In this document: positions 1 to 64,000 of the stretch, one piece after another | Layout of the letters: every line of letters begins with the position of its first letter | Position numbering within the stretch: position 1 is the first letter of the stretch | DNA from: an uncultured virus (IMG/VR IMGVR_UViG_3300032007_000039) | Taxonomy: Duplodnaviria; Heunggongvirae; Uroviricota; Caudoviricetes | IMG/VR virus record: IMGVR_UViG_3300032007_000039 | Length of the DNA: 64,000 bases | Direction: 5' to 3' (one strand) | Made by a program: the position numbers and the translations under genes | The notes under the pieces: generated by a model | Databases searched by the model: none | What the model saw: only the letters and a program-made list of their open reading frames with translations | What the model was told of the DNA's origin: nothing

Positions 1-3
1 TTT

Positions 4-459
4 CTATATCCCAAATTCAATTATTATATCTTTTTGTATATCTTTCTTAATTCTGTTATATTTTGATAAATAATTTGCTAATTCTATAGTTGCTCTTTTT
101 AAATAAAATTGATATTCATCATCTGTGTACCATCCAATATATTCCATATCATTAAATAATGTTTTTATGTCACATTCTCCATACATGAAATTTAATGGTA
201 TGAAGCTTATTTGTAATTCACTTATATCTGATTGTTTTTCTTTGAAATATATTTTTTTATTATAAATTTCAAAATCATATTGATTTTTTTTGCCTTTAAA
301 GTATAGATTAATAGTTATTTGCAAATTCCAAAATTCACTTTGTATTTTATACCATACAGTTTTCATTTTTATACTCCATATATCTTTACTAACTGCGTAT
401 AAACCATTTGTTGTTTTCATAAATTTGGTGATATATTTTTTTCTTCTACGAAATCTCAA
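4..459 (-). CDS. hypothetical protein, C-terminal G-hydrophobic group (ends EFGI)
   Basis: ORF track; start codon uncertain. Confidence 0.7.
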   Translation of the reverse strand: MRFRRRKKYITKFMKTTNGLYAVSKDIWSIKMKTVWYKIQSEFWNLQITINLYFKGKKNQYDFEIYNKKIYFKEKQSDISELQISFIPLNFMYGECDIKTLFNDMEYIGWYTDDEYQFYLKRATIELANYLSKYNRIKKDIQKDIIIEFGI

Positions 460-530
460 TTCATAACGTCTCGTTCATACATGGTTTCTAGTTCATTACA
501 TTCATCCATATATAATTCTTTAACCATAAT

Positions 531-884
531 TTACATTCCATTCATTAATATTTGACTTTCTTTTACTCTTTTGAATAAAATCCTGTTATATTTAAAAAAT
601 GGGTCATAATAATCGGCATAAATATCTTTACTTTCCATTTGTATATAGAATTTTTTATTATTACGATATAATTCTTGAATTAATTTCTGCGTAGCAATAA
701 TATATGCAGGTGTAATATCATCATATTTTAATACTATATGAATGAATTTATCATATTTGTTTTTAATGAATGTCATCATTTTAAAATTTTTATTTTCTTT
801 TGTATCGTTATTGACAATATAATTGATTTTATATTTTTTTACTGTATCTCCTATTTTAGTTGACTGTAATTTTATATCTAACAT
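531..884 (-). CDS. hypothetical protein (ends MNGM)
   Basis: ORF 531..974; start moved to ATG 884 after a purine-rich RBS and a TTGACA promoter. Confidence 0.7.
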   Translation of the reverse strand: MLDIKLQSTKIGDTVKKYKINYIVNNDTKENKNFKMMTFIKNKYDKFIHIVLKYDDITPAYIIATQKLIQELYRNNKKFYIQMESKDIYADYYDPFFKYNRILFKRVKESQILMNGM

Positions 885-995
885 TTCTCTCTCTCCTATT
901 ACATTAATTATATCATTTTTTGTCAACAATTTCAAGTATTTTTTGATTACTTTTTGTATATATGAAAAGGACACCTAATCATGGAGGTGTCCTTT

Positions 996-1349
996 TCATA
1001 TTCCATTACTATATACCCAAAATTCTTTTATCTCTCTTTTTAAATCTTTTTTCATATCAGAAAAATCTTTTAATATCTTATTCATTCGTTCTTCTTTTTT
1101 ATACCATATCGTTTGATATGTTTTTAAATATTTAATGCAATTTATATCCTCTATAACATATCCCAAACTATCTTCTCCATATCGAAATCCAAATTCTATT
1201 CCACAATTTTCTTTTCTGATACTAACAACCTTGTTTTGTGAAAATCGTAACCATAAAAATATACCGTTTTTATTCCATATTTTATAACTTTTATAATTAG
1301 GAACATATTTATTTAAATAATTGGTACAAGTAAGTTCATATCCCATCAA
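996..1349 (-). CDS. hypothetical protein (ends SNGI)
   Basis: ORF track; followed by hairpin terminator at ~968-995. Confidence 0.7.
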   Translation of the reverse strand: MMGYELTCTNYLNKYVPNYKSYKIWNKNGIFLWLRFSQNKVVSIRKENCGIEFGFRYGEDSLGYVIEDINCIKYLKTYQTIWYKKEERMNKILKDFSDMKKDLKREIKEFWVYSNGI

Positions 1350-1704
1350 AGACTATCATCCCTTTTTTTATTGATTCAATATATTCTTTATATCCATGTA
1401 ATCCTATTTGTTTTTCATACCTTAATAAGTTGTCATGATAGAATTGTTTGATTATTCCATTTATGTGATATATTTTGCTTATTAAAATGATATTTGCTAT
1501 ATGAAAATAATCCCATTCTTATATATAAGACTTTTTTGTCTTTTTGATTATAATCTATCGTATAATTTTGAATCCACCAATTTAATTCATATCTTTTTCT
1601 GGTTTTTATTAAATTTATTCTTAGTATACCATCATTTATATTAATTATTCTGTACTATTCAGGACGAATTACTTTTAAATGCTCATTGCGTGATATTTTT
1701 ATTT

Positions 1705-2079
1705 TCATAATCCATTTACTCTCGTATACATATCTTTGCAATGATTATGGAATAGTTCTATATTGCTACGAATGATATTACACCATTCATTTCTTTTTTC
1801 TTTTATTCCTCTTTTAAAACAATCATTTAAATGAATACAATTATCCCTCGTTTCAATGGAAAATTTGTACCCATCTATTCCATCTATTACATCTATTCTT
1901 ATATCAAATATCTGTAAAAAATTATTGTGAAAATAAAAGTATCCACTCCTATCTAATATTTTATATGTGATTGTCATTTTTATTTCATTATCTATTAGAT
2001 AAAAGTTTTTATACCATATTTTTTTTGATAGATAATCGTTGACGGGTTTTTTGCTATTCTTTTTTAGTTCTATTTCCAT
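1705..2079 (-). CDS. hypothetical protein (ends VNGL)
   Basis: ORF track, AAGGTG RBS. Confidence 0.75.
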   Translation of the reverse strand: MEIELKKNSKKPVNDYLSKKIWYKNFYLIDNEIKMTITYKILDRSGYFYFHNNFLQIFDIRIDVIDGIDGYKFSIETRDNCIHLNDCFKRGIKEKRNEWCNIIRSNIELFHNHCKDMYTRVNGL

Positions 2080-2136
2080 GCCATTTCACCTTACGATATA
2101 TTTGCTACGTTTTAATATTTCTATATTAGAAAAAAA

Positions 2137-2451
2137 TTATAAACCACTTGTGTATACAATTAAATTTCCTAGAACATCAAGAGTTAAATATTTTCTGATG
2201 TATTGCGTTTGCTCTTTGTAGCCTACCAAAGTGTAAATTTTATACCCTTCATCTATCCGTAAGAAAGTGCTCTTGTTAAAAATCTCTTTTTCTTCGGTTT
2301 TATCAACTATCAAATAAAATTTTATTTCTAGGATATTTTGCAAGAAACTGCTTTTACCCGAATGGATTACAATTTTTAGTTTCCCTATATCTGTATCAAT
2401 ATAAATTTCACTTCGATAAAGCGTTCCTTCTTTCTGCATTAATTTATTCAT
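2137..2451 (-). CDS. hypothetical protein (ends TSGL)
   Basis: ORF track, AGGAG RBS, TTGACA promoter at ~2490. Confidence 0.75.
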   Translation of the reverse strand: MNKLMQKEGTLYRSEIYIDTDIGKLKIVIHSGKSSFLQNILEIKFYLIVDKTEEKEIFNKSTFLRIDEGYKIYTLVGYKEQTQYIRKYLTLDVLGNLIVYTSGL

Positions 2452-2643
2452 TCCCCTTCACTCCTTTATATATACATATTATCACAATTTGTCAATATTT
2501 TCAAGTAAAAAATTGAATAGTAAAACCCTTATCAATTAGATAAGGGTTTTTGTTTGCCTATATGTAATGTTTAAAGGTAATTTATTGTAAAATGTTTTAT
2601 ATTCCTATTTGCTCATTGATGATAGCGTTTAATTTATCTTGGT

Positions 2644-2973
2644 TTAAAAATTGTAAAATGTTTTGTATGTTTTTTCTATATCTTGTTCCTTTGTTCCGTA
2701 TATCTGTTTATTTACTAATCGTAAATAGTCAAATTCTATATTATTATAATTATATATATATCTAATATAGCTAAATTGACAGAACTTTGTACCTTCTATC
2801 GTAATAGTTATGTATACTTTGTAATTGAGTACAAAGATACATAAGGTTATATGGTAGTAATATTCTTTTGTTCTATATTCATATTCTCTAAATTTGGTTA
2901 TATTATTTATTTTATTACTTGAATTATTCCATGACTTCTTAAATTCTATTTTATATGTTTTATATTGCTCCAT
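2644..2973 (-). CDS. hypothetical protein
   Basis: ORF track, AAAGGA RBS; 3' end overlaps a copy of the 14-bp motif. Confidence 0.65.
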   Translation of the reverse strand: MEQYKTYKIEFKKSWNNSSNKINNITKFREYEYRTKEYYYHITLCIFVLNYKVYITITIEGTKFCQFSYIRYIYNYNNIEFDYLRLVNKQIYGTKEQDIEKTYKTFYNF

Positions 2974-3493
2974 TTTTACTTTCCTTTTTGGTATCTATTG
3001 TATATTTTCTCATAATTTATGTATAAATTTAACTTTTTGTCGGGAATTAAAATAATTTTTTGTATATTTATGCAACATTTAGTCTAAATCCTTATTTTTC
3101 AACGTTTTTGTTTTTAGATTAACTTTTTCCTATATATATAATAAAAAATTCTTAGCTCAATGTAAGTTTTTATCCGTAAAATTGTATTTTTACTGACTAT
3201 ATATTATAAAAATGTGATTTTTACCTGTATCTTTATAAGATTTTTGTGAAAATAATACTATTTTTGTAATGTTTTGGTAATTCATGCGCGTGCGCCCATA
3301 TATTTTATTGGTTATTTGATGATTTGTTGATGAATTTAGCAATTTACTAATAGAATGAGTTGTTCATTGGCTTAATTAGTAATATTGTTCATCTAAATCA
3401 AGAATTAATTAGCATAAATTAGTGTAAATTTTTCGTTGTTGAAAAAATTTTGGGGCGAAATGCGCGGTATGATTATATTTATTTTTTCATTGG

Positions 3494-3585
3494 TACTTTT
3501 TTACATAATTTTTACATTGAAATATAAATTATTTATTTTTACGTAGTATACTTTTTTACATAATTTTTACATTGAAATATAAATA
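3494..3585. repeat. two direct repeats of ~37 bp (TACTTTTTTACATAATTTTTACATTGAAATATAAAT)
   Basis: seen at ~3494 and ~3549; partial third copy at ~3611. Confidence 0.85.
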
Positions 3586-3692
3586 ATGTATTTTTATATT
3601 GATTTATTTCACATTGAAATATGAATGAAGTATGGTTTTAATTTAACTGTTTTATTGTACCATTTAAATTATTTAATTTCATATTTATTTGG

Positions 3693-3762
3693 TATAATTG
3701 GAAAATATGTTATAATTGGAAAATATGTTATAATTGGAAAATATGTTATAATTGGGAAAATA
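3693..3762. repeat. 18-bp tandem repeat TATAATTGGAAAATATGT, about 3.8 copies
   Basis: direct reading. Confidence 0.95.
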
Positions 3763-4262
3763 AAGATTGTTTATGTTTATGTTAATTTCTTCTTCACATA
3801 CTTCATATACATTATATAAAATTTATATCTTTATCCTAGATTTATTTATCGAAAACATATCTTGTTTGATACATCTGCATGAAGATGACTTTTATTTTGA
3901 AGAATAATTTTTTTAGTTACCATTTTTCTTTATATTACACTTTTTCTTGAAAACATTTTTATAAGGTTTATTTATTTTATTATGTATGCTTTTTTGATAT
4001 AAATTTGAGTTATTTTATTGACACTTTGGTATAGATTACGTTTTCATCGTTGAAAATACTGAACAATTTTGACAGGGAATTTTTCTTAAAGATTTTTTCC
4101 GTTTTATTGGTATACAAGGATTATTTATGAATAATAAAAATACACGTTCATTTTAACGTGTATAATTTATATTTATCTTTAGTGTAAATATAATTGATGA
4201 ATTTTATTTTCTTTATTTTCTAAAAGATTATATATATATATTTGTTCATAAATTATATATAT

Positions 4263-4724
4263 TTATAATCCTTCTTCAGAAATTAATATATAGCAATAAT
4301 CATTAATCTGTTGAATAAATGATTTAATCTGATTAAGGTCATTTTCTGATAAATGTTCTTTTTTATTAGTAGGGATAGATTGTAAAAATTGATATTGTAA
4401 AGTATCTAAAAGTGTATTATTATTTTCGATTTGGTAATAATTAACTCCGTGCAAAATATATCGTAATGAAGTAGATTGAGATTTTTGTTGTTCTATGAAT
4501 TGAAATGCTTGTTTTTCATCTAGGATAATTTGCAAAGGCATAAATTGAGTTGGATTTTTGAAAAAAAATTTTTTAATAGAAATGTTATATAATGGTTTAT
4601 TATTGTTATGTTTGACCGATTGAATATTTTTATAATCAGTAATCAGATTGATATTCAGATAGTAATGGCAAAAGAAAATATGTAATCTATAATTTGGTGA
4701 TGATGATGGATAATAAGCGTGCAT
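4263..4724 (-). CDS. hypothetical protein (ends EEGL)
   Basis: ORF track, GAGG RBS. Confidence 0.7.
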   Translation of the reverse strand: MHAYYPSSSPNYRLHIFFCHYYLNINLITDYKNIQSVKHNNNKPLYNISIKKFFFKNPTQFMPLQIILDEKQAFQFIEQQKSQSTSLRYILHGVNYYQIENNNTLLDTLQYQFLQSIPTNKKEHLSENDLNQIKSFIQQINDYCYILISEEGL

Positions 4725-4753
4725 GATTAATAAACCTCATTTATGATAAATCA

Positions 4754-5194
4754 TTATAAACCTCTCACATAGGAAAGATTATTTCTAGTTTTATGAAAGA
4801 TAATAGGTAATGTTTGCAGTAAATTTTGTTTTAGATTTGTATAAATATAGTTATCTTGAACATTTGTTATAATACGTTTGGATAGTGAATTAAAATTATG
4901 ATTAAATTTCATAGGAACATAGTCCACATAAATTAATTCATTTTGATTGTTTAAATGTGTAATATAAATATCTAATGATGGGTTAGGAATAGTTAAGGTA
5001 ATGTATAAATCGGATTGATTATTTACTACATTCAATTGTTTTTTATGTTGAAAATACCCTTGTTTCAATGCAAAATCATTGGCAGTAAAACAAAGATTAT
5101 AAGTAAGTAAATATGTATTTTCATTTATTGATGGATAAGATAATGGGAAAGAAAAAGGATATGTATAATCGAATTGACTATGAATATAAGTCAT
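4754..5194 (-). CDS. hypothetical protein (ends VRGL)
   Basis: ORF 4754..5275; start moved to ATG 5194 after AAGGTG. Confidence 0.7.
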   Translation of the reverse strand: MTYIHSQFDYTYPFSFPLSYPSINENTYLLTYNLCFTANDFALKQGYFQHKKQLNVVNNQSDLYITLTIPNPSLDIYITHLNNQNELIYVDYVPMKFNHNFNSLSKRIITNVQDNYIYTNLKQNLLQTLPIIFHKTRNNLSYVRGL

Positions 5195-5210
5195 TGGTAG
5201 TTCACCTTCT

Positions 5211-5870
5211 TTACATACCATCATATAATGCGTGGGTAGACTGCATGATATGAATAATATATTTGTTGTAGACATTAAGATAACTTTTTAATAAAAGATA
5301 ACTTTTTAATAAATGTTCAATAAAAGTATCTGTTGTATACTTATAAATAATATTATTGATAAAAAGATTTGTTTTATGGTTTGGCATATTCGGGAAAAAT
5401 TTTTTCAATTGTTTTGTAATATGATTGTAATCTAGGTCAATACAAAAGGTGATTTGGCATAAATTATCAGTATTACCTGTTTTTTTATTTGTGGATTGAA
5501 TAGTTGTATTCACATCAAAATATTTTCTTAATTTATGAAAATTATAAAATTGTAACTGATTTTTTACATGATAAAAAGAAAACTTTAATGTAATACTATT
5601 TTGATAAAGGCTTTTATTGTTATGATTTTTATGGTAATTAGCAGAATTGATATTATCATATATAATTATCTGATAATCTTCATAATACGTATTATCGGAT
5701 ATATGAAAATTTTGTTTCATATATAAACTTGTATTTGTCTGCTCATTAGTCATAATATAATGATAACATAACAGTTCTTTTGCCACGGACGGTTTATGAT
5801 AATGATATAACTGTTGTCGATAAATAGATAACTGTTTATCTTTAAAGTATGAATTGTATTCAGGTATCAT
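5211..5870 (-). CDS. hypothetical protein (ends YDGM)
   Basis: ORF track, tightly packed operon. Confidence 0.75.
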   Translation of the reverse strand: MIPEYNSYFKDKQLSIYRQQLYHYHKPSVAKELLCYHYIMTNEQTNTSLYMKQNFHISDNTYYEDYQIIIYDNINSANYHKNHNNKSLYQNSITLKFSFYHVKNQLQFYNFHKLRKYFDVNTTIQSTNKKTGNTDNLCQITFCIDLDYNHITKQLKKFFPNMPNHKTNLFINNIIYKYTTDTFIEHLLKSYLLLKSYLNVYNKYIIHIMQSTHALYDGM

Positions 5871-5872
5871 TT

Positions 5873-6478
5873 TTATACTCCGAAATAATGAATGTATTCT
5901 ACTTCTGTAAAGGGGTTGATATATTCATACATGAGTTTATTTATGTTTTTTAAAATACGATTATATTTTTTTTGATTGAGTCTTGTTTTGAATATTTCCA
6001 AATGTTCATCAGGGACAAAATACAATGATAGATTTCTTGATGTTTGTTGATAAGCAGATACCATATTCTTAATCAAAAAATGGTTTAAATAAGTATAATT
6101 TTTAGAACATAGTTCTTTACTTGCAAAAAAAGAATAATTATAATTATTGCTATAGCGTTGTGCAGTCAATTCGTCGGTAATATCCATAAATTCTATACTC
6201 ACAAAAACCTGTTTTTTATTTGTAATCTCAAATTCTATTTTGAAACGAAATATATCATAATTGAATGTGCATTTGCATGATATACGATTTAGCAGATTAA
6301 CAAAAATAGGGGCTTGTTTTATTTGTTTTGGAATAGGAATATCATATACAATTGTTACATTGGAAAGATTTTTGTATTGATTGATATGATAAATACTAGA
6401 ATAGAACGCACGATTGACGCGCTTTTTTTCTTTATTAATGGGAAATTTTGGCAGGATTGCGTTTTTCATATATTTCAC
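5873..6478 (-). CDS. hypothetical protein (ends YFGV)
   Basis: ORF track, TTGACA promoter at ~6525. Confidence 0.75.
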   Translation of the reverse strand: MKYMKNAILPKFPINKEKKRVNRAFYSSIYHINQYKNLSNVTIVYDIPIPKQIKQAPIFVNLLNRISCKCTFNYDIFRFKIEFEITNKKQVFVSIEFMDITDELTAQRYSNNYNYSFFASKELCSKNYTYLNHFLIKNMVSAYQQTSRNLSLYFVPDEHLEIFKTRLNQKKYNRILKNINKLMYEYINPFTEVEYIHYFGV

Positions 6479-6595
6479 CTTCTTATATATTATAGGTAAA
6501 GTATATCATATTTTGTTATTATTTGTCAATATTTTTAAATATATTTTTTAAATAAAAATCCTCTATCTATGATAGAGGATTTAAAATTCATTGGT

Positions 6596-6958
6596 TTAAT
6601 CTCCGTCCCAAATCCCATCAGGACGCATTTCTGCCATTGTTTTCAGTTGGATAAGTGCGCGTTTTGCGTTCCCTTCTGTAGCATCCCAATAATTATTAGA
6701 TACATCATCATTTAGATTGTTGATAGCATTGGTTAGAATTGGAATAGACTGTGCGCCTGTTTTTCCATAAATGGAACGGATACCTTTTTCCCCTAGTACA
6801 TTATCCTTGTAATAATGCTTACTGTAATTGTACGTTACATTTAGGTACAGTTCTGTCGTTCCATTGATTGCATACATCCCCCCACGCATAAAGTGAGGAT
6901 GGTCTACATTCAATACTTCATGCGTAATCGGGTCTGTCAGTCTAATATCATAACTCAT
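6596..6958 (-). CDS. phage hypothetical protein (NVTYNYS...YWDATEGNA motifs)
   Basis: ORF, GGGGAG RBS, terminator at ~6555-6583. Confidence 0.85.
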   Translation of the reverse strand: MSYDIRLTDPITHEVLNVDHPHFMRGGMYAINGTTELYLNVTYNYSKHYYKDNVLGEKGIRSIYGKTGAQSIPILTNAINNLNDDVSNNYWDATEGNAKRALIQLKTMAEMRPDGIWDGD

Positions 6959-7008
6959 TGTTTATTCTCCCCTTTCATACTTTTACTTCATAATACCACC
7001 ATTTTTTC

Positions 7009-7099
7009 TATTTGTCAATATGGAATATCCAGATATTTGTCAATATGTAATATCAAGATATTTGTCAATATGTAATATCAAGATATTTGTCAATATGTA
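7009..7099. repeat. 25-bp tandem repeat (ATATTTGTCAATATGTAATATCAAG), about 3.5 copies, each with a minus-strand TTGACA
   Basis: direct reading. Confidence 0.9.
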
Positions 7100-7390
7100 T
7101 TTTTATATATCATAAGTATTTATAAAAATATTTTTAGTCTGATATATTTTATTTTATTATTAGAAAAGTGTATAATATGAATTATTTTTCAAAAGGAATA
7201 GAGGGAAGTTCCCTTAATCCTGTATTACAGAAAAATAGTATGTACTGATATATGGGAACAAAGTGCTTGCTATTTGTTTTTATATGCAGATATATACATC
7301 TTTCCCATATGCTTTTCTCTATCCTCCTATATATTTAATATAAAGTACCGTGATGAAAGCTACCTTTTATTAGGTAGCTTTTTTATTCTC

Positions 7391-7722
7391 TCAAAAAAAG
7401 GTCTAAAAAATTTTTTGAAAAATTTTTAAAATAGGATTTTTTCATTTCCATTTTTGGTTTTTTATTTATTGTAACATTTGTCCTATATTCTAACATGAGT
7501 CACGTTATTATGCTATACTAATGTTTGTTTTTCAAAAAAAGGTCTAAAATTTTTTTGAAAAATTTTTAAAATAGGATTTTTTCATTTTGGTTTTTGGTTT
7601 TTACCTATGGAAATTTATCGTTGTTATTTTCTATGGAATAATGCTCAAAAAAAAGGTTTAAAATTTTTTTGAAAAATTTTTAAAATAGGATTTTTTCATT
7701 TTGGTTTTTGGTTTTGACCTAT
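7391..7722. repeat. three ~70-bp A/T-tract direct repeats (TCAAAAAAAGGTCTAAAA-TTTTTTGAAAAATTTTTAAAATAGGATTTTTTCATTT-TTTTTGGTTTT)
   Basis: copies start at ~7391, ~7532 and ~7646 in a non-coding divergent region. Confidence 0.9.
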
Positions 7723-8243
7723 ATAGAAATATGGTTTTCTATTGTGTGGTTCAATGTTATTTGCAGACTTTTTATTTATCTTGTTGATATTCTAGGATAT
7801 TATCAAAAAAAAAGTAAAAAATTATATATAAAATTTAAGCGGTGGGTTCAACATTAAAACCCCTTTAAAATAGCCTAAAATCTTCATTAAAAATTGCACG
7901 GTTTTAGAATATGGTTTATTAAAAAATACTAAGAAAAATAATTGTTTTGAAGTGGAAAATTTAATAAACTAATATAAAATTTAAAATAATTTAATTTGAC
8001 AAGAAAAACCCCGTCCGAATGATAAAACATTTTACAGAATTACAAGATATTCTGTCAAAATTGTAAAATGTTTTATCAAAAAGCGGTAAAAATTAAAATA
8101 TAGATTGATTGACGTTAAAATTTGTTAAGAATATAAACAAAAAACGGTTAAATTGCCATGAAAACAAAAAAAATTAAAAAATTAGAACATTAAAAACAAT
8201 AATTTCGTTAATAAAAACAATAAAATTTTTAATAAAAAAGTTA

Positions 8244-8273
8244 TTGACAAAATCACTAGTACATGATATACTA
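8244..8273 (+). promoter_or_regulatory. sigma70/sigmaA-type promoter (TTGACA...extended -10), representative of the cassette promoters
   Basis: ttgacaaaatcactagtacatgatatact preceded by an A-tract UP element. Confidence 0.85.
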
Positions 8274-8331
8274 TATACAGAGTTAAGGGAAAGGACAATC
8301 GTCCGATAGTTCAAAACAGGAGGAATAAAAA

Positions 8332-8742
8332 ATGGAAACGATGAACGCACAGGTACAGGTCAATGTAGCTAACGAGCTTGCTATGGAGCTTGACAAAATC
8401 CGTAGCGCGAAAAAGGAACTCGCACGTCGCGAGAAGGAACTTATTTCTAAGTTCTATGAAGCAGGTATTCTGCATGATAACTACGAGCAGGAAGAAGTCA
8501 CGACGGATAACGTCGTTATCCGCAAAATCCCTGCCTTGTCGGGCAAACGCTATGACGTAGACAAGGCGCGTGCGCTTGCAGATAGCCTTGCTATCAGTCG
8601 CAAAGAGCTTGTCAATCGTGAATGGAAATTCACGGTCAACGAGGAAAAGCTAAACGAGCTTGTGAGTGAAGGGAAGATTAGCGAGGAAGTAAAAGATAGC
8701 CTTGCAATCAAGGCAAACCGCATTAAAGTAGACGTAAAATAA
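8332..8742 (+). CDS. hypothetical protein
   Basis: own promoter, AGGAGG RBS, terminator. Confidence 0.9.
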   Translation: METMNAQVQVNVANELAMELDKIRSAKKELARREKELISKFYEAGILHDNYEQEEVTTDNVVIRKIPALSGKRYDVDKARALADSLAISRKELVNREWKFTVNEEKLNELVSEGKISEEVKDSLAIKANRIKVDVK

Positions 8743-8750
8743 TCCACCAA

Positions 8751-8788
8751 CAGGCAGGGAGAAAAACTCCCTGCCTTTATTTTTTTTG
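8751..8788 (+). terminator. rho-independent terminator
   Basis: AGGCAGGGAG-AAAAA-CTCCCTGCCT followed by a T run. Confidence 0.9.
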
Positions 8789-9080
8789 TAATGTATTCTA
8801 ATCAGATTTTAAGGTTGATTGACCATTTGTAAAATGTTTTATAATTATAAACTGAATTGAAATAAAACATTTTACAGTATATAACCGCCGCCGAGCTATA
8901 CACTATTTTAGCGAATTGTAAAATGTTTTATACATAGCGAGGTTTTTATGTATACATGTATACATAAAAAATCTTTTGATTTATGGTTGACAAGTAAATA
9001 TAGGTGTGCTACAATATACTTGTAAGGTTGATAGAGAGACACCTTACAGAAACGGTTTAAGTATATAGGAGGAAACAATC

Positions 9081-9356
9081 ATGGAAAACATGGAACTGAA
9101 ACAGAACATTGTCAATGCTATTGAAACACTTGAAGAAGTTGAAGGGATTTCTTTGGAGGTGTGTGGGTCATGGCTATGGGTTGATGGTGATACCAAGCCT
9201 GTAAAGGATTTGATTAAATCCGTAGGTGGTAGATGGGCAGCAAAGAAGAAAAAATGGTATATCCGTCCTGAAGGGGCTAAATGGTTTCATAGGAAAGAGC
9301 AGGACATGGAACGTATTCGTGAAGGATACGGAAGTGTCATGGTAAAAGAAGTCTAA
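9081..9356 (+). CDS. small phage protein with a GSWLWV...RWAAKKKKWY domain (DUF5710-like)
   Basis: motif resemblance; promoter, RBS and terminator present. Confidence 0.8.
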   Translation: MENMELKQNIVNAIETLEEVEGISLEVCGSWLWVDGDTKPVKDLIKSVGGRWAAKKKKWYIRPEGAKWFHRKEQDMERIREGYGSVMVKEV

Positions 9357-9711
9357 AGACTTCATACAGGCAGGTGGAAAAATCCACCTGCTTTTATTTT
9401 TTGTAATGTATTCTAATCAGATTTTAAGGTTGATTGACCATTTGTAAAATGTTTTATTGTGAAAATTGATACAACAATAAAACATTTTACAAATATAGTT
9501 TATCTGTTTTTGTAAAATGTTTTATGATGTATAACTAGATGAATTTTTATAATATATTCTAATCTAATTTTAAAATTGATTGACAATGCGACAATTTTTT
9601 AATTAATCTTTTAGCAAAAAATATATAAAACATATTGACAAAAACAATATAGTAGTCTATAATGTATAGTGTAAGGTCAAGGAACAGAGTAAAGTGATAG
9701 GAGGAATTGTC

Positions 9712-9903
9712 ATGAAGTACGTAGTGATTAAATTTAAAGAGATGCAGAAGATTCTGCGGAACAATGGGTATACCTTAGATAGATATAATGGAGACCATTA
9801 TATCTATGTGAAAAGAGGTACTAATCATATCTCTATTAATAGGGAACTTAATCCTATGGTCGCTAGGCGGTTGATTAAGGAGAACAATCTGATTGTTGAA
9901 TAA
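9712..9903 (+). CDS. hicA: HicA-family mRNA interferase-like toxin, no adjacent HicB
   Basis: KEMQKILRNNGY..R.NGDHYIY pattern, 63 aa, GGAGG RBS before ATG 9712. Confidence 0.75.
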   Translation: MKYVVIKFKEMQKILRNNGYTLDRYNGDHYIYVKRGTNHISINRELNPMVARRLIKENNLIVE

Positions 9904-10236
9904 AACAATCACAGAGGGCGAAAGCCCTCTTTTAATTTATCTTAAAATTTGATTAGACAAATTTTAAGATAAATTAGCTATTTGTAAAATGTTTTATAAA
10001 GTTATCAGTTTTCAAAATAAAACATTTTCCAATTTATTGGATAGGCAATTTTGTAATGTAAAATGTTTTATTACTCACGAATTGTACATAAACTATCTAT
10101 ATAATGAAAAAAAATTTTTTCAAAAAAATAAAAAAAGTATTGACAAACATATGCAGGTTTGATATACTTAAACTGTCGAAAGGCGATAGAGAGAAATCGC
10201 CTTTAGGGTTTATAAGATTTATGGAGGTATACTATT

Positions 10237-10923
10237 ATGTTTACTGTTACTAACATTCTCACGGTCGCTTTTAATCAGATTGCCAAAAATGGCTATATCA
10301 AAAAGACAGTCGTTGATGGGGAACGTTGGGTGCGCCGTTATGGTCGTAACACGCTCGTTCCGAATTATGTAGAGCAGGAGGGAAACACCTGCCGTGCTAC
10401 GTTGAATGCACTCAAAGCAGGTGATGTATCGTCTGATGAGACACTTGCGCAATCGTGCATTAGCACGTATCGTGCGTTTGTGGAGAAGAATCCAAATGAT
10501 TTTGGGGAGCGTATGCTTTCCCTGCTTGCCAAAAGCGAACTTGACGAAGCAGATGTAATGCAGGTAGCTTTTGTACCTGTATTCTACTTCAAACAGAAAA
10601 AGCACGATGAAGCCATTCGTGCTCGTGAAGAAGAACGCAAGGAATTCAACAATAGCCTTGCAGGTGGTTTCTTTGCAGAAGTAGGTGAGAAAATTAGTAC
10701 GTCCGTTACCCTTATCAAACAGGGTGGTTTTGATGGCGCGTATGGATACACACATATCTATACATTCCTTTCGGAAGATAAACACGTTCTCGTGTGGTTT
10801 AGCACGAAAGATATTGATGTAGAAGTCGGTCAAATTGTCAATATTTGTGGTACAGTCAAAGGTCACAAAGAGTATAATGGTACGAAGCAGACCATTATCA
10901 CTCGTTGCAAGGTTAGCGAATAA
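10237..10923 (+). CDS. protein with a C-terminal OB-fold nucleic-acid-binding domain
   Basis: GQIVNICGTVKGHKEYNGTKQTIITR motif. Confidence 0.75.
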   Translation: MFTVTNILTVAFNQIAKNGYIKKTVVDGERWVRRYGRNTLVPNYVEQEGNTCRATLNALKAGDVSSDETLAQSCISTYRAFVEKNPNDFGERMLSLLAKSELDEADVMQVAFVPVFYFKQKKHDEAIRAREEERKEFNNSLAGGFFAEVGEKISTSVTLIKQGGFDGAYGYTHIYTFLSEDKHVLVWFSTKDIDVEVGQIVNICGTVKGHKEYNGTKQTIITRCKVSE

Positions 10924-11370
10924 CCTTGCAAGAAGTTAGAGGGTTGAAAAAACCCTCTTTTTTTTTGTGTCTAAAATCGTTTCTAAGCGCGTTTAATTAG
11001 CAAGGGTATATAATCATACCTGTTTTGATTTTTAGACAGTCAGAAACGATTTTAGCGTGTGTGAGCGTGATATATAGCACGTAGTTTATCCACCATCAGA
11101 CACGATGGATTGATTCGATAAAAACATTATGTATATTTACATAAAACATTTTACAATTTGCATAAAACAGTTTTTTTGTAAAATGTTTTATTTACGATAA
11201 CTGCTACGGTTTGTAAAATGTTTTATCTATTCACACCTGCCAAAAAAATTTTCAATTTTTATAAAAAACCTATTGACAAAAGCCTGTAAAAGAGTATAAT
11301 AATAAGTGTCAAGGGGATAGAGAAACCCAAGACAAACGGTTCAAAGGTGATTGAAAGGATTGTGATTACA

Positions 11371-12078
11371 ATGGCACTCAAAAGATTTACCTATGAAAAT
11401 AAGGTTATGACGAAAATGCTCCATGAAGTTCTTACGGACGCGAAAAACGTCGGAATTGACTTTATCAAATTGGCGGAATTGCCAATTGATTTGAAGGTGT
11501 ATCGCTCTAGTTGCGGTCGCCGCGCTATCGCTATGGCATTTAAGACATTCGATAAAGAGTGTCACCGCAAGATGTTTAAAATCGTCTTTTCAGATGAATA
11601 TGCAAAGAAACTTACAGGCCAGCATGGTAAAACCGTTCTCATGCACGAATTGGTTCACACATTGCCAAAATGCTTTAATCACGGCATGGAATTTAAGGCA
11701 TGGGCAAGAAAAATCAATCGTCTCCTGCCAGGCTACAATGTTGATACTTCCTGCCGGGGGGAGGAATGGGAAGCGGTTTGTGAAATCATGGATGGGAAAC
11801 GAATTGATGAACCGCGAAAGGTTATCAAAAATGAGCCTGTAAAACCAATTGAGCGTAAATTCGATAATGGGATGAGAACCTTTATCGGTTCGATTACAAT
11901 GAAAAATGGTAAGGTTAAAGTCGTTGCGTTGAAAAACGCGCTTATCAAATGGATTGACGCAAAAGAATTTGAAAAAGCACGTCAAGCGAAAATGATTGCG
12001 CCTAGCGCGTTTGAGCAAGCTATGAATATGGCAGGTATGAAGAAACGTGCAAAAGCGTTTGCCAATTACAAAGGATAA
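11371..12078 (+). CDS. SprT-like zinc metalloprotease
   Basis: LMHELVH...NHGMEFK. Confidence 0.8.
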   Translation: MALKRFTYENKVMTKMLHEVLTDAKNVGIDFIKLAELPIDLKVYRSSCGRRAIAMAFKTFDKECHRKMFKIVFSDEYAKKLTGQHGKTVLMHELVHTLPKCFNHGMEFKAWARKINRLLPGYNVDTSCRGEEWEAVCEIMDGKRIDEPRKVIKNEPVKPIERKFDNGMRTFIGSITMKNGKVKVVALKNALIKWIDAKEFEKARQAKMIAPSAFEQAMNMAGMKKRAKAFANYKG

Positions 12079-12442
12079 TGACGAAAGGAAGGGAATAAAA
12101 TCCCTTCCTTTTTTGTTTTCTATACTATCAGAAATCATCTCTAGCAGGTGTTTATCTATGATTAGGTATTCTGATACCTGTTAGCATTTTGAAATGACAT
12201 ACAAACAAAATAGGATGTAATAATCATTGTTACAAAATTGTGCAAGATAAAACATTTTACATTTTATGATTATGGATTGAAAATTTGTAAAATGTTTTAT
12301 CTTTGATTGCATACGCATATAGTATACATTTTTAGAAAAAGTTTTTTCTTGTATACATATAAAAACTATTGACATTGATACTAAAAAGAGTATAATAGTA
12401 AGTGTCAAAGGGAAATGGTTCAAACAAATGGAGGTTTTAGAA

Positions 12443-12520
12443 ATGGAGTATGCAATCGGTTATATGGCATTTGCTATCGTTGTTTGTAGAACATGGAATG
12501 ACTTTGTGAATATATTCTAA
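12443..12520 (+). CDS. 25-aa hydrophobic peptide MEYAIGYMAFAIVVCRTWNDFVNIF
   Basis: own TTGACA/TATAAT promoter and GGAGG RBS; below ORF-track cutoff. Confidence 0.6.
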   Translation: MEYAIGYMAFAIVVCRTWNDFVNIF

Positions 12521-12686
12521 AATCCGTTCACAAAAAAATCACCAAGCGATAAAAAAGTGCTTGACATTCTTCTCAAAGCGAGTATAATATAAAGTGTAAG
12601 GAACAAGAGAAAATGGATGATGCAATTGTAATTCTCAACAACTATATAAGAACAAAAATTAGAAGAAAACTAAGGAAGGAAAAATT

Positions 12687-13088
12687 ATGTTTGAGCAAAG
12701 AAAAAATATTCGAGATTTTGTAAATCGACTTATAGAAGGTTTCCCAGAAAGCAAAAATCCTAAATGGAGATATATTTTATTCTTTAAAGATTCTATTAAT
12801 GGCTTTGCATTTTCAGCACCTTATCTTGACAAAAGAGAATGTCATGGACGAGTTATTCTTAACATCCCTCAAATATCGAATCTTTGTAAAGGAGACGGGA
12901 AAAGATTTGCTAGTTTTTTATTAATGAACTTGTACCATGAAACACAACACACATATCAATTTGATTATATGAAAGAAAACAAATTAGATATAAGAAATTG
13001 TTTACTAAAACATCAAGAAAAATTAGAAAAACAAGCTATTGAAGCTATGAATAATCTAAAATATGATTTTGATTTTTCATATCTTTAA
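12687..13088 (+). CDS. putative HExxH metallopeptidase-like protein
   Basis: LYHETQHTYQ...LEKQA. Confidence 0.65.
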   Translation: MFEQRKNIRDFVNRLIEGFPESKNPKWRYILFFKDSINGFAFSAPYLDKRECHGRVILNIPQISNLCKGDGKRFASFLLMNLYHETQHTYQFDYMKENKLDIRNCLLKHQEKLEKQAIEAMNNLKYDFDFSYL

Positions 13089-13378
13089 TTTGAGGGAAAA
13101 TGTTTACTGTAATAAGTACGGTTCTGCCAGAACAGATACATTAGGGGATGAGAAATCATCCCCTAATTTTATTGTCTAATTTTTATATAAGGTAATTTTA
13201 ATCTAGGTTGATTGACTTTAATTTATTTTTAATTATTGAAATGTTGTAAAATGTTTTATCTTAATTCATCAATAAAAATTTTTCAAAAAAATATACAAAA
13301 CATGTTGACAAATAATTTACATAGTGCTATACTATATTTGTAAGGTTGATAGAGATAAAATAAATGGAGGTAATCATT

Positions 13379-13612
13379 ATGGTACTGACAGAAAAAGATG
13401 TATGGGATATTTTAGAACATGGTCGAATTCGTAATATGCCCGAAAAGACGTTTATTGGAGGTCTTACTCAACCCGATGGACAATCGTTTCCGATTGATGT
13501 ATTAGACACAGGATGGGCAGGTTGCCGTTTTCATTTAGAAACTGAATTATTGAAAGCGTTAGGTGGTATTGAATTTTGGTTAGTTATTGATAAGGGAAAT
13601 TGGGAGGAGTGA
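13379..13612 (+). CDS. hypothetical protein
   Basis: cassette with promoter, GGAGG, terminator. Confidence 0.85.
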   Translation: MVLTEKDVWDILEHGRIRNMPEKTFIGGLTQPDGQSFPIDVLDTGWAGCRFHLETELLKALGGIEFWLVIDKGNWEE

Positions 13613-13926
13613 TTTAATCAGATGGGGAGTACTCCCCATCTTTTTTAATATAAAATATTAAAACATTTTACAATTTTTGTTCGGTATAATTTTTGTAAAA
13701 TGTTTTATGGCTTGACTATATGATTTTGTATATAAGATACATAAAAAAAGTATTGACAATGATAGCGCAGTATGTTATTATAAAGACAGTTAAGCGGTCA
13801 CAATCATTATTAAACACAAAAAATTTCAAAAAAAATAATAAAAAAATTCTTGACAAAATAACATATATATGATATACTAAAGTCAAGAAATGAGAGATAT
13901 GGTTCACAAGAAAGGAAGTAATTACA

Positions 13927-14220
13927 ATGAAATTCGCAGACGTTAAAGTTTACAACATGACCTCCCACAACACGGAACGTGAAGTTCCGAATCAGTTTAA
14001 AATCCATGCCAATGGTGGTGTATATTTTCAGAGTTACAATACGGTTATTGCTTTTGTAAAGGATAATCACGTATCAATCATTCGTGGTGGTCTTGACTAC
14101 TCTACGACTACAAACAAATGGTTGTATCAGTTCTTAGAGGAAGAAGCAGGGTTATGGCAATTGAATAAACGCAAGGTTTCCAAAATGATGGAAAGCGGTG
14201 AGATTGAAACTGTGGAGTAA
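13927..14220 (+). CDS. phage hypothetical protein (FQSY..IA...DYS.TT.K motif)
   Basis: cassette structure and motif. Confidence 0.85.
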   Translation: MKFADVKVYNMTSHNTEREVPNQFKIHANGGVYFQSYNTVIAFVKDNHVSIIRGGLDYSTTTNKWLYQFLEEEAGLWQLNKRKVSKMMESGEIETVE

Positions 14221-14450
14221 AATTCACATAGGGAGGGCGGAAGCCCTCTTTTTATTTGCCTTAAATTTTTTCTAATTAAATTTTAAGGTTGATTGACTAT
14301 TGTAATAAATTGATTTTTGTAAAATGTTTTATTCACTATACCTACTGAAAAATTTTTCAAAAAATATAAAAAAGTTCTTGACATACATAATATTATATGG
14401 TATACTGTTTACAGAGATAAGGAAATAGACAAATTCAGGAGGTAATTGAA

Positions 14451-14708
14451 ATGTACTACTACGTTAAAGAAGTTGCGTCTCGTGATGGGAAATTCAGAGG
14501 AAAAGAGGATATTAAAATCCGTAAATTCAAAACTTACGCAAGAGCGCAGATTGCATTTAACAAGAGCGCAAATGCTTTGCGTGAAATGATGGATAAAGCC
14601 CTTGCGAATGGCGCAGATTTTACGAAAGATGATAATAATGTAAGTCTGTTGATGTATTACAGTAACCGTTCGTATAGAAGGTTTGGCGTTACACTTTATA
14701 AGCATTAA
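14451..14708 (+). CDS. hypothetical protein, last plus-strand cassette before the convergence point
   Basis: promoter, AGGAGG, terminator. Confidence 0.85.
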   Translation: MYYYVKEVASRDGKFRGKEDIKIRKFKTYARAQIAFNKSANALREMMDKALANGADFTKDDNNVSLLMYYSNRSYRRFGVTLYKH

Positions 14709-14892
14709 AAAATACCTGCTAGAAACATAATCTAGCAGGTATTTTTTTTGTAATGTATTCTAATAAAGTTTTAATCTAGGTTGATTGACTATTGTAAAAT
14801 GTTTTATCAAATATCAAAATGTGAGCATAAAACATTTTACAGAAACACAAAAGTAAAAAAATACGTATGAATCATTCATACGTATTTGATAT

Positions 14893-15321
14893 TTACATAG
14901 CGTTTTCTGCCATAGCCCAATATAACTGATATTCAATATCATATTTACCTGCATTGTGAGTAATTTTCTTGCCTTTTAGATAATACGTTACATATACATT
15001 ATCATCAAATTTATAATGTACCATTTCCATTTTAACAGGGATACGATGGGAATAGTTATCCATAATGACCATAGTTCCAATATGCTTACATGGGATAATA
15101 TATCCTTTGTAAATCTCATGCTTACGTCCTGCCTTGTCTTTATACACCCTTACTTTAACCACATCATTCTCTAGTGCTAAGTACTGATTATTTACTGTAT
15201 CAGATACAAGCAGGTAATTTGTGTTACCATTGACGTATTGTGTTTGGTATGGTTTTATGTTTGCAAAGGCAATAGAAGAATAAAACAACAACATAAGCGT
15301 AAGCATAACAATCTTTTTCAT
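14893..15321 (-). CDS. exported hypothetical protein
   Basis: Sec-type signal peptide MKKIVMLTLMLLFYSSIAFA. Confidence 0.8.
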   Translation of the reverse strand: MKKIVMLTLMLLFYSSIAFANIKPYQTQYVNGNTNYLLVSDTVNNQYLALENDVVKVRVYKDKAGRKHEIYKGYIIPCKHIGTMVIMDNYSHRIPVKMEMVHYKFDDNVYVTYYLKGKKITHNAGKYDIEYQLYWAMAENAM

Positions 15322-15338
15322 TTTATAAAACCTCCATA

Positions 15339-15764
15339 TTAAACCGTTTTGATAAATGTATATTCTGTTACATTTACTTCTCCTTTAGGAATATCGTTCA
15401 ATTTCTCTAGCATAGCATTGTGCTTAATGCGTCTCTTGCTAGGATTTGTCAACGCTTCAATCTCTTTCATATTGCGCTTATCCCTGCTTGTAGGGAAAGA
15501 CACAATAAGTTCCCCCATTACATTAAATGTGATAGTTTCTTGACTTTTATCAAAGTCATAGCTTGTCACATTCGGACAATCAATCATACCATACCTAATT
15601 TCACCCTGCATGAGATATTTTGCCATATACTGATAATAGGTATCAGTAGGGTTATCTTCACGATGAGACAAAATGTAATTATGGATATTTTTTGTTACCG
15701 TTCCTTTTACATGAAAAAGGAAGTTTGTATTGTCTACATTTTTGAAAATATCGTCATTGTACAT
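15339..15764 (-). CDS. hypothetical protein
   Basis: promoter and AAAGGA RBS. Confidence 0.8.
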   Translation of the reverse strand: MYNDDIFKNVDNTNFLFHVKGTVTKNIHNYILSHREDNPTDTYYQYMAKYLMQGEIRYGMIDCPNVTSYDFDKSQETITFNVMGELIVSFPTSRDKRNMKEIEALTNPSKRRIKHNAMLEKLNDIPKGEVNVTEYTFIKTV

Positions 15765-15877
15765 TTTAATCTTTCCTTTCTGCTATTTATATATAAAGTA
15801 TACCATAAAAATGGATATTTGTCAATATAAATTATATAATAAAAGGCACGATGTTTTTACGCATCGTGCTTTTTTTG

Positions 15878-16063
15878 TTAATTCATTTCTTCCGCAGACC
15901 CTTCAATCACGGCAGGGTCATCTGATTCTGAAATATGAAAGTCTGAATTTGGAATTTCATCCAACTTATCCCATGCAATGGATTCTGCTTCTTCAGCACT
16001 TTCCGCTTCTATTTCCACAACTGCAAAGGCAGGAAGTTCAACGACAACATTATACTTTTTCAT
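15878..16063 (-). CDS. small acidic protein (VEIEAESAEEAESIA pattern)
   Basis: cassette; start trimmed to follow the RBS. Confidence 0.75.
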   Translation of the reverse strand: MKKYNVVVELPAFAVVEIEAESAEEAESIAWDKLDEIPNSDFHISESDDPAVIEGSAEEMN

Positions 16064-16387
16064 CCTAATCATGTCCTTTCTTTTGATGGGTTGTTTTTCA
16101 ATTTCTGTATTTATTATAGCGCACAATTCGCAATTTGTCAATAGGTTTTTTATATTTTTTGATAAATTTAACCGAATAAAATGTGATAAATATTCGTATA
16201 AAACATTTTACAAAAATTGTTTGTATGTGGATTGTAAAATGTTTTATTTTAATATGCAAATAAAAAGGACGGATATTCAATATCCGTCCCAAAGAGGATT
16301 ATTCGTCCTCGTCATCACCATCAAACAGAGTGTCCCAACATTCCGCGCCCGTCCCGCTAATAAGCACCTCGCGCTCGTCAGCACCGT

Positions 16388-16774
16388 TCATTCCCATTCG
16401 ATATATGCGACACTCCCGCGCTTTTTAAGCACGAGCTTTTCATCGTGTTCAATCGCTATGTAAATCGGATTTGAAGAAAATAAGTATGCGTCAGGAATCT
16501 TATCCGTTGGTTCTACGTCCTGAATCTTTAAGACAAGAAACTCGTCGTTTCCATTGTCTCGATTCGCATTCCTTGTATCGAAGCTGGCCTTGGTTATGGC
16601 GCAACGCTCATAACCATCTCCGCCGGAACGGATTTCTTCCACATCCATATCACAGAGAAAATTTTCGATGGCAGTTTCAACCTCGTCTTGCTTTCTCCAG
16701 TCTCCGCGCTGGAACGCTCCGAAGAGGTCTTTGTCGAATACGAATGTAAGTTTCTTCATGTCACTTGACAACAT
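16388..16774 (-). CDS. hypothetical protein, locally higher GC
   Basis: CAGGAGG RBS before ATG 16774. Confidence 0.75.
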   Translation of the reverse strand: MLSSDMKKLTFVFDKDLFGAFQRGDWRKQDEVETAIENFLCDMDVEEIRSGGDGYERCAITKASFDTRNANRDNGNDEFLVLKIQDVEPTDKIPDAYLFSSNPIYIAIEHDEKLVLKKRGSVAYIEWE

Positions 16775-17540
16775 AGTACATACCTCCTGTGAACTATCTC
16801 TTGTTCCCTTCGACACTTATATAATAGCATACTACGGAAAGTTTGTCAACACTTTTTTTATAAAAAATGCAAAAAAAATTTGCATCAACGTATGAAATTT
16901 GTCAGACATTTTACATCTAAAACCTTCAAAAAACATTCCTTTCTACTAAATTGAATGTTTTCTCTACCAATATATTATCAAATAATGTGTACCAATATTT
17001 TTTGTATCAAAAATGTCTGAAAATTGTTTATGCTATAAAAAGCCTTGCGATTATCATATCGCAAGGCTTCTCTTTATTCTAAATAAATATATATATATGA
17101 ATTACTTAGCCCATTGGAATCATGTCCCTTCTATATGGATTGAAACCTAGCTTTTCTTGAACCATCGTGGTTAACATTTCTAAATAACAATAATAATATA
17201 TATGTTCTCACTCGCTAGAGTTTATTCAGCTTTTTCTTCATTCTGCTCACTTCCTTTCCCCTTGGATTGATTATATTGTATCATAACTGAACTACTTTGT
17301 CAACAGTTTTTTAAATTTTTTTCTTTAAGGTATCAACATCATAAACAGTTCCGTTCAATTGTTTCATTTCCTTATCTCTGATTATATGATACCACACACA
17401 AAACAATTTGTCAACACTTTTTTATAAAAAATGCAATTTTTTTGACCATAAAACATTTTACAATTTATAAAAACAGAATTTTTGTAAAATGTTTTATTTT
17501 GTTTCAATAACAAAAAAAAGAGAGTTTCCCCTCTTTTTCA

Positions 17541-17876
17541 TTAAATACACCCACCACAAGAGCCATAAATCCAATCACAATCGCTAATTGCGTCATACAG
17601 TTCTTCATACTGTGAAGAATCAATAGGAAGTGATTTGACCCATTGATTCTTAGCCAACCATGCGTCAAATGGTAATCCCTGATGTACTGTTTCCCATACA
17701 TCTACCCAATCTTCAAAATGCCATTGTTGATAATCGTTCTCCGTATTCATAGGAGAACCCTGCAAGTCAACAGGGATACAGTCAGAAACATCATTACCAT
17801 TGATGGTAATGACCCAACGACCTGAACACAAGCAAGGATATGAGCCGGTCCATTCAACTTTGATTTCCTTTTTCAT
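17541..17876 (-). CDS. Cys-motif phage protein (YPCLCSG...SCGGCI)
   Basis: cassette structure. Confidence 0.85.
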   Translation of the reverse strand: MKKEIKVEWTGSYPCLCSGRWVITINGNDVSDCIPVDLQGSPMNTENDYQQWHFEDWVDVWETVHQGLPFDAWLAKNQWVKSLPIDSSQYEELYDAISDCDWIYGSCGGCI

Positions 17877-18229
17877 TATGTATCAGCCCTTTCAATTTGC
17901 TTAACCTTATGTATTAAATATAACACAGAATATACATTTTGTCAACATTTTTTTATTGACGAAATAAAAATTTTTGTATTTATAGCACTACGTTCAAAAC
18001 ATCATACGCATAAAACACATGGTCTAAATCACTTTATTTTTGTCTCTAAGGTGATTTAATTATAAAATAGGTATAGCTATATGCACTGATAAATAAAATC
18101 GCTTATACGCGAAATAGGAAGCAACTAAAGTAATTACACAACTTTCACAAAATTCATTTTGTAAAATGTTTTATATATGAATAATGATAAAGAGGTGAGA
18201 TTTTTATTCTCACCTCTTTATCATTTTCT

Positions 18230-18727
18230 TTAATCGTCAATATCAGGAATTTCTGATGTATCCTCTCCCATTTCGTCAAGTTCGTCAATCAAATCATCAT
18301 ATTCGCTTGACAGTTCATTAAGTTCATCGTTAAAATCGTCGAAAGAACTATAGTTTTCACGATTTTCCATGAGATAATCGTTATCAATATCGTCACCGAA
18401 TTGGTTAATCACATCCCACGCGCAACCGCTATGTGCGTTACCATATCCATCAAACCAAAAATACTCGTCACCTGTCCGAAAGTCATTTCCGATACGGTCA
18501 ACGATTTCCGTAGGCGAAAGACCTTCCATAAGTTCATCAAATGAACTCATGTATTCAGGATGTTCATAGGAATTGTCGTTACAATAATCAATGATAATTC
18601 CAATCTTGATGTCATCGTCAAGGTTATCGAAAACATCATTAATATTTTCGATTTTGTTCTGATACTCATTACGAATTTCTTCAAGGCGGTTCATGATTTC
18701 TTCTTTCGACATTTTAATCATCTCCAT
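18230..18727 (-). CDS. highly acidic protein with FWFDGYGN motif, candidate DNA mimic
   Basis: D/E-rich composition; function inferred. Confidence 0.75.
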   Translation of the reverse strand: MEMIKMSKEEIMNRLEEIRNEYQNKIENINDVFDNLDDDIKIGIIIDYCNDNSYEHPEYMSSFDELMEGLSPTEIVDRIGNDFRTGDEYFWFDGYGNAHSGCAWDVINQFGDDIDNDYLMENRENYSSFDDFNDELNELSSEYDDLIDELDEMGEDTSEIPDIDD

Positions 18728-18991
18728 TTAGTAAACCTTTTGTTTCTCTCTATGGTTATATAGTACCATATCTGATTTCGTTTGTCAAGAAGTTTTTTAT
18801 ATTTTTTTGATTTTGATTTTTGTACTTTTTTCTCTTGACACTTATATAGTATCATATATGTATAACTATGTCAAGATATTTTTTATATTTTTTTCTATAA
18901 TAAAACATTTTACAAAAATTATAATATATAAAATTGTAAAATGTTTTATCTCTATATATAGAAAAAAGCAGGGATTTCCCTGCTTTTTTTC

Positions 18992-19309
18992 TTATTCTCC
19001 CATTTGTTCCCAAATATCACGCTTTACCATTTCATCTTGAACTTCGGCATAGTTTATATCTTGTTCCAAATCACGCTCTGTTACGGGCTTATCATAATTA
19101 TAGCAGAACATTACACCTCTTTTCAAATAATGAATGTATTCGCTATGAATATTATAGCGAAACCAATAATCACCTTCACCTGTGAATTTACAGAAAACAT
19201 AATCCGCAAACACTTGACCATTATAACGGTCATAATGAATTTCAACTGCCGTAGCACCGAAAACCTTCATGCTATTCATCATTTCAACCGCTTTTTTTAA
19301 ACCCTTCAT
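18992..19309 (-). CDS. hypothetical protein
   Basis: cassette. Confidence 0.85.
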   Translation of the reverse strand: MKGLKKAVEMMNSMKVFGATAVEIHYDRYNGQVFADYVFCKFTGEGDYWFRYNIHSEYIHYLKRGVMFCYNYDKPVTERDLEQDINYAEVQDEMVKRDIWEQMGE

Positions 19310-19506
19310 TTTGAAAACCTCCTATTAACGAACCATTTCCTTAACTCTGATATTAGTATAGCATGTATTGATATATTTGTCAATAACTTTTTTATATTTT
19401 TTTTTGATAATAAAACATTTTACAAAAAACACATAAAACGCAATAATGTAAAATGTTTTATGATAATATATCAAAAAAAGAGGAATTTAATTATCCCTCC
19501 TGTTGG

Positions 19507-20055
19507 TTAATCCATATAAAACTCTTTACTACCGCAAGTGCAAGTGTAATTTTTTGCACCATTTCTCATAACCGCTTTGACAAATTTTGACATTTTATGA
19601 TAACGCCACGTAGCACCACACTTAGCACAATGGCAAACATAGGTTTTACGATTAACATTGGCTTTTACAACCTCTCTTACGCTATCATATGCTTCTTTTG
19701 ACGCATACGTGCCAATTTTTGTTCCGTAAATACGGTTTACCCTACGTGCCATTTCTTGAAACTTTGCGCCATGATGATTCATTTTACAATATGGCATAGC
19801 ATGAATTAGCTCATGTAAAAGAGTTTCCTTAATAGCTTCTTTGCTACCCTCTTTTACAAGGATATTAGAAATCTCAATGGTAGCCGTTTTCATTCTGTAG
19901 TTACAGGAACAAGTACCATATACCTTATATTTTCTTGCATTGAATTTAACAGAAATCGGATAAACAGAAAACCCATATTCAATCAATTCTTCTCTATATG
20001 CGTAAAGCATATCAACAATTTTCTGTTTTTGTTCATTCGCAATTTCCGTAACCAT
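19507..20055 (-). CDS. SprT-like zinc metalloprotease with C-terminal Zn ribbon
   Basis: LLHELIHA...HHGAKFQ...YVCHCAKC...CTCG. Confidence 0.85.
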   Translation of the reverse strand: MVTEIANEQKQKIVDMLYAYREELIEYGFSVYPISVKFNARKYKVYGTCSCNYRMKTATIEISNILVKEGSKEAIKETLLHELIHAMPYCKMNHHGAKFQEMARRVNRIYGTKIGTYASKEAYDSVREVVKANVNRKTYVCHCAKCGATWRYHKMSKFVKAVMRNGAKNYTCTCGSKEFYMD

Positions 20056-20254
20056 TTTTTGAAACCTCCTAAATTTGAACCATTTGTTTCTCTATGCTTA
20101 TATACTACCACAAATTGATAATTTTGTCAACAGTTTTTTTATAAGCAAATTTCGTGCTTAAAACATTTTACAAAAAAACGTATTGACGAATAAATGTAAA
20201 ATGTTTTATTTCGATATATCAAAAAGAGGAAGGGTAAAATCTCCCTCTTTTCTT

Positions 20255-20653
20255 TTATCCCATAGCGGGATTTTCCTTTTTGAACTCTCTATAGTTCAGA
20301 TGGAAAACATTTGAAACACTATCCACAAGCGTTTTGCGGATATTCACGAATAATGTTTCAATACGCAAGTGTTTTGCAAGGTGCTTGTAAATATAGCCAT
20401 TTTTCGTCTGCCAACGCATAACAAGACGAACGGCATCCTTGCCATTGTCACGCATTTTATTCGTGCGTTTATCCACCGCGCTATAGATTAAAATATCCAC
20501 AACGGGATTTTTTGTTTTCATTTTATAGACATATTCATACGTTTCTGTTTCTGGAACAAAATTCCCGATGTAGGCAAGATGATAAGCATCTGCCATTTTA
20601 CGCATGGTCTGTACAAACTGTGCTTTTGTGTATCGTGTGTATTTCGTAGTCAT
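20255..20653 (-). CDS. hypothetical protein
   Basis: CAGGAGG RBS before ATG 20653. Confidence 0.85.
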   Translation of the reverse strand: MTTKYTRYTKAQFVQTMRKMADAYHLAYIGNFVPETETYEYVYKMKTKNPVVDILIYSAVDKRTNKMRDNGKDAVRLVMRWQTKNGYIYKHLAKHLRIETLFVNIRKTLVDSVSNVFHLNYREFKKENPAMG

Positions 20654-20817
20654 GATGTATTTCCTCCTGTATTTCAAACCGTGTTTCTCTCTATGGTTAT
20701 ATATTACCATAGAACGGATATTTTGTCAATAGGTTTTTTATAAAAAATATCTTTTTATAAAACATTTTACAAATCCATACAAATAAAAAAAGCAGATACA
20801 TAAGCATTTGCCACAAA

Positions 20818-20979
20818 TCAAACCCAACGTTTAAGCTCACGCTTTACATCCCTCTCGCGCTTCTGAGCGCGCTTATCGGGAATAACCTTGCAAGCATACT
20901 GATTACTTGCAAGACTAGCAAGCGTAGAACTTGCATGGTGAACTTTATGGTGGGCATTTGCTTTTTCAATCTTCGTCAT
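20818..20979 (-). CDS. small basic protein
   Basis: GGAGG RBS before ATG 20979. Confidence 0.7.
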   Translation of the reverse strand: MTKIEKANAHHKVHHASSTLASLASNQYACKVIPDKRAQKRERDVKRELKRWV

Positions 20980-21189
20980 CTTAAATCTACCTCCAAAGTG
21001 TTTAACCTTTTGTTTTTCTCTATGGTTATATATTATCACATCTTACACGTATTGTCAAGTATTTTTTTATACTTTTGTTGATAATAAAACATTTTACAAA
21101 TTTGTGTAAATTGATTTTTGTAAAATGTTTTATGTTTAGTATATCAAAAAGAGGTGGAATATTCCACCTCTTCGTTAGAAATATTGTAA

Positions 21190-21633
21190 TTACTGATAAA
21201 GTTTGTACACACATGTTTCATCCATAATTTTCATAAGCTCATGGAAATTACCGTCAATCTCGTCAAATTCTGAGATAACTTCCTGCATACCACAGGAATG
21301 ACCTCTGTCGTATGCAATAGAGAAAAGGTGGTCAAAAATCTTACGTCCGTTAGGAAAATCCTTGGCATAAGATTGCTGATATACCTTTTCACAAAGTTCG
21401 GCTTCGATGAGATTCAGTTCCTCACGCTCCTTCTTTTGCAGTTCTTTATACTCTGCTTTAAGCTGTTCCGAATATTTTTCTTTTCTTTCGGTAAGCTCTT
21501 TGATTGTTCCCGTTTGGGTTTCATCAAATTCTTTTAGCTTTTTATCAGAAAAATTTCGAAAAGAACTGGGATATTTCCAATGGATTTGATTATAAGACTC
21601 TTCGTATTTTTTTACTTCTTCAAACATATTCAT
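21190..21633 (-). CDS. hypothetical protein
   Basis: GGAGG RBS. Confidence 0.85.
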   Translation of the reverse strand: MNMFEEVKKYEESYNQIHWKYPSSFRNFSDKKLKEFDETQTGTIKELTERKEKYSEQLKAEYKELQKKEREELNLIEAELCEKVYQQSYAKDFPNGRKIFDHLFSIAYDRGHSCGMQEVISEFDEIDGNFHELMKIMDETCVYKLYQ

Positions 21634-21658
21634 GTTTCATTACCTCCATTCAAAACAA

Positions 21659-21913
21659 TCAATAACCAATTTTGAAAACTGTTTCTCCGTCTTGCCAATC
21701 TTCTTCCTTGATTACAAAGCCTTCTCCAATCAAGAAGGCTTTTGCAAATTCGCCTTTTTCTAAAGGAATTTCAATTAAGGCTTCGAAATCACCATCCATT
21801 AAAGAATCTTCAATTTGTTCAACGATTTCTCTTTTTGTTCCCTCGTCAAGTTTCCCAGCTTTTTCTTTCATCAAAGAGACTGTTTCTTGATGATACTTTT
21901 CGGCTAATGTCAT
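21659..21913 (-). CDS. hypothetical protein
   Basis: cassette. Confidence 0.85.
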   Translation of the reverse strand: MTLAEKYHQETVSLMKEKAGKLDEGTKREIVEQIEDSLMDGDFEALIEIPLEKGEFAKAFLIGEGFVIKEEDWQDGETVFKIGY

Positions 21914-22015
21914 GAAAATCCTCTCCTTTGTAGAACCTGTTGTTTTCTCTATGGTTATATATTATCATACTATAATCTATTTGTCAATACTTTTTATATA
22001 AAAATTTTATTCAGT

Positions 22016-22435
22016 TCAATTATAGTTTTTCAGTAACATAGTTATTCTAGTCATTGTATCAGTTACTTTTTGTTTTTGCTTATTGTTCATTGAATGATAT
22101 TTTTTGAAAAATTTTTCCTCTCTCTTTTTTTCAAATTCAAACCCTTCACGATACTTTGGTATTTTTTTTAATTCATCAAATGAATAACTTTGTAGCTTAC
22201 AAATTGTATCCTTTGTATCTTGTGTAATATTTTTATTGTACCTACATTCTTCAATTTTATCATGGATAACACTAGAATGATAACTAATCTTATTGATATA
22301 AAATGTCATTTCATTACGAAATATTTTTTGTCTATCCATATCTTCATGAATATAATCTAAAATACCACAATAATATGCCATAGCATTTATATCAGAATAG
22401 CAATTATCCATAAGTTCTTTACTCATAGCATCCAT
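22016..22435 (-). CDS. hypothetical protein
   Basis: ORF track. Confidence 0.75.
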   Translation of the reverse strand: MDAMSKELMDNCYSDINAMAYYCGILDYIHEDMDRQKIFRNEMTFYINKISYHSSVIHDKIEECRYNKNITQDTKDTICKLQSYSFDELKKIPKYREGFEFEKKREEKFFKKYHSMNNKQKQKVTDTMTRITMLLKNYN

Positions 22436-22452
22436 GATAAAAACCCTTTCAA

Positions 22453-22824
22453 TTAATCCATTTGATTTACTTTTTTAGTTAATTCAGTTTTGGCAAACGA
22501 ATATCCTTTTTTGAAATTTGTTTCCTTATTCAACATATCCGATATTACCAATTCATCAATAGTTGACTTTTTGATACAATCAATCTCTTTTCTCATTGTA
22601 TCAGAAAATACACTTTCATCATATCCATTATACGAAAGTAGACTGTTCTTGTAATTATTCAGTTTTTTATTCATCCTCGTTTTCATTTTATTTTGAGACA
22701 CAAGCTCTTTTCGTTTCCCTTCACGACCATTATATACCTTTGTTAGATATTTGTACTGACCTAAATCAAAACGAAAATCATTTACCATTTCATATACAAT
22801 TTTTACCAAATCTGTATTAGTCAT
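22453..22824 (-). CDS. hypothetical protein
   Basis: AGGGAG RBS before ATG 22824. Confidence 0.75.
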   Translation of the reverse strand: MTNTDLVKIVYEMVNDFRFDLGQYKYLTKVYNGREGKRKELVSQNKMKTRMNKKLNNYKNSLLSYNGYDESVFSDTMRKEIDCIKKSTIDELVISDMLNKETNFKKGYSFAKTELTKKVNQMD

Positions 22825-23132
22825 TTTGAACAACTCCCTTCTTGTTTCAATATAAGTATAACACACATACATACATAAAGTCAAGTATTTTTTTATTGCA
22901 ATTAATTTTATAAAACATTTTACAATATCTATGTATATCAATCTGTAAAATGTTTTATCTATTTATTTGTAATAAAAATAATTACATTGTAGAATTGCCT
23001 ACAAGTGTTATTAAAACACTACTACATATAAATACTCGCATACTAGTATAAAACGCGCTACAGGCTAATTCTAGTGTATCAGAATAACAAAATAGCAGGG
23101 AATTTATTCCCTGCTATCATTTGAATTGCCTA

Positions 23133-23825
23133 TCAAAGTTTCTCTAAAAATCCTGCTTTTTTTGCTTTATTCTTCCCTACTCCATGAACCGGGAAAGTGA
23201 TAACTGTTTTTCTGTCTTTTTTCCAACACTTACCACAATTCACACATTGTACGTTTTCGTAAATCGTAGCGGGGCATTGTTCATATGTAATACCATCAAT
23301 TACACGTTTTTTCTTACTCATACTCTCAACTGCCATAACGCAATTTACACCTGCTTCATGACAGATTTTTGCTTTATCCTGTTTTTCAACAGAAAAGTTG
23401 ATAATGAAACCTGCTTTACGCGCTTCTCTTGCTATTGCAAGATTTCTTTCATTTGTCGTACAATGAGTATACGTATATACTACATGACCTTTATACGCTT
23501 GCATAAGCGTCTGTACAAGTTTTTCGTCAATATCGCTTGTTCCTTCTTTAGCAATATCACCTGCTACGTTATGACGAATAACAGGCGTGCAAGGATTTGT
23601 TTCAAGAACCTTTTTCAAATCGTTAGGAGTAACTACGTTCACACCCTCGCCCCTATCGACTTTATGCCAATGAATAGCGCAAGGACCACTCTTTGCATAG
23701 CAACCGTTATTACGGAAAGGACAACGAGTCGGGCAAGTGTTGCTAGACGTATATGTTTGACTGATTGCGCCCGTCTTGATGTTTTTGCTATTGCTAACAA
23801 ATTTGATATACGTTTTAGTAGCCAT
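23133..23825 (-). CDS. Cys-rich phage protein, gp88-like (TCPTRCPF..GCYA; RHNVAGD; CVNCGKC)
   Basis: motif resemblance; possible Fe-S binding. Confidence 0.7.
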   Translation of the reverse strand: MATKTYIKFVSNSKNIKTGAISQTYTSSNTCPTRCPFRNNGCYAKSGPCAIHWHKVDRGEGVNVVTPNDLKKVLETNPCTPVIRHNVAGDIAKEGTSDIDEKLVQTLMQAYKGHVVYTYTHCTTNERNLAIAREARKAGFIINFSVEKQDKAKICHEAGVNCVMAVESMSKKKRVIDGITYEQCPATIYENVQCVNCGKCWKKDRKTVITFPVHGVGKNKAKKAGFLEKL

Positions 23826-24312
23826 GATGAATTACCTCCATTGTTTGAGAACCATTCGATTAGGTTTCTCTCTTTCCCTAACCTTTGTCTATATTATAAC
23901 GTTTATCGGATGCTTTGTCAATAGTTTTTGTATAAAAATATAAAAATTTTTTGTTCGTCTGTTCGTCTGAAAGTATAAAACATTTTACAATTTTGGATTA
24001 AAACATTTTATTTGTAAAATGTTTTATATCGTGAAAATAAAAAAAAGAGTAGTATTACTACTCTTATGCTATTAATCTTCTTTTTCACAAATTTGTAAAT
24101 AATCGGGAGAAATATTTTCTGTATATTCAAAGGAATAGGGTTTTTCACCTTCTTCCAAAATAATGTTTTTATCGTTATGAAGATGGGATTGATTCAATTT
24201 AGATATATCAATTTTGAAAACTACGATTTTATCGTTTTCAATTGGTACAGAAATTGTCAGACATTTTATTTTATGGGACAAAAAAAGAGAGGGTTTTTCC
24301 CTCTCCATTGAA

Positions 24313-24732
24313 TCAATACTTTTCAGCTTCCTCTTTTGTTTTGAAGTAACGAATGCCATCCAAGAATTCTTCCACATCTTTCAAATCTCCGTAATTGATA
24401 GCATCCATAGCGGTATCATAGTTTTCTAAATCCTGTCCGCGAAGTTTGAAATCAAAATCTGTAGGGTCTTTGACGTAATCATCAGAAATTTGAAAGATGA
24501 AACTTGTATCGCCCGAAATGATATACTCGCGACCATCGAAAGCATATTCATTTCCCTTCTGTACATCACTAGCATAACTTGCAGAAATATTGTAAAGCTG
24601 ACCACAATCTGCATTTTCTACGCTATCATCATAGAAGGAATTTTCATCCCCATCATAAGCAAGATTGATAGCTTCTTTATCCTGATTGCAGTAATAGGAA
24701 CCGACGGCATGAATGAAAACTTTTGCGTACAT
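24313..24732 (-). CDS. acidic hypothetical protein
   Basis: GGAGG RBS, terminator at ~24281-24306. Confidence 0.85.
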   Translation of the reverse strand: MYAKVFIHAVGSYYCNQDKEAINLAYDGDENSFYDDSVENADCGQLYNISASYASDVQKGNEYAFDGREYIISGDTSFIFQISDDYVKDPTDFDFKLRGQDLENYDTAMDAINYGDLKDVEEFLDGIRYFKTKEEAEKY

Positions 24733-24783
24733 GATGAATACCTCCGTTTTTTAACTGTTTTCCTTATCTCTGTATTTAGTGTA

Positions 24784-25014
24784 TCACTCTTTTGCTTGTT
24801 TGTCAACAGGTTTTTTATGAACTTCCTGTTGAGCTTGCTGAATCACTTGTGCAATTTCAACGTCATCCACTCCAAAAATAGTCATGAAAGTAATTGCCGT
24901 ATTGAAAGAGTGTTCAAGTTCTCTGCAAGCAGAAAAAGCGGCATCGAAAGTTTCCTTGAAATCTTTATCAAGGAAAGAAATGTCTTTGTTTTGAACGCGA
25001 TTGTAGTAATCCAT
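24784..25014 (-). CDS. possible gene fragment running into the next promoter
   Basis: ORF track, no clear RBS. Confidence 0.35.
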   Translation of the reverse strand: MDYYNRVQNKDISFLDKDFKETFDAAFSACRELEHSFNTAITFMTIFGVDDVEIAQVIQQAQQEVHKKPVDKQAKE

Positions 25015-25116
25015 GAAAAATGTTTTTGAAAAATGTCTGAAGATTTCTTGATGGAATTGTCAAACATTTTATTGATAGAATGGCAAAAAGACGGCAGAAA
25101 TGCCGTCTTTTGATAG

Positions 25117-25386
25117 TTAATTACGAAAAGCCTGTAAGTAGGCTTTATAGAGGTTATTCATGAGAATAGCATAGCTAATATTGACATTGGAGACGTAATT
25201 GCTGTTGTTGTGGACATCTACCAAAAGGTGGAAAATTTCATCTCCAATGGTATTTCCAAACTCATTTCTATCCATCCCTTTGGAAAGGGAGAATGAAAAC
25301 GACTTGTGAAAGTCGCTTGTTGCTTTCAAGATATAGCAATTTGTGTCTTTGTCGAAATGATTATCCCAAGTCCAAGTGTTCATCAT
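25117..25386 (-). CDS. hypothetical protein
   Basis: ORF track, terminator downstream. Confidence 0.75.
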   Translation of the reverse strand: MMNTWTWDNHFDKDTNCYILKATSDFHKSFSFSLSKGMDRNEFGNTIGDEIFHLLVDVHNNSNYVSNVNISYAILMNNLYKAYLQAFRN

Positions 25387-25401
25387 TTTGATTCCATCCT
25401 A

Positions 25402-25614
25402 TTACATTCCGAAGAATTTCAATGCTTTATCAATCGTGTATTCCCAATCATTGAGAAGGACGGCAGAAATTGCAATCCCTTTTGCAATATCTTTTGCCGC
25501 TTCTTTACGTTCGGCACGCTTTTTTGCGGCAAGTTCTTTGCGCTTGACGAAAAGATTCCATTTTGTATTGTTATCAAGGTTATAGCGAAGTGCTTCAATG
25601 TCATCGTAAGTCAT
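25402..25614 (-). CDS. 70-aa protein, paralog of 31428..31640 (ends FFGM)
   Basis: shared W.LFV.R...DW.YTID. Confidence 0.8.
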   Translation of the reverse strand: MTYDDIEALRYNLDNNTKWNLFVKRKELAAKKRAERKEAAKDIAKGIAISAVLLNDWEYTIDKALKFFGM

Positions 25615-25810
25615 TTTGATTACCTCCAAATTTTGTCGTTTCCTTATCTCTTGTCTATATATTATCATGATACGGATATATTGTCAAGCACTTTTTTATA
25701 AAGGGAAGAAATTTTTTTGTGCATGAAATTGTCAGACATTTTACTAGGAAAATATATATAAAAAGGATAGGGAACAAAACCCTATCCTTTTTTTGACAAT
25801 TTATAGATTA

Positions 25811-26068
25811 TTAATTTACGTATGTAATATAGCGTGTATATGCGTCTTTTTTGACTTTACCAATAAGTTTGAAGATAGAAGCATCTTCAATTCTTTCAAA
25901 TGTACAATCATCAATCTTATTTAATTTCATCTTTTCTGCAAAAACTTTTTTAATCAGTTCCTTTTTTTGTTCTGAACATTTTACCCATTTAGCATTGTTT
26001 TCATCTTCAACAATGTTAAACACCCCATTGATTTTAGGAAAGTGCATTTTGTTCTTCATGTTAATCAT
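25811..26068 (-). CDS. hypothetical protein
   Basis: AGGAGG RBS. Confidence 0.8.
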   Translation of the reverse strand: MINMKNKMHFPKINGVFNIVEDENNAKWVKCSEQKKELIKKVFAEKMKLNKIDDCTFERIEDASIFKLIGKVKKDAYTRYITYVN

Positions 26069-26301
26069 TATGATTACCTCCTATAAAACCCAATTGCTCT
26101 CTTGTGAAGTTTCTTTTGTTTTACTTCTCTTGTATTGTACACCTAATCGATAAAAATTTCAATTTATATACAATTATGTATTTATGATAAATCGGTTAAA
26201 CACCTTATAAAACATTTTACAATTATTCGCTTGTATAAAATTGTGTAAAATGTTTTATATTAAAACAAAAAAAACAGGGAGGAAAATCCTCCCTGTTTAC
26301 G

Positions 26302-26454
26302 TCAACTGTTTTCCTTAATCATTTCCTCCACATCTTTCATAAGGCTTTCGTACTCGCTCTTTGAGCGAGCGTTCATAGCTCCCACATAAATAGTGTAAAT
26401 ATCCTCCGCGACCTGTGCGTTTTTAATGTTTTTAAGCGCTTCCATAATATCCAT
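26302..26454 (-). CDS. 50-aa protein MDIMEALKNIKNAQ...KENS
   Basis: GGAGG RBS and terminator; below ORF-track cutoff. Confidence 0.7.
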   Translation of the reverse strand: MDIMEALKNIKNAQVAEDIYTIYVGAMNARSKSEYESLMKDVEEMIKENS

Positions 26455-26515
26455 GATTTATACCTCCATTTTATAGATGAACAACATTTTATAGTTATCA
26501 TCATATATTGTTCCA

Positions 26516-27229
26516 TCAAATTTCAAACTTAATTTTGCTATTTACGCAAAGTTTTCTCTCTGGAAAATCATGTATAACGGTATACTTCTTATCAGTAAAC
26601 CGAAATATATGATTCCTAAACAAAGATACCATATCAATTCTACCAAGAATTTTATAATTCTTAGTATCATTAAGTACCCATCTTTCCCCAAACTTTCTAA
26701 AATCAGATGCGTTTGGGGGGAGATAGCTCTTTTCCATTACCTTCAATAACTGTACATTCTTTATTAAATAAAATCTGAAATATATTTCTTCATCATCTTC
26801 TCTGATAAATTCAATGCTCCAACAATACGGATTAAACAATCTAATGATAAATTTGATTTCAGAAATAGATATGCTTTTGTACCTAAAGATTATATGATTA
26901 ACAGAGCTAGCATCATACATCAACCTTACAGTACTTTCTGGAAACTTTGTTTCAAAGACATTAAATGCATCTTTCATCTTCTTCTCTATAGTTATATTCT
27001 TTTCATAATGATATGTATCATATAGCCAACTATAAAGAGCGGTATATGTTTTATTATATACTTTACAATTACCAATAATTGGATGTATAGCTAACATGCA
27101 TTTTATTGGATTATCCGATACGCATGTACGTGGTATATCTCCTTCTTCATTAATCAGACAAGGTGGTACATGAGTTTTTAATACCTCGCCTTCATTGAAT
27201 TCTATTTTTGCTATATGATACATATCCAT
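26516..27229 (-). CDS. hypothetical protein
   Basis: ORF track. Confidence 0.75.
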   Translation of the reverse strand: MDMYHIAKIEFNEGEVLKTHVPPCLINEEGDIPRTCVSDNPIKCMLAIHPIIGNCKVYNKTYTALYSWLYDTYHYEKNITIEKKMKDAFNVFETKFPESTVRLMYDASSVNHIIFRYKSISISEIKFIIRLFNPYCWSIEFIREDDEEIYFRFYLIKNVQLLKVMEKSYLPPNASDFRKFGERWVLNDTKNYKILGRIDMVSLFRNHIFRFTDKKYTVIHDFPERKLCVNSKIKFEI

Positions 27230-27249
27230 ATTATTACCACCTTAATAAA

Positions 27250-27335
27250 GAAGCGTTCCTTAAAACCTGTACGCCGACAGTAAGACGTGAGCTAACTTGT
27301 CTTACTTGGCACACTATGCGTCCGCCTAAGAACGT
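27250..27335 (-). ncRNA. candidate structured leader RNA
   Basis: nested stems GTGTGCC/GGCGTAC and AGTAAGAC/GTCTTACT downstream of a TTGACA promoter. Confidence 0.45.
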
Positions 27336-27411
27336 ATCTCTTAACGTTTCCGTTCTTCTCACTATATATAGCATACATCAACCGAACGTATGTGTCAAGT
27401 ATCTTTTATAA

Positions 27412-27642
27412 TTAATCTTGTGTTTCTACTACATCAAAATGCAACCATTTATCCCAAGCCATATCCATATAATCATTCTGTTTAATACATTCATCTACGG
27501 ATTTTTCTTCAAAATCTGCTCCATAATCTTTCATGTATTTTTTGATAAAACTTTCAAATACTTTTCGCGCAGTATATTCGTCACGATAATAAATATTTGT
27601 TGCATCACCATTATCACATTTTGTAATTACATATAAAGTCAT
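27412..27642 (-). CDS. hypothetical protein
   Basis: AGGAGG RBS. Confidence 0.8.
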   Translation of the reverse strand: MTLYVITKCDNGDATNIYYRDEYTARKVFESFIKKYMKDYGADFEEKSVDECIKQNDYMDMAWDKWLHFDVVETQD

Positions 27643-27812
27643 AATTATATCCTCCTAGTTTATCAATAGAACATTTTACAATTTTTCTTTTTATTCCTAC
27701 ATACCATATAGTATATTTTTTTTTGTAAAATGTCTTACACAAAAAGAAAATTTAGTAGTAAAAATAGATATTACTAAAACAACAATAGGAAATATAAAAA
27801 ATCCTAACATAA

Positions 27813-28769
27813 TTATTCTTTCATATCTACTATATACGATTTATTCACCTGTCCATTTTTGACATTACCTACAATAATATCATCAAACCAAAAAACGCCT
27901 TTCAATTTTCCAAACAAACCCTTGCCTTTTGTATAGTCTGCAAAATGACCTCTACGAATATGATAAGCTCTTTTATCCCCTGTATGATTTATTTCACCAA
28001 TATAATTTTTTCTCGCTTGCATTGGTTTAATATGAACAATATTATGTGTTACTTTTGAGCCTTTTTTCTTATTGAATTTATGACCTTTTTTTGTAATATC
28101 CACTGATACATTTTTGCAATTTAAAATAGAAACAATGAAATAAGTTAAATGATTTAAAAAATCATATAATGCTCCAATAGTTTCACAATCTTTACGTAAA
28201 TTTTCTTTTCTACAAACTTTTGCAATATCAGGGTCAGTAAAGTTATAATACCCTTCCATGCGTTTACCATTGTTATTTACAAAGAATTGAATACCACCAA
28301 AACTATTCCATTTATGTTTATCTGTATAAAAATTGAAATTCGTTTTGACTAAATATTTTGCTTTATAAATATCACCATGAACAAATATTCTTTGTGTCTT
28401 ACACATACTTACCAATTGATTTAACATGTCATCTGCAAGAAACGGCATTGTATCAACGGTATTATCAAATTTACAAATATCATTAATTTTGATTTCAGAA
28501 AATGAAATAAATTTATCTACACTTTTTTGCGTATCTGCAATTACATTATCATTAACAGGATAATAATCCATGTCAATCTGTATCATATTAATATGTACTT
28601 CTTTCATCCATATTCCAAAATTTGTTCCGTTCAAACTATCTCTATCAAAAACCATGCTATAGTTTTTGAAAATAGGGAACATAGATACATTTGTATTCCG
28701 CCCATATTGTTCTGTATTGTCAAGGTAAATTTTAACCACATCATTTACATTAATAATTTGTCTTTCCAT
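27813..28769 (-). CDS. phage protein with a C-terminal H.RRGH motif
   Basis: cassette; HIRRGHF. Confidence 0.85.
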   Translation of the reverse strand: MERQIINVNDVVKIYLDNTEQYGRNTNVSMFPIFKNYSMVFDRDSLNGTNFGIWMKEVHINMIQIDMDYYPVNDNVIADTQKSVDKFISFSEIKINDICKFDNTVDTMPFLADDMLNQLVSMCKTQRIFVHGDIYKAKYLVKTNFNFYTDKHKWNSFGGIQFFVNNNGKRMEGYYNFTDPDIAKVCRKENLRKDCETIGALYDFLNHLTYFIVSILNCKNVSVDITKKGHKFNKKKGSKVTHNIVHIKPMQARKNYIGEINHTGDKRAYHIRRGHFADYTKGKGLFGKLKGVFWFDDIIVGNVKNGQVNKSYIVDMKE

Positions 28770-28944
28770 TTTAATTTACCTCCATCTTATCACCTTATTT
28801 GCATTATACCATATACAAAAAATCTTGTCAATGAAATTTTGTATTTGTAAAATGTTTTATATTATATACAAAAAAATCAACGATAAAACATTTTACAAAA
28901 AATTTTGTTTAAAAATTAAAAAGAGGGAAAAACCCTCTTTTTAA

Positions 28945-29442
28945 TTACTTGATAATATATGAATATTTAGTATCACGTTTCCAAAGATGGAATGTGAGAA
29001 TGTATTCTGTCTCATATTCTTCCTCGTATTCCTCGCCTTCTTCATCTTCTTCCGTTTCTGTATACGTTTCAGTTTCCGTATACAGTTCTTCTTGTTCCAA
29101 ACCCTCGCCCCAACCATCAGAATACTGTCCAATTGTGTATTCCATAATTTGTTTTGCTTTATTTTCGTCTACGTCACTATTGAAAATATAAGTCATTTTC
29201 GTAACGCCATTATTATCCATTTCAAAATCAACAGATTTTGCGCCTGTCTGCTCTTTGAAAATGTTGAATAGTTCCTGTTTATCATTTGCAACAATGTCCT
29301 GCAATTTTTCCCACGCTTCAGGATAAAATTCCATCACGTCTTTTACAGGAATTTCAGTTTCTGCACTATTGTAACCATTGTCATAATCAGTCATAAAAAA
29401 ACGACCTTTTCCATAAACAATAATCGAATTACCCATTTTCAA
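28945..29442 (-). CDS. acidic protein with a QYSDGWGEGLEQ motif and a Glu-rich tract
   Basis: cassette. Confidence 0.85.
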   Translation of the reverse strand: MKMGNSIIVYGKGRFFMTDYDNGYNSAETEIPVKDVMEFYPEAWEKLQDIVANDKQELFNIFKEQTGAKSVDFEMDNNGVTKMTYIFNSDVDENKAKQIMEYTIGQYSDGWGEGLEQEELYTETETYTETEEDEEGEEYEEEYETEYILTFHLWKRDTKYSYIIK

Positions 29443-29596
29443 TTACCTCCTGTAATAAACCTGTTGTTCCTCTCTATGGTTATATATTACCATAGATTAT
29501 TTATTTTGTCAAGAACTTTTTATAAAAAGTATAAAAATAAAACATTTTACAAATATTATTATACTAATCACAATTTGTAAAATGTTTTATGAACAA

Positions 29597-29896
29597 TTAT
29601 GAATTTTTCTTTGCACTTATCATACCCTGTATATACAAATTAGTAAACGTTTTATTTGTGTTGTAAATATTCAAGTAATGGTTATATATGCCATACATCT
29701 GATAATGCGCTAGAGCAAGCAACAGACCGTAATAAACGCCGTCATACCACCTAGCCTTATCCTTTAGGCTAGTCATTTTTTCTATATCATTGTTACGCTC
29801 ATACACTTCATATTGACCACGAATATAACTTAATTGTTCCCATGCCTTATCTAGCTGATTAGTTATATTCTTCAATTCATCTTTCGTTGTTTCCAT
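29597..29896 (-). CDS. hypothetical protein
   Basis: AGGTG RBS before ATG 29896. Confidence 0.75.
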   Translation of the reverse strand: METTKDELKNITNQLDKAWEQLSYIRGQYEVYERNNDIEKMTSLKDKARWYDGVYYGLLLALAHYQMYGIYNHYLNIYNTNKTFTNLYIQGMISAKKNS

Positions 29897-29976
29897 TTTA
29901 ATATCACCTACCATATTTTTTGTATCAATATTATAAATAATGCTAGTGATTATTTTTATAATCACTAGCATTATTG

Positions 29977-30243
29977 TTAAATGACTTCTGCCAAACAATA
30001 TTCAATCATATTGTTTTCCTGCGGATAAACACCTTCAACATCGTCTGTCCACGAAGAATTATCTTCATCAAAAATCCAATGACCTAACAGATTTTTTGGA
30101 ATTTCTGTAATTAGTAATGGATAATCAAGGAATACACTATCGACGATATATTTACCATCTTTCTCAATGGCGAACTTGCAATCAACCCTTCTTTCCGTGC
30201 CACCATTAACGCGACGATACATAGCAATATAAGTACCTTTCAT
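29977..30243 (-). CDS. hypothetical protein
   Basis: cassette. Confidence 0.85.
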   Translation of the reverse strand: MKGTYIAMYRRVNGGTERRVDCKFAIEKDGKYIVDSVFLDYPLLITEIPKNLLGHWIFDEDNSSWTDDVEGVYPQENNMIEYCLAEVI

Positions 30244-30757
30244 TTCAAATACCTCCTATTGATTACCTTTAACTTTTCTCTATGGTTATATATTACCATA
30301 CATTATGTATTTTGTCAACATCTTTTTTATAAATCTCAATAAAAATTTTTGCACTAATAACAAGACCAACAATAAATCCAATCATAATTTCCATTTTATA
30401 CACACCTTCCTTTCATCACCTATATCATACCATATAATTACATGTTTGCCAAGATATTTTTTATCAAATAAAACATTTTACAATTTGCCCTACCCATTTT
30501 TATTTGTAAAATGTTTTATTTGATAAAGGCATTATAAAAACCGTGCGGATAGGGAATATCCTGCACGGTTCTCTTTTTATAATTTTATAATAAATCTAAA
30601 CTTAATATATAATTTCTATTTACTACATCTTACTCATTCCTTTCAAAATTGTTATTCACGCTAACACACTAGAAGTTTATCGGCATTTTATATCAAACAA
30701 ATTTATTATAATTTATATTAACCTGTCCGTGATGAACGACGAATAGATAGCATATCC

Positions 30758-31240
30758 TTATGAAAGTTTATTATACTTTTCCCAAATTTGTTTAGCCAAT
30801 TTTACAGAATATCGACTATACTGAGTCTTTAGTTCATCTACCATCTCACCGTTTTCAAAAACCATTTTGCCACAATTATAACCCATATTTTCATCAGCAT
30901 AATCTACTTCAATAGTAAGATTCGGAAACTTTTTAGTAAGAGCTTCGTATATTTCCTTTGGAGCACTCCAAGCTGTCAAAAAATAGAGTTCGTTCTCATT
31001 CCCTGTTTTTACATGTTCATAAGCATTCCACTTAGTTCCCCAGTTTTGAATACGCCAATCATACCAATCAGTATTATTTTTATATTCTGGTTCTGGAATA
31101 ACCTTATTAAAATCAATAGTTCCATAACCTGTTGCCTCATTCTTGTATTGTGCTTTTTCTTTGGCAACACTTTCCATAAAGTTCTTTACTTCTTCTGAAT
31201 CACCTTTGACTTTCACAATGTTACAAATATGATTTGGCAT
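30758..31240 (-). CDS. DUF1281/YubB ferredoxin-like domain protein
   Basis: MPNH.CN...WYDWRIQNWGTKWN...FLTAWSAP. Confidence 0.8.
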   Translation of the reverse strand: MPNHICNIVKVKGDSEEVKNFMESVAKEKAQYKNEATGYGTIDFNKVIPEPEYKNNTDWYDWRIQNWGTKWNAYEHVKTGNENELYFLTAWSAPKEIYEALTKKFPNLTIEVDYADENMGYNCGKMVFENGEMVDELKTQYSRYSVKLAKQIWEKYNKLS

Positions 31241-31427
31241 AATATATCAATCCCTTTCTTGTTTCTTTAACTTTATCTTATGTGCTTATTGTACATCATA
31301 AAATAGATAAATGTTAAAAAACGTGTGCGTTATTCTTAAAACATTGGTATCACTTACTTCCTTTCCTTTACTGTATTTACAGTATATCATATTCGTGTTG
31401 ATTTGTCAACACTTTTTTTGAACTTTT

Positions 31428-31640
31428 TTACCAACCCATAGCCTTGCAAATGTTGTCAATAGTATAATCCCAATCAATTATACATGCAAGACCGACAAAC
31501 AAGCCTGCTACTGTATCCTTAACGAATTGGTCACGCTCGTGCTTTTTGCGTGTACGCTCAACAAAAAGCTCCCAACGTTTATCACGGATAGCTTGACGAT
31601 AAATAGCAATCTGTTCGTCATTCATTTCTTCAACCCTCAT
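31428..31640 (-). CDS. 70-aa protein, paralog of 25402..25614
   Basis: GGAGG RBS, sequence similarity. Confidence 0.8.
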   Translation of the reverse strand: MRVEEMNDEQIAIYRQAIRDKRWELFVERTRKKHERDQFVKDTVAGLFVGLACIIDWDYTIDNICKAMGW

Positions 31641-31902
31641 TTTAATTACCTCCAATTTGTAGAACCTGTTGTTTTCCTTTCGATGGTTATATATTATCAT
31701 ACTACAATCTATTTGTCAATACTTTTTTTATAAAAAATAAAAAATTTTTTCAAACCTATATGATGAATAAAACATTTTACAATTTAGATAGATACAAAAA
31801 AATCCTGTATGGATTTTACACCATACAGGATTTATATTAAGACACCCGACCAGAACGGCAACCTGTCCAAATATTTATTGTAAAGTGCCATAGTATTTTC
31901 TC

Positions 31903-32646
31903 TCAATCCCACAAATCAAGAAAATACTTTCCGAAAAGCTCTTTTCCACGATTGTATTTCTTTTCGTACTCTTTAGCATCATATTTATCAGAAAATTCAT
32001 GGCAATGAGTAATCTCGTGAAACGTGAAAATCATATCATCAAGATATTTCTCCCACAGATTGCAAGGAACGCCATATCTTTTTGCGTTCTTAAAAGCAAT
32101 GAGACCTTCATAAATATACCATGCTTGGTCATCATCAAAAGCATATACTCTATTTAGATTTTTGTCAATTCTTTCTAGTTGACAAATACGTGCTTTATCA
32201 GTTATAACATAACTATAGCTCACCCATGTACTAGAAATAAATTCTATAAGATTAGCATATAGTCTAATCCCACTATTAATATCATACCTATAGTTCTTTT
32301 CGGCTTCTTTTGCATTATATGGAATTAAGCAATCATTATAATTCTCGTTCTTCCACCAAATGTACCAAGGGGAATTAGGAAAATTAAGAGATGCTTCTTC
32401 AAAAGAAAAGTATATCTTTTTTAGAACATCAAGCAAGTCTTGTTTATTTTTATCTTGACTTCCCATAGCTTTATTAAAGTTCTTCAATACTTCTTGTAAC
32501 TCATCTTCCTTAATATATTTTTCAATCCATAAGATGTAAGAACGAAGGGCAACTTTAATGTAATTTGAGAGGTCAACAAAAAGGTTATAGGGACGGCGCT
32601 TATTATACCACAAACTATGACGTTTATTGATAATTTTCTTGTTCAT
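31903..32646 (-). CDS. hypothetical protein; C-terminus similar to 55011..55532
   Basis: GKELFGKYFLDLWD vs GLNLFAKHFRDLWC. Confidence 0.8.
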   Translation of the reverse strand: MNKKIINKRHSLWYNKRRPYNLFVDLSNYIKVALRSYILWIEKYIKEDELQEVLKNFNKAMGSQDKNKQDLLDVLKKIYFSFEEASLNFPNSPWYIWWKNENYNDCLIPYNAKEAEKNYRYDINSGIRLYANLIEFISSTWVSYSYVITDKARICQLERIDKNLNRVYAFDDDQAWYIYEGLIAFKNAKRYGVPCNLWEKYLDDMIFTFHEITHCHEFSDKYDAKEYEKKYNRGKELFGKYFLDLWD

Positions 32647-32667
32647 CTTTAGACCTCCTGTCTGCAA

Positions 32668-32832
32668 TTAGCTTATTTTTGTTACCTTATACACATCTTT
32701 AATGCATTTATTGTCAAACCAAAATTCAGTATCTACTAAAAGAGTAAGTGTCAGTAAAAAGCTATTTTCTTTAGCTCTCACTACTTTATTGATTGATTTA
32801 AGTGTTACATAATCACCTACATTAACTTTCAT
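32668..32832 (-). CDS. 54-aa internally shortened paralog of 32845..33120
   Basis: GDYVTLKSI...FD..CIKDVY shared; GGAGG RBS. Confidence 0.65.
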   Translation of the reverse strand: MKVNVGDYVTLKSINKVVRAKENSFLLTLTLLVDTEFWFDNKCIKDVYKVTKIS

Positions 32833-32844
32833 TGTAATACCTCC

Positions 32845-33120
32845 TTATTTATTTACTTTTGTTAATCTATATACGTCTTTAATACACATTTCGTCAAAGC
32901 CCCACATTTTTCCTTTTATGTCAACCCAAACACCATCTTGATTTGCTTCTAATACTTTATACTTATTAGAAGTCCCCATTGCGTCTAACATATTAGTTGA
33001 GAAATAATCTGTATCCGTAGTTACATTTCCATCATTCGCCACATCCCAAAACTTATAGAGAGGTTTTACCTCCTCGATGGATTTCAACGTGACATAATCT
33101 CCATTCCTGATGTTCATCAT
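32845..33120 (-). CDS. hypothetical protein
   Basis: cassette. Confidence 0.85.
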   Translation of the reverse strand: MMNIRNGDYVTLKSIEEVKPLYKFWDVANDGNVTTDTDYFSTNMLDAMGTSNKYKVLEANQDGVWVDIKGKMWGFDEMCIKDVYRLTKVNK

Positions 33121-33249
33121 TATATCCTCCTGTCTATTGGTCTCTGAACCTTAACTCTGTATATAGTATAGCATAGGTAGAACAAGAAGTCAATAGTAAA
33201 TCAAAAAATTTTTTATAAACCATGATACAGAAACGTTTCACAAAACATT

Positions 33250-33729
33250 TTACAATCCAAAAAACAATCTTCTTGCTTTGTTATGACAAGTAATAAAACT
33301 ATTTTTATACCAATTTGGAATATACAAATAGAATATTTCAAATAAATCTATGGGTGAAAAATTTATCCTAGAACTTGTAAATCTAGGAAATATATCTTGA
33401 CAAAAACTATTTATATCAAAATTACGATTACCATATTTTTTATACCAAAACCAATCTCTGTCTTTACGTTCTCTATTTTGTTTTCTTCTAAATATACGAA
33501 TTGTATAAAAACTATCCATGGATTGCAAAAATGTATGAGGATATTGTCTAAATTGTTCAGTAAACCATACAAAATATTTCGTACCACGAATATTGATAAC
33601 TATCTGATAACGATTTATATATACTTCTGAAAAATAATATTCTTTTTGTATACGCTTTACTTTAGATATATGTTTTTCAGATATAATATTATCTTCTAAA
33701 GCACTATTGTTTATTGTTATAGCTTCCAT
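33250..33729 (-). CDS. hypothetical protein (ends FFGL)
   Basis: ORF track. Confidence 0.75.
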   Translation of the reverse strand: MEAITINNSALEDNIISEKHISKVKRIQKEYYFSEVYINRYQIVINIRGTKYFVWFTEQFRQYPHTFLQSMDSFYTIRIFRRKQNRERKDRDWFWYKKYGNRNFDINSFCQDIFPRFTSSRINFSPIDLFEIFYLYIPNWYKNSFITCHNKARRLFFGL

Positions 33730-34585
33730 GTATATACTCCATTTCTTTTAATTGTTCATACGAATACAACAAAGAATAATTGTTTATCTGTATTGACCAT
33801 AGTATTTTTGTATGTTCATCATCTGCGTATATAGCATTTATATTATTACTATATTTAATACCTATATTGTCTAAAATTTCTCGTATATTCAAATCCTCTG
33901 TTTTTATATGCAATTCATAATTTATTTCATCTAATTCTTTTTGTTTTTGTTCCATTGATTTAGATAACATTGAACGTATAAAAAAAACTAATCCATCATA
34001 TTTTACTTTATTATTTGTATATCCATAACATATAACAATATCTTTTTGTTTGAACGATGTATATATATCAACTATACTTTGCAAATATTCTTTTGTTCCC
34101 ATAATCCCAAAGTCGCAATTACTCCATGCAGTAGCCAATTCAGGATAACGTTTTTTATATAAACTTTGCGATAAAAATAATTCTCTAGGAAACTTATTTA
34201 TATTAGTATCATAATAATTATATATATATTCATCTGCACCAATCATATAGTAAAATGTCATATTATATTGTTTTCGTTTCCATATTTGCATTTGATTACT
34301 AACATAATGAATTTGTCTACTATCAAATCCAAAAATAGGTTTATATAACAACCTATTTTTTTTATTATAAAAATTTGTTTTTTCATATGATTGTAAAACA
34401 TAAGGCTTATTATGAAACATAAATGGCGTTAAATGATATAAATTTTGTAAACATTGTATACCTCTTTCATGCTCTGCACAATGACCGCAAGACAAATCCA
34501 TACCTACAATAATATGTTTATTCGTATTATACAAATCATCTGTATATATAAATGTAGGTCTAAAACTTCTTCGCATAATTATCAC
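33704..34585 (-). CDS. hypothetical protein (HCAEHERGI motif)
   Basis: ORF track. Confidence 0.8.
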   Translation of the reverse strand: MIIMRRSFRPTFIYTDDLYNTNKHIIVGMDLSCGHCAEHERGIQCLQNLYHLTPFMFHNKPYVLQSYEKTNFYNKKNRLLYKPIFGFDSRQIHYVSNQMQIWKRKQYNMTFYYMIGADEYIYNYYDTNINKFPRELFLSQSLYKKRYPELATAWSNCDFGIMGTKEYLQSIVDIYTSFKQKDIVICYGYTNNKVKYDGLVFFIRSMLSKSMEQKQKELDEINYELHIKTEDLNIREILDNIGIKYSNNINAIYADDEHTKILWSIQINNYSLLYSYEQLKEMEYIHGSYNNKQ

Positions 34586-34789
34586 CTTACTTAATTATAA
34601 AGGATAACTAACAAAAAAGCAAGGGATTTTGTTCCCTTGCTTTTAATTACATTACTCATCAGAACTGAAAAACGTTACAACCCAAACCTTTATTTTAATT
34701 ACCTCCTAAAACTTATCTCGTTTAACTATATATAGTATAACAGATATTACTTATTTTATCAATAACTTTTTTATTATAAAATAATTAAT

Positions 34790-35015
34790 AGGACGCAAAA
34801 ACCGCCTACCATAAATGGTGGCGGTAAATGCGAGAGATAAACAAATATAAGTAAGATAACGCCTGTGATTTATGCAACAGTAACCGTTCACGTATTACTA
34901 CATTACTTAGTTTGCCTTTTGTCGCAAATTGGAGGTGAGCGTACAATCGGTAAAGAAACCTGTTTGCATACTTAATAGGTGGTTCAAGCCTACTCACTTG
35001 TTTTTGCGTTATACA
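34790..35015 (-). ncRNA. candidate small RNA with promoter and terminator
   Basis: closing stem ATAACGC/GCGTTAT, inner GTGAG/CTCAC, strong terminator ACCGCCACCAT-TT-ATGGTAGGCGGT-TTTT; no RBS. Confidence 0.5.
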
Positions 35016-35299
35016 ATTTCAAAGTTTTTCTTTGTATATTTATTATACCATATTAATTTTTTTTTGTCAAGAACTTTTTTCTTTTCTAAAACCTCTGTTC
35101 TTGATTACATATATATCTTATCACACATTGTCATAAAAGTCAATGGTTTTTTGAAGTTCTTTTGTTCTTGAAGTATCTGTTTTTCTTTACATATATACTA
35201 TCACAAACAAACAAGTTTGTCAACATGCTTAAAGTTTTATATGTAAAATGTTTTATTCTATATAAAAGAAAAAGGACGGTCTTTTGACCGCCCGCCCGA

Positions 35300-35599
35300 T
35301 TAGTTCAGATATTCAATCGGGCAATCGTATTTTTCTTCAACTGCTTTTTTAATGAAACGAGCAAGTTTCACAGCGTTTTCATTCCTTGCATCCGTTCCGC
35401 AATCAGAAAACGCGCCAATGGCTTTTACCATTAAAATAATCTCATCATACTGCAAAGAACGATGGTCTTTCTGTAAGGTGGAAATAAATCCATCCGTTAA
35501 TGGTTTCTGCCCGCTCATACCGCTCGTATTAAGAGCATCCGACATGTTACGTGCAAGTTTGACACCCATATCATATTTTTCTTTTTCGTAATTCATCAT
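35300..35599 (-). CDS. hypothetical protein
   Basis: GGAGG RBS. Confidence 0.85.
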   Translation of the reverse strand: MMNYEKEKYDMGVKLARNMSDALNTSGMSGQKPLTDGFISTLQKDHRSLQYDEIILMVKAIGAFSDCGTDARNENAVKLARFIKKAVEEKYDCPIEYLN

Positions 35600-35846
35600 T
35601 TTGTGTTCCTCCATTTTCTCTAGTGAACTGTATCTCTTAACTGTCTATATAATACCATATCACACAATCATTGTCAATACTTTTTATATAAAAATTTTTC
35701 TTGATTTTGTGCTTTTAAGTTGATTGACTTTTTACCATAAAACATTTTACAAAAAAATTTTTAGTACCTGTTATAAAGTTTGACTTTTTGACTATTTAAT
35801 CAATGGAAAAAGGAAAAAGAGTATTTAATATAAAGAGGTAATAATA

Positions 35847-36251
35847 ATGTTTGGTTTAATTCCTTTTGAAAACAAAGAAATGGATAGTATTTTTAATGAT
35901 GGATTTTTTGATGGATTTAAGTTTCCACAAGTACATCAAGATATGAAATGTGACGTAGAAGATACAGAAAAGTCATATATTGTTACTGCGGAGGTTGCAG
36001 GTTTTGACAAGAATGATATTAAAGTATCAACTAAGGATGACGTTCTGACAATTGCAGTTGAACACAAGGAAGATACAAAGGATGATAAGAAGTATCTTTG
36101 TCACGAAAGAAGTTATAGCAAGGTGTCACGTAGCTTTAGACTTCCTAACATGAACAAGCAGGATATTAAAGCTAATTTGAAAGATGGTATTTTAACCATT
36201 ACTGTTAATAAGGACGAAAAACAGGAAGATAAGTATATCGCTATTGAATAA
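35847..36251 (+). CDS. small heat-shock protein (Hsp20/alpha-crystallin)
   Basis: DVEDTEKSY...AGFDKNDI...ERSY..VSRSFRLP...IKANLKDGILTITV. Confidence 0.95.
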   Translation: MFGLIPFENKEMDSIFNDGFFDGFKFPQVHQDMKCDVEDTEKSYIVTAEVAGFDKNDIKVSTKDDVLTIAVEHKEDTKDDKKYLCHERSYSKVSRSFRLPNMNKQDIKANLKDGILTITVNKDEKQEDKYIAIE

Positions 36252-36398
36252 TTAGATATAATAAAAAAGAATAGTACATATAATAAAACTGTTATGATTT
36301 ATAAAAGAGACTTGCAAAAAAGTCTCTTTTTTGTTATACTATCAACGTAGAATATTTTTATTCTATGTGTTTTATTATAACAATGAGGTGATGTAATC

Positions 36399-36647
36399 AT
36401 GGTTAATTTAATAGAGCAATCTCACAAGCGTTTGAGTTTGAGAGAGTGCGGAGGTTTAGCAAAGATAGCACAGAAATATCATGCAAGTATTAAGGTTTAT
36501 AATGATAACAATTCTGCCAATGCAAAAAGTATATTAAGTGTTTTAGACTTATGTATTTTACCGAATCAAATATTGGTAATTAACATTAGTGGAGTAGATG
36601 AACGACCAGCATTTAATGAAATTAAAAAGTATTTACGCGAATTATAA
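36399..36647 (+). CDS. HPr-family protein lacking the catalytic His15
   Basis: AQKY.ASI.V...ANAKSILSVLDL...I.ISGVDE..A; LSLRE in place of LHARP. Confidence 0.8.
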   Translation: MVNLIEQSHKRLSLRECGGLAKIAQKYHASIKVYNDNNSANAKSILSVLDLCILPNQILVINISGVDERPAFNEIKKYLREL

Positions 36648-36887
36648 TTAAATAAAACGTAAACGGATAATGTGAAAACACATTATCCATGAATGGAAAG
36701 TGTATGCAAGATAGGCATATTTTTTTTATGCCTTTTTCACAATGTAAAATGTCTTATCTAATTTTTTACATAAAACATTTTACACTATGAAAAAAGAAGT
36801 AGTTTTTAATATGCGCAGGAAAAACAGGATTTTTGAATTATACGCTTTTATTTCATTTATATAAAAAACTATTCAAACAAGGGTGAT

Positions 36888-37166
36888 TTGAAAATGATAA
36901 ATGGAATAAAGGAGGTATTAGAAGCCTCTAAAGAAATTTGGCGTGAAGATTATATGGATGTGTTTTATAATATGAAAGATAAAAAAGTTTTCTATGTTAT
37001 AAAACCGTTGAAAGATGTATCAAAACATTTTTATAACATACGTGAATTTGTTAATATCAATACAGTATTTGTTACGAGCATTTATTCAAATTATAAATTC
37101 AATGAAACCATTTTAGAAAATTTGGTTAATAAAGCAGTAGCAGATTTTATAAATATACACAAATAA
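36888..37166 (+). CDS. hypothetical protein
   Basis: ORF track. Confidence 0.7.
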   Translation: MKMINGIKEVLEASKEIWREDYMDVFYNMKDKKVFYVIKPLKDVSKHFYNIREFVNINTVFVTSIYSNYKFNETILENLVNKAVADFINIHK

Positions 37167-37205
37167 AACATATAAATAAAAGAGACTAGATAGCTAGTCT
37201 CTTTT

Positions 37206-37601
37206 TTATAATCCGCTATATAGTGTAATAGGTAAAATTACTTTATGATAGAATAGTTTTTTATATCCATCAATGCAATCTTTTGCGTCATTTTCTTTTT
37301 CAAAACGTATTTTTTTATTCATATAATCATACGTCCCATTATATTTTCTTATTCTATTATCTGTTCTGTGTTCAGAAACAATGTTATATCTACAAATATT
37401 TATCCCGAATAATATATCAATGTCAATGTAATAAGATATATCATCTTTCTTATAAATAAGGAAGGGATATGTCATTGATGTATACATAAGATATTTTATT
37501 ATGCGTTTTCTAAAAATGTCTTTTTCTTGTTCTGTATATGTTTTCCATTTTGTATGTTTCGTATTTTTCTTTACATAGTACTCGATGGTATATCTTTTCA
37601 T
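37206..37601 (-). CDS. hypothetical protein (ends YSGL)
   Basis: ORF track, GGGGGA RBS. Confidence 0.75.
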   Translation of the reverse strand: MKRYTIEYYVKKNTKHTKWKTYTEQEKDIFRKRIIKYLMYTSMTYPFLIYKKDDISYYIDIDILFGINICRYNIVSEHRTDNRIRKYNGTYDYMNKKIRFEKENDAKDCIDGYKKLFYHKVILPITLYSGL

Positions 37602-37676
37602 AGTTATCCCCCAATACCATTATAACAAAAATGATTTGATATAAAAAGAGGGAATATATTTTCCCTCTCCTACTCG

Positions 37677-38105
37677 TTACAGTTTTGTCACTTGACCTGT
37701 GAAAACATTAATGACTTCTGTACCACCACCAAAGGCAGAACGCATTTCTGCTAGTTCTTCTTCACTCGGTTTGTGATTTGCCATTTGTTCACGATAGGAT
37801 TTAATAAATTCCTCATTAGCCTTTTTCAATGCCCTGCTATGTTTGACTAAATCAATATTTCCGTGCATTTTAGTATAGTAGAAACCTGCTACATCCATTG
37901 GAGCAATACGCATTTCGTTTGGAAGAATCCAATATAATACACCATCCTTGACAGTAGATTTATTTGGATTTTTCAATTCTTCTTTCAAGTGCTCTAATTC
38001 ATCCTTATACGTATCGGGATAAAGGTGATAGAATGAAACATAAACCTCGTTCGCTACACTTACCTGTTCTTCAAAAAGTTCTTTCGTCATTTTCATTGTG
38101 CTCAC
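37677..38105 (-). CDS. hypothetical protein (EMRSAFGGGTEVINVFTG)
   Basis: cassette. Confidence 0.85.
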   Translation of the reverse strand: MSTMKMTKELFEEQVSVANEVYVSFYHLYPDTYKDELEHLKEELKNPNKSTVKDGVLYWILPNEMRIAPMDVAGFYYTKMHGNIDLVKHSRALKKANEEFIKSYREQMANHKPSEEELAEMRSAFGGGTEVINVFTGQVTKL

Positions 38106-38442
38106 GAACCTTTCTTCAATAGCGTCTGTTTATCTCTATGGTTATAGTATAGCAAACTATGTGCAATTTGTCAAGCACTTTTTTATATATATTTCGTAGC
38201 AAGCAAGATTGTAAAATGTTTTATCAATAAACAATCTATATTCCGTTTTACTTTATAAACGGCATAAGTATTATGCTATAACCAGCTCGTATAGGCTTAC
38301 ACTTCACCTGTAACGTGCCTTAATAGCAAAACAGGTATAGTTATATGTATTGACTGAAAAACTGCAAAAGAAAACGCTATCTATGATTACGTGTAGCAAA
38401 TAAAAAAGCAGGAAGGGTATTTCACCTTCCTGTTCTATTTTG

Positions 38443-39018
38443 TTATACACGTTCCATGACTTCAAAATCCATCCCTTTCCAATTCGGAATGTTGGCACAA
38501 AAACCGTGATTGACAGAACGTAAACCCTTTGTCTTGCGTTTTCCGAACGGATTGTTATTAACAATACGGAATGTATCTTCTTCACAACCATTCCCAAAGC
38601 AAAATGGTTTTTTGAATTTGATAACTGTTCCCATAGCAAGGGATTTGACCATTTCTTTACGAGAAAGAACCTTATGAACGGTTTCCCTCCACTTTTTTGA
38701 CCAATCATTGCAAGGCTCACTCTGTTCTACGATTTTCATAATTCTTGCAGGGCAGTTATAATAATATGGATTTACTGATTCGTCCATATCCTTATAAGAG
38801 AAATTATATTCTTTATCCCTGCTAAAATGCACCTTGCAAACCATTGCAAAATACTGTTTCTTAGACGGAATGTATACCGCCCGATAATACTCACTCATAT
38901 TTACGAGTGCGCCTTTACCAATAAACTTAAAATCGTCACTCTCCATTTCTTTTTCAAAAAAATCATCAATGCTCATACCATAATCCTTGTGAAGTGAAGT
39001 CCAACCCATGATAATCAC
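38443..39018 (-). CDS. mobile-element-type hypothetical protein (MGWT...YKDMDES.NPYYYNCP)
   Basis: cassette and motif. Confidence 0.85.
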   Translation of the reverse strand: MIIMGWTSLHKDYGMSIDDFFEKEMESDDFKFIGKGALVNMSEYYRAVYIPSKKQYFAMVCKVHFSRDKEYNFSYKDMDESVNPYYYNCPARIMKIVEQSEPCNDWSKKWRETVHKVLSRKEMVKSLAMGTVIKFKKPFCFGNGCEEDTFRIVNNNPFGKRKTKGLRSVNHGFCANIPNWKGMDFEVMERV

Positions 39019-39302
39019 TTTTCCTTTCTTTTCTTAAAAATGAACCTTATCTCTTACTGTCTTTATTATATCTGATATGGAACGTTTTGTCAATAACTTT
39101 TTTATTCATTTCTTGATTTTTTTTATTCCCCCCCCTGTCTATGGTTATAGTATATCAAACTACAAGTACTTTGTCAAGAAGTTTTTTATATTTTTTGGCA
39201 GAAAAATTTTTGTCATAAAACATTTTACAATTTATATACATATACAAAATAGGGAGAAATGATTTTCATTTCTCCCCAATTTGATTTATTTATATCTTTT
39301 TT

Positions 39303-39509
39303 TTATTTTTTTTCGGTATCAAAAGTTCTTAACAACTTTACAAGAAGAAAAGTTGAATTTGTTTTACCAATTCTATACATATTTCCTGTAAATTTGTTTC
39401 TTCTTTCAATAAGAAATTCCTCCCCATTTTTTGTTAAATAATAGCTATAGCTATTATTGGTGTTCAGTTTGTCAACAATATCAAATGCTTTCATTAAGTA
39501 GTTATCCAT
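39303..39509 (-). CDS. small protein, paralog of 40563..40775
   Basis: GGAGG RBS, similarity. Confidence 0.8.
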   Translation of the reverse strand: MDNYLMKAFDIVDKLNTNNSYSYYLTKNGEEFLIERRNKFTGNMYRIGKTNSTFLLVKLLRTFDTEKK

Positions 39510-39688
39510 TTTTGATTACCTCCATCAATTCATATAATTTGTTTCCATTTCCTTATCTCTGTAAACAGTATAGCATATAGCACTATGTTTGTCAAGATGT
39601 TTTTTATATTTTTGGCAGAAAAATTTTTGTCATAAAACATTTTACAAAAAGTCTATAGAAAAAGCAGGGATACCTCACCCTGCTTTTA

Positions 39689-40132
39689 TTACAGTTCAAC
39701 AATATCCAATTTATGTGATTTATCTGCTCTCATACCACAATGAACACCACAAGTCTTTTTATTTTTCAAATTACCTGTATATACGTCAATAATATTACCA
39801 CAATCACACTTGCAACGCATTTTTGCATTATGGAACTTACCACTATCATCATAGTATGCTTTTTGTACAATCGAAATGACAGTTAACGTACCGAATCTAC
39901 GTCCAATCCATTTGCTCTCATATGCCTTTTCTTTACAGTCTTTACACATGGTTACGTTACCACTTTTTAGATACTGCAAGGGTACAATAATATGATTTCC
40001 ACACTCGCACTCGCATTCATACATAGCAAGTGTTTTACCATGATTTCCAATTTCCTTGTTCTCTACATATCGAACAATAGTCAGTTTACCAAATTTATGA
40101 CCAACAAAACTATCTACGTCAAATGTTCTCAT
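39689..40132 (-). CDS. protein with two G.RFG.LTV...C.C.CGN Zn-binding repeats of the type found in HNH/AP2 proteins; no nuclease domain seen
   Basis: motif repeats. Confidence 0.75.
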   Translation of the reverse strand: MRTFDVDSFVGHKFGKLTIVRYVENKEIGNHGKTLAMYECECECGNHIIVPLQYLKSGNVTMCKDCKEKAYESKWIGRRFGTLTVISIVQKAYYDDSGKFHNAKMRCKCDCGNIIDVYTGNLKNKKTCGVHCGMRADKSHKLDIVEL

Positions 40133-40149
40133 TTCAAAAACTCCTTTTC

Positions 40150-40398
40150 TTAAATATCCTCTAGCGAAACTCCATCTTCAGTCATAGATATTTTTGTTAA
40201 AATCCATGACTTATCAATTACCATTGTTGTATCATCTTTACCTGTATAAACCATAATTATTGGTTCATTACCAAGATTAATGATACTTTTCACAGTAACA
40301 ATCTGGTCTGCTAAATATTTTCGTTTTAGTTCTTCTTCTTTAGGCAAATCATTAATTGGTTTAATGACTACAGAATCGCCAATTTGCAAATTCATCAT
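40150..40398 (-). CDS. hypothetical protein
   Basis: AAGGAG RBS. Confidence 0.8.
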   Translation of the reverse strand: MMNLQIGDSVVIKPINDLPKEEELKRKYLADQIVTVKSIINLGNEPIIMVYTGKDDTTMVIDKSWILTKISMTEDGVSLEDI

Positions 40399-40562
40399 AA
40401 AAGTCTCCTTATTGTGATTTAATCTTTCTTAAAAACATTAACCAGCGTAGGTAATCTTTATTTTGTCTCTTTGTTTTATTATATATCATAGATTTTTATT
40501 TGTCAAGACTTTTTGTATTTTTTTGTTTTTGAAATAAAAGCAGGAATTTCACCTGCTTTTAT

Positions 40563-40775
40563 TTAATCACGTTCACTATGATATTTTACCTCATCATAAA
40601 TTCCTTCAAGTGTAATGCGTAACCTACGTTCTGTATTGGCAAAAGCAATATCATAACGTTCATCTGTTGGAAGATTAATGCGAACAACCACATAATCTCC
40701 TGCAATTTTCGTTACAAGATAATCATTGTTTTTATCCATAGCATTGATTTTTTCAAGCAAATCGAAAATCTCCAT
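40563..40775 (-). CDS. hypothetical protein
   Basis: cassette. Confidence 0.85.
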   Translation of the reverse strand: MEIFDLLEKINAMDKNNDYLVTKIAGDYVVVRINLPTDERYDIAFANTERRLRITLEGIYDEVKYHSERD

Positions 40776-40904
40776 TTGTAACTACCTCCATTAACACTTA
40801 AATTCTTGTTTCTATGATTATATAATAACACATGATACAATATTTGTCAAGAGCTTTTGTATATTTTGTTTTTGAAATAAAAGCAGGAATTTCACCTGCT
40901 TTTT

Positions 40905-41470
40905 TAATATGCGTTTTTATGTTCACTACAAGACTGCACTTCATTATAAATTCCTTCAAGCATAACGTCAAAATTACATATAAATAAGAATAAATATGTA
41001 TAATTTTGTTTAGAATTCTAAATTCAAAGTATCGTTAATGTACTCACCTTAATCTTTTTTCAAGATACGGTATTTTGTTTAATTAATTCTATGTATGTTG
41101 TTTTGAATTCTTCGTGGGTTTTGTAAATTGGAATGAATTTATTTGGTTCAATTTCCTGATGACAGGATTTTTTCAAAACGTTTGAGAGAATCCTGTTTTT
41201 TTTAGTTTCAATATTATTTCACCTCCATCCTGTATTAAATATATGTCAAATTAAACATTTTATGATATATTTGTACAAAAAGTTGCAAAATAATTACTTG
41301 TAATATATAATACGTAACATGTTTTCCATATCCACAAAATTATTACAAATTTTGTCTGTTTCAAGATTTATACGCCTAAGTACATAATGTCATCCTGCAA
41401 ATTTCGTTACAAGATAATCATTGTTTTTATCCATAGCAACTAACTTTTCAAGTAAATCAAAAATCACCAT
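40905..41470 (-). pseudogene. disrupted duplicate of 40563..40775
   Basis: 5' half at ~41340-41470 (near-identical DNA, in-frame TGA) and 3' end plus terminator at ~40860-40960, separated by unrelated DNA. Confidence 0.7.
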
Positions 41471-41595
41471 TTGCAACTACCACAACAAAAATATTTATCA
41501 ACTATGTACAGTATATCAAATAATTTTCTATATGTCAATAAAAATTGCTATCATAAAACATTTTACAATAAAAAATAGAGGATATATATCCTCTA

Positions 41596-42825
41596 TCACG
41601 TTAAATCTTTTGTTTTTTGTAAATATGTTTCTATTTCGTTCATAGTTATATATCTACCTGCTTTTGTTTTTATCAAACTAATAGGCATATGATTTTTCAA
41701 ATTAAACATATATCCTTGATATTCTTTTGGTACTAATTTTTGTACTGACTTCCCATAATCAGATTTATTATTTATATTCTTCACTATATCATAATATCTA
41801 TATATCATATCACGTTTTATACGCATATATGTATATATTTTTTCTGCTTTTTCATTCAAAACAGTATGATATACAGTAGGAACTTTAGCCAACAAATCAT
41901 CATAATAATCATCTGCTATAGCTTTAATAATTGTTTTACTAGATGTTTCATCTGATAGTATATGACTTAATTCCAAATAATCAGTACACTTTAGTTTATA
42001 TCTATGATTATCAATTGTGATAACCCAACCCTCTTTATCCGAACCTTTGTAAGTATCACGATTACACATAACTTCATTGAATGATTTTGTATCTATTTGT
42101 GTCATAGGAATATGATACTTATCAGAAAATTCTTTTTTAATATACTTATATCCATATTCTATTCCATTTGTGACATTACGTACACCAATCAGATAAATAC
42201 CCTGTTGTGATTTATCATAGATAACTACATGCCTATCATTCAATGAAATATATTCAAAAATGAATGTTTTATCAGGATTATTCATAATCATTTGTTTGTG
42301 ATTATATGATAGCATAGTTTCTGCTTCTGCCAATCTAAAATTTTGTTCTTTATCTAATGACCCTGTACCACCTAACACAAAATGATTATCATAATATCTA
42401 ACAGACAAAAGTGAACCATCTAGTTTATTTGTTATTTCTACATCTTTTGCATTTTTCAAATATGATTGAATTTTATCAATATATGTTTCTTCAATCTCGC
42501 CTATATTGAAAAATTTTCTAAATGGACATAATACAATTGTATCTTTTTCTACATCTATTGTAAGACCACGCATTTCACGATAAATAGAATTTTCATTACG
42601 ATATATATCATTGTCTCCACCTTTAATAAGTGAATATTTGAATAAATTATATGTTCCATACACAATGATATTTACGCATTTCAAAAAGTTATTATATTTA
42701 TCTGTATTTAAATAGATACACATATCTTCTACACTATATGTATCTAGTTTATCTATTTGCTTTTTGTTCATATACTGATATTTTATCTTCATAACATAGT
42801 TATATGCTATATTCCAATCAAACAT
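41596..42825 (-). CDS. T4 Rnl1-like RNA ligase
   Basis: PFRKFFNIGE, motif I KLDGS, FEY, EGWV, KLK. Confidence 0.85.
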   Translation of the reverse strand: MFDWNIAYNYVMKIKYQYMNKKQIDKLDTYSVEDMCIYLNTDKYNNFLKCVNIIVYGTYNLFKYSLIKGGDNDIYRNENSIYREMRGLTIDVEKDTIVLCPFRKFFNIGEIEETYIDKIQSYLKNAKDVEITNKLDGSLLSVRYYDNHFVLGGTGSLDKEQNFRLAEAETMLSYNHKQMIMNNPDKTFIFEYISLNDRHVVIYDKSQQGIYLIGVRNVTNGIEYGYKYIKKEFSDKYHIPMTQIDTKSFNEVMCNRDTYKGSDKEGWVITIDNHRYKLKCTDYLELSHILSDETSSKTIIKAIADDYYDDLLAKVPTVYHTVLNEKAEKIYTYMRIKRDMIYRYYDIVKNINNKSDYGKSVQKLVPKEYQGYMFNLKNHMPISLIKTKAGRYITMNEIETYLQKTKDLT

Positions 42826-42987
42826 ATTGTATCACCACCATATACAATCATATCATTTATAGAAATATTTGTCAATCAAAATTTGTAAAATGTTTTATAC
42901 CAAATCAAATTCCAAATCATAAAACATTTTACAAATATCATAAAATTAAAAAGGAAAGGTTTCCCCTTCCTTGTACTTTATCAACGC

Positions 42988-43497
42988 TCATAGTGTACTT
43001 TCGTGTACTTTCAGATTGTATTTCTCAATCAGATTATCTGCTTTGTGTTTCCAAATTTCATGCAGATTATTTTCATAGATATAGATTGCAAGCGTCCCCT
43101 TAATCCCTTCATCATCTGCGCCCTTGCAAAGTGCAATCAACTTTTCTGCTTCATCAACAGACACAAGCAGGTGATTTGCAAGTGCTTTTACGTCATTATT
43201 TTTAATGAAGTATGCACCATTTTCCACCTCATACATTGGGCAACCGTCCACGTCACGAAGATGAAATTCAAATAAATCTGCAATAGCAGGGAACTTGCGT
43301 TCCGTATCATGAAGGCAAGCACCAAAGGAAACAGGATTAGCATAACGCTTATCACGTTTACCTTTTCTCGTGGCTTTCCATGTTTCATGCGTCACGGAAA
43401 AATACGGCTTCTGCTTTCCAATCTGATTAAGCTCTCCAAAAACAGTAATCAGATACCCATTGGAAATTTTGTTTGCGACCTCGTAATTGTTGAACAT
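42988..43497 (-). CDS. hypothetical protein
   Basis: cassette. Confidence 0.85.
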   Translation of the reverse strand: MFNNYEVANKISNGYLITVFGELNQIGKQKPYFSVTHETWKATRKGKRDKRYANPVSFGACLHDTERKFPAIADLFEFHLRDVDGCPMYEVENGAYFIKNNDVKALANHLLVSVDEAEKLIALCKGADDEGIKGTLAIYIYENNLHEIWKHKADNLIEKYNLKVHESTL

Positions 43498-43788
43498 TGT
43501 AATTACTTCCTTTCATACGTGAACCTTATCTCTATGGTTATATATTACCACATCTTAGATACTTTGTCAAGAACTTTTTTATTTTTTCTTGGTTACTGTA
43601 TCTATTGCCTTTCGACACTTATATAGTAACACATATCAATATATTTGTCAATAGTTTTTGTATATTTTTTTTGAAAAGATTTTATTCGTATAAAACATTT
43701 TACAAAAATCAATATACACAAAATTGTAAAATGTTTTATACCAAATATTGTTTATCAAAAGAAGGAAGAACTATTTCTTCCTTCTTGC

Positions 43789-44163
43789 TTATTTTGTTTT
43801 AGACAAATTATCCCAAAAACTTTGTGACGGTTTAGCAGATGAAAGAATATAAATATCCAACCCTTCATTATTTCCAACACATTCAAATCCACTAGATTTA
43901 TATAAATTAACTGCTACTGTATTGTCAGGTGCTACACACAAAGCATTTGCTCCTTTTTTCAAGCAATAATCAAATAATGTCCTGCCTAATCCTTGACCTC
44001 TAAATTGTGGTTCAATTTCTAAATTACCTACCCATGTAAGATTATCAGATGAATATTTGTATAAATCTACTGTACCTAAATAAGTAGCCCCGTTATACAT
44101 ATTAATATTCGTTTTATTTCCTTCTTGTTCTTCTTCAAATTTGATATTAGCTAAACGTTTCAT
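43789..44163 (-). CDS. GNAT-family acetyltransferase
   Basis: IEPQFRGQGLGRTL...N..AVNLYKSSGF. Confidence 0.9.
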   Translation of the reverse strand: MKRLANIKFEEEQEGNKTNINMYNGATYLGTVDLYKYSSDNLTWVGNLEIEPQFRGQGLGRTLFDYCLKKGANALCVAPDNTVAVNLYKSSGFECVGNNEGLDIYILSSAKPSQSFWDNLSKTK

Positions 44164-44253
44164 AATATTATCTCCTATATAAAACATTTTACATTATTAT
44201 TATATCGGTATCTACCACTATTTATTATATTTATAGAAGGGTGGAATACAATA

Positions 44254-44655
44254 ATGGATAATCCGTATGAAAAATTACAGCCTAAATCATTTACTCTATT
44301 GGCAGAACAACAAATAAATGATATTAATCATAAAGGGATTATGGGTAAAAATCTATTTATCAAAACATGTATAAATAATATGTATGATTACATAGATGAA
44401 TTTTATTTTGATTTGTTTACAAATCACATAGACATATTTTATTTTATGACGGTTTACGATAATGGCAACGAAAATATTATTGACAAAAAATTAAGAGACA
44501 TTATAACTAACACATTCATACAAAGTTATTTGCATATTGTCAACAATAATTTATTAGATAAAAATATATTCAATCAGTCACTTATAAATAAAACAATCAA
44601 ACAAGTTTTTGATAACCCTAGAAAAGTAAATATGCTTTATAAAAAGAACAATTAA
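44254..44655 (+). CDS. hypothetical protein
   Basis: ORF track. Confidence 0.65.
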   Translation: MDNPYEKLQPKSFTLLAEQQINDINHKGIMGKNLFIKTCINNMYDYIDEFYFDLFTNHIDIFYFMTVYDNGNENIIDKKLRDIITNTFIQSYLHIVNNNLLDKNIFNQSLINKTIKQVFDNPRKVNMLYKKNN

Positions 44656-44744
44656 ACCTTCTAAAATCGTTTGTATCACGTTTTAATCAACAAACAGATA
44701 TAGTTATATACGTTACATAATTTAACTATGCTACAATCGAAATT

Positions 44745-44782
44745 TGACATCCTCCAACGACTGAAGTCGTTGGATTCCTAAG
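44745..44782. mobile_element. IS200/IS605-like end hairpin (remnant)
   Basis: CATCCTCCAACGACTGAAGTCGTTGGATTCC. Confidence 0.5.
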
Positions 44783-44819
44783 TGACTAACGTTTCTTGCT
44801 ACCTCCACGGCAGTCTTAA

Positions 44820-45410
44820 TCATAAAGAAGCCCCTGCCTTTTTAAACTGGAAAAAAAGAATTCCACCTAAAGCATTTCCTAATACATTAGTTGCTAAGAA
44901 AGGAATATTAAAAGTTCCACACGCTGACATAAAGAAAAAGTTTGCTACACAGTGTTCAAACCCACAAAATACAAAGACCGTAACGCAGAAAATTACAAGC
45001 AAAGAATTCTTTTGAGTTTTCCACTCATTGACAGCTAAGAAAATAAGAATATTACAAAAGATAGCTTTGCAAAATACCATCAATAAAGTTTCGGACAATT
45101 TATTTTGTAATATAGTCGAAACATTGCTTTCAATTCCACAACCAAGGAAAACTAAAGCACAAAGACCAATTCCAATAAAATTACCGAATAAAACCGTTGC
45201 ATTATCCTTCAAACTTTTTAACGTAGGTGTAGAACTGCATACAAAACCTGTAAATAATTTAAAAGCATGAACACATACAGCTAAAAGACCTACTGAGAAA
45301 AGGACAGCCCCAATTAATTTATTAGGAGACACAGCAAGAGAAATACACCCTATACCAATGCTCCAACCTGCCAAAAAAGAAGAATATATATAAGATTTAA
45401 ATTCACTCAT
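44820..45410 (-). CDS. formate/nitrite transporter (FNT) family channel
   Basis: multiple TM helices; LFTG, GNFIG, AIFCNILI, GFEHCVAN, GNALGG. Confidence 0.9.
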   Translation of the reverse strand: MSEFKSYIYSSFLAGWSIGIGCISLAVSPNKLIGAVLFSVGLLAVCVHAFKLFTGFVCSSTPTLKSLKDNATVLFGNFIGIGLCALVFLGCGIESNVSTILQNKLSETLLMVFCKAIFCNILIFLAVNEWKTQKNSLLVIFCVTVFVFCGFEHCVANFFFMSACGTFNIPFLATNVLGNALGGILFFQFKKAGASL

Positions 45411-45434
45411 GCCAATCACTCTTTCTAACAAATA

Positions 45435-45935
45435 TTAACCTTCTAATATCTTATCAAAAAGGCAAACTTTTAATGGAATTTGAGAATAATATTCCCAATC
45501 ATTCATCAGTCTATCAAATTCATCTGCCCATTCAGAATATTTACGAATAATCAATAAAACAGGAACATTCTCTCGACAACTTTCCATAACAAATTCTTTT
45601 AAATCATCAATATCAACAAATTTATTCAAAATAGTCTCTGCGTTTCCACTAAAGAAAGTGCCATCATCTTTCATTACATAGAAATCATCATCATAAGAAA
45701 AATGCTCATTATCTTTAGAGTCAATAACTGGTCTAAAAATCTCTGCTTCTGCCTTAGAATAAATTTTCATCATATTTTCGTCTTTTTCAGCTTGAATATT
45801 ATAAAGCTCTACAACAGCTTCTTTAGGAAAAGAATCAAATACTTCAGAAAACTTATCTGTATGAGCATCAATTTGTTTTGCTAAATTATTGGAGTAGTCA
45901 ATTTCTTTTTTGTATTTCTCTTTTAAAAAGCCCAT
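45435..45935 (-). CDS. hypothetical protein
   Basis: ORF track. Confidence 0.8.
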   Translation of the reverse strand: MGFLKEKYKKEIDYSNNLAKQIDAHTDKFSEVFDSFPKEAVVELYNIQAEKDENMMKIYSKAEAEIFRPVIDSKDNEHFSYDDDFYVMKDDGTFFSGNAETILNKFVDIDDLKEFVMESCRENVPVLLIIRKYSEWADEFDRLMNDWEYYSQIPLKVCLFDKILEG

Positions 45936-45951
45936 ATTTCAACTTCCTTTC

Positions 45952-46434
45952 TTAACGAAAATATTCAACATAATTATCAATAATATATTTTGTATCTTTA
46001 TAAATCTCTTTATCAAACTTATTCACTAAAACAGTTGGTTCATTATCAGAAGGATTTTCCTTCCAATAATCAATGTCTATCCAATCCTCAAATTCTCCCC
46101 AAAAAGCATTATAATCTTTTGTTTTACCTCTGATATCTATAAAATTATCTTCTTCATCTATACAAAAAGAATGAATAAGGCTTTTTTCGTATGAATACAC
46201 ATTTACAATTTTATATCCAAACTGTTTATGTAATCTTAATGCAAAAATATTGCAAAATCCATGAAGAAAATCATACAGACTTAATTTATTTTCAGAGTTT
46301 GGAATAAAACAAGGTTCTTTATCATTGTTAATAACAATAATATCTTCCAAAAAAGAAAAATCTGTATTTTTATTATCATTAAATATTACTGCCCCTTCAC
46401 GATAAAAATCTTGTAATTCCATATCTTTGAACAT
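45952..46434 (-). CDS. hypothetical protein (HGFCNIFA..LH...HSFC...DIRG)
   Basis: cassette. Confidence 0.8.
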   Translation of the reverse strand: MFKDMELQDFYREGAVIFNDNKNTDFSFLEDIIVINNDKEPCFIPNSENKLSLYDFLHGFCNIFALRLHKQFGYKIVNVYSYEKSLIHSFCIDEEDNFIDIRGKTKDYNAFWGEFEDWIDIDYWKENPSDNEPTVLVNKFDKEIYKDTKYIIDNYVEYFR

Positions 46435-46633
46435 TGTAACTCATTCCTTTCAATACTGTTTATCTCTATGGTTATAGAATATCACATATATAGCTTTTTG
46501 TAAAGATGTTTTTTATATATTTTTGAATTACAAACTTTTGAATAAAACATTTTACAAAAGTACATTAAACAAAAATGCAAAATGTTTTATTTTTATATAT
46601 CAAAATAGGCAGGATATTTCACCTGCCTATTTT

Positions 46634-47161
46634 TTATTTCTTGATACGCTTACGATTTTTCAAACCGATACGAAATGAATAACCGTTATCCATAACATAT
46701 TTCAAGTAGTCTCTTAATTCCTGTTCATTGTAAATACCTCTTACACAAATCTCTTTTGCAATCATACAATCTGTGTTATCTTTTTCATTATACATGATAT
46801 AAAGCAAATTGCCTTTATCCACAAACTGTTTCACACTATCTTTAGCTCGTTTAACGCTATTCCACAAACCATTATAAAAGTCAATAACCTTAATGCTATC
46901 ACTTGTATGACTTGTGAAAATCTGTGTATCTTCTTCATCACCGAACCACTTATCACAAGTATTGACAAGATACTTGTGCCATTGTGCTACCGTCTTAACA
47001 GGTTTTTCACCATCGAAAGAAAACCATAAGCGTTCATAAACCTCCCTTCTTGTTGTATAATTAAACTCTGTACAATTCGATGAACCAATGCACCAAAGTA
47101 AAAGAACTTCATCGTTTGAAAGTTTAATGCCTACACGGTCATACATAATTGAATAACTCAT
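46634..47161 (-). CDS. hypothetical protein
   Basis: GGGAGG RBS before ATG 47161. Confidence 0.85.
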   Translation of the reverse strand: MSYSIMYDRVGIKLSNDEVLLLWCIGSSNCTEFNYTTRREVYERLWFSFDGEKPVKTVAQWHKYLVNTCDKWFGDEEDTQIFTSHTSDSIKVIDFYNGLWNSVKRAKDSVKQFVDKGNLLYIMYNEKDNTDCMIAKEICVRGIYNEQELRDYLKYVMDNGYSFRIGLKNRKRIKK

Positions 47162-47441
47162 TTCAATTACCTCCCAATCGAACCTGTGAACCTCTTTATG
47201 TTTATATATTATCACATCTTAGATACTTTGTCAAGAATTTTTTTATTTTATTTCTCTCAAAACATGTTTTGTTTCTATGGTTATATATTACCACATATAT
47301 ATAATATTGTCAACAATTTTTTTATATAAATAGATATAATAAAACATTTTACAAACAAACTAGTTCCATTGAAAAAATGTAAAATGTTTTATATCAAAAT
47401 CATTTAGTAAAGCGATAGGAAATTTCCTATCGCTTTACCCA

Positions 47442-47813
47442 TCATATTTGTCTCATTCGTTTATCAACACTTTGCATACATTCAATCGCTTTTTGTCTGA
47501 TTGATTTCTCATGACCTGTATAATAACGTTTCAACAATTTATCGTATTGCATACAAAAAAAGTCTTTTTCGTTACTAGTTAATGTCTCCACATCAAAATC
47601 AATCTGAACGTTTTTACCGAATTGCTTTCGCATAATATCAGTAAAGCTAGTTTGCATACCGAATTTGATAAACGTTTGTTCATCGAACAACATCGAACTT
47701 GCTCGTCGTTTTACATCTAAGCAATTTGCATAGCAACAAACGATAACACTCTGCCCATTGTCGCTCAAGAACTTCAAAACTTGTTGACGAATATGCTTAT
47801 TATCCATAAGCAC
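47442..47813 (-). CDS. hypothetical protein, paralog of 48087..48440
   Basis: V.KFL.DNG...YAN.LD.KR...TF...MQ..F...M..FG. Confidence 0.85.
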   Translation of the reverse strand: MLMDNKHIRQQVLKFLSDNGQSVIVCCYANCLDVKRRASSMLFDEQTFIKFGMQTSFTDIMRKQFGKNVQIDFDVETLTSNEKDFFCMQYDKLLKRYYTGHEKSIRQKAIECMQSVDKRMRQI

Positions 47814-48086
47814 ACCTCCTATTTAATTGTTAGAGAACTTATTCGGAACAATCTCTCCTGTTCCTTACATTGTACATGATAGCACGCTAGCTACATATTG
47901 TCAATGGAATTTGTATAATTCTAATATGCTTCTAATGATAAATTTTACAGATAAAACATTTTACAAAATATCAGTATCATTGAAAAAGTGTAAAATGTTT
48001 TATTCATTTTATAATTTTATCAGATAAAACATTTTACAAAAAAAGCAATATAAAAATAGGGAATGAAAAATCATTCCCTATGATAA

Positions 48087-48440
48087 TTATGATATATTAT
48101 CAATTTTTTTAATCAGTTCTTTTGCATCGTTGATAACATGACTTTTATCATTATCAAAATACTTTTGTCTTAATTGTTCATACCTAAATTTCAATGTAGC
48201 ATATTGAACATCATACTTACCATCATTAAAACATTCTTGCATAAATTGTGTTTCTACTTGTCTACCAAATTTACGTTTCATTGTAGAAATGAAATATTGT
48301 TGCATAGCCATATTAACAAAAGTATCGTTATCAAATTTAAGCATTTTCTTTCGTTTCAAATCTAAGTAGTTTGCATATCCACCAACAATTAATTTTTCCC
48401 CATTATCATTGAGAAACTTAATAACTTCATCTTTAAGCAT
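48087..48440 (-). CDS. hypothetical protein, paralog of 47442..47813
   Basis: similarity, GGGAGG RBS. Confidence 0.85.
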   Translation of the reverse strand: MLKDEVIKFLNDNGEKLIVGGYANYLDLKRKKMLKFDNDTFVNMAMQQYFISTMKRKFGRQVETQFMQECFNDGKYDVQYATLKFRYEQLRQKYFDNDKSHVINDAKELIKKIDNIS

Positions 48441-48688
48441 ACAAATTACCTCCCTATTAAACCTACTATGATTTTATCAAAAATCCATATATATGTCAAG
48501 ATAATTTTTTTGTAAAATGTTTTATGTTATACTTCTATATAAAACATTTTACAAATTGTTGTTTTGACCTTTTTTTGTAAAATGTTTTATTATATGGCAT
48601 ATGATAATTATTATCAATAATACAATAAAAGTATATCTTTGAGCAATATTAAAAACTGCTTTTTTTTGAAAATCAAAAATTTAGGTAT

Positions 48689-48824
48689 GGGGGGGTCAAA
48701 AAATCAGGAGGGGGGGTAGTATAAATTTGTTTCAAAAATTAAGTTAATCAATTTATAATAAAATAGCTTAAAAAATTTTTAAAAATTATTTTTTTTCTAA
48801 TTCAAGAAAATCAGCATGGGGGGG
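48689..48824. other. three G7 runs embedded in A/T tracts at the right border of the cassette array
   Basis: G runs at 48689-95, 48710-16 and 48818-24. Confidence 0.8.
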
Positions 48825-48832
48825 TGGCAAAA

Positions 48833-49672
48833 TTATACAATTCTTTTAACAAATCTATTTTTATTATTATATAAATATATTTTTTTATATCCAACATCTT
48901 TTAATTTATTTATAAGTTTATATAATGATATACCTTGCATAGTTTCAATAAAGGCAAGTTGATTGACTTTATGACCAAACGCACAAGAATGAATATTTAT
49001 ATCTTTTAATTCATTTTTATCTAATCTAACTTGTCTTTTATCTGATATAAAATCAATATGATTATTATTACACCAACGCAATAAACATTTTGTATGTGAT
49101 TCTTTTTGTTTTGTTTCTAAATATATATTTGGCTTGATATAAATCCATCCATTGTCTCTTGTATCAAAATCTAATTGTCTATTAATTTTAACCACTTGAC
49201 CTATAGAATCATTATATGTATATAATTCTTTTATATCTTTAATTTCATTTATATTGCCGAAACCACAATACTTTTTTGTATATAATGGATTATCGCGCAT
49301 ATACTTCATTATATCTTTTAACCAATTGGTACAAGCATTATTACATATATAATCATTCTCAACATAATTAACTATTAATGAATAAGGTATTTTCTGATTA
49401 TATTTTTTACTAATTTCAAATTCCATTTTTTTTGATAGGGGGGTATCTTTTATAAGAGCAAAAAAATGTTTTAGTGAACAATTATTAAATTGATTATATT
49501 TTTTCAAATTATAATAAAAAGTTTGATTATTTTCTTGATTATTTTCTTTTAAAGCTAAACCATTTTTTAGAATATTATTAAAATTATTTATATCAAAAAC
49601 AGTATGGAAATAATTTGCAATTTCCATACTATCAAAAACATTTTTTATATAATTTAATTTTCTATTTTTCAC
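48833..49672 (-). CDS. hypothetical protein
   Basis: ORF track. Confidence 0.75.
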   Translation of the reverse strand: MKNRKLNYIKNVFDSMEIANYFHTVFDINNFNNILKNGLALKENNQENNQTFYYNLKKYNQFNNCSLKHFFALIKDTPLSKKMEFEISKKYNQKIPYSLIVNYVENDYICNNACTNWLKDIMKYMRDNPLYTKKYCGFGNINEIKDIKELYTYNDSIGQVVKINRQLDFDTRDNGWIYIKPNIYLETKQKESHTKCLLRWCNNNHIDFISDKRQVRLDKNELKDINIHSCAFGHKVNQLAFIETMQGISLYKLINKLKDVGYKKIYLYNNKNRFVKRIV

Positions 49673-50094
49673 TTAATAATTTCCTCTGCATATCCATTAT
49701 TAATTGTATATACGATTCGTTTAATACCAACTTTTTTAATTAGTGTGTAACAAGCATTACATGGTCTACAACATTTTAACCATTTTTCAGTAGCATCACA
49801 ACGATAAATATACATAGTACAACCATATAAATCTTCATTTGAATTAACAATTGCAGAAATTTCTGCATGAATGTGATGTTGAAATTTTACATCATTATAA
49901 TAACTTAAATATCTATCGTAATATTTTTGTATGGGATGGGTCTTTTTACTATTTTTACCAACAGAAATAATGCGATTTTTCTTTACAATAACTGCGCCTA
50001 TATGTACAATTCTATGTTGCATAGTTGTTCTAAAAGTAGATGTTTTAGAAACGGCTTCGGCAATACGCATAAACTTTTTATCTTTTTTTGTCAC
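49669..50094 (-). CDS. cytidine/dCMP deaminase-family zinc protein
   Basis: IGAVIV...HAE...PCNAC. Confidence 0.9.
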   Translation of the reverse strand: MTKKDKKFMRIAEAVSKTSTFRTTMQHRIVHIGAVIVKKNRIISVGKNSKKTHPIQKYYDRYLSYYNDVKFQHHIHAEISAIVNSNEDLYGCTMYIYRCDATEKWLKCCRPCNACYTLIKKVGIKRIVYTINNGYAEEIIK

Positions 50095-50202
50095 ACGAAC
50101 ACATATCCTTTTTAAGTTGATTGACTTTTATTGATATTATATCACATTATTTTATTATATGTCAATCAAAAAAACTAACCAATATTGGTTAGTTTTTATA
50201 TA

Positions 50203-50820
50203 TTATTCTTGATTTTGTTCGCTATCGTATTGTTGTTTATACCATGTAGCTTTGCCACGAAGTACATTGCCGCCCGTTACAGGGTCGCTATGGTCTGATG
50301 TATAATAAGAACTTTCTTCTGTTCCTAAATACTGTAAATCCCATCTTTCAACAGTATACTGTGGTCCGTAACAATCATCTTCTGAATATGTATATATTCC
50401 ATCAATACTATCTGCTGCTTCTCCATGTGTCATAACATGGTCTGTATCAATCGTAAGCCAAAGTGCGTCTGCTACTTTCCAAATTACTTGTGCCATAACC
50501 TCAATTTGGTCTGCCGTAGGAGCATAAGAGCCTAAATCATTTGTTGTAGCACCATAAGCGCAACAAAGACTAATTCCAATAGCACCACTATTTCTACGCC
50601 ACGTATGATTTAACACTTCTGATAAATCATCTGTAGCTACATAAATAGAACCATCACCTGTAATGTTAATATGGTAATCATCAAAACAAGTATCATAACG
50701 TCCTGCTGACCAATGCAAATAAATTTTTGGTTCACGTCCATACTGACCTGCAATATTCCAAATAGCCTGACGAGCATCAGAAGCCAACTGATAAACTTCA
50801 TCTAATGTAACTTGTCTCAT
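50203..50820 (-). CDS. N-acetylmuramoyl-L-alanine amidase (Amidase_2-like)
   Basis: IYLHWSAG...YHINI..DG...HTWRRNSGAIGIS...VMTHGE. Confidence 0.85.
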   Translation of the reverse strand: MRQVTLDEVYQLASDARQAIWNIAGQYGREPKIYLHWSAGRYDTCFDDYHINITGDGSIYVATDDLSEVLNHTWRRNSGAIGISLCCAYGATTNDLGSYAPTADQIEVMAQVIWKVADALWLTIDTDHVMTHGEAADSIDGIYTYSEDDCYGPQYTVERWDLQYLGTEESSYYTSDHSDPVTGGNVLRGKATWYKQQYDSEQNQE

Positions 50821-50932
50821 TATATAACCTCCGTTTCTTATAAAAGAAACAATTAAAAAAGTTTTTTATCTACAATTAACATATATAAAAAATTAAATAA
50901 AATCACGTTTTTGTATACTATACTAATAATAA

Positions 50933-52183
50933 TTAAATAGATACAATAATTTTAAAATCCAATTGTACATCTGCATCGTTATATAATGTAATGGAATTTT
51001 TACTATTGTATGCTAATGTACAAACACCTTCTGCATTAATATATTTATTAATAGTACGTGAACCAGATATAGTATCTTTAACAAGTACTTTTATTTGCAT
51101 GGAATATAAATCCATTGTGCTATCATAATTAATAGTGGTATTTCCACCCGCATTAATAGTTTTATCTTGTACATTTACATTTGGTTTTATAACTTTTTTT
51201 AAAGCATTAATGGCATTTGTATTATTTGTAATATTTGTAGTATTTGTATTAATTTTAGGTATAATTATACTATCTATATCATTTTCAACATCGTTTAATT
51301 GAGAAGTTAAATCTGTTAATTTTGGATTAATTGTATTATTAATTGTATTAACCGCAGATAATGCTTTATTATAAGCATTATTTGTTAAATTGTTAATAGA
51401 TGATATTGTTGTATTATTTATTGTATTTATATCAGATTTTATACTATCAATTTGTGATTGAATACTTCCGCTTGAAGAACTGCCACCAGAACCATTTAAT
51501 TGTGTATTTAAACTATTTATTTTATTTTCTAGTGACGTTAAACGACCATCTTGTATTCCATTTTTATTATTAATATTTGTAATACTACTATTTACATTTG
51601 TTTTAAATGAAGATAACTGATTTGATAAATTACCAATAGATGTTTTATTGTTACTTACATCTATTTTTAATTGATTTATATCAGATTCATCATTAGTTAA
51701 TCTAGTATTTAAATTGGCTATTTTAGTATCTAATCCGGTTCCACTACCTGAACCGCCACCAGTACCGCCAGTATATGTACCACCTGTAGTTGCTTGGTCT
51801 ATTTTTTTAACAACTGTTGTTAAATTCGTTAAATTATTTGTTGTATTGGAAATATTTGTAGTGTTGGTATGAACTTGATTTGTAAGGTTTGTTAAATTCG
51901 TTGTATTCGTATTTGCTATTTTTGTAGCATTATCTATATCTTTACGTATTTTATCTACTTCTGCTTGTATTAAAACAGGTTGTGCGTTTTTTAAAGCAGT
52001 TACTTGACTTTTTACTAATGTAATTTCAGAGTCATTATTAGCTATCAAACCTTTTAATATAGCTATATCTTTTTTATTTTGTTCTGAAACACTTTTGTTC
52101 GTATCTATTTGTTCATCATATAAATCTATATCATTATTTGAATCAAGTACAATATTAACGTTTTTACTTTGTAATGTAGCCAA
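50933..52183 (-). CDS. N/T-rich coiled-coil protein, probable tail fibre or structural protein
   Basis: heptad repeats with Gly-rich hinges. Confidence 0.65.
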   Translation of the reverse strand: MATLQSKNVNIVLDSNNDIDLYDEQIDTNKSVSEQNKKDIAILKGLIANNDSEITLVKSQVTALKNAQPVLIQAEVDKIRKDIDNATKIANTNTTNLTNLTNQVHTNTTNISNTTNNLTNLTTVVKKIDQATTGGTYTGGTGGGSGSGTGLDTKIANLNTRLTNDESDINQLKIDVSNNKTSIGNLSNQLSSFKTNVNSSITNINNKNGIQDGRLTSLENKINSLNTQLNGSGGSSSSGSIQSQIDSIKSDINTINNTTISSINNLTNNAYNKALSAVNTINNTINPKLTDLTSQLNDVENDIDSIIIPKINTNTTNITNNTNAINALKKVIKPNVNVQDKTINAGGNTTINYDSTMDLYSMQIKVLVKDTISGSRTINKYINAEGVCTLAYNSKNSITLYNDADVQLDFKIIVSI

Positions 52184-52184
52184 T

Positions 52185-52742
52185 TCAATCCACCTCCTTC
52201 ATCCGTTGTTCTATATACTTAATTTCATCATTAATTTTTTCTATATTTACCAATACATCTGATAAACGAATATTATTATTATTTACATTTTCTTCATTGG
52301 TAGCTATACGTGCATTAGTCAAAGGAATACCATTTTCTTTAAGAGATATAATATCCCAATACATTTTGTCTATATCATCTTTTAATATTTTCAATTCGTT
52401 TATGTCATTTTTCAAATTTTTATTTTCTCTACGTTGACTAATGACAAATTCATTCAATGAATTTTTTATATCTCTTAGCTGAACATCTGTAATGTTTGAT
52501 TTCATAAAATATTCTTGTATATAATCAACAGAATTCATTACTCTAGTAATTTTACTATCTATTCCTTCTACTTGTTCTTTTATAACGCGATATTGTTCTT
52601 GTAGCAAATCTATCGCTTCTTGATGTTCCGTCACTTGTTGTTGTATTACATCTAAAACATTCGGTTCTTGACCATTTTCTTTTGTATCAGGATTGCTTTC
52701 ATTCTGTTGTTCGTCTTTTTTATATGTATCAGAAACTAACAT
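52185..52742 (-). CDS. coiled-coil hypothetical protein
   Basis: ORF track. Confidence 0.75.
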   Translation of the reverse strand: MLVSDTYKKDEQQNESNPDTKENGQEPNVLDVIQQQVTEHQEAIDLLQEQYRVIKEQVEGIDSKITRVMNSVDYIQEYFMKSNITDVQLRDIKNSLNEFVISQRRENKNLKNDINELKILKDDIDKMYWDIISLKENGIPLTNARIATNEENVNNNNIRLSDVLVNIEKINDEIKYIEQRMKEVD

Positions 52743-52861
52743 AATATATATCACCACCAATTTTTATTCATCTAAATAATACATATTAAAACTATATAAA
52801 AAAATGTTTGTTTTATCTATATAAAAAATCCCCTGCTCTTTTGAGCAGGGGGGTAGTTGAC

Positions 52862-53722
52862 TTAATAGTTATCTTTTTCTTCTTCCATAACACCTGTGTA
52901 TACCATATAAAACTCGGTATTATCATCAGTAAAGTCAACCGTTTTAAAGTCGCTTTCATCTATTGCCATTTTTTCAACAATATCCCAATTGTCACCCTTC
53001 ATAAAGTCTTTTTCATCAATGTCTTTAATAACATTACCACCTTTATACCACAAATTCATCTTGCCAAAACTTTCATCCTCTTTCAAGAATACTTTCGTAA
53101 TAAAAGGTGTGTTTTTCGGAATTGCAAGATAGCTGTTACGATTAGCAGGTGTATCCGTCAAGCGATAAAGCATCTGCCCATATGGAAGCTGACGAAGTTC
53201 AACAGTACCGTCTGCCTTGCGAATGGGAATATACATATAATGAACACAATTAATGTATTCATCATGTTTCAAACACTCAAACTCCATATCACCATTCTTT
53301 ACCTTCAATTCCACATTTTCTGCATTCTGAAAATTGGAATTAGAAATGGTAATGGCTTTATGACCTGTAAGTTTCTGTAAAGTCAGTTCCTTTGCGACTT
53401 CCTTCTTGATTTCAGAATTGGAAAAATTCTCTTTGAACGTCTTGTATTTACCACATTCCACAAATCTATTTCCTTCATCATTCAGTTTATACGCAATAAC
53501 ACCACGTTTAGGAACATTAATGCAATAAACATCGGACTTACGAGCAAACACGAAACGTTCACACGACGTTGCCCTTGGGTCATCACTAAACATACGACTA
53601 AAAAGTGCAGAACGATGAACAGTATTCTCTGTAATTTTACCATTTGCGTCATAAACCATTTTTTTAAGCTCCGTAAATGCAGGAACTTCAATTCTTGCCA
53701 AACGATACATCTGATTATCCAT
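52862..53722 (-). CDS. hypothetical protein
   Basis: promoter, AAGGAG RBS, terminator. Confidence 0.85.
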   Translation of the reverse strand: MDNQMYRLARIEVPAFTELKKMVYDANGKITENTVHRSALFSRMFSDDPRATSCERFVFARKSDVYCINVPKRGVIAYKLNDEGNRFVECGKYKTFKENFSNSEIKKEVAKELTLQKLTGHKAITISNSNFQNAENVELKVKNGDMEFECLKHDEYINCVHYMYIPIRKADGTVELRQLPYGQMLYRLTDTPANRNSYLAIPKNTPFITKVFLKEDESFGKMNLWYKGGNVIKDIDEKDFMKGDNWDIVEKMAIDESDFKTVDFTDDNTEFYMVYTGVMEEEKDNY

Positions 53723-53895
53723 TATTGACCTCTCCTTTAATGTCTTAATATTTTCCTTGTACTTATATGTTACCATATTTAAAATGATTTGTCAACACTT
53801 TTTTGAATATCTTGTTGAAAAACTTTTATCTTTATTATATCAAACATTAAAAAAGTCAATAGAAAAAGGTCACTATATTTCAAGTGACCTATATA

Positions 53896-54183
53896 TTAGT
53901 AATAAAGTTTTTTCGTTCCTATTTTTTCCATATTGGAATAATCATCATCATATCCCAAATTATCCGTAAAAAATTCATCTACTAAAACTTTAGAAGTAAA
54001 TTCATCTACAAAACATTCCCCATTGGAATTATCCATAGCTAAATATGTACCATTATCCGTTTTTGCTACATAACATTCTCGTGGAATAGAATTTTTATTC
54101 ATACGATATTTCTGTTCATAATCATTAAATTCCTTTTCGGAAATCATTTCATAATCTACACCACTAGAAATATAATTATTCAT
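53896..54183 (-). CDS. hypothetical protein
   Basis: ORF track. Confidence 0.8.
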   Translation of the reverse strand: MNNYISSGVDYEMISEKEFNDYEQKYRMNKNSIPRECYVAKTDNGTYLAMDNSNGECFVDEFTSKVLVDEFFTDNLGYDDDYSNMEKIGTKKLYY

Positions 54184-54198
54184 TTTATATTTTTCCCC

Positions 54199-54579
54199 TT
54201 AATTAAAATCTTCATCATTATCTTTTGATTGAAGGTTTTCAACAACATCACTTTTTGAATTAAGAATATAGTTTTGAATATCTTCTTTCAACTCATCCTG
54301 TTCGTCTGTTGAAAGATTATTATATTTATCCTCAAATTCAAAATCTTCCTTGGCTTTAATAATTAAATCCTCAACAATAGAAGTATAAAAATTATCAAAC
54401 CATTCATCAACAGACGAAAATTTTATTTCATCTATTTGTTGATTATCATTAGAAGCTTCATTCCATGCAGAATACAAATCGTTTAATTCATCTGAAATTT
54501 CTTCTACTGAAATAAGATTTTTAAAAAGAGAAAAAACATTATCTGAATTTTCTGTAGCTTTTACCAATCTACGTTTCAT
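54199..54579 (-). CDS. acidic protein with MKRRLVKA N-terminus
   Basis: ORF track. Confidence 0.8.
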   Translation of the reverse strand: MKRRLVKATENSDNVFSLFKNLISVEEISDELNDLYSAWNEASNDNQQIDEIKFSSVDEWFDNFYTSIVEDLIIKAKEDFEFEDKYNNLSTDEQDELKEDIQNYILNSKSDVVENLQSKDNDEDFN

Positions 54580-54623
54580 TTAAAATTTTCAATTCCTTTC
54601 GCTAAATTCTATATCTATTATAT

Positions 54624-54860
54624 TCATAAAATGAATAAAGCAACAAATAACAGAATTAAGAATAAAGCAACCGTAGCATTAGCGCAAAAACCAACCACCT
54701 TAATAATACTTCCCAATCCATCTTTTGTTGTTTCATATAATTTATGATTTATATCAAGGACAGTATTCGTATGGCTAAGTAAACTATCAATATTATCAAA
54801 AGAAAGATTCCCTATAGACACCGCATTATCAACAACATTAAAATCTTTATTTGCATTCAT
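54624..54860 (-). CDS. small protein with a C-terminal TM helix
   Basis: hydrophobic C-terminus. Confidence 0.6.
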   Translation of the reverse strand: MNANKDFNVVDNAVSIGNLSFDNIDSLLSHTNTVLDINHKLYETTKDGLGSIIKVVGFCANATVALFLILLFVALFIL

Positions 54861-55010
54861 TTTGTATTCACCCGCACGTTGTTAATTAACAATAAATATT
54901 AAAAAACTGTTTTCTCACCAATATAATAATTAACATAATGGCAAATATACATACTTTGGAACTTAATTAAATTAAAGTTTTGATTGAATTAAAATTTATA
55001 AAACCATTCA

Positions 55011-55532
55011 TTAACACCATAAATCACGGAAATGTTTAGCAAATAAATTTAATCCTTCTTGAATAGTTTTATTTTCTTCTTCTGTTATATCCATAGAATC
55101 TTTATCATGTATTAGATAAAACGATTGTGCCATTTTATTTATTGTTTTTATCCATTCATTAAACGCTATTTCACCATCTTTGTATTTATCTATAAAATCT
55201 TTCGGGATACCTTGTACATTCTTTGTAAAGCGTATTAGTATATCACCCATTAACAATGATATACTATTATCCAAATCCCATACAATATCATTCATAGAAC
55301 GTACTTTTAATTTATCTTGCCTATCATGTAACAAAAATTTTATACAACTAATATAACGATTTTTAATTTGTTTATTATCTTCTTTGCAATTTTTTAATCT
55401 TACTCGTAAAATTTCATTTTTCAATTTTTCTTGTAAATACTTAAAATGCCACTCATTATATGTAGCACTTGCAATGCTTTCTTTACAATAACCTGTTAAT
55501 TCTTTCCTATAATTATTTATATTATTCTTCAT
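55011..55532 (-). CDS. hypothetical protein, family of 31903..32646
   Basis: shared C-terminal motif. Confidence 0.8.
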   Translation of the reverse strand: MKNNINNYRKELTGYCKESIASATYNEWHFKYLQEKLKNEILRVRLKNCKEDNKQIKNRYISCIKFLLHDRQDKLKVRSMNDIVWDLDNSISLLMGDILIRFTKNVQGIPKDFIDKYKDGEIAFNEWIKTINKMAQSFYLIHDKDSMDITEEENKTIQEGLNLFAKHFRDLWC

Positions 55533-55916
55533 TGATTTATACCTACTTACATTTTATTTTATTATTAATGATACATCATTTTCTATTTTTTGTCAACAAA
55601 AAAGCAGGTATTTAATGCCTGCTTTTGTTTTACTTATCCATAGACTGTATCATCATAAAAATATTTACAAAAAAACTAACCAATTAAGGTTAGCTTTTGA
55701 TTATTTTTTCATATCTCTTTCGATAATTTCAATACGGCATTGATGGTCGGTAAGTTCCTTCCGAATGATTGGTAAACAGCTTGCGAGATTTTTTACCGTC
55801 TTTGCCAATTGAAATAACATAATAAAAAGGAAAATGTCAATCACTATGAAAATTATAGTTAAAGCAAATAAATTTTCCATTAATAAACTCCTATAACAAA
55901 TATAATATTGTCTCAG

Positions 55917-56105
55917 TTAATCCGATACAATCTTTCGTTCAATTTGTTGACCACGAATTTCAAAAACATTAAAGTCCAATGGATAATTCATATCAACTAA
56001 CATGTGTGCGATAGCTACATTATCCATATCTTTATATTCAGAAGTTTTTAATTTAGCATTAACAACTTCAATTGTATCTGTTTTTTTAATTTTATTATAT
56101 TCCAT
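55917..56105 (-). CDS. hypothetical protein
   Basis: AAGGAG RBS. Confidence 0.7.
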   Translation of the reverse strand: MEYNKIKKTDTIEVVNAKLKTSEYKDMDNVAIAHMLVDMNYPLDFNVFEIRGQQIERKIVSD

Positions 56106-56122
56106 TATAATTACACTCCTTA

Positions 56123-56344
56123 TTAATTATATGTGGTTCTAATTTCAGATAATTTCTTTTCTAATTCAAGATAACCATCTAGTGTTTCTTGTGAATGTGA
56201 ATCTTGTTTTCTTAATTCCTTATCCTTTTCTTCTGCTTCATCTAAAGCACGTCGTAATCCACATATTATTTCCCAAACTCTATCTTGTGCAAGTACTACT
56301 TGGTTCATTACATCTGAATCTGCTTTAATTAAACGTGATTTCAT
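56123..56344 (-). CDS. small protein with MKSRLIKA N-terminus
   Basis: ORF track. Confidence 0.75.
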   Translation of the reverse strand: MKSRLIKADSDVMNQVVLAQDRVWEIICGLRRALDEAEEKDKELRKQDSHSQETLDGYLELEKKLSEIRTTYN

Positions 56345-56568
56345 AACATCATTCCTTCTAGCATAATATTTTTATGTGTAAATTTTTCTATATCATCTTC
56401 ATATGGTTTTTCATTTTCTTCATAATCAAATTTATCATTTTGTTCATAGATTTTGCGTTGTTTCCTCCCACGATTTTAATCGTGGGAGGAAACAACGCTC
56501 CTCCTTTTTTTTGTGATATTATTAAGAATATAGAAAATCTTAATTCTGCTCCCTTTGTTAGCTTTTTG

Positions 56569-56847
56569 TCACTTCACAATAGAAGTAAAATTAGACAAAT
56601 TTTCTATTTTGAATACTATTATATCACGTACACTTTTCTTAAACCAGTATAGCGTAGATAGTCTATTAATTACTTTGTATACATATACTAGACTATTTTT
56701 TCCGTGATAGTTGACATATACACTTCCATTTAGCCATACAAAATCAAACTTTGCAAGTTCCTCTTCTATCTCATTATAGGCTTTACTAGTATCTCCATAT
56801 TCCTTCTTTAGCTCATTAGAATTAAAATCAAATGAAATTGCATACAT
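56569..56847 (-). CDS. vapD: virulence-associated protein D (Cas2-like ferredoxin-fold nuclease)
   Basis: MYAISFD...Y...AY.EI..EL...F.W.NGSVY...WFKKSVRDI.VFKIE..SNFT. Confidence 0.85.
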   Translation of the reverse strand: MYAISFDFNSNELKKEYGDTSKAYNEIEEELAKFDFVWLNGSVYVNYHGKNSLVYVYKVINRLSTLYWFKKSVRDIIVFKIENLSNFTSIVK

Positions 56848-56979
56848 GATTTGATACACTCTCTTTCTATAAATTTATTTTATATATAAAGACTTAGGCT
56901 ATTCAGCAAGGGATTGTGATATTTCTACCACAATCCCACGAATTTATTCGTGGGTTACTGAACTATTGAACAATTTATA

Positions 56980-57468
56980 TTATAATTTCATTCTATGCCA
57001 TTCGTTATCCCAATATTCTTCTTCTTCTTTTGCTTCCTTCTTTAGAAGCCAACATTGATAATTATGTTCGCGAACATAATTATCAATATCAGGTAAGCCT
57101 GAAGCACCTGCATCATAAACCAATTCTTGAATATTATCATAAGTATTTGGTTTATCACCCATAGCAACAGATAATAATACAATATTATCCATCATTTCAC
57201 CAGACACATCATCTATATCGTCATTTGTATATTTAGGTAAAATTTCACACAAACATTCATAGAAATTATCGCAATCATCTAATGTTGATAATATTTTTTC
57301 TTCGACTTGATAATCTGATATTTCTTCATATGCTCTATCTTTATCAATCAATTCCGTAGCAACTTCACTAGCTATTTCAACGTCCTTTTCTGCTGCTTCG
57401 CATAGTTTTAGCACATCTTCCCTAGAAAATACAATTGGTTTTTCTTCTTCTGCAATTAATCTTTTCAT
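56980..57468 (-). CDS. acidic protein with MKRLIA N-terminus
   Basis: AAGGAG RBS. Confidence 0.8.
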   Translation of the reverse strand: MKRLIAEEEKPIVFSREDVLKLCEAAEKDVEIASEVATELIDKDRAYEEISDYQVEEKILSTLDDCDNFYECLCEILPKYTNDDIDDVSGEMMDNIVLLSVAMGDKPNTYDNIQELVYDAGASGLPDIDNYVREHNYQCWLLKKEAKEEEEYWDNEWHRMKL

Positions 57469-57483
57469 GTAAACTCTCCTTTA

Positions 57484-57780
57484 TTATATTTTTTTAAAAT
57501 CAAAGCATTTTAATATTTCTTGACTGGTATTATTTTGTAATGCATATGCAAATTTACTAGCTATTTGTTCCATTTGCATTTTCGTATCACAAATTTTTAT
57601 ATATGTTTCATTTAATTGTGATTGTATAAATATAATTTTATTATAATGTCTATCATGACCAAATCCTAAAAAAAATTCTTCTCCTAATTGGCTTACTGCA
57701 TTAATATATTTACCGTCAAATAATCCCATAATAGACGAACGAGACATATCTAAATCTTGCCATTTTACTTGCAATTTCAT
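57484..57780 (-). CDS. hypothetical protein
   Basis: GAGG RBS. Confidence 0.75.
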   Translation of the reverse strand: MKLQVKWQDLDMSRSSIMGLFDGKYINAVSQLGEEFFLGFGHDRHYNKIIFIQSQLNETYIKICDTKMQMEQIASKFAYALQNNTSQEILKCFDFKKI

Positions 57781-57930
57781 ATACTGTTACCTCTTGAAAA
57801 TTATATTTACCTATACAAAAAATAACTTTTAGTTTGAAATATATAATTTTTAATCATACATTTTCTATTTATTATATAAATATAATAGGATAAAAAACTA
57901 GCTAATAATTAGCTAGTTTTTTTAAATTTA

Positions 57931-58990
57931 TTAAAAATGCTTAACACGTTCTTCAACTTCATGACGTTTAGCATTATTCCATGTGGTTAAATCTCCTGTA
58001 AGATACATCTTACTTTCATAAAATGGACTATTTCTTACCTCTGTGGGTCGTTGTGTTTAGTCTCTGCATTTAGATAAATCACATCATATTCATAAATATG
58101 TTTTCTATGTGACTTCAATTTTCCTCTCATATGTTCAAATGATTTATTATATTCATTACTCAAAAACCTTGCACATTCAGACATTGATTCAAACTTTTGT
58201 TTAAAATTTTCTTTCATTAATATGATAGGTTTCATTCTTATTTTGCGTGCATTACTCCAATTAGTTAATATTACATTAATCATTTTTTCTGTTAATGCAC
58301 GATTTTTCATTTGTACACTATGAGTCACATATCTTAGATTTGTATATTTATTATTATGCGTGTTTCTGTCAATATGGTCTATTTCATAACCTTCAGGTCT
58401 ATCGCCAAGCCAACATTCTGCAACAATTCTATGCATTGGTACTCGATGCACTTTACCTTTTAAATTAACAAAAGCTACATAATAACCATTTTTTGAATGA
58501 TGATAATCTAATATAATTTTAATATGTTTCTTGGATTTTACATTTCTCAAAATTGTTCCATCATCATTCACTTCATATAAAAATTGTAATGATTTAATTT
58601 TTCTAAACTCACGATTAATATGATTACTCATATCTCCCTTGATACCTCCATAATCATTTTTTTATTTCTGAACCTTATTAGGTATCCAATTATGGAAACT
58701 GTACTATTCAAAATACATTTACAACAGTTGATGGGCTTTTCTTACAGGGAATAACCCGTGATACGTCTAATTCTCTCAATTTTTGGTTTATCCTGCACAT
58801 ATTTAATATCAATATCTGCATTCTTTTCATCTACTTTAGTAATAGTTACTTTTTCAATTACACCATCTTTTTCTTCTTTTTTTTCTTCTGCATAATTCAA
58901 AAAGTTTTCTGCGAACTTTTTATCAATAACTGCTTCATCTTCAAATCCATTAAATACAATTGTCTTGTTATCAATCTCAAATTCTTTCAT
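57931..58990 (-). CDS. stand-alone NrdD glycyl-radical domain, spliced (exons 58990-58754 and 58005-57931; 103 aa)
   Basis: joined sequence ...IERIRRITG|YLTGDLTTWNNAKRHEVEERVKHF. Confidence 0.85.
58006..58753 (-). mobile_element. group I intron directly after the radical Gly codon
   Basis: exon ends in U; P1 GGGU/GCCC; P10 CCTGTAAGA pairs with exon TCTTACAGG; GAGACTA/ATAGTC core; terminal G. Confidence 0.9.
58035..58631 (-). CDS. intron-encoded HNH homing endonuclease
   Basis: HRIVAECW...IDHIDRN.HNN...NLRYVT. Confidence 0.9.
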   Translation of the reverse strand: MSNHINREFRKIKSLQFLYEVNDDGTILRNVKSKKHIKIILDYHHSKNGYYVAFVNLKGKVHRVPMHRIVAECWLGDRPEGYEIDHIDRNTHNNKYTNLRYVTHSVQMKNRALTEKMINVILTNWSNARKIRMKPIILMKENFKQKFESMSECARFLSNEYNKSFEHMRGKLKSHRKHIYEYDVIYLNAETKHNDPQR

Positions 58991-59005
58991 ATCATATCAC
59001 CTTTT

Positions 59006-59386
59006 TTATGAATTTAAAGTTTTCTTTAAAGTATTGCTAATTTTTTCTTTAATTTCAGGAGAGGGGTCATTTGCTTTTTTCACATTAAGCAAATCATAAT
59101 CTTTTTCATACATTTCCGTATATAATTTCTCTAATTTATCTGCTTCATCTTGTGTACTGCAATCTACAATTGGAAGTATATCTAAATCATCAAAATCATA
59201 TTTACTAATTTGTCTATCAGGATATGTATAGTCCCCTGAATGATGTTGAATTAGTCTACGATGTAATGTATTCGTAGTTTGTCCAATATAAATTACATTA
59301 TTTGTATTCTTATCTACAATTTTATAGATACAGAATTTTTTCTTATATTCTTTTTCCATATATAATTTTCCTTTTTTACGTCTCAT
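59006..59386 (-). CDS. free-standing GIY-YIG endonuclease
   Basis: CIYKI...YIGQT...RL.QH...E...LLN. Confidence 0.85.
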   Translation of the reverse strand: MRRKKGKLYMEKEYKKKFCIYKIVDKNTNNVIYIGQTTNTLHRRLIQHHSGDYTYPDRQISKYDFDDLDILPIVDCSTQDEADKLEKLYTEMYEKDYDLLNVKKANDPSPEIKEKISNTLKKTLNS

Positions 59387-59549
59387 ATTTCTCGTCTCTG
59401 TTTTTAAAATTTATTTATCCATATTTTTAATTACATATAATGAAAACATTATATTAACTAATCCAAAGATAAATGCAATCAAACAATATATAAATGTAAC
59501 ATTCATAATTACATCACCTATTAATTAAATAGACTTCCGTAATTTTAAT

Positions 59550-62500
59550 TTACTTATCTGTACAACCACAACCAATATCGCGAATATTTACGTGAATATC
59601 TGTATCTTCACGAATTTCTTTATATCCGCAAATTGGGCAAGTGTCTCCATCAATAACTAATGTATTACCACATGAAGGACATCTGTCTACGGGGTGGTTG
59701 ACTGCAAAGTAATTCATATTCTTATCGTGCATATATCTAATAACAGTTTCAAAAGCATCAAGATTTTTTAATGGGTCTCCATCCATTTCCAAATAGCTAA
59801 TTACACCCGCATTACACAACTCATGATATGGAGCTTCAATCTCAATTTTCTTTGCAGCTGAAATAGGATAGTAAACTGGAATATGCATACTGTTCGTAAA
59901 ATATTCTCTATCCGTTACACCTTTAATAACTCCATATTTCTTTCTTGTATCGCGAAGGAACGCACCAGCAGTTGATTCTGCCGGTGTCGCAAATAAACTA
60001 AAGTTTAAATGCGTTTCTTTCGCGTACTTATCTGTCATTTCACGCATATGTTTAATAATTTCATATCCTAACTTACGCGCTTCTTCTGTTTCTCCATGAT
60101 GTGAACCAATCAATGCTACAAGTGCTTCTGCCAATCCACAGAAACCAATTGAAATAGATGCTTGTTTTAATACAGGAGCAATTTCATCTGTCCATTTCAA
60201 TTGTTCACTTGTATACCAAAGATGTTGTCCCATCAAGAATGGGAAATTATATACATGACGATGACCAATGCGTTCAAATCTCCAAAGAAGATTTTCTTTG
60301 CAAAGTTTCATGTATTTATCCAAAAGTTTATAGAACTTTTTAATATCATGGTTTGCATCCAATGCCAACATAGGAAGATTAATGGTATCGAATGCAAAAT
60401 TACCTCTTGATGAAGTAATTGGTTCGCCATTCAAATTCATTTGAGTTTTGGTTCTACAGCCCCAGCGTAGCATTTTCTATATCACTATAGGTTCAGACTA
60501 TATCACATACCTATAATTATAGGCATCTTTTCTTTTCCACTAACTCAAAAAGTGTACTCTACTTCCGTAGATAGTCGTTTAGCTTTTATTATTAATAAAT
60601 GTGTTTAATTGTTTTTCTATATGTAGAAACATAAAATTTTTTATTTTTGTAAATAAAATATCCACGTTTTATGATTCCATCTACAGATAAATATGATTTA
60701 TCATAATAATCTGCAAATTGTTTTCTTTCATCAAACTCTCTGATAACATTATTTCTATCTTTATCAGAATATATAATTATTGGACACCATGTTGTTTTAT
60801 AATGATTTTTATGTACTTTTCTAAGACCATTCTTAAATGCATGTTTATCATTTTCAGAACGAGTACACCATTCTAAATTGTCATATCTACAATTTAATTT
60901 ATTTCCATCAATATGATTAACAACAAGTGTACTATAATTTATTGGTGGATTACAAAAATAATATGCAACTAATCTATGTATAAAAAATCTTTTATGTGGA
61001 TTAGATAAACAAACACGTCTATATCCACAATTATTTTTGTCTCCGATTAATAATCTTCCATCTTTATTTTTAACTTGTCCAAAATTACTAATTAAATATC
61101 TTCCATTATAACCTTTAATTTCTTTCCATAGTTCTTGCATATTTCACCATTTATAAATAAATTTAGCACTAGATTACCTTAAAAATTTAAGGTTTCCTTG
61201 TTTAGAAAAGTTCTTCGATATACATTTCTGTATAAAGCCACAGGTTTGTTTATGGTTGCAATCTCAGTTCTATAATCATTTGGATTATAATATTGCATAT
61301 TGTAAGGTGCGTCTTGATTTTCAAAATTCGCTTAAATAAATTATATTTCTATAATTCGCAGACTATCTCTTTACATCATATTGATGTATATTGCGCTTCC
61401 GCATAATTTTATGCGTACTAGGATTTCTCCTATAGTCGTTACACTTTATTTATTATTTATAATAAATTTTAGCACGGTATTGCCACTATCTATTAAAAAT
61501 AGATTTAGGTTCTCTTACGAAGTTGCTTAAAACTTCTACCGTTTTCACAATATGTTTCTTACATTACTGTAAGCCCCAATGTTGTTTAGGGAACAGACGC
61601 TTTGCACTTACACGCATAGCTAATTTAAATAAATCGTAATTCGGGTCACCAGGGTCATAACTAATACCCTTTTTAAGTCTAAATATAGTTATCATTTATA
61701 CCGTTACTTTCGTAATATTTTAACCATTTCTTAAAGAAATGCGGATTAGACTATCTCTTTACATCATTATGATGTATATTGCACTTCCATATTTTAATAA
61801 TATGTACTCCGTTCTCACGGATAGTCGTTACATTTTAATTATTAATGCTAAAGAAATTCCAACCATGATAAGGTTTAAACAGCTTTTTATCCAATCGCAA
61901 TTTAACACTACCTGGACTGAAATTATATATTTTACAAAAATGTACAATTCCATGAATTATCATTAAATCATTATCTGGTGAAATAGCAATAAAATGTTTT
62001 GAATATTGTTCTGTGTTTCTATATTTAATATTTATTTCATTAGATATAAACATACAAGTATCTAAAGAATAAACTTTTTGTGATGGTAATAATCCTTTTT
62101 GCTTTATGTCTTTATCCAAACATAAAATTCCATCATTGAATTCTTTTTCATTATATCCATCAATTTTGGATAAATCTTCTAAAAAATATTCAAAACAATG
62201 CCATCTATTACAAACAGTAACACCTAATCCACCATATGAAGAAAAGTCTTTTTTGTTATGAGAATTATAACATCTACTTAACATATTTCTCCATAATGTG
62301 CAAGCGCGTTTATTCATTTTTGATGTTGCATTTCCCATATATCCAATCCCATATAATGTTGGATAGAATAAATCTTTAATACAACCTTGATTCAATGCTT
62401 GCTTCAAAACAGTTCGTTTGCTATGTGTTCTTAGAAATTCAATTTCATAATAATGATTACCATTTTTTATATAATCATAATTAATTTTATATTCTAATCC

Positions 62501-64000
62501 TGTATTCGTTTTAAATATTTTATTCATTTTCTCACCTCCATTATATTTTATTTTAGCATTAATAAGTCTTAACACGGTATTACCACTATCCATTTAGGAT
62601 TTAGGTTCTCTTACGAAGTCGATTAAAACTTCTACCGTTTTCACAATATGTTTCTTACTGATTAAAGTAAGCCCCATTTATCTAGGGAAGATGCTCGTCT
62701 CGCCATGTCCTAATCCTGCTTCTTGTGCAAGCAGTAAATGCTTCATAGCTAAACGTCCTTCTTCAGACGTATCTAACCCAAAATTTAAGGAACTAAATGG
62801 CACTTGAGAGCCAGCTCTCGAATTATGAACAAAAATACAATTAGATGTTAAGAAAGTCTCATTGTCTGCAACAGACATATCATAAACATATTCTTCTTCA
62901 CTATTACTTTCCGTTACTTTTTCAATAAATAATGGATATATATGTGAAGCAGGAATGAATTTATTATCATCAATTGCTTTTGTGTCAATAATTTCTTTTT
63001 TTACACGATTAAATTTTGGTTTCCTACCATCAATATTACGACTTAATAAATTCTTCAAAAAATCAAAATCATAATAAATATATTCTGCTCGTACATTATT
63101 TTGATTTAAATCTTTCAAATTCAAACGATTTGCAGTATTAGAATTAAAACTAATATCATATCCATTATATGTTCCATAAGACGTTTTCCTGTTATATGTA
63201 TTGTGAATATGAGACATTTCATTCATTGACAAAATCATTAATTGAATTTGAGAACGTAACGTTTCTGAAACAGTTGTAGCCCCAATATATGTTGGTTTTA
63301 TACTACCATCACATTTAAAATACCCTTCCAAAAATGCAGATTGAACTTCTTTTGTTCCAAACATAATTTGCATTGGAATTTTTTTCTCATGTGCATTTCT
63401 ACCGAAATAATATTTAAATGCGTCCGACCAAACTTTACCAACATTAAATCTTATATCCTTTGGTTTACCATTAGGCATAGAATATTTATTATATGTTACT
63501 TTTTCATTATAGCATTCTTTCATTAATGATAACAATTCTTGTTCTTTAGTTTCATCACAAGTGGTAAAGCATAATTGACTATCACCAACAATAGAACCTT
63601 CTGCAACATAATACCCTGCCAATTTACCAAAAGAAGGATTTACTACAATATGATTTTCTGTATAATTTTGTTTTGTACGTGAATGGAATTTATCTAAACT
63701 AATATCATTTTTCACATTAAAAACAAAATTTCTTGGCATTAATACATTTGGTACACTTTCAGGATAATCTTCAGCAATTTTACCTGCGTTATTAAGATAC
63801 ATTACTTTATGATTGTCTGTTGTCGTAACTGATGCTCCTGATGTTGTATGAATTGTAATCAATCTACGATGATTATTTTTTCTTTCAATATCAGTAATAT
63901 CTTTTAATTCTGCTACACCTGTATTTTGATTTAATGAAATAGCCTGATAACGACCTTTTTCATAAATCTCATGTAGTTTACCAATTTGCATTACTTTTAA
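59550..64000 (-). CDS. nrdD: anaerobic (class III) ribonucleotide reductase, 5'-partial; exons >64000-62684, 61692-61588, 61328-61252, 60462-59550; contains an intein
   Basis: spliced SRAGSQVPFSSLN...SIFP|ITIF...KRLFP|NFEN...IATM|GCRT...RGNF...TINLP...YFTNS...CPSC..CPIC; no RxxGY loop. Confidence 0.93.
60463..61251 (-). mobile_element. group I intron splitting the Met codon of MGCRT
   Basis: AT|...G|G junction restores frame; P1 CCAU/GUGG; ACGACTA/ATAGTC core. Confidence 0.9.
60592..61140 (-). CDS. intron-encoded NUMOD4-HNH endonuclease
   Basis: ELWKEIKGYNGRYLISNFG; HRLVA; VNHIDGNKLN...NLEWCT. Confidence 0.9.
   Translation of the reverse strand: MQELWKEIKGYNGRYLISNFGQVKNKDGRLLIGDKNNCGYRRVCLSNPHKRFFIHRLVAYYFCNPPINYSTLVVNHIDGNKLNCRYDNLEWCTRSENDKHAFKNGLRKVHKNHYKTTWCPIIIYSDKDRNNVIREFDERKQFADYYDKSYLSVDGIIKRGYFIYKNKKFYVSTYRKTIKHIY
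61329..61587 (-). mobile_element. ORF-less group I intron (259 nt)
   Basis: follows TTCCCT, ends in G, core near-identical to intron 61693-62683. Confidence 0.88.
61693..62683 (-). mobile_element. group I intron with endonuclease ORF
   Basis: follows TTCCCT; P1 CCCU/GGGG; terminal G at 61693; frame restored on removal. Confidence 0.9.
61835..62527 (-). CDS. intron-encoded HNH-type homing endonuclease
   Basis: WRNMLSRCY...YGGLGVTVCNRW...LDKD...YSLDTCMF; GGAGG RBS. Confidence 0.8.
   Translation of the reverse strand: MNKIFKTNTGLEYKINYDYIKNGNHYYEIEFLRTHSKRTVLKQALNQGCIKDLFYPTLYGIGYMGNATSKMNKRACTLWRNMLSRCYNSHNKKDFSSYGGLGVTVCNRWHCFEYFLEDLSKIDGYNEKEFNDGILCLDKDIKQKGLLPSQKVYSLDTCMFISNEINIKYRNTEQYSKHFIAISPDNDLMIIHGIVHFCKIYNFSPGSVKLRLDKKLFKPYHGWNFFSINN
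62822..64000 (-). mobile_element. intein with LAGLIDADG endonuclease (N-terminus outside the window)
   Basis: TTDNHKV block B, LAGYYVAEGS, FLEGYFKCDG, YVYDMSV...FVHN|S. Confidence 0.93.

Follow-up and report, generated by a model that had tools for sequence, protein, structure and literature searches.

Why should a run of neighbouring phage genes, whose products show little likeness to one another, all stop on a glycine followed by a single aliphatic residue? We asked this question of a window of 64,000 nt, the whole stretch of DNA analysed here, which corresponds to positions 158472-222471 of a 281,186-base genome (G000). This genome is that of a jumbo myovirus of the phage-G-like kind, a relative of Bacillus phage G, and the host is probably an anaerobic low-GC Gram-positive.

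A Gly-hydrophobic end marks a long gene array

The first-pass annotation had listed ten consecutive minus-strand ORFs at window positions 4-6478, nine of which were read as ending EFGI, MNGM, SNGI, VNGL, TSGL, EEGL, VRGL, YDGM and YFGV, and these nine ends were confirmed. All on the minus strand, they belong to 4..459 (151 aa from a TTG start, ...DIIIEFGI-stop; the true start may be further in), 531..974 (147 aa, ...SQILMNGM-stop), 996..1349 (117 aa, ...EFWVYSNGI-stop), 1705..2079 (124 aa, ...MYTRVNGL-stop, with the downstream gene 355 nt off), 2137..2451 (104 aa, ...LIVYTSGL-stop, with a TTGACA-type promoter-like site upstream), 4263..4724 (153 aa, ...CYILISEEGL-stop, in one ortholog cluster that is 97% identical), 4754..5275 (173 aa, ...NLSYVRGL-stop), 5211..5870 (219 aa as the longest ORF, ...THALYDGM-stop) and 5873..6478 (201 aa, ...EYIHYFGV-stop), which opens the rightmost transcription unit. 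The 65-nt overlap of 5211..5870 with the following gene makes a start further in probable. The annotated end of the tenth ORF (2644-2973, ...FYNF-stop) is indeed not Gly-hydrophobic, but this ORF is no true exception: it reads as part of a frameshifted member (2597..2973, minus strand), in which the adjoining frame 2597-2707 reaches ...LNAIINEQIGI-stop. A remnant at 1336..1518 (minus strand) has no usable start; its stop-to-stop frame is 60 codons long and closes with ...KKGMIVFDGI-stop. The array's right border is marked by an intrinsic-terminator-like hairpin (6556..6582, minus strand; 12 pairs plus a T run), which closes the upstream unit, next to a σ70/σA-type promoter (6500..6529, minus strand; TTGACA, 18 nt, TATACT, extended TG).

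The first 6.5 kb of the window hold only the right end of the array, which spans 138.4-165.0 kb of the genome (27 kb). It contains 41 minus-strand ORFs 60-230 aa long, of which 32 have the end G-[LIMV]-stop (binomial P 5e-55, with the G[LIMV] dipeptide frequency in the proteome, 1.09%, as background). Three decayed copies come in addition to the intact ones, which number at least 32, giving a total of about 35 in this phage. Among stop-to-stop frames of at least 25 aa in the array region, 35/191 on the minus strand end G[LIMV] versus 0/300 on the plus strand, and 4/439 ORFs excluded from the crude gene set do so. Outside the array the count was 6/339 ORFs versus 3.7 expected (P 0.17). The two further ORFs that had been added to the group, at 33250 (FFGL) and 37206 (YSGL), are therefore within chance; the only paralog that could be detected for the 33250 ORF, at window 18230-18727, has an end that is not Gly-hydrophobic. 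Thus, the Gly-hydrophobic end is real and the enrichment, found in the array, is larger than first noted.

The end is retained in related phages

Four relatives, all of them partial contigs, keep the end as well: we counted six copies in L059 (all orthologs of G000 members), 14 among the 20 small ORFs of G002/L029, nine of nine in L060 and one in L061. In four lineages the genes share strand, size and a position beside a ligase gene and a gene for a 737-aa protein. Over the five records, not one of the 62 array copies counted lacks the end, and near variants, including the ends G-F, G-A and G-N, retain Gly at −2. It had been considered that orthologs might drop the terminal pair; instead, orthologs at 30-94% identity keep it. 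Those of 996..1349 (73-94% identity) end SNGI, SNGM or SNGV, six G000/L059 ortholog pairs (53-82% identity) all end Gly-hydrophobic, and the cross-lineage pair G000 142856/L060 2771 (30% identity over 133 aa, E 1e-6) ends HGI and QGV. As negative controls, 5/691 ORFs end G[LIMV] in phage G, from which the family is absent, and 0/49 do so in a 38-kb stretch of the relative G003.

Lineage-specific expansions of genes in tandem were described for jumbo phages in 2017 (PMC5646251), and phage G carries a zinc-ribbon expansion of ∼35 copies (Iyer et al. 2021, PMC7824862). The present array resembles the latter in phage lineage, in scale (about 35 copies), in its head-to-tail copies on a single strand and in encoding small proteins with a conserved C-terminal part, but it is a different family without counterpart in phage G. 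Furthermore, the copies here are not 'very similar': neither BLAST nor HMM nor hhalign detects most of the pairs. In the 36-copy tandem family of phage G, 3-16 residues follow the conserved C-terminal motif (nine lengths among 34 copies), while here the conserved part reaches the exact last residue.

The genes very probably form one hyper-diverged family

The encoded proteins (65-219 aa) abound in Tyr, Ile, Lys and Asn and are basic (median pI 8.9, versus 6.4 in a control set of 143 proteins); they have no Pfam, PHROG or NCBIfam match. The first-pass annotation saw no similarity between their bodies, which holds for most pairs. BLASTP or iterated HMMs connect only two pairs and one trio among the members, and hhalign between six subfamilies gave probabilities all under 1%. 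Two further body-level links were nevertheless found, the G000 142856/L060 2771 pair and a link between G000 142856 and 157756, and a leave-one-out HMM with the tail removed placed 7/27 members within the top 5% of 114 controls, a weak signal. The common part is not a pair of residues but a C-terminal module some 12 or more residues long. Over 56 members, position −11 is hydrophobic in 75%, −10 is Lys or Arg in 28/56, −7 is hydrophobic in 86%, −6 in 77% and −3 in only 46%; Gly at −2 is invariant and the last residue is L, I, M or V. Between −8 and −5, strand-favouring residues (Tyr, Ile, Val and Thr) are frequent. Identity is 77% over the last 12 residues versus 65% over the body (P 0.011).

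The genes are real, as judged from the existence of orthologs and from a dN/dS of 0.11-0.42 (0.08-0.13 for five of six neighbours and 0.30 for the sixth, a 120-aa ORF). From the common array position, strand, size, basic pI, C-terminal module, few body links and weak HMM signal, we infer that they very probably constitute a single hyper-diverged, tandemly amplified, lineage-specific and fast-evolving family and not a set of unrelated proteins. A single fold for all members is suggested by context and by weak signals, as the searches for body homology linked only few of them.

The array occupies part of the early half of the genome and is divided into units, every one of which carries its own terminator and a strong promoter of the form TTGACA-TGnTATAAT. 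Strict sites of this kind, that at 6500..6529 included, number 42 in the genome versus 0.35 in shuffles; 41 of them lie right of 140 kb, six inside the array and one within the structural half, 0-138 kb. When the first 8 kb were scanned for promoters in general, the 74 sites obtained did not exceed the 81 in shuffles. The promoter consensus suggests that the family is likely to be expressed early.

Selection acts on the peptide

Could the shared end reflect a nucleotide signal? Among the 32 copies the Gly codons are GGA (16), GGT (9), GGG (4) and GGC (3), the last residue uses eight codons and all three stop codons occur. The gap to the next gene ranges from −65 to +920 nt (at least 50 nt in 11/32), and a search for a DNA repeat at the 3′ ends of the genes found none. 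Because neither the codons nor the stop codons nor the spacing to the following gene are constant, selection on the peptide, proposed earlier from the differing terminal codons, is borne out. One could imagine the pattern to arise from AT-rich composition, from gene conversion, from a terminator or from the ribosome-binding site or start codon of the gene that follows, since the gap is at most 29 nt in 21/32 copies, with some genes overlapping or abutting their neighbour, and GGA is over-used (half of the copies versus about a third of genome-wide Gly codons). However, the end persists in the 11 copies with gaps of 50-920 nt, the plus-strand frames and non-gene ORFs speak against chance, and the phage G and G003 controls, which are AT-rich, speak against composition. 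Given this codon variety, the wide gaps, the missing 3′ repeat and the near-empty controls, we rejected a nucleotide-level or chance origin, whose probability is negligible.

A structural cap or a free end that is read

We then asked whether the end merely closes a fold. The AlphaFold model of the 996-1349 product (pLDDT 69, pTM 0.65) contains six β strands followed by two C-terminal helices, and the final helix is predicted to span residues 100-115, with Gly116-Ile117 as its last turn or cap. The only other model, of the 4263..4724 product, is too poor to use (pLDDT 46); it places the last eight residues outside a helix with low confidence. Over the final 18 residues, the hydrophobic moment has its maximum at 80-100 degrees, as in a helix. 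A Schellman-type helix C-cap has Gly at C′ and hydrophobic residues at C″ and C3, and the family, with a hydrophobic residue at −6, Gly at −2 and a hydrophobic residue at −1 at the end of a modelled helix, resembles it. It is possible, if doubtful, that this is the full explanation: all members would have one diverged fold, with Gly left-handed at C′ and the terminal side chain folded back on the hydrophobic one a turn before it, and there would be no outside reader. The modelled helix, which stops right before Gly116-Ile117 and packs against the protein's sheet, the frequent hydrophobic −6 that such a cap requires, the helix-like moment, the conservation of a hydrophobic module instead of a bare dipeptide and an empty partner search among the phage proteins scanned all agree with it. 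Of the counter-reading named at the outset, one diverged fold with a buried tail, the first half holds in so far as a single tandemly duplicated family is most likely; as to burial, the lone usable model has the tail as a helix cap.

However, a Schellman cap is an internal motif after which the chain may continue, while here a stop codon invariably comes next. A cap does not need the chain to stop, yet no member extends, whereas the phage G family tolerates nine tail lengths behind a conserved C-terminal helix. The length after Gly is one residue in every member seen, the G-F, G-A and G-N variants included. Furthermore, in one lineage (L060; nine genes on one contig) the last residue is Val in 8/9 copies, encoded by GTT, GTA and GTG, compared to 2/32 in G000 (Fisher 4e-6; binomial 1.4e-4 against a Val share of 0.26), while close G000 orthologs interchange I, M and V freely at this position. 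A lineage-wide Val across paralogs with unrecognisably different bodies is hard to explain by separate cores. The strand-favouring residues at −8 to −5 and the non-helical, low-confidence end of the second model also speak against a cap. The absence of any extension past Gly+1 and the Val of one lineage favour a shared reader over a purely internal cap.

Two other uses of a free end were considered. The end might send the proteins, which are small and basic, into the prohead for injection with the DNA, much as an N-terminal capsid targeting sequence does for T4 internal proteins, or C-terminal cargo peptides do for encapsulins. T4-type internal proteins carry a capsid targeting sequence (Rao and Black 2010, PMC3012670); they are likewise clustered, small, basic and mutually dissimilar with one short terminal peptide in common, and IPI* is a small α/β protein like our one usable model. 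But the T4 signal is N-terminal and removed by the prohead protease, whereas here it is C-terminal and the protein's final end, and T4 has a handful of internal proteins where this phage has about 35 with early-class promoters. The small HK97-type capsid protein (281 aa) would suit such a role, but it is 80% identical to that of phage G, which lacks the family. Moreover, about 35 cargo species would far exceed any known case, an [LI]-x-E-type N-terminal signal occurs in 3/32 members versus 34/143 controls, and the early σA-type promoters fit badly with loading into virions, which we consider improbable. Slightly less probable still is a degron, by which a host protease specific for C-termini would recognise the hydrophobic end and rapidly clear these early proteins, limiting host-takeover factors to a brief period of action. 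C-terminal degrons include ssrA-type LAA ends and those of tail-specific proteases; an early gene class and a free aliphatic last residue without extension match such recognition. Yet we know of no bacterial C-degron class with an invariant penultimate Gly, the conserved helix and hydrophobic run upstream would be unnecessary, and a degron is easily lost, while this end is kept in every copy counted and its variants retain the Gly.

We return to a free end that is read by a shared, hypothetical partner in addition to any internal cap, a tentative reading to which we assign a probability of roughly 0.45. Short peptides dock into pockets in the IGF/IGL loops of ClpX/ClpA, the HbYX tails of proteasome activators and PDZ ligands, and E. 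coli Pol IV has a clamp-binding C-terminus (QLVLGL) that also ends Gly-Leu. The family end, a short hydrophobic element that here has a free carboxylate, could similarly plug into the pocket of a hub. Two specific options of the first-pass annotation, IGF-type ClpP-docking loops and proteasome-activator (HbYX) tails, fall away, as the defining residues are absent: −3 is too rarely hydrophobic for a hydrophobic-Gly-hydrophobic loop and there is no AAA+ domain, and the penultimate residue is Gly instead of the Tyr of HbYX. Unlike Pol IV, the proteins lack a conserved upstream Gln and a polymerase domain. Its broader proposal of a docking or sorting signal gains from the constant length and the lineage-wide Val, while no hub was found: a search for PDZ, ClpP or similar readers gave none among 150 further phage proteins (Pfam) or 91 (PHROGs).

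In such a system the variable bodies would do the work, engaging a range of host or defence targets in early infection, and the constant end would be the common handle. The modelled helix and hydrophobic run would pack on the protein's own β sheet, and the Gly-aliphatic-COOH end would be recognised by one shared host or phage partner. With a single reader the chain would never extend past its end, and a whole lineage could switch its last residue to Val. The shared exact end thus points to a common use across ∼35 proteins of unlike sequence.

A tandem array of proteins with a Gly-hydrophobic end

The ten consecutive minus-strand ORFs at window 4-6478 are as the first-pass annotation had read them: nine end in EFGI, MNGM, SNGI, VNGL, TSGL, EEGL, VRGL, YDGM and YFGV directly before the stop. 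The cluster is real and robust, and it is larger than that reading had it, as the window holds only the right-hand end of an array that spans 138.4-165.0 kb of the phage genome (a single contig of 281,186 bases with 28% G+C, of which the window is bases 158472-222471). Of the 41 minus-strand ORFs of 60-230 aa in the array, 32 have Gly as the penultimate residue and Leu, Ile, Met or Val as the last (G[LIMV]). Given a dipeptide frequency of 1.09% in the phage proteome, the binomial P is 5e-55. Among stop-to-stop frames of at least 25 codons in the array region, the ending was found in 35 of 191 on the minus strand and in 0 of 300 on the plus strand. The three additional frames are decayed copies, which brings the array to 32 intact and three decayed copies within 27 kb, on the minus strand throughout. 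The single exception among the ten window ORFs is a frameshifted member, because an alternative frame at the 3' end of ORF 2644-2973 (window 2597-2707) ends in ...IINEQIGI.

Outside the array the ending occurs in 6 of 339 ORFs (3.7 expected, P 0.17). The ORFs at window 33250 and 37206, which had been counted with the pattern, therefore need no special explanation; 33250 also has a paralog without the ending. Two adjacent plus-strand ORFs of ~100 aa at genome 245635-246263 (locus L003, 635-1263) end in ...QLAIYNGL and ...FFIYNFGL, and this tandem pair may represent true but dispersed members, far from the array. Within the array, an ORF-poor gap of 1.3 kb (window 2974-4262) contains two kinds of repeat, one of 18 nt (about four copies, 3687-3758) and one of 55 nt (two copies, 3494-3596). 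GC skew shifts from -0.30 (1-2000) to +0.28 (4001-6000) with the gene strand being minus on both sides, and the four larger members to the right of the gap (4263-6478) differ in composition, being rich in Gln, His, Thr and Ser.

The ending is selected as a peptide

The 32 copies span four Gly codons, eight last codons and three stop codons, which upholds the earlier proposal that selection acts on the peptide. The gap to the next start varies from -65 to +920 nt and is at least 50 nt in 11 copies. The only DNA repeats seen in the array are those of promoter modules and short tandem repeats between genes; none was found at gene 3' ends. Because of this diversity of codons, stops and gaps, and because of the repeat-free 3' ends, we rejected ribosome-binding sites, gene overlap and gene conversion as the origin of the ending; the chance that any DNA-level effect is its source is close to nil. 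The family genes are under purifying selection (dN/dS 0.11-0.42), yet they evolve faster than most of their neighbours, as five of six neighbouring genes have values of 0.08-0.13 and the sixth (a 120-aa ORF) has 0.30. In nine protein pairs, two of which share one protein, identity was 77% over the last 12 residues versus 65% over the rest (P 0.011).

Related phages keep the ending

Relatives were collected by a capsid-protein search, which yielded virus contigs, and by a scan for a conserved 737-aa neighbour, which yielded three further metagenome contigs. Besides the phage under study, the family is present in contigs L059, G002 and L060, and L061 has a single copy. L059 (737-aa neighbour 95% identical) carries orthologs of six left-hand members at 53-82% identity, all with the Gly-hydrophobic end and with one Met-to-Leu change. 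In L060 (neighbour 59% identical) all nine small ORFs of a consecutive series have the ending, and the neighbour accompanying the single copy in L061 is 54% identical. In G002 (locus L029), 14 of 20 small ORFs have the ending and another two end in G-A and G-N; one paralog of the same length has Ser replacing Gly. No BLAST similarity was found between these G002 ORFs and any member in the phage under study. Orthologs of the protein at window 996-1349 (73-94% identity) end in SNGI, SNGM and SNGV, and a cross-lineage pair with 30% identity ends in HGI and QGV. The idea of a docking end, when held against the outcomes that the first-pass annotation had itself named as fatal to it, survives in part: orthologs keep the ending, but the proteins are very probably one diverged family.

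As a control, Bacillus phage G has 5 of 691 ORFs that end in this way, without a cluster. In two related contigs, the ending was found in 0 of 49 ORFs over 38 kb (G003) and in no ORF over 36.5 kb around the ligase gene (G004). A profile of 32 C-terminal 38-mers (A2), run against five relatives, missed all 14 members in G002, and its two leads, in G003 and G004, were false or doubtful. Neither window 40001-48000 nor window 1-6500 had a blastn match ('distant' setting) among 50,697 phage records, and related-locus searches in viral contigs with window 996-1349, or with the 737-aa neighbour alone, gave nothing new. G004, from a relative with a genome of 504 kb, contains six tandem plus-strand ORFs (locus L027, 5244-9531), five of them 229-261 aa long; five near-identical tails of the ...Y[VIK]DNNKSxNI[YI][RF] type mark these as another tandem family with a fixed C-terminal motif.

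Members of the array are very probably one diverged family

The first-pass annotation took the proteins to be dissimilar. This premise holds up poorly: the bodies are indeed almost unrelated by sequence, but several signs point to one origin. BLASTP at 1e-3 among the 32 members linked two pairs and no others, iterated HMM searches within the proteome gathered three members (one trio) at most, and hhalign between six small subfamily alignments gave probabilities below 1%, with or without the last ten residues. No curated Pfam-A cut-off was reached by 36 proteins (best E 0.0015), PHROGs v4 returned two weak matches only (E 0.0055 and 0.0083), both to function-unknown families, and NCBIfam 20 matched 0 of 34 proteins. 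When 1.84 billion representatives were searched exhaustively with HMMER and a profile of window 996-1349, the sole matches were the profile's own cluster, a chimera and two repeat artefacts. The artefacts are repeat proteins of 5013 and 1549 aa that score 0.3-8.5 bits per repeat and owe their E-values to the summing of 24-40 repeats. We also set aside as ortholog evidence a 187-aa protein (P0005, on an 833-base contig) in which an unrelated N-terminus (PF04297, precomputed) is fused to a stretch 96% identical to the final 47 residues of the protein at window 996-1349. Such a fusion may be a chimera of assembly or else reflect a natural swap of the C-terminal module.

The signs of common origin are as follows. 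Tandem position, strand and size are common to the members, and their median pI is 8.9 versus 6.4 in 143 controls. Counting the last residue as -1, 56 members are hydrophobic at -11 in 75%, at -7 in 86% and at -6 in 77%, and 28 have Lys or Arg at -10; the shared C-terminal part extends well beyond two residues. With the last 12 residues removed, leave-one-out HMMs scored against 114 size-matched controls put 7 of 27 members among the top 5%; the median rank was 29 of 114 and eight of the 27 ranked 100 or lower, so the signal is weak and uneven. Two body-level links join distant copies. We consider it very probable that the members are one diverged family.

Predicted structure of the tail

An AlphaFold2 model of the protein at window 996-1349 (model 1), made from an alignment with three orthologs and 20 paralogs, has a pLDDT of 69 and a pTM of 0.65 and consists of six beta strands followed by two helices. 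The last helix (100-115) stands directly before Gly116-Ile117, with a pLDDT of 67-83 in the last blocks. In a Schellman helix C-cap, Gly comes right after the helix and positions C'' and C3 are hydrophobic; the modelled placement of Gly116-Ile117 is consistent with such a geometry. Over the last 18 residues the hydrophobic moment has its maximum at 80-100 degrees, as in a helix; positions -8 to -5, however, form a run of four mainly hydrophobic residues, rich in strand-favouring types. In a second model (window 4266-4724, 23 aligned rows; pLDDT 46), only two helices were modelled with confidence, and the eight C-terminal residues were left unplaced (pLDDT <50). Foldseek on the PDB with model 1 found nothing convincing (best E 0.1, to p32/gC1qR/MAM33 chains, TM 0.40), VIA-align wide reached at best Z 6.0, inside its stated noise band, and the best BFVD E was 0.11, leaving the fold unassigned. 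ESM Atlas look-alikes for the same protein scored 0.79 at best, under the lead threshold.

The phage and the timing of the array

PHROG and Pfam scans of the larger proteins identified sheath, portal, major head protein and a terminase with insertions, which makes this a contractile-tail jumbo phage; further genes encode an anaerobic ribonucleotide reductase, sugar and nucleotide modification, an M16 peptidase, a sigma factor and others. The major head protein is 80% identical to its Bacillus phage G counterpart, yet phage G homologs exist for no more than 58 of 388 ORFs, so the phage is a distant, smaller cousin of phage G. A low-GC Gram-positive anaerobe is the probable host. The terminase gene (1569 aa; locus L009, 13849-18555) gave profile matches in separated pieces only, as if interrupted by inserts. 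Two adjacent paralogous giant proteins of 1952 and 1940 aa (genome 6084-17780, locus L004) match transglycosylase/lytic tail protein families in one case and an endolysin family in the other. Eight radical SAM paralogs at genome 39.7-68.6 kb and 94.6 kb (loci L006, L007 and L009) have glycosyltransferases, a carbamoyltransferase, UDP-glucose dehydrogenase, an aminotransferase and a nucleotidyltransferase as neighbours, and this region is probably a DNA or virion modification pathway. A radical-SAM/RiPP-type modification of the conserved Gly was considered in view of this eight-member family and dropped, as no positional or co-occurrence link was seen.

Strict sigma-A-type promoters (TTGACA, 13-15 nt, TGnTAnAnT) numbered 42, compared to 0.35 in shuffles. 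Forty-one lie to the right of 140 kb, six of them within the array, and the genome is accordingly two-part, its left half with the structural and modification genes holding one strict site. Array intergenic regions contain a recurrent unit of a terminator hairpin, an A-rich stretch, TTGACAAA, an extended -10 box and a strong ribosome-binding site; the unit preceding ORF 5873-6478 has its terminator at window 6556-6582 and its promoter at 6500-6529, on the minus strand. From the consensus of these promoters and the repeated terminator/promoter units, we infer that the family would be early genes transcribed by the host polymerase. Three tandem 25-nt repeats at window 7009-7099 (locus L002, 8480-8570), each containing TTGACAAATA, lie within a 1.2-kb gap upstream of minus-strand ORF 6596-6958 and resemble a stack of -35 promoter boxes or of operator sites. 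The early region also holds host-like genes, namely those for an Hsp20/alpha-crystallin protein (window 35847-36248, plus strand), a formate/nitrite transporter-like protein (44820-45431, minus strand) and a piece of anaerobic ribonucleotide reductase with HNH endonuclease genes on either side (59550-60473, minus strand).

Comparison with known systems

Hydrophobic-Gly-hydrophobic tripeptides of the IGF/LGF type form the ClpP-docking loop of AAA+ unfoldases. The first-pass annotation had drawn this analogy, which the members do not bear out: position -3 is hydrophobic in just 46% of 56 members (38% in the phage under study), with F, N, V and Y about equally frequent, and a Pfam scan of 36 proteins turned up neither an AAA+ domain nor any other. 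The HbYX tails of proteasome activators, also suggested, have a penultimate Tyr preceded by a hydrophobic residue, whereas all 62 array copies from five records have a penultimate Gly (by the selection rule). T4-type internal proteins, which go into the virion and are injected, carry an N-terminal targeting peptide that ends in a prohead-protease site, [LI]-x-E. The array family lacks this feature, with [LI]xE in the first 20 residues of 3 of 32 members versus 34 of 143 controls, and no N-terminal residue is common to more than 22% of the 32 members at any position.

The closest likeness is to the tandem lineage-specific expansions of jumbo phages. In published work, phage G and 121Q have tandem expansions of more than 30 genes (Hua et al. 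2017, PMC5646251), phage G has a zinc-ribbon expansion of ~35 copies (Iyer et al. 2021, PMC7824862), and phage G array members have been named the 'tryptophan repeat gene family' (2025, PMC12484599). Like the expansions in phage G and 121Q, the array has tens of copies, head-to-tail on one strand and restricted to a lineage. Those expansions consist of 'very similar genes', whereas the copies here are not recognisably similar and far more diverged; it is a different family, and what is conserved in it is the very end of the chain. In phage G (NC_023719.1) we observed a 36-member family at 352.5-371.0 kb and scattered elsewhere, most copies being 180-225 aa. Its C-terminal ...WKENDRYLxKIL... 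motif is followed by 3-16 variable residues (nine lengths among 34 copies, counted past ...RYL...), whereas the array family stops exactly. We found no description of a family with a Gly-hydrophobic end in the literature on jumbo-phage tandem arrays with conserved C-termini, nor in the titles and abstracts of papers on Donellivirus; the family is undescribed, within a known kind of jumbo-phage feature.

What the end may be for

Our preferred reading, to which we give a probability of about 0.45, is that the family consists of early, fast-evolving binders in which the body varies and a handle stays constant. The variable body would be the binding part of each protein, and the free Gly-aliphatic end would be read by one partner common to the members. 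In every copy seen in the five records the stop falls one residue past Gly, also in the near-variants G-F, G-A and G-N. The phage G genome is AT-rich too and the tails of its 36-copy family vary, so composition alone does not trim tails. Moreover, the last residue is Val in 8 of 9 copies in L060 (encoded by GTT, GTA and GTG) versus 2 of 32 in the phage under study (Fisher 4e-6; binomial 1.4e-4 against a locus Val share of 0.26, for a single contig), while in the latter lineage Ile, Met and Val are swapped freely between close orthologs. A Val preference common to paralogs with unlike bodies suggests a shared factor outside the individual proteins. It counts against a shared reader that no partner of the end was found, that the tail is predicted to be helical in the one usable model and that the Val case comes from one contig. 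The end could instead be purely a structural helix cap, a somewhat less probable explanation: helix 100-115 of model 1 does end right before Gly116-Ile117 and the hydrophobic residue at -6 (77%) would fit, but no copy runs past the residue after Gly and the last residue is lineage-specific. A fixed stop after Gly together with a lineage-specific last residue goes beyond an ordinary helix cap. That the end is a virion-loading tag is improbable, since the promoter class suggests early expression; a degron seems marginally more improbable still, and all further readings together have a slightly smaller chance again.

An extension of the shared-reader proposal, unlikely in our estimate, is that the array is a phage-encoded library of ~35 interchangeable adaptors, all coupled to one machine by a Gly-aliphatic-COOH plug. 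Early in infection the variable beta-sheet bodies would each bind their own host or defence protein, the common machine would be a protease, unfoldase or clamp of the host, or else a partner encoded by the phage, and the Val switch of the L060 lineage would reflect co-evolution with that one pocket. If true, such a library would be the bacterial-virus counterpart of the F-box-type substrate-receptor families. On position alone, candidates for a co-evolving partner are the paralogous 488- and 448-aa proteins at genome 138817-141765 (locus L011, 12820-15765). Each has its own strong promoter and neither belongs to a known family; they lie inside the array in the phage under study, L059 and L060, with one homolog in G002, and their dN/dS is 0.08-0.09. 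Phylogenetic profiling against phage G is uninformative for finding a partner because so few ORFs have homologs there.

Jumbo phages give tens of kb to tandem families of unknown function, and the family described here takes up about a tenth of a 281-kb genome. Its sole invariant feature is a two-residue free end, which makes an unusually clean handle. If one partner reads this end, its discovery would assign a function to some 35 orphan genes at once and reveal a modular scheme by which a phage directs a variety of binders to a single machine. Should the end be a helix cap only, the family would illustrate the extent to which a fold can diverge and still retain one capping motif, and would caution against taking shared termini for signals.

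Follow-up and report, generated by a model that had tools for sequence, protein, structure and literature searches.

An invariant 15-bp box between the self-contained gene units of a rumen jumbo phage, a candidate regulator site at early-type promoters

The analyzed window is a stretch of 64,000 nucleotides from the 281,186-bp genome of an uncultured, jumbo myovirus-like phage of bovine-gut (rumen) metagenomes, whose phage identity is documented by PHROGs matches to tail sheath, portal, terminase, helicase, NAD ligase and NrdD. It carries an array of approximately 65 called genes that spans 14.5% of the genome (window positions 8,023 to 48,589 correspond to genome positions 166.5 to 207 kb). 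Genes were called with a simple ORF picker, and promoters were predicted by consensus match. The array consists of self-contained units, each with one to four small genes and its own promoter, leader and intrinsic terminator. Inspection of the junctions confirmed the unit order described in an earlier note on this DNA (promoter, leader, RBS, ORF, terminator, motif), which reads, from one unit to the next, terminator, box(es), A/T tract, promoter, leader, RBS and ORF. The abrupt end of the array at 48.6 kb, also described there, was borne out; conserved nucleotide-metabolism genes (dCMP deaminase, amidase and NrdD) start at this edge. The array is rich in genes typical of incoming mobile DNA, with two SprT-like genes and HicA-like, DpnD/PcfM, DUF1281_C, DUF6927 and DUF7227 genes.

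Approximately 70 copies of a 14-bp site had been proposed to separate the units. This copy number held, but the invariant core is 15 bp long (ATAAAACATTTTACA). The 12-mer TAAAACATTTTA is preceded by A in 68 of 71 copies and followed by C and then A in 70 of 71 each; the 16th box base is A in 56 of 71 copies, and the edges of conservation are sharp. With at most one mismatch, the 12-mer matched the window 84 times, versus 6.78 expected (SD, 2.64; largest value, 14; 100 shuffles). Genome-wide, 70 of the 73 exact 12-mers lie inside the array, and two distant ones are bare copies in coding DNA without the flanking box bases. A genome-wide scan showed strong confinement of the 15-mer to the array (67 of 68 exact copies) rather than equal frequency elsewhere. 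The previously given range of 8,023 to 48,589 holds for these 67 copies, but not for the full copy at 2,586 and a one-mismatch copy at 2,652. As the earlier note had stated, the copies are almost all intergenic: this applies to 73 of the 74 array copies with at most one mismatch, the exception being that at 33,240.

The copies form 41 clusters and are present in 41 of the 50 intergenic gaps that are 90 bp or longer. Neighboring exact 12-mers include 21 "+-" pairs, 19 of which have a start-to-start distance of 35 to 41 bp, in agreement with the suggested inverted pairs at a period of about 35 bp; seven "-+" pairs at 27 to 36 bp and three same-strand pairs were also detected. The box arms pair perfectly, with no bulged bases. 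Single copies occupy 12 of the 37 tandem junctions. The features are as follows (F and R, orientation in gene direction).

8022..48592, unstranded, array of self-contained units with 41 box clusters and 74 copies with at most one mismatch
2586..2600, minus, outlying exact 15-mer upstream of gene 2137-2451; one-mismatch copy at 2652-2666
8022..8076, unstranded, cluster "+-", divergent left array edge
8828..8931, plus, RFR
9443..9525, plus, RFR
9983..10071, plus, RFR, one mismatch in middle copy
11141..11226, plus, FRR
12247..12300, plus, FR, boxes identical across three diverged phages, spacer different
13245..13259, plus, single R
13658..13708, plus, FR
14318..14332, plus, single R
14793..14841, unstranded, cluster "-+", convergent point of plus and minus gene blocks
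16198..16247, minus, FR
17448..17497, minus, FR
18160..18174, minus, single F
18900..18949, minus, FR
19410..19461, minus, FR
20158..20209, minus, FR, representative junction (F 20197-20211, R 20158-20172)
Parts of the representative junction, minus: terminator 20230-20247, promoter 20102-20130, SprT-like gene 19507-20055
20757..20771, minus, single R
21084..21133, minus, FR
22910..22958, minus, FR, upstream of four-gene unit 21190-22824
23975..24027, minus, FR plus an additional overlapping 12-mer copy
26207..26258, minus, FR
27666..27680, minus, degenerate copy, one mismatch; second degenerate 12-mer at 27726
28846..28897, minus, RF, F 14 bp from the -35 hexamer
29537..29590, minus, FR
30468..30519, minus, FR
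31767..31781, minus, single R, cassette insertion point in relative c404b
33240..33254, minus, single R, one mismatch, overlaps last codons of gene 33250-33729
35242..35256, minus, single F
35737..35751, unstranded, single copy at divergent junction, edge of a 1.9-kb block inverted in relative c405
36743..36784, plus, RF
38210..38224, minus, single F
39215..39229, minus, single R
39632..39646, minus, single R
41553..41567, minus, single R
42884..42933, minus, RF, upstream of RNA ligase gene 41596-42825
43690..43739, minus, FR
44179..44193, unstranded, single copy at divergent junction
46542..46590, minus, FR, one mismatch in second copy
47339..47392, minus, FR
47442..48440, minus, two paralogous genes (121 and 117 aa) behind both triple clusters, no family match
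47951..48038, minus, RFR, arrangement kept in c405 and c404b
48511..48590, minus, FRF, right array edge, arrangement kept in c405 and c404b

At the junctions, the stop codon is followed by a hairpin terminator, a box, a free spacer of about 21 bp, an inverted box, an A/T tract and the promoter. Between 14.8 and 34.7 kb, 28 terminator-like sites were detected versus 6.3 ± 2.9 expected. The predicted promoters are near consensus (TTGACA-17-TATAAT) and often carry TRTG ahead of the -10 hexamer, a Gram-positive promoter trait. Genome-wide, 66 of the 106 strong sigma-70-type promoters lie outside the array and have no box. In 30 of 37 tandem clusters, the box copy closest to the promoter was R (P = 1.9e-4). 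Distances from the R end to the -35 hexamer were 14 to 15, 24 to 27, 33 to 38, 44 to 47, 53 to 59 and 68 bp, with intervening sequence that varies from site to site, and a Rayleigh test on 30 sites peaked at a period of 10.5 bp (R = 0.64; P ~ 5e-6; permutation P = 5e-5). In relatives, 45 sites with non-identical intervening sequence gave a phasing peak at 10 bp (P = 4e-7).

As judged by alignment with relatives, the box is under strong purifying selection. In a comparison limited to junctions with flanks less than 90% identical, box identity versus identity of the two flanks was 0.94 versus 0.69 and 0.71 in c405 (24 copies), 0.95 versus 0.74 and 0.73 in c404a (23 copies), and 0.97 versus 0.72 and 0.73 in c404b (16 copies). 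In the 5-bp bins adjoining the box, flank identity was 45 to 66%, and the spacers between paired boxes differ among relatives in sequence and length. The paired pattern was found neither in viral_contigs nor in 185,579 species genomes; among metagenome contigs, it occurred only in relatives of this phage, and box 16-mers in bacterial genomes were scattered isolated matches.

The junctions resemble PeSLs (promoter-early stem-loops), which are described as composite terminator/promoter cassettes of T4-type phages (PMC2839356, PMC4122927). According to the available descriptions, both combine strong sigma-70-type promoters, an AT-rich upstream tract and stem-loop terminators (PMC2839356, PMC4122927), both are concentrated in hyperplastic regions beside small genes without known homologues, and in both cases relatives differ by insertion, deletion and replacement of units, with joints in repeated regulatory sequence. 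However, the array has in addition an invariant, asymmetric 15-bp box, usually an inverted pair, which is oriented and phased to the -35 hexamer and is not known from the PeSL descriptions (PMC2839356, PMC4122927). Furthermore, PeSLs belong to T4-type phages, among which this rumen phage is not placed, and the frequent TRTG element sets its promoters apart.

We consider it moderately probable that the box is a cis site for a predicted lineage-specific DNA-binding protein at host-type early promoters, embedded in PeSL-like junctions, and that the array constitutes a hyperplastic accessory region of early type. A protein of the phage lineage would bind the box and, always positioned on one face of the helix, modulate RNA polymerase at the neighboring promoter. 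Since the promoters are already near consensus, coordinated repression or shut-off of approximately 40 promoters would be likelier than activation. Cooperative binding or a block to read-through may be the contribution of the inverted second copy, which follows the terminator; a rigid complex spanning both copies is disfavored by the F-to-R spacing, which varies from 35 to 41 bp, over half a helical turn. The earlier note had offered two alternatives, a phage-wide operator system or an integron-like cassette system. The operator alternative is the better supported, because the box is under selection, lies between terminator and promoter, is mostly oriented toward the promoter and is phased to the -35 hexamer, but the system is restricted to the array rather than phage-wide.

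Several observations count against a regulator site. F is nearest to the promoter in 7 of 37 tandem clusters, at 8 to 35 bp, and 9 of the 50 gaps of at least 90 bp have no box, at least 5 of them with a promoter match. The box centers precede the predicted start by about 57 to 110 bp, which is unusual for a repressor. Module duplication and the shared ancestry of the relatives mean that promoters and their distances cannot be treated as independent observations; when every distance value entered the test a single time, the phasing gave only P = 1.5e-3. Moreover, the box pair at 20,158 to 20,211 is covered by RNA contigs in two runs.

The absence of a recombinase or obvious cognate regulator from the window, as noted earlier, extended to all of the approximately 360 ORFs, which yielded no integrase, resolvase or invertase (serine or tyrosine recombinase) and no temperate-phage repressor. 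By Pfam, no repressor-type helix-turn-helix protein and no family of a known regulator, phi29 p4 included, was matched, and no cognate box protein was found among these ORFs. The sole sequence-specific DNA-binding domain detected is that of a sigma-70 region-4 protein; a NusG-like protein is also encoded. The two paralogues at 47442..48440 are only weak candidates for the cognate protein.

A bound protein could also act as a roadblock that halts read-through or antisense polymerase in either orientation and thereby insulates each unit. The boxes lie directly behind terminators (stop-to-cluster distance of 40 to 60 bp in 17 of 37 tandem junctions), in both orientations and in 41 of 50 junctions. 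In cluster A mycobacteriophages (L5, TipsytheTRex), 13-bp stoperators are bound by the repressor and halt elongation (PMC9283540). As far as that account goes, the box shares with them a single short asymmetric site repeated dozens of times, a location in promoter regions and short intergenic spaces, an orientation correlated with the direction of transcription, and (here predicted) recognition by one phage-encoded protein (PMC9283540). Stoperators, however, are described as single, co-oriented sites spread over whole genomes of temperate phages and bound by the immunity repressor (PMC9283540), whereas the boxes occupy one region, mostly as inverted pairs that follow terminators and keep phase with the -35 hexamer, in a phage in which no repressor or integrase was found. 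Helical phasing is not needed for a roadblock, strong intrinsic terminators are already there, and single copies mostly face the promoter (nine R versus three F; P = 0.15, weak). We therefore regard this explanation as unlikely.

Another DNA-level role of a bound protein, such as marking the segment for compaction, for defense against host nucleases or silencing, for replication, or for a pause in genome entry, would fit the restriction of the box to one 40-kb segment rich in incoming-mobile-DNA genes and the strong selection on it. The strict terminator-promoter placement, the orientation bias and the -35 phasing all point to transcription, making such a role rather improbable.

The relatives show extensive shuffling of units, resembling that in T4-type phages. 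Cassette gain, loss, relocation and inversion are real and frequent: 42 of 60 adjacent HSP pairs were non-collinear with the window, and blocks of at least 95% identity occur within the array, the neighboring core being uniformly less than 82% identical to c405. Turnover was thus observed, but its breakpoints were not enriched at the motif over intergenic DNA: 25 of 84 rearrangement ends lay within 25 bp of a box, compared to an intergenic baseline of 26.5% (P = 0.54), and 13 of 84 lay within 5 bp, compared to 12.9%. In 9 of the 42 rearrangements, all ends were more than 100 bp from the nearest box. One resolved joint is a 36- to 37-bp overlap in a promoter-leader repeat, and in c404b a unit is inserted at 31767..31781 between direct repeats of about 65 bp comprising terminator and R. 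Promoter-leader repeat families are 56 to 88 nt long, with as many as 25 members. Repeated homology of 40 to 90 bp is thereby available in the composite junctions (terminator, box, A/T tract, promoter and leader); through it, general homologous recombination may add, delete, move and swap units among co-occurring relatives, as with the PeSLs in T4-type phages.

Alternatively, an unrecognized recombinase could cut and join at the box and thereby excise, capture or invert units, in the manner of integrons or shufflons. Consistent with this, invariant asymmetric sites in both orientations mark almost every cassette boundary, and some rearrangement ends do lie within 5 bp of a box, for example where window position 14,323 is joined to 12,283 in c405 and in an inverted insertion in c404a with both ends at or near clusters. 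Joints in a second DNA run also frequently coincide with cluster edges, but most have sides of only 20 to 24 letters. Integrons are rows of small single-gene cassettes separated by imperfectly palindromic attC sites with bulged bases, and the row of small single-gene units with imperfectly palindromic sites between them is similar. In contrast to integrons, however, each cassette has a promoter and a terminator of its own, the arms are bulge-free, single sites are common, and breakpoints are not concentrated at the box; the integron-like alternative of the earlier note was not upheld. Resolved joints lie in the longer homologies, an active inversion system would be expected to leave gene orientation and F-then-R order less uniform, and the only transposases belong to an IS200/IS605 element whose GC-rich ends are unrelated to the box. 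Site-specific recombination at the box is thus very improbable.

Slightly less probable still is that the box is (part of) a promoter for a phage-specific transcription apparatus (middle-class sigma, appropriator or phage polymerase), with R driving the unit later. R is directed at the downstream gene in most junctions, invariance recalls phage-polymerase promoters, the box contains a -35-like TTTACA and a -10-like TAAAAT, sigma-like and NusG-like proteins are encoded, and RNA contigs starting at 20,188 and 20,219, within or upstream of a single box pair, were present in two runs. Yet transcription from the inverted partner would run antisense into the terminator upstream, an independent promoter would not need to be phased with a sigma-70-type -35 hexamer, and in the genome-wide 15-mer scan structural genes and other genes outside the array had no box nearby. 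Conservation of the sigma-like protein extends to many large phage contigs, but the box pair was found in relatives of this phage alone. Furthermore, contigs from RNA libraries of three studies end at 18,822 to 18,824 and 22,823 to 22,834, about 15 nt inside the starts predicted from TTGACA/TATAAT promoters at 18,874 and 22,884; both places are crossed by a contig from a DNA run. This match to predicted transcription is a weak hint.

That the box is a functionless remnant of module duplication, homogenized by gene conversion among repeated, recombining modules, is hardly credible, since conversion would not yield 15 invariant bases with sharp edges beside such divergent flanks, and the longer promoter-leader repeats are only 62 to 86% alike.

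With respect to a regulator site at early promoters, the SPO1 host-takeover module offers a parallel, in which a Gram-positive myophage groups small early genes into short operons that have strong host-type promoters. We know of no shared invariant upstream box in SPO1; the array is three times longer and has one. The phi29 regulator p4, with the consensus CTTTTT-15 bp-AAAATG (PMC3100819), is similar in that, by the published account, it works on promoters used by the polymerase of its Gram-positive host, via inverted repeats rich in A-tracts (PMC3100819). The box pair reads CATTTT...AAAATG, which is a resemblance only: the arms are about 27 bp apart instead of 15, there are approximately 70 sites instead of 4 (PMC3100819), and each arm is a full invariant 15-bp site that is also found alone.

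Scanning the window with the 12-mer TAAAACATTTTA, at most one mismatch allowed, recovered 84 copies where 6.78 were expected, so the motif array described in the earlier note is real. That note had recorded a 14-bp site. Alignment of the 71 exact 12-mer copies showed that the site is indeed short, conserved, and asymmetric, but that its invariant core is the 15-mer ATAAAACATTTTACA: the bases flanking the 12-mer were A in 68, C in 70, and A in 70 of the 71 copies, with sharp conservation edges on both sides. We call this core the box, and its two orientations, read in gene direction, F and R. Genome-wide, 67 of the 68 exact 15-mers lay at 8,022-48,592, which bears out the confinement to the array; the remaining copy, at 2,586, falls beyond the range that had been given. 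Two distant copies of the 12-mer sit within coding DNA and are chance matches. With up to one mismatch, the array contains 74 copies, and the view that they are almost all intergenic was confirmed, since just one overlaps a called gene. The copies group into 41 clusters, and of the 50 intergenic gaps with a length of 90 bp or more, 41 carry a cluster. The 37 tandem clusters, located between same-direction genes, were of the types FR (16), R (9), RFR (4), F (3), RF (3), FRR (1), and FRF (1); both orientations were thus present in 25 of them. Single copies make up 12 tandem clusters and two clusters at divergent junctions. Inverted pairs with a period of about 35 bp were also found as described (start-to-start distances of 35-41 bp in 19 of 21 neighboring '+-' pairs), with unrelated spacers of ~20-26 bp.

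Genes were taken from a simple ORF picker; consensus calls were used for promoters and terminators. In gene direction, a typical junction begins with the stop codon, a G+C-rich hairpin with a T run, 10-15 bp, and an F copy (ATAAAACATTTTACA). After a spacer, it continues with an R copy (TGTAAAATGTTTTAT) and an A/T-rich tract, and it ends with TTGACA, 17 bp, a TATAAT-like hexamer (often preceded by TRTG), a conserved leader, a ribosome-binding site, and ATG. Typical junctions therefore display the previously noted unit order of promoter, leader, ribosome-binding site, ORF, terminator, motif, and A-tract. Between 14.8 and 34.7 kb, we counted 28 terminator-like sites, compared to 6.3 +/- 2.9 expected. 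Of 106 promoter matches in the genome (at most one mismatch), 40 lie in the array, which takes up 14.5% of the genome length. The other 66 lie outside it and have no box; therefore, the box marks the array region and not all host-type promoters. Promoter-leader sequences form repeat families of 56-88 nt with up to 25 copies and 62-86% identity. A few 5' leader families (reverse complement of TATATAACCATAGAGAGAAAC, ACAGAGTTAAGG, AAGTGTCAAGGGGA) are common to many units and have no Rfam match. In many units, two tandem near-consensus promoters, 79-192 bp apart, precede one gene. Furthermore, R copies of the + strand block follow another ~40 conserved bp (TTCTAAT..ATTTTAAGGTTGATTGAC), which provided deletion homology in c405, a diverged relative of the phage.

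Recurrent elements of the array units (window positions)
20683-20738, 21012-21067, 29466-29521, 30272-30327, 43524-43579: leader family examples, downstream of -10 hexamers
12369/12561, 13753/13850, 17414/17303, 18874/18788, 30452/30318, 39177/39093, 43651/43570, 47313/47234: tandem promoter pairs
8758-8842, 9373-9457, 9913-9997, 14232-14316, 14773-14807: + strand block, ~40-bp conserved stretch before R

Directly upstream of the first unit of the array, an otherwise 20% G+C spacer contains three stretches of seven or eight consecutive C (ACCCCCCC-like) within 150 bp (48680-48850, - strand).

At orthologous junctions with flanks below 90% identity (63 copy comparisons, three relatives), the box was 94-97% identical, compared to 69-74% for the 40-bp flanks and 45-66% for the adjacent 5-bp bins. 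In alignments with the relatives, the spacers between identical boxes vary in sequence and length. In 30 of 37 tandem clusters, the copy nearest to the promoter was R (p = 1.9e-4); in the other 7, it was F. Distances from R to the -35 hexamer fell into the classes 14-15, 24-27, 33-38, 44-47, 53-59, and 68 bp, and the sequence in between differs from site to site. A Rayleigh scan of periods from 7 to 15 bp peaked at 10.5 bp (R = 0.64, p ~5e-6), a value matched by 1 of 20,000 random sets. The same distance classes were found in the relatives at 45 sites with nonidentical intervening sequence (peak 10 bp, p = 4e-7). The sites are linked by duplication and shared ancestry, and with each distance value counted once the phasing gave p = 1.5e-3. 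Taking the start of the -35 hexamer as -35, the R pseudo-dyad is centered near -57, -67, -78, -88, -98, and -110. Positions spaced in this way are characteristic of factors contacting RNA polymerase from a single helical face, for example in class I activation at CRP sites. Phage phi29 p4 is another such factor (PMC3100819). We conclude from selection, orientation, and phasing to the -35 hexamer that the box is functional in itself; these results point to a role in transcription. The operator system proposed in the earlier note is supported in these three respects but not as a phage-wide one, since the box is confined to the array.

According to the mechanism we propose, a putative DNA-binding protein specific to this phage lineage recognizes the box and, when bound at R, would control the adjacent host-type promoter. 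Because the promoters are near consensus and have upstream A/T tracts, we favor coordinated shut-off or tuning over activation. At the F copy, which follows the terminator, a second protein would be bound that may cooperate with the one at R or stop read-through; the F-R spacing is loose (35-41 bp). The junction modules may additionally act as homology for unit exchange. If this reading holds, one small site would unite ~40 strong host-type promoters of the accessory region of a jumbo phage in a single regulon and would offer a 15-bp bait with which to isolate a new regulator of phage transcription from an uncultured rumen lineage.

No obvious cognate regulator had been recognized from the sequence alone, and Pfam likewise revealed no repressor-type HTH protein. 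Three other candidates were rejected. The family of the sigma-70 region-4 protein occurs on many large phage contigs (155 proteins, E up to 1e-3), whereas the box pair was found only among relatives of this phage, which makes it probable that this protein is a general sigma factor, likely a late one. The paralogous pair at 47,442-48,440 belongs to no Pfam or PHROG family, its Atlas model is poor (pLDDT 0.54), and its best feature and structure matches did not exceed 0.76 and TM 0.50, respectively. A host regulon was rejected on the absence of the paired pattern, F-N14-32-R, from 185,579 species (one genome each); among the matches listed, the single 16-mer was scattered in species genomes, one per genome. 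The pattern was also absent from the viral collection and was detected in metagenome contigs only, namely this contig, an identical one, and diverged relatives.

The closest working likeness is the operator/stoperator system of Cluster A mycobacteriophages, in which an array of one asymmetric site serves one protein (PMC9283540). Both systems have many copies of a short asymmetric intergenic site, here 74 with a 15-bp core. Stoperators have a single orientation with respect to transcription; here, 30 of 37 clusters have R as the proximal copy, but both orientations occur in 25 of the 37. Furthermore, the Cluster A sites are genome-wide, co-oriented, and bound by the immunity repressor of a temperate phage, whereas the box is array-confined and often present in both orientations, Pfam detected neither a repressor-type HTH nor an integrase, and the phage is not temperate. 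With the p4 sites of phi29, the box shares the AAAATG arm motif (PMC3100819). However, the p4 site reads CTTTTT-15 bp-AAAATG, while the arm spacing here is ~27 bp, and no matching family was found in Pfam scans. In the papers searched, the box sequence gave two unrelated matches and none in a relevant context, and no account of such an array came up for jumbo-phage early promoters or for rumen jumbo phages.

The relatives available for comparison were the metagenome contigs c405 (43 kb of the array region), c404a (16.4 kb), and c404b (13.7 kb) and four short contigs, which match the window in a mosaic arrangement, with identities of 65-100%. The core adjoining the array was uniformly below 82% identical to c405, whereas the array has blocks of at least 95% identity amid blocks of low or no similarity. 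These alignments therefore indicate that units were exchanged recently between distinct phage backbones, and they give direct evidence of cassette exchange between backbones that are only ~70% identical. When the best alignments per relative were chained and neighborhood changes were scored, 42 of 60 adjacent pairs were noncollinear. Cassette gain and loss between related phages was thus observed as anticipated, but not an excess of breakpoints at the motif over intergenic DNA: 25 of 84 window-side ends lay within 25 bp of a box. Sequence this close to a box amounts to 9.5% of the region, a share that the ends exceed by far, and to 26.5% of the intergenic DNA, a share that they match (p = 0.54). 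Within 5 bp of a box, there were 13 of 84 ends versus 12.9%, and 9 of the 42 rearrangements had no box within 100 bp of any end. Breakpoints were resolved to 20-60 bp.

Joints could be resolved only where the flanks were similar enough, and the resolved ones sit in longer repeats. Window 21,036-21,929 was lost in two relatives with a 36-37-bp overlap inside a promoter-leader repeat. The c404b insertion at 31,767 is a unit between ~65-bp direct repeats (terminator hairpin plus R), and the unit 14,451-14,708, missing in c405, lies between two direct repeats of ~41 bp plus R. In c405, the gene at 8,332-8,742 is behind a different promoter, which places the joint in the leader. Some joints are gene-precise and without repeat (16,382 to 16,765). 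In c405, a 1.9-kb block at 35705-37613 that carries HSP20, an HPr-like gene, and two small genes has the opposite orientation, with 91% identity overall and 99-100% in sub-blocks. This inversion was rejected as a sign of crossover at the box, since only one of the two ends is near a box. Joints at cluster edges in the public DNA run X4 were not counted as evidence: their sides are mostly 20-24 letters, and they probably come from related strains matching the box alone.

This shuffling pattern is that described for the PeSLs of T4-type phages (PMC2839356, PMC4122927) and not that of an integron. Also shared are a sigma-70-like early promoter that follows an AT-rich tract (in the array, A/T tracts lie before the -35 hexamer), a stem-loop terminator in the same intergenic element (here the hairpin is upstream of the promoter, not overlapping), placement in a hyperplastic region beside genes without known homologues, and indels or replacements between relatives that are joined in repeated regulatory sequence. 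A further PeSL trait is the formation of mini-circles by exchange between neighboring elements; the public runs compared here consist of assembled contigs. The PeSL descriptions consulted have no invariant, oriented, and phased box, which is an added element here. In architecture and shuffling, the array is PeSL-like. The PeSL picture, in which regulatory junctions double as recombination homology, is hereby extended to rumen phages.

A different reading is that the box is the recognition site of a phage enzyme that excises or captures units, with the inverted pair as the crossover site and the phasing as a secondary feature. If true, this would be an integron-like cassette system of jumbo phages. 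The evidence disfavors it, and we regard it as very improbable; it is retained because breakpoints were resolved to 20-60 bp and known families are lacking for most of the proteome. In agreement with the initial observation that no recombinase was recognizable, Pfam detected no serine or tyrosine recombinase and no integrase in ~360 ORFs (E up to 1e-2 in the array, 1e-3 or 1e-4 elsewhere; outside the window, the scan covered ORFs of 60 aa or more). The integron-like system suggested in the earlier note was not upheld. In integrons, the IntI tyrosine recombinase is adjacent and promoterless cassettes depend on a common promoter, whereas no such family was found in these ORFs and the units have their own TTGACA-17-TATAAT promoters and terminators; moreover, the breakpoints are not enriched at the box over intergenic DNA. 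The attC site is an imperfect palindrome with bulged bases and GTTRRRY-type core sites. Here, the arms form perfect 14-17-bp stems without bulges, the core reads GTTTTAT, and many clusters are single copy. A hairpin or cruciform as the working form is disfavored as well: as single-stranded DNA, pairs fold with -9.7 to -13 kcal/mol, but only one copy is present in 12 tandem clusters, and the loops have 18-22 nt. REP/REPIN doublets spread as a unit with a conserved spacer through a Y1 (RAYT) transposase; here, spacers are unrelated between copies, and the sole Y1 belongs to an IS200/IS605 copy. The transposases present are of IS200/IS605-type elements, and a link between such an element and the box was rejected, since the GC-rich end hairpins of the element are unrelated to the box.

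For 43 of the 65 array proteins, there was no Pfam match (E up to 0.01), and most of the 22 matches were below the curated score; PHROG matches were also absent for 43 of 65 (E up to 1e-4). Named proteins include two SprT-like proteins, HicA-like, DpnD/PcfM, DUF7227, DUF1281_C, DUF6927, HSP20, HPr-like, RNA ligase, GNAT acetyltransferase, and a formate/nitrite-transporter-like protein. The G+C content of the array genes (0.22-0.46, backbone 0.20-0.28) suggests varied origins. The unit-borne genes are candidates for host-takeover or antidefense functions, and the units, with strong promoter, leader, terminator, and insulating box, could represent natural, portable expression cassettes.

RNA contigs from three rumen RNA libraries of three studies lie on predicted units. 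Their upstream ends coincide in three runs each at 18,822-18,824 and 22,823-22,834, ~15 nt downstream of the transcription starts expected for the promoters at 18,874 and 22,884, and a DNA contig crosses both positions. The ends hint weakly at use of the predicted promoters. Contigs of two RNA runs cover the box pair at 20,158-20,211, which argues against a strictly silent box; among the RNA pieces listed (997 further pieces exist), 3 of 24 overlap an exact box copy. Since the RNA data are assembled contigs and the libraries may contain DNA, missing cover at box clusters was rejected as evidence. One 766-bp gap (16775-17540) lacks a convincing gene and contains strong promoter matches at 17414, 17303, and 16849. 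RNA as well as DNA runs show a 122-bp 'goes back' joint there (17316 to 17195), and the summed depth of RNA contigs reaches its maximum for the stretch in this gap (481, run X8). A small RNA or peptide may be encoded here.

The window corresponds to bases 158,472-222,471 of one 281,186-bp contig. Large ORFs across this contig have PHROGs matches to tail sheath, portal, terminase (with inteins), and lytic tail proteins and to DNA helicase, NAD-dependent ligase, NrdD, and several DNA-modification enzymes; therefore, this is a jumbo myovirus-like phage. The G+C content is ~28%, with 22-23% in parts of the flanks. Public runs containing the sequence are bovine-gut, manure, and faeces metagenomes. 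No close relative was found among 50,697 deposited phage records, and a near-identity search with the array and flank gave only two 58-bp matches. A tRNA scan detected no tRNA genes, and there were no Rfam matches at gathering scores. The array is flanked by conserved core genes, with dCMP deaminase, amidase, and NrdD, broken by homing endonucleases and an intein, on the right. The fragmented nrdD (anaerobic ribonucleotide reductase) region spans 58035-63991 and extends past the window (L009:1149-3776; L009 and similar labels denote pieces of the same genome).

Mobile elements in and near nrdD and elsewhere in the genome
58035-58631: HNH gene just downstream of nrdD
59006-59386: GIY-YIG gene just downstream of nrdD
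60592-61140: HNH endonuclease gene with NUMOD4, interrupts nrdD
61835-62593: second HNH endonuclease gene, interrupts nrdD
62678-63991: intein with LAGLIDADG domain in nrdD
Genome 21,886-23,944 (L002:1886-3944): IS200/IS605-type element, Y1 transposase plus 543-aa ORF (PHROG transposase family match)
Genome 233,175-234,263 (L009:13175-14263): second, solitary OrfB_IS605-like gene in the phage genome

A 1,569-aa ORF (L006:3846-8555) combines terminase large-subunit matches with two intein/Hint regions carrying LAGLIDADG domains. Proteins with microbial-type PARG and NADAR domains (ADP-ribose-processing enzymes) are encoded near each other at L011:4962-5816 and L011:9825-10334. Finally, the genome encodes three DNA methyltransferases (C5, N6/N4, and Dam-like) along with many radical-SAM enzymes and glycosyltransferases, a set that suggests modified DNA.

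Follow-up and report, generated by a model that had tools for sequence, protein, structure and literature searches.

A Repeated Word in the Small-Gene Block of a Phage G-Like Virus

The window analyzed here is a stretch of 64,000 bp from the 281,186-bp genome of a giant gut phage related to Bacillus phage G. Phage G is its closest sequenced relative (portal protein 67.5% identical over 83% of its length). One block of this window (2586..48589) contains every one of the 70 exact genomic copies of the word TGTAAAATGTTTTA, which form 40 intergenic clusters among small genes, each with its own promoter and terminator. When up to two mismatches were allowed, 80 matches were found in the window (70 exact, seven with one mismatch and three with two), against 7.1 expected (sd 2.4); none of 100 shuffles was as high, their maximum being 14. 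In eight relative contigs summed, 132 exact, nine one-mismatch and ten two-mismatch copies were counted. The 14-bp site reported in the first-pass annotation is real and far above chance, but the conserved word is longer, the full 16-mer being TTGTAAAATGTTTTAT (54 exact copies). Its invariant bases include TTG, TG and AT, and it also holds A4 and T4 tracts. The word itself is not a promoter, since a TATAAT-like hexamer was found 16–18 bp after its TTTACA in six of the 70 copies, against a background of 41/568 for all genomic TTTACA.

A promoter-like site was detected within 130 bp downstream in 34 of the 40 clusters, with 28 sense-oriented and six opposite-oriented promoter-proximal copies (one of these six was spurious); the other six clusters had no promoter nearby. 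Read on the sense strand, the unit begins with the terminator that ends the upstream gene, in many cases an inverted copy, an unconserved spacer of 19–25 bp and a sense-oriented copy. The latter is followed by a gap of about 5.2+10.5n bp, and then come an A-tract upstream element, TTGACA and, 17 bp on, an extended -10. The distal inverted partner, often present, lies about 35 bp upstream of the promoter-proximal copy. Unlike the word, the spacers and gaps are not conserved.

These inverted pairs could instead act in RNA, as long hairpins in read-through transcripts serving as processing or stability signals. All four pairs tested folded into 16–18-bp stems (-13.5 to -19.1 kcal/mol, z -5.3 to -6.4), as they would because they are inverted repeats. 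An RNA-level role is nevertheless extremely improbable: many promoter-associated copies are single (e.g., 13245, 14318, 20758, 31768, 39216, 39633, and 41554), some copies spaced about 35 bp apart share one orientation, the element sits between terminator and promoter, and the phasing to the -35 box described below is not expected of an RNA signal.

Phasing of the Promoter-Proximal Copy to the -35 Box

Gaps were obtained by an automated scan that started from each promoter-proximal copy and took the nearest downstream promoter-like site, defined as a -35 with at most one mismatch to TTGACA, a 16–18 bp spacer and a TAnnnT -10. The 28 gaps counted by hand in the first-pass annotation were returned, except that one value of 70 became 69. 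The sites are on the minus strand unless marked (+). The shortest core gaps were 15 bp (41510..41567, single copy, TTGACA-17-TATACT) and 16 bp (30424..30482, TTGGCA-17-TATGAT). Next came gaps of 25 bp (29484..29551, TTGACA-17-TAATAT), 26 bp (18846..18914, TTGACA-17-TACTAT; 21030..21098 and 47285..47353, both TTGACA-17-TAATAT; 22855..22924, TTGACT-18-TATACT), 27 bp (19355..19424, TTGACA-17-TATACT) and 28 bp (20102..20172, TTGACA-17-TAGTAT; 20701..20771, single copy, TTGACA-17-TAATAT). Gaps of 34 bp (17386..17462, TTGACA-17-TATCAT), 37 bp (39567..39646, single copy, TTGACA-17-TATACT), 38 bp (39149..39229, single copy, TTGACA-17-TATACT; 46476..46556, TTTACA-17-TATTCT) and 39 bp (43623..43704, TTGACA-17-TACTAT) completed the short half of the set.

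Among the longer core gaps, 45 bp was found at 13694..13781 (+, TTGACA-17-TATTAT), 46 bp at 13245..13333 and 14318..14406 (both +, single copies, TTGACA-17-TATACT), 47 bp at 11212..11300 (+, third copy of a three-copy cluster 35 bp apart, TTGACA-16-TATAAT), 33165..33254 (one mismatch, TTGACT-17-TATACT) and 47876..47965 (TTGACA-17-TATCAT), and 48 bp at 31691..31781 (single copy, TTGACA-17-TAATAT). The remainder were 54 bp (23893..23989), 56 bp (8917..9015, +, TTGACA-17-TACAAT), 57 bp (16113..16212, TTGACA-17-TATAAT), 60 bp (35649..35751, single copy, TTGACA-17-TATTAT) and, twice, 69 bp (10057..10168, TTGACA-17-TATACT; 12286..12396, TTGACA-16-TATAAT; both +). Kept outside the core set were gaps of 110 bp (9511..9663, +, TTGACA-17-TATAAT), 45 bp (26134..26221, weak promoter TTGAAA-17-TACAAT) and 52 bp (16821..16915, degenerate copy with two mismatches), and three gaps of 29 bp (8876, 9491, and 10031) ending in weak TTTACA-16-TAAAAT matches. 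The last three matches are antisense to the plus-strand gene block and lie within another repeat.

The first-pass annotation had proposed that the gaps cluster about 10.5 bp apart, and the automated set agrees: a Rayleigh test of the 28 core gaps at 10.5 bp gave R 0.695, Z 13.5 and p ~1.4e-6, and the maximum of a period scan from 5 to 20 bp fell exactly at 10.5. This maximum was equaled by none of 5000 uniform sets and none of 5000 sets jittered by +/-5 bp. R was 0.637 when the gaps of 110, 45, and 52 bp were added, and 0.575 (p 1.3e-5, best period 10.4) for all 34 rows. Within 2 bp of 5.2+10.5k lay 23/28 core gaps and 24/34 of all rows, where 48% were expected. The length classes were +/-2 bp wide, with outliers at 34, 54, and 60 bp in the window. 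In the off-phase gap of 54 bp the 8-bp unit GACGAACA stands twice in tandem; the matching site of a relative has it once, with a gap of 46 bp. At some in-phase gaps (13694 and 47965) the distal A-tract is absent.

The phasing is restricted to the promoter-proximal, sense-oriented copy. With n=17 each, R was 0.646 for the proximal copy and 0.31 for its distal partner. Opposite-oriented proximal copies, a few of which had already been noticed as misfits, were off the pattern at gaps of 14 bp (28803..28859, TTGACA-17-TATAAT), 18 bp (35195..35255), 35 bp (38146..38223), 8 bp (42847..42897) and 11 bp (48471..48524), all on the minus strand, and no phase was seen in this orientation (R 0.30, n=8). 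A relative carries the promoter of the first of these sites with an opposite-oriented copy at a gap of 37 bp. Orientation is coupled to distance from the promoter: gaps of at most 18 bp occurred in 5/8 distinct opposite-orientation sites and 2/48 sense-oriented clusters (Fisher p 2.8e-4, with the threshold picked post hoc).

Promoters and Candidate Binding Proteins

The predicted promoters are near-consensus (TTGACA-17-TGnTAnnAT) and carry strong A-tract upstream elements, phased at about -44, -54, and -66 with or without the motif. Of the 69 strong promoters of this type in the genome, 27 lie outside the motif block, where no motif copy occurs. In this phage G-like jumbo phage the block carries small accessory genes, and the promoters that share the word there, about 35 in number, are sigma-A/sigma-70-like. 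Given their near-consensus sequence and strong upstream elements, they do not look activator-dependent.

A Pfam search of the 91 open reading frames of the window yielded no DNA-binding domain above its cut-off. Searched for across the whole genome, the families of phi29 p4, HU/TF1, AbrB-type proteins and sigma region 2 had no matches (for p4, PF05464, at E up to 1), and the HTH_3, RsfA, and Myb matches in the genome were all below cut-off. The phage does encode a protein of 219 aa in which a sigma-70 region 4 domain was detected (38.5 bits, cut-off 24.1) but no region 2; its gene is situated in the structural half, where a late sigma factor would be expected.

The word might require no dedicated factor and be an additional upstream element, intrinsically bent or bound by alpha-CTD, whose register with the A-tracts would let the upstream DNA wrap polymerase. 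The phased A-tracts fit this idea, as do the computed starts of the T4 tract of the word (about -56, -66, -77, and -87), within roughly 1 bp of the A-tract series, and AAAATGTTTT, which we take to resemble the distal UP-element subsite. It is distinctly unlikely all the same. Curvature or alpha-CTD binding needs A/T tracts alone, not 16 invariant bases with TTG, TG, and AT; the A4 tract misses the register of the A-tract series by about 3 bp; promoters outside the block do without the word; and direct use by alpha-CTD is weak beyond -60, where the majority of copies are found (up to -111).

Recurrence in Relatives and the Cassette Structure of the Block

In the eight diverged relative contigs, whose flanking DNA is 65–98% identical, cassettes have been replaced and moved, so that the relatives are mosaics. 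Look-alike gaps were collapsed across the window and these contigs, reducing 80 sites to 48 clusters of dissimilar gaps. These were still phased (R 0.527, p 1.6e-6, best period 10.3, jitter null 0/3000); therefore, the signal does not stem from recent duplication. The 23 relatives-only clusters gave R 0.465 and p 0.007 (V-test against the phase of the window, p 0.003), with the maximum of their own period scan at 11.6 and not 10.5, which amounts to a modest replication of the phasing. Outlying gaps in the relatives were 40, 44, 49, 49, 51, and 63 bp.

The block resembles the promoter-early stem-loop (PeSL) cassettes of T4-type phages, described as a strong sigma-70-like promoter plus a stem-loop terminator per gene (PMC2839356), in being a hyperplastic block of small genes, mostly of unknown function, with mosaic relatives and exchanges at intergenic modules. 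It differs in lineage, G-like and not T4-like, and the PeSL unit as presented in the abstract of that report consists of promoter and stem-loop, with no separate invariant 16-bp phased word (PMC2839356). The word could be the edge of such cassettes shuffled by recombination, the phase being a by-product without function: a few ancestral upstream modules (about 26, 37, and 47+ bp) built of 10–11-bp A-tract units would have been spread by recombination inside the conserved promoter. Besides the mosaicism and the A-tract phasing that is independent of the motif, terminators are enriched (26 vs 6.0 expected at 16000-35999), and 30/62 ends of BLAST matches of at least 300 bp fall within 50 bp of a motif copy, a raw count for sites in intergenic DNA, where breakpoints are expected anyway. 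The same promoter also carries other gap classes in relatives (37 vs 46, 110 vs 46, and 69 vs 46), as upstream-module swapping would produce, and length classes could be inherited by recombination between cassettes instead of being selected each time.

A mere cassette by-product is still unlikely. Unconserved filler DNA separates the word from the first A-tract and differs in sequence within a class, yet its length is independently quantised (about 4 bp in the 37–39 class and about 15 bp in the 45–48 class). Matching sites do differ by indels of one and two bases (47/49, 34/36, and 36/40), so that unselected classes should blur. Moreover, dissimilar gaps remain phased, only the proximal copy keeps the phase, and a recombination site does not explain 14–16 invariant bases with a fixed promoter-ward orientation. 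The first-pass annotation had favored a transcriptional role over a pure recombination site; the phasing, which a purely recombinational site would not predict, speaks for that preference, but a recombination or cassette role may coexist with the transcriptional one.

A similar 14-mer, AAAAACAGTTTACA, occurs about 58 times in the small-gene block of phage G itself (58 copies with at most one mismatch, 380-497.5 kb), a repeat that the promoter, motif, sigma and intergenic passages of the phage G genome paper do not describe (PMC12484599). In G, this 14-mer serves as the -35 region of a promoter (AAAAACAGTTTACA-17-TATAAT, with the -10 at 17 bp in 55/58), whereas here the word is a separate element that stands 15–70 bp upstream, is reversed in most cases and has no -10 of its own. 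Since AAAAACAGTTTACA matches the reverse complement of the word, TAAAACATTTTACA, at 12/14 positions, the word could be a re-deployed, inverted upstream-element and -35 module of phage G-type promoters, docking sigma-A region 4, RNA polymerase or the region-4 protein of the phage. Held in register with the genuine promoter, it would work as a trap or an antenna. We consider this very unlikely: although a region-4 protein is encoded, nothing links it to the word and its location is the one expected of a late sigma factor, no -10 follows the word above background, and the likeness between two AT-rich 14-mers may be chance.

A Proposed Oriented Site Facing RNA Polymerase

The reading we prefer, which we rate at about an even chance, is that the 16-bp word is an oriented cis-regulatory protein-binding site common to about 35 predicted host-type promoters in one 46-kb block. 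A requirement for one helix face relative to the promoter is well supported, because the phasing is limited to the proximal sense copy and recurs in diverged relatives; in this respect, the fixed face suggested earlier holds up. A sequence-specific factor, phage-encoded or from the host, would bind the promoter-proximal copy and would have to occupy one face relative to promoter-bound RNA polymerase. If transcription starts 7 nt after the predicted -10, the site centers would lie at about -58, -69, -79.5, -89, -99.5, and -111.5. The factor might touch polymerase, for example its alpha C-terminal domains, which would also use the phased A-tracts, or it might bend the upstream DNA in the plane of the A-tracts.

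The earlier proposal of a class I activator gained no support from any test: the promoters are near-consensus, 27 lie outside the block and the searches for a binding protein were negative. With promoters already so close to consensus and furnished with phased A-tracts, activation is no more likely than timed repression or an architectural role, and a co-ordinated switch (timed shut-off, over-stabilisation or whole-block insulation) would be more likely than simple recruitment. The phasing makes the word a likely docking site of a regulator.

Such a site has partial parallels. The phi29 p4 protein, a Bacillus-phage factor, acts on sigma-A promoters from upstream sites, and its target is given as 5'-AACTTTTT-15 bp-AAAATGTT-3', read partly through A-tracts (PMC1904284). 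An exact AAAATGTT is present in the word, and the same relative half-site orientation is seen in the inverted pair (CATTTT-N25-31-AAAATG); a match so short and AT-rich may be fortuitous. In contrast to p4, the half-sites are 25–31 bp apart instead of 15 bp, many sites are single and the p4 family has no match in this genome. The marbox of MarA/SoxS/Rob is described as having one orientation in class I sites, upstream of the -35, and the opposite one in class II sites overlapping it (PMC12052159). In both systems the site is asymmetric, orientation is tied to distance and helix face matters: here upstream copies (gaps of at least 15 bp) are sense-oriented, and 5/8 opposite-oriented ones abut the -35 at gaps of 8–18 bp. 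In sequence the word does not resemble the marbox, and the searches above turned up no AraC-type protein. Unlike the marbox, the sites of this phage span over six turns, to about -111, stand at near-consensus promoters that do not look activator-dependent, and often occur as inverted pairs about 35 bp apart.

A block of small genes in a jumbo phage related to phage G

The window corresponds to positions 158,472-222,471 of one contig, which is 281,186 bp long and has 28% G+C. Its portal protein shares 67.5% identity with the Bacillus phage G portal over 83% of the length (next best matches ≤30%), so the source is a jumbo phage, uncultivated and akin to phage G. A megablast search with window 8000-20000 had zero matches in the phage collection, and the runs containing window DNA carry the label bovine gut metagenome.

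Small genes form a block in window 2,500-48,600. A Pfam scan of the 91 ORFs of the whole window left the majority without a family; the products named in the block were HicA, a SprT-like protein, Hsp20, HPr, an RNA ligase, a GNAT acetyltransferase and a formate/nitrite-transporter-like protein. A promoter-like and a terminator-like site were found at nearly every gene of the block, with 26 terminator-like sites in window 16000-35999 against 6.0 ± 2.4 expected. To our knowledge, almost nothing is known about the control of such large blocks of small accessory genes in phage G-like giant phages. Host-like accessory genes (Hsp20, a PTS HPr-like protein and the formate/nitrite-transporter-like protein) lie at window 35847-37166 and 44820-45431. 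Outside the block, nrdD, which encodes anaerobic ribonucleotide reductase, is split into pieces (window 58035-63991): the Pfam scan detected an nrdD ORF with a LAGLIDADG-containing intein (62678-63991) and a C-terminal nrdD piece (59550-60473), the latter adjoined by two HNH endonuclease genes (58035-58631 and 60592-61140) and a GIY-YIG endonuclease gene (59006-59386).

An invariant word marks the promoters of the block

The 14-mer TGTAAAATGTTTTA (the word) had 80 matches in the window with up to two mismatches, compared with 7.1 expected, and 0/100 shuffles came near this number. The exact copies, 70 in 40 clusters, were all confined to the block when the whole genome was counted. One flanking base per side was also conserved (A in 74/77, and A in 61/77 on the complementary reading), giving the 16-mer TTGTAAAATGTTTTAT with 54 exact copies; no conservation was found in the DNA adjoining the 16-mer. 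The usual order on the sense strand was a terminator, an inverted copy TAAAACATTTTACA, an unconserved spacer of 19-25 bp, the sense-oriented copy, the gap, an A-tract element TATAAAAAAnnnn and then TTGACA, 17 bp and a TG-extended -10. Pairs with facing TTTACA ends were spaced 33-39 bp in 22 of 24 cases, the nine pairs of the other inverted arrangement 28-38 bp, and one of the two direct-orientation pairs 35 bp. A mobile element was rejected because the DNA between paired copies is not conserved.

The copy at window 44180-44193 occupies a short intergenic stretch flanked by diverging - strand and + strand genes. The scan detected no consensus promoter to its left or right, and it counts among the six clusters that lack a promoter nearby. 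A second repeat, TTTTAAGGTTGATTGAC, had eight matches (≤3 mismatches) against 0.87 expected, with exact copies at window 8807-8823, 9422-9438 and 14281-14297 and copies with two or three mismatches at 9568, 35712 and 50109. The exact copies are located at the 3' ends of + strand units, directly upstream of a word copy at 8807 and 9422 and about 20 bp upstream at 14281.

The promoter-proximal copy is in helical phase with the -35 box

The first-pass annotation had counted by hand 28 gaps between the proximal copy and the -35 hexamer and had proposed a periodicity of about 10.5 bp. An automated scan for the first promoter-like site downstream of every promoter-proximal copy recovered these gaps, the sole difference being 69,69 where 69,70 had been read. 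They were used as the core set, from which six rows were excluded: gap 110 at 9511, gap 45 at 26221 (weak -35), gap 52 at 16915 (word with two mismatches) and three gaps of 29 at 8876, 9491 and 10031, which are weak matches, antisense to + strand genes and inside another repeat. The proposed periodicity was borne out by the Rayleigh test on the core set (n = 28, R 0.695 at 10.5 bp, p ~1.4e-6), where the period scan was also best at 10.5 (controls: 0/5000 uniform, 0/5000 jittered). Adding gaps 110, 45 and 52 (n = 31) gave R 0.637 at 10.5 bp with the same best period, and all rows together (n = 34) gave R 0.575 at 10.5 bp (p 1.3e-5, best period 10.4), with 24/34 gaps within 2 bp of 5.2+10.5k against 48% expected.

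The gaps thus follow the series 5.2+10.5n bp. Assuming that the predicted start lies 7 nt after the -10, the word centres would be near -58, -69, -79.5, -89, -99.5 and -111.5. Among paired sites (n = 17), the proximal copies gave R 0.646 and their partners R 0.31, which was not significant; therefore, the proximal copy is the phased element. The word pairs fold well as RNA, but many copies are single, the element sits between terminator and promoter, and an RNA would show no phasing to the -35 box; a hairpin is therefore very unlikely.

The phasing is shared by mosaic relatives

A metagenome scan for the inverted pair yielded eight contigs besides the window's own record, all of them mosaic relatives with 65-98% identity where alignable. 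They hold 132 exact, nine one-mismatch and ten two-mismatch copies of the word, and contribute 52 further sense-oriented proximal sites, which were pooled with 28 window sites and clustered by gap sequence. A stricter promoter score was applied to the pooled window set, in which gaps 110 and 45 were retained and two core rows lost. The 80 pooled sites formed 48 clusters with R 0.527 at 10.5 bp (p 1.6e-6, best period 10.3, jitter null 0/3000). The relatives-only clusters (n = 23) gave R 0.465 at 10.5 bp (p 0.007, jitter null 11/3000) and a phase of 4.4 bp compared with 5.2 in the window (V-test against the window phase, p 0.003). This replication is modest, since the relatives-only period scan peaks at 11.6. 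The phasing is real, specific to the proximal oriented copy and common to the relatives.

Gaps of matching sites differed mainly in homopolymer runs, by one or two bases (47/49, 45/46, 28/29, 34/36, 36/40). At 23989, where the gap of 54 is off phase, two tandem copies of the 8-bp unit GACGAACA are present; in a relative the unit is single and the gap is 46. Three promoters recurred in relatives with wholly different upstream DNA (gaps 37 vs 46, 110 vs 46 and 69 vs 46), and in these exchanges of gap class the phase was held within about 2 bp. Such retention would be expected from selection, and equally from the swapping of whole upstream modules, so that the phasing could reflect inherited cassette classes of a shuffling system. 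The PeSL system of T4-type phages, as described in part of its report, consists of such shuffling cassettes (PMC2839356), and the strong sigma-70-like promoter and stem-loop terminator that stand between the small genes of a plastic region there were also found here: there are 69 promoter sites in the genome (42 in 160-210 kb), terminators exceed expectation (26 vs 6.0) and most ORFs are without a Pfam family. Of the match ends, 30/62 fall within 50 bp of a word copy, although this is a raw count without a null and intergenic breakpoints are expected anyway. We regard inherited cassette structure as an unlikely explanation, though one to be reckoned with; even if the phasing came to no more than this, the block would still be a clear PeSL-like shuffling region outside T4-like phages.

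Orientation of the word changes close to the -35 box

Of the window's proximal copies, 28 are sense-oriented and six opposite-oriented, one of the latter (gap 3) being a spurious promoter match inside a pair. The distinct opposite-oriented sites of window and relatives have gaps of 8, 11, 13, 14, 18, 35, 36 and 37 and show no phase of their own (R 0.30); the first-pass annotation had already noted that a few opposite-oriented copies miss the pattern. Gaps of 18 bp or less were found in 5/8 opposite-oriented sites compared with 2/48 sense-oriented clusters (Fisher p 2.8e-4, with the threshold chosen post hoc). In the part of the literature consulted, the asymmetric marbox of MarA/SoxS/Rob is likewise flipped when it is placed next to the -35 (PMC12052159), and the orientation of the word also flips with closeness to the -35.

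Near-consensus promoters with phased A-tracts

Judged by sequence, the -35 of most word-associated predicted promoters is an exact TTGACA, separated by 17 bp from a TG-extended -10 and preceded by A-tract elements. Promoters of this type can do without the word: the genome has 69 TTGACA-N14-TGnTAnnnT sites, and 27 of them fall outside 160-210 kb, in sequence with zero copies of the word.

Phased upstream A-tracts are a known pattern of Bacillus sigma-A promoters, and here the A-tracts upstream of the -35 were phased with or without the word. Counted position by position, AAAA began in 37-79% of 30 motif-bearing vs 25-41% of 59 motif-less promoters at -45 to -42, in 24-48% vs 14-17% at -55 to -52, and in 19-26% vs 8-14% at -68 to -64. 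The unconserved filler between the word and the last A-tract differs by gap class, being about 4 bp long for gaps of 37-39 and about 15 bp for gaps of 45-48, and in-phase gaps entirely without a distal A-tract exist (13694, 47965). The placing of the word is more than simple abutment on the last A-tract.

The UP element, the site of alpha-CTD, is A/T-rich and loosely conserved, and lies at about -40 to -60. Only the 15-16-bp gap class places the word near -58, the other classes placing it at -69 to -111.5, and the word is invariant over 16 bp, whereas UP-like A-tracts sit between the word and the -35. The word as merely another phased A-tract was rejected, because bending does not need its invariance. 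The word's invariance also counts against the broader possibility of an intrinsic bend or an alpha-CTD element, which we consider improbable.

Search for a binding protein

No DNA-binding Pfam domain scored above cut-off among the 91 window ORFs. Whole-genome searches for sigma region 2, phi29 p4, HU/TF1 and AbrB/MazE families gave nothing, and those for RsfA, Myb and HTH_3 gave sub-threshold matches only, the RsfA match holding four internal stop codons. Two proteins are candidates for the binder, and nothing more. One, of 219 aa, has a sigma-70 region 4 domain (38.5 bits) without a detected sigma region 2 and is encoded on the - strand at genome ~101,847-102,506, where a DNA methylase gene adjoins it. 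The other, of 121 aa, is an HTH protein whose HTH matches are weak (genome ~256,179-256,544, - strand).

Beyond the phage, the inverted-pair pattern had no matches in viral_contigs, where the single 14-mer occurred in at least 116 one-copy stretches that were taken as chance matches. In genome_contigs, one exact pair was found in a Flavobacteriaceae assembly (positions 2369-2416, 20-bp spacer), just upstream of a 263-aa ORF that by eye resembles an XRE/S24-type repressor. No other exact copies were found in that genome and no homologue of the ORF in the phage; as the sole exact occurrence there, beside an ORF without a phage homologue, the pair was dropped as a lead to the binder. It may be an unrelated operator.

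Comparison with known regulatory sites

The likeness to class I activators proposed in the first-pass annotation stands for the geometry, with whole-turn spacing on one face (R 0.695, n = 28; R 0.527, 48 clusters) as at CRP-like and MarA-like class I sites, but fails for the core promoter, which by its bases is near-consensus rather than sub-optimal and activator-dependent. Our preferred reading, held with about even confidence, is that the word is an oriented, putative protein-binding site that is required to face RNA polymerase and co-ordinates a regulon of ~35 promoters. Since the promoters are near-consensus, a factor at the word would more likely act as a switch or shut-off than by recruiting polymerase.

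The phi29 p4 protein offers a precedent, by analogy, for one upstream factor acting on such promoters, and no membership of its family is claimed. According to the portions of the reports consulted, its target is AACTTTTT-15 bp-AAAATGTT (PMC1904284), and p4 is required for activating a late promoter and for repressing strong early ones (PMC3100819). The half-site AAAATGTT is contained in every word copy. However, the inverted half-sites CTTTTT/AAAATG of p4 are 15 bp apart, whereas the word pairs read CATTTT-N25-31-AAAATG, which exceeds the p4 site by roughly one helical turn or more, and many copies have no partner. The whole-genome search with PF05464 for a p4-family protein gave 0 matches at E up to 1, a search that small fast-evolving proteins can escape.

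Phage G itself has a similar 14-mer, AAAAACAGTTTACA, with 58 copies (≤1 mismatch) in 380-497.5 kb, and its TTTACA is the -35 box, followed by TATAAT 17 bp downstream in 55/58; no TTGACA-type site was found in that region. The consulted part of the phage G genome paper gives genome-wide software predictions only and does not mention the AAAAACAGTTTACA repeat (PMC12484599). For the word itself, a role as sigma-A -35 box was rejected: a TATAAT-like hexamer follows its TTTACA by 16-18 bp in 6/70 copies, equal to the whole-genome background of 41/568 (7.2%). With TGTAAAATGTTTTA set against TGTAAACTGTTTTT, the two related phages would seem to put similar words to different uses, unless the likeness arose by chance. 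On this comparison the word could be a docking site derived from a promoter, an ancestral G-type upstream-element and -35 module, AAAACAnTTTACA, which was detached from its -10, inverted and set in helical register upstream of a new TTGACA promoter, so as to dock sigma region 4 of the host RNA polymerase or of the phage 219-aa protein. Both the docking role and this origin seem to us quite doubtful; if true, the regulon of ~35 promoters could be switched by one factor, and strength or timing would depend on how many helical turns separate word and promoter.

In the block of a phage G-like jumbo phage, ~35 promoters are thus marked by a single invariant, oriented word of 16 bp. Its quantised spacing across six helical turns is a natural series of the spacing variants that are normally built by hand to show face-of-the-helix dependence. 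The word may be used as bait for the regulator, and promoters expected to behave alike can be picked by their distance class. Phage G, in which the similar word is the -35 region, offers a contrast through which the change of promoter modules into operator-like sites can be studied.

Downstream promoter-like sites and RNA contigs

Several word-associated promoters are followed 73-86 bp downstream by a second strong promoter-like site without a word of its own. The promoter scan placed the successive -35 starts, all on the - strand, at 47313/47234, 43651/43570, 39177/39093, 18874/18788 and 35223/35143/35070.

RNA contigs from four metatranscriptome runs of four studies were placed on window 8000-27999, and the following concerns those listed (32 of 544 pieces, 24 of 348 loose ends). 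A tandem duplication variant in related strains was seen at window 17195-17316, where RNA-library contigs of three runs jump back 122 bases with eight extra letters. Among the pieces listed, long ones end at 15797 (two runs), 18821-18824 (four runs) and 22823-22834 (four runs), close to predicted starts, as far as contigs, which cannot show starts, ends or strand, can tell. Listed pieces also stop at 21178-21193 in three runs, adjoining a terminator, again with the limit that contigs cannot show true ends. In three runs listed pieces extend to 20154-20219, and the two longest of these (to 20188 and 20219) enter or cross the motif pair at 20159-20208.
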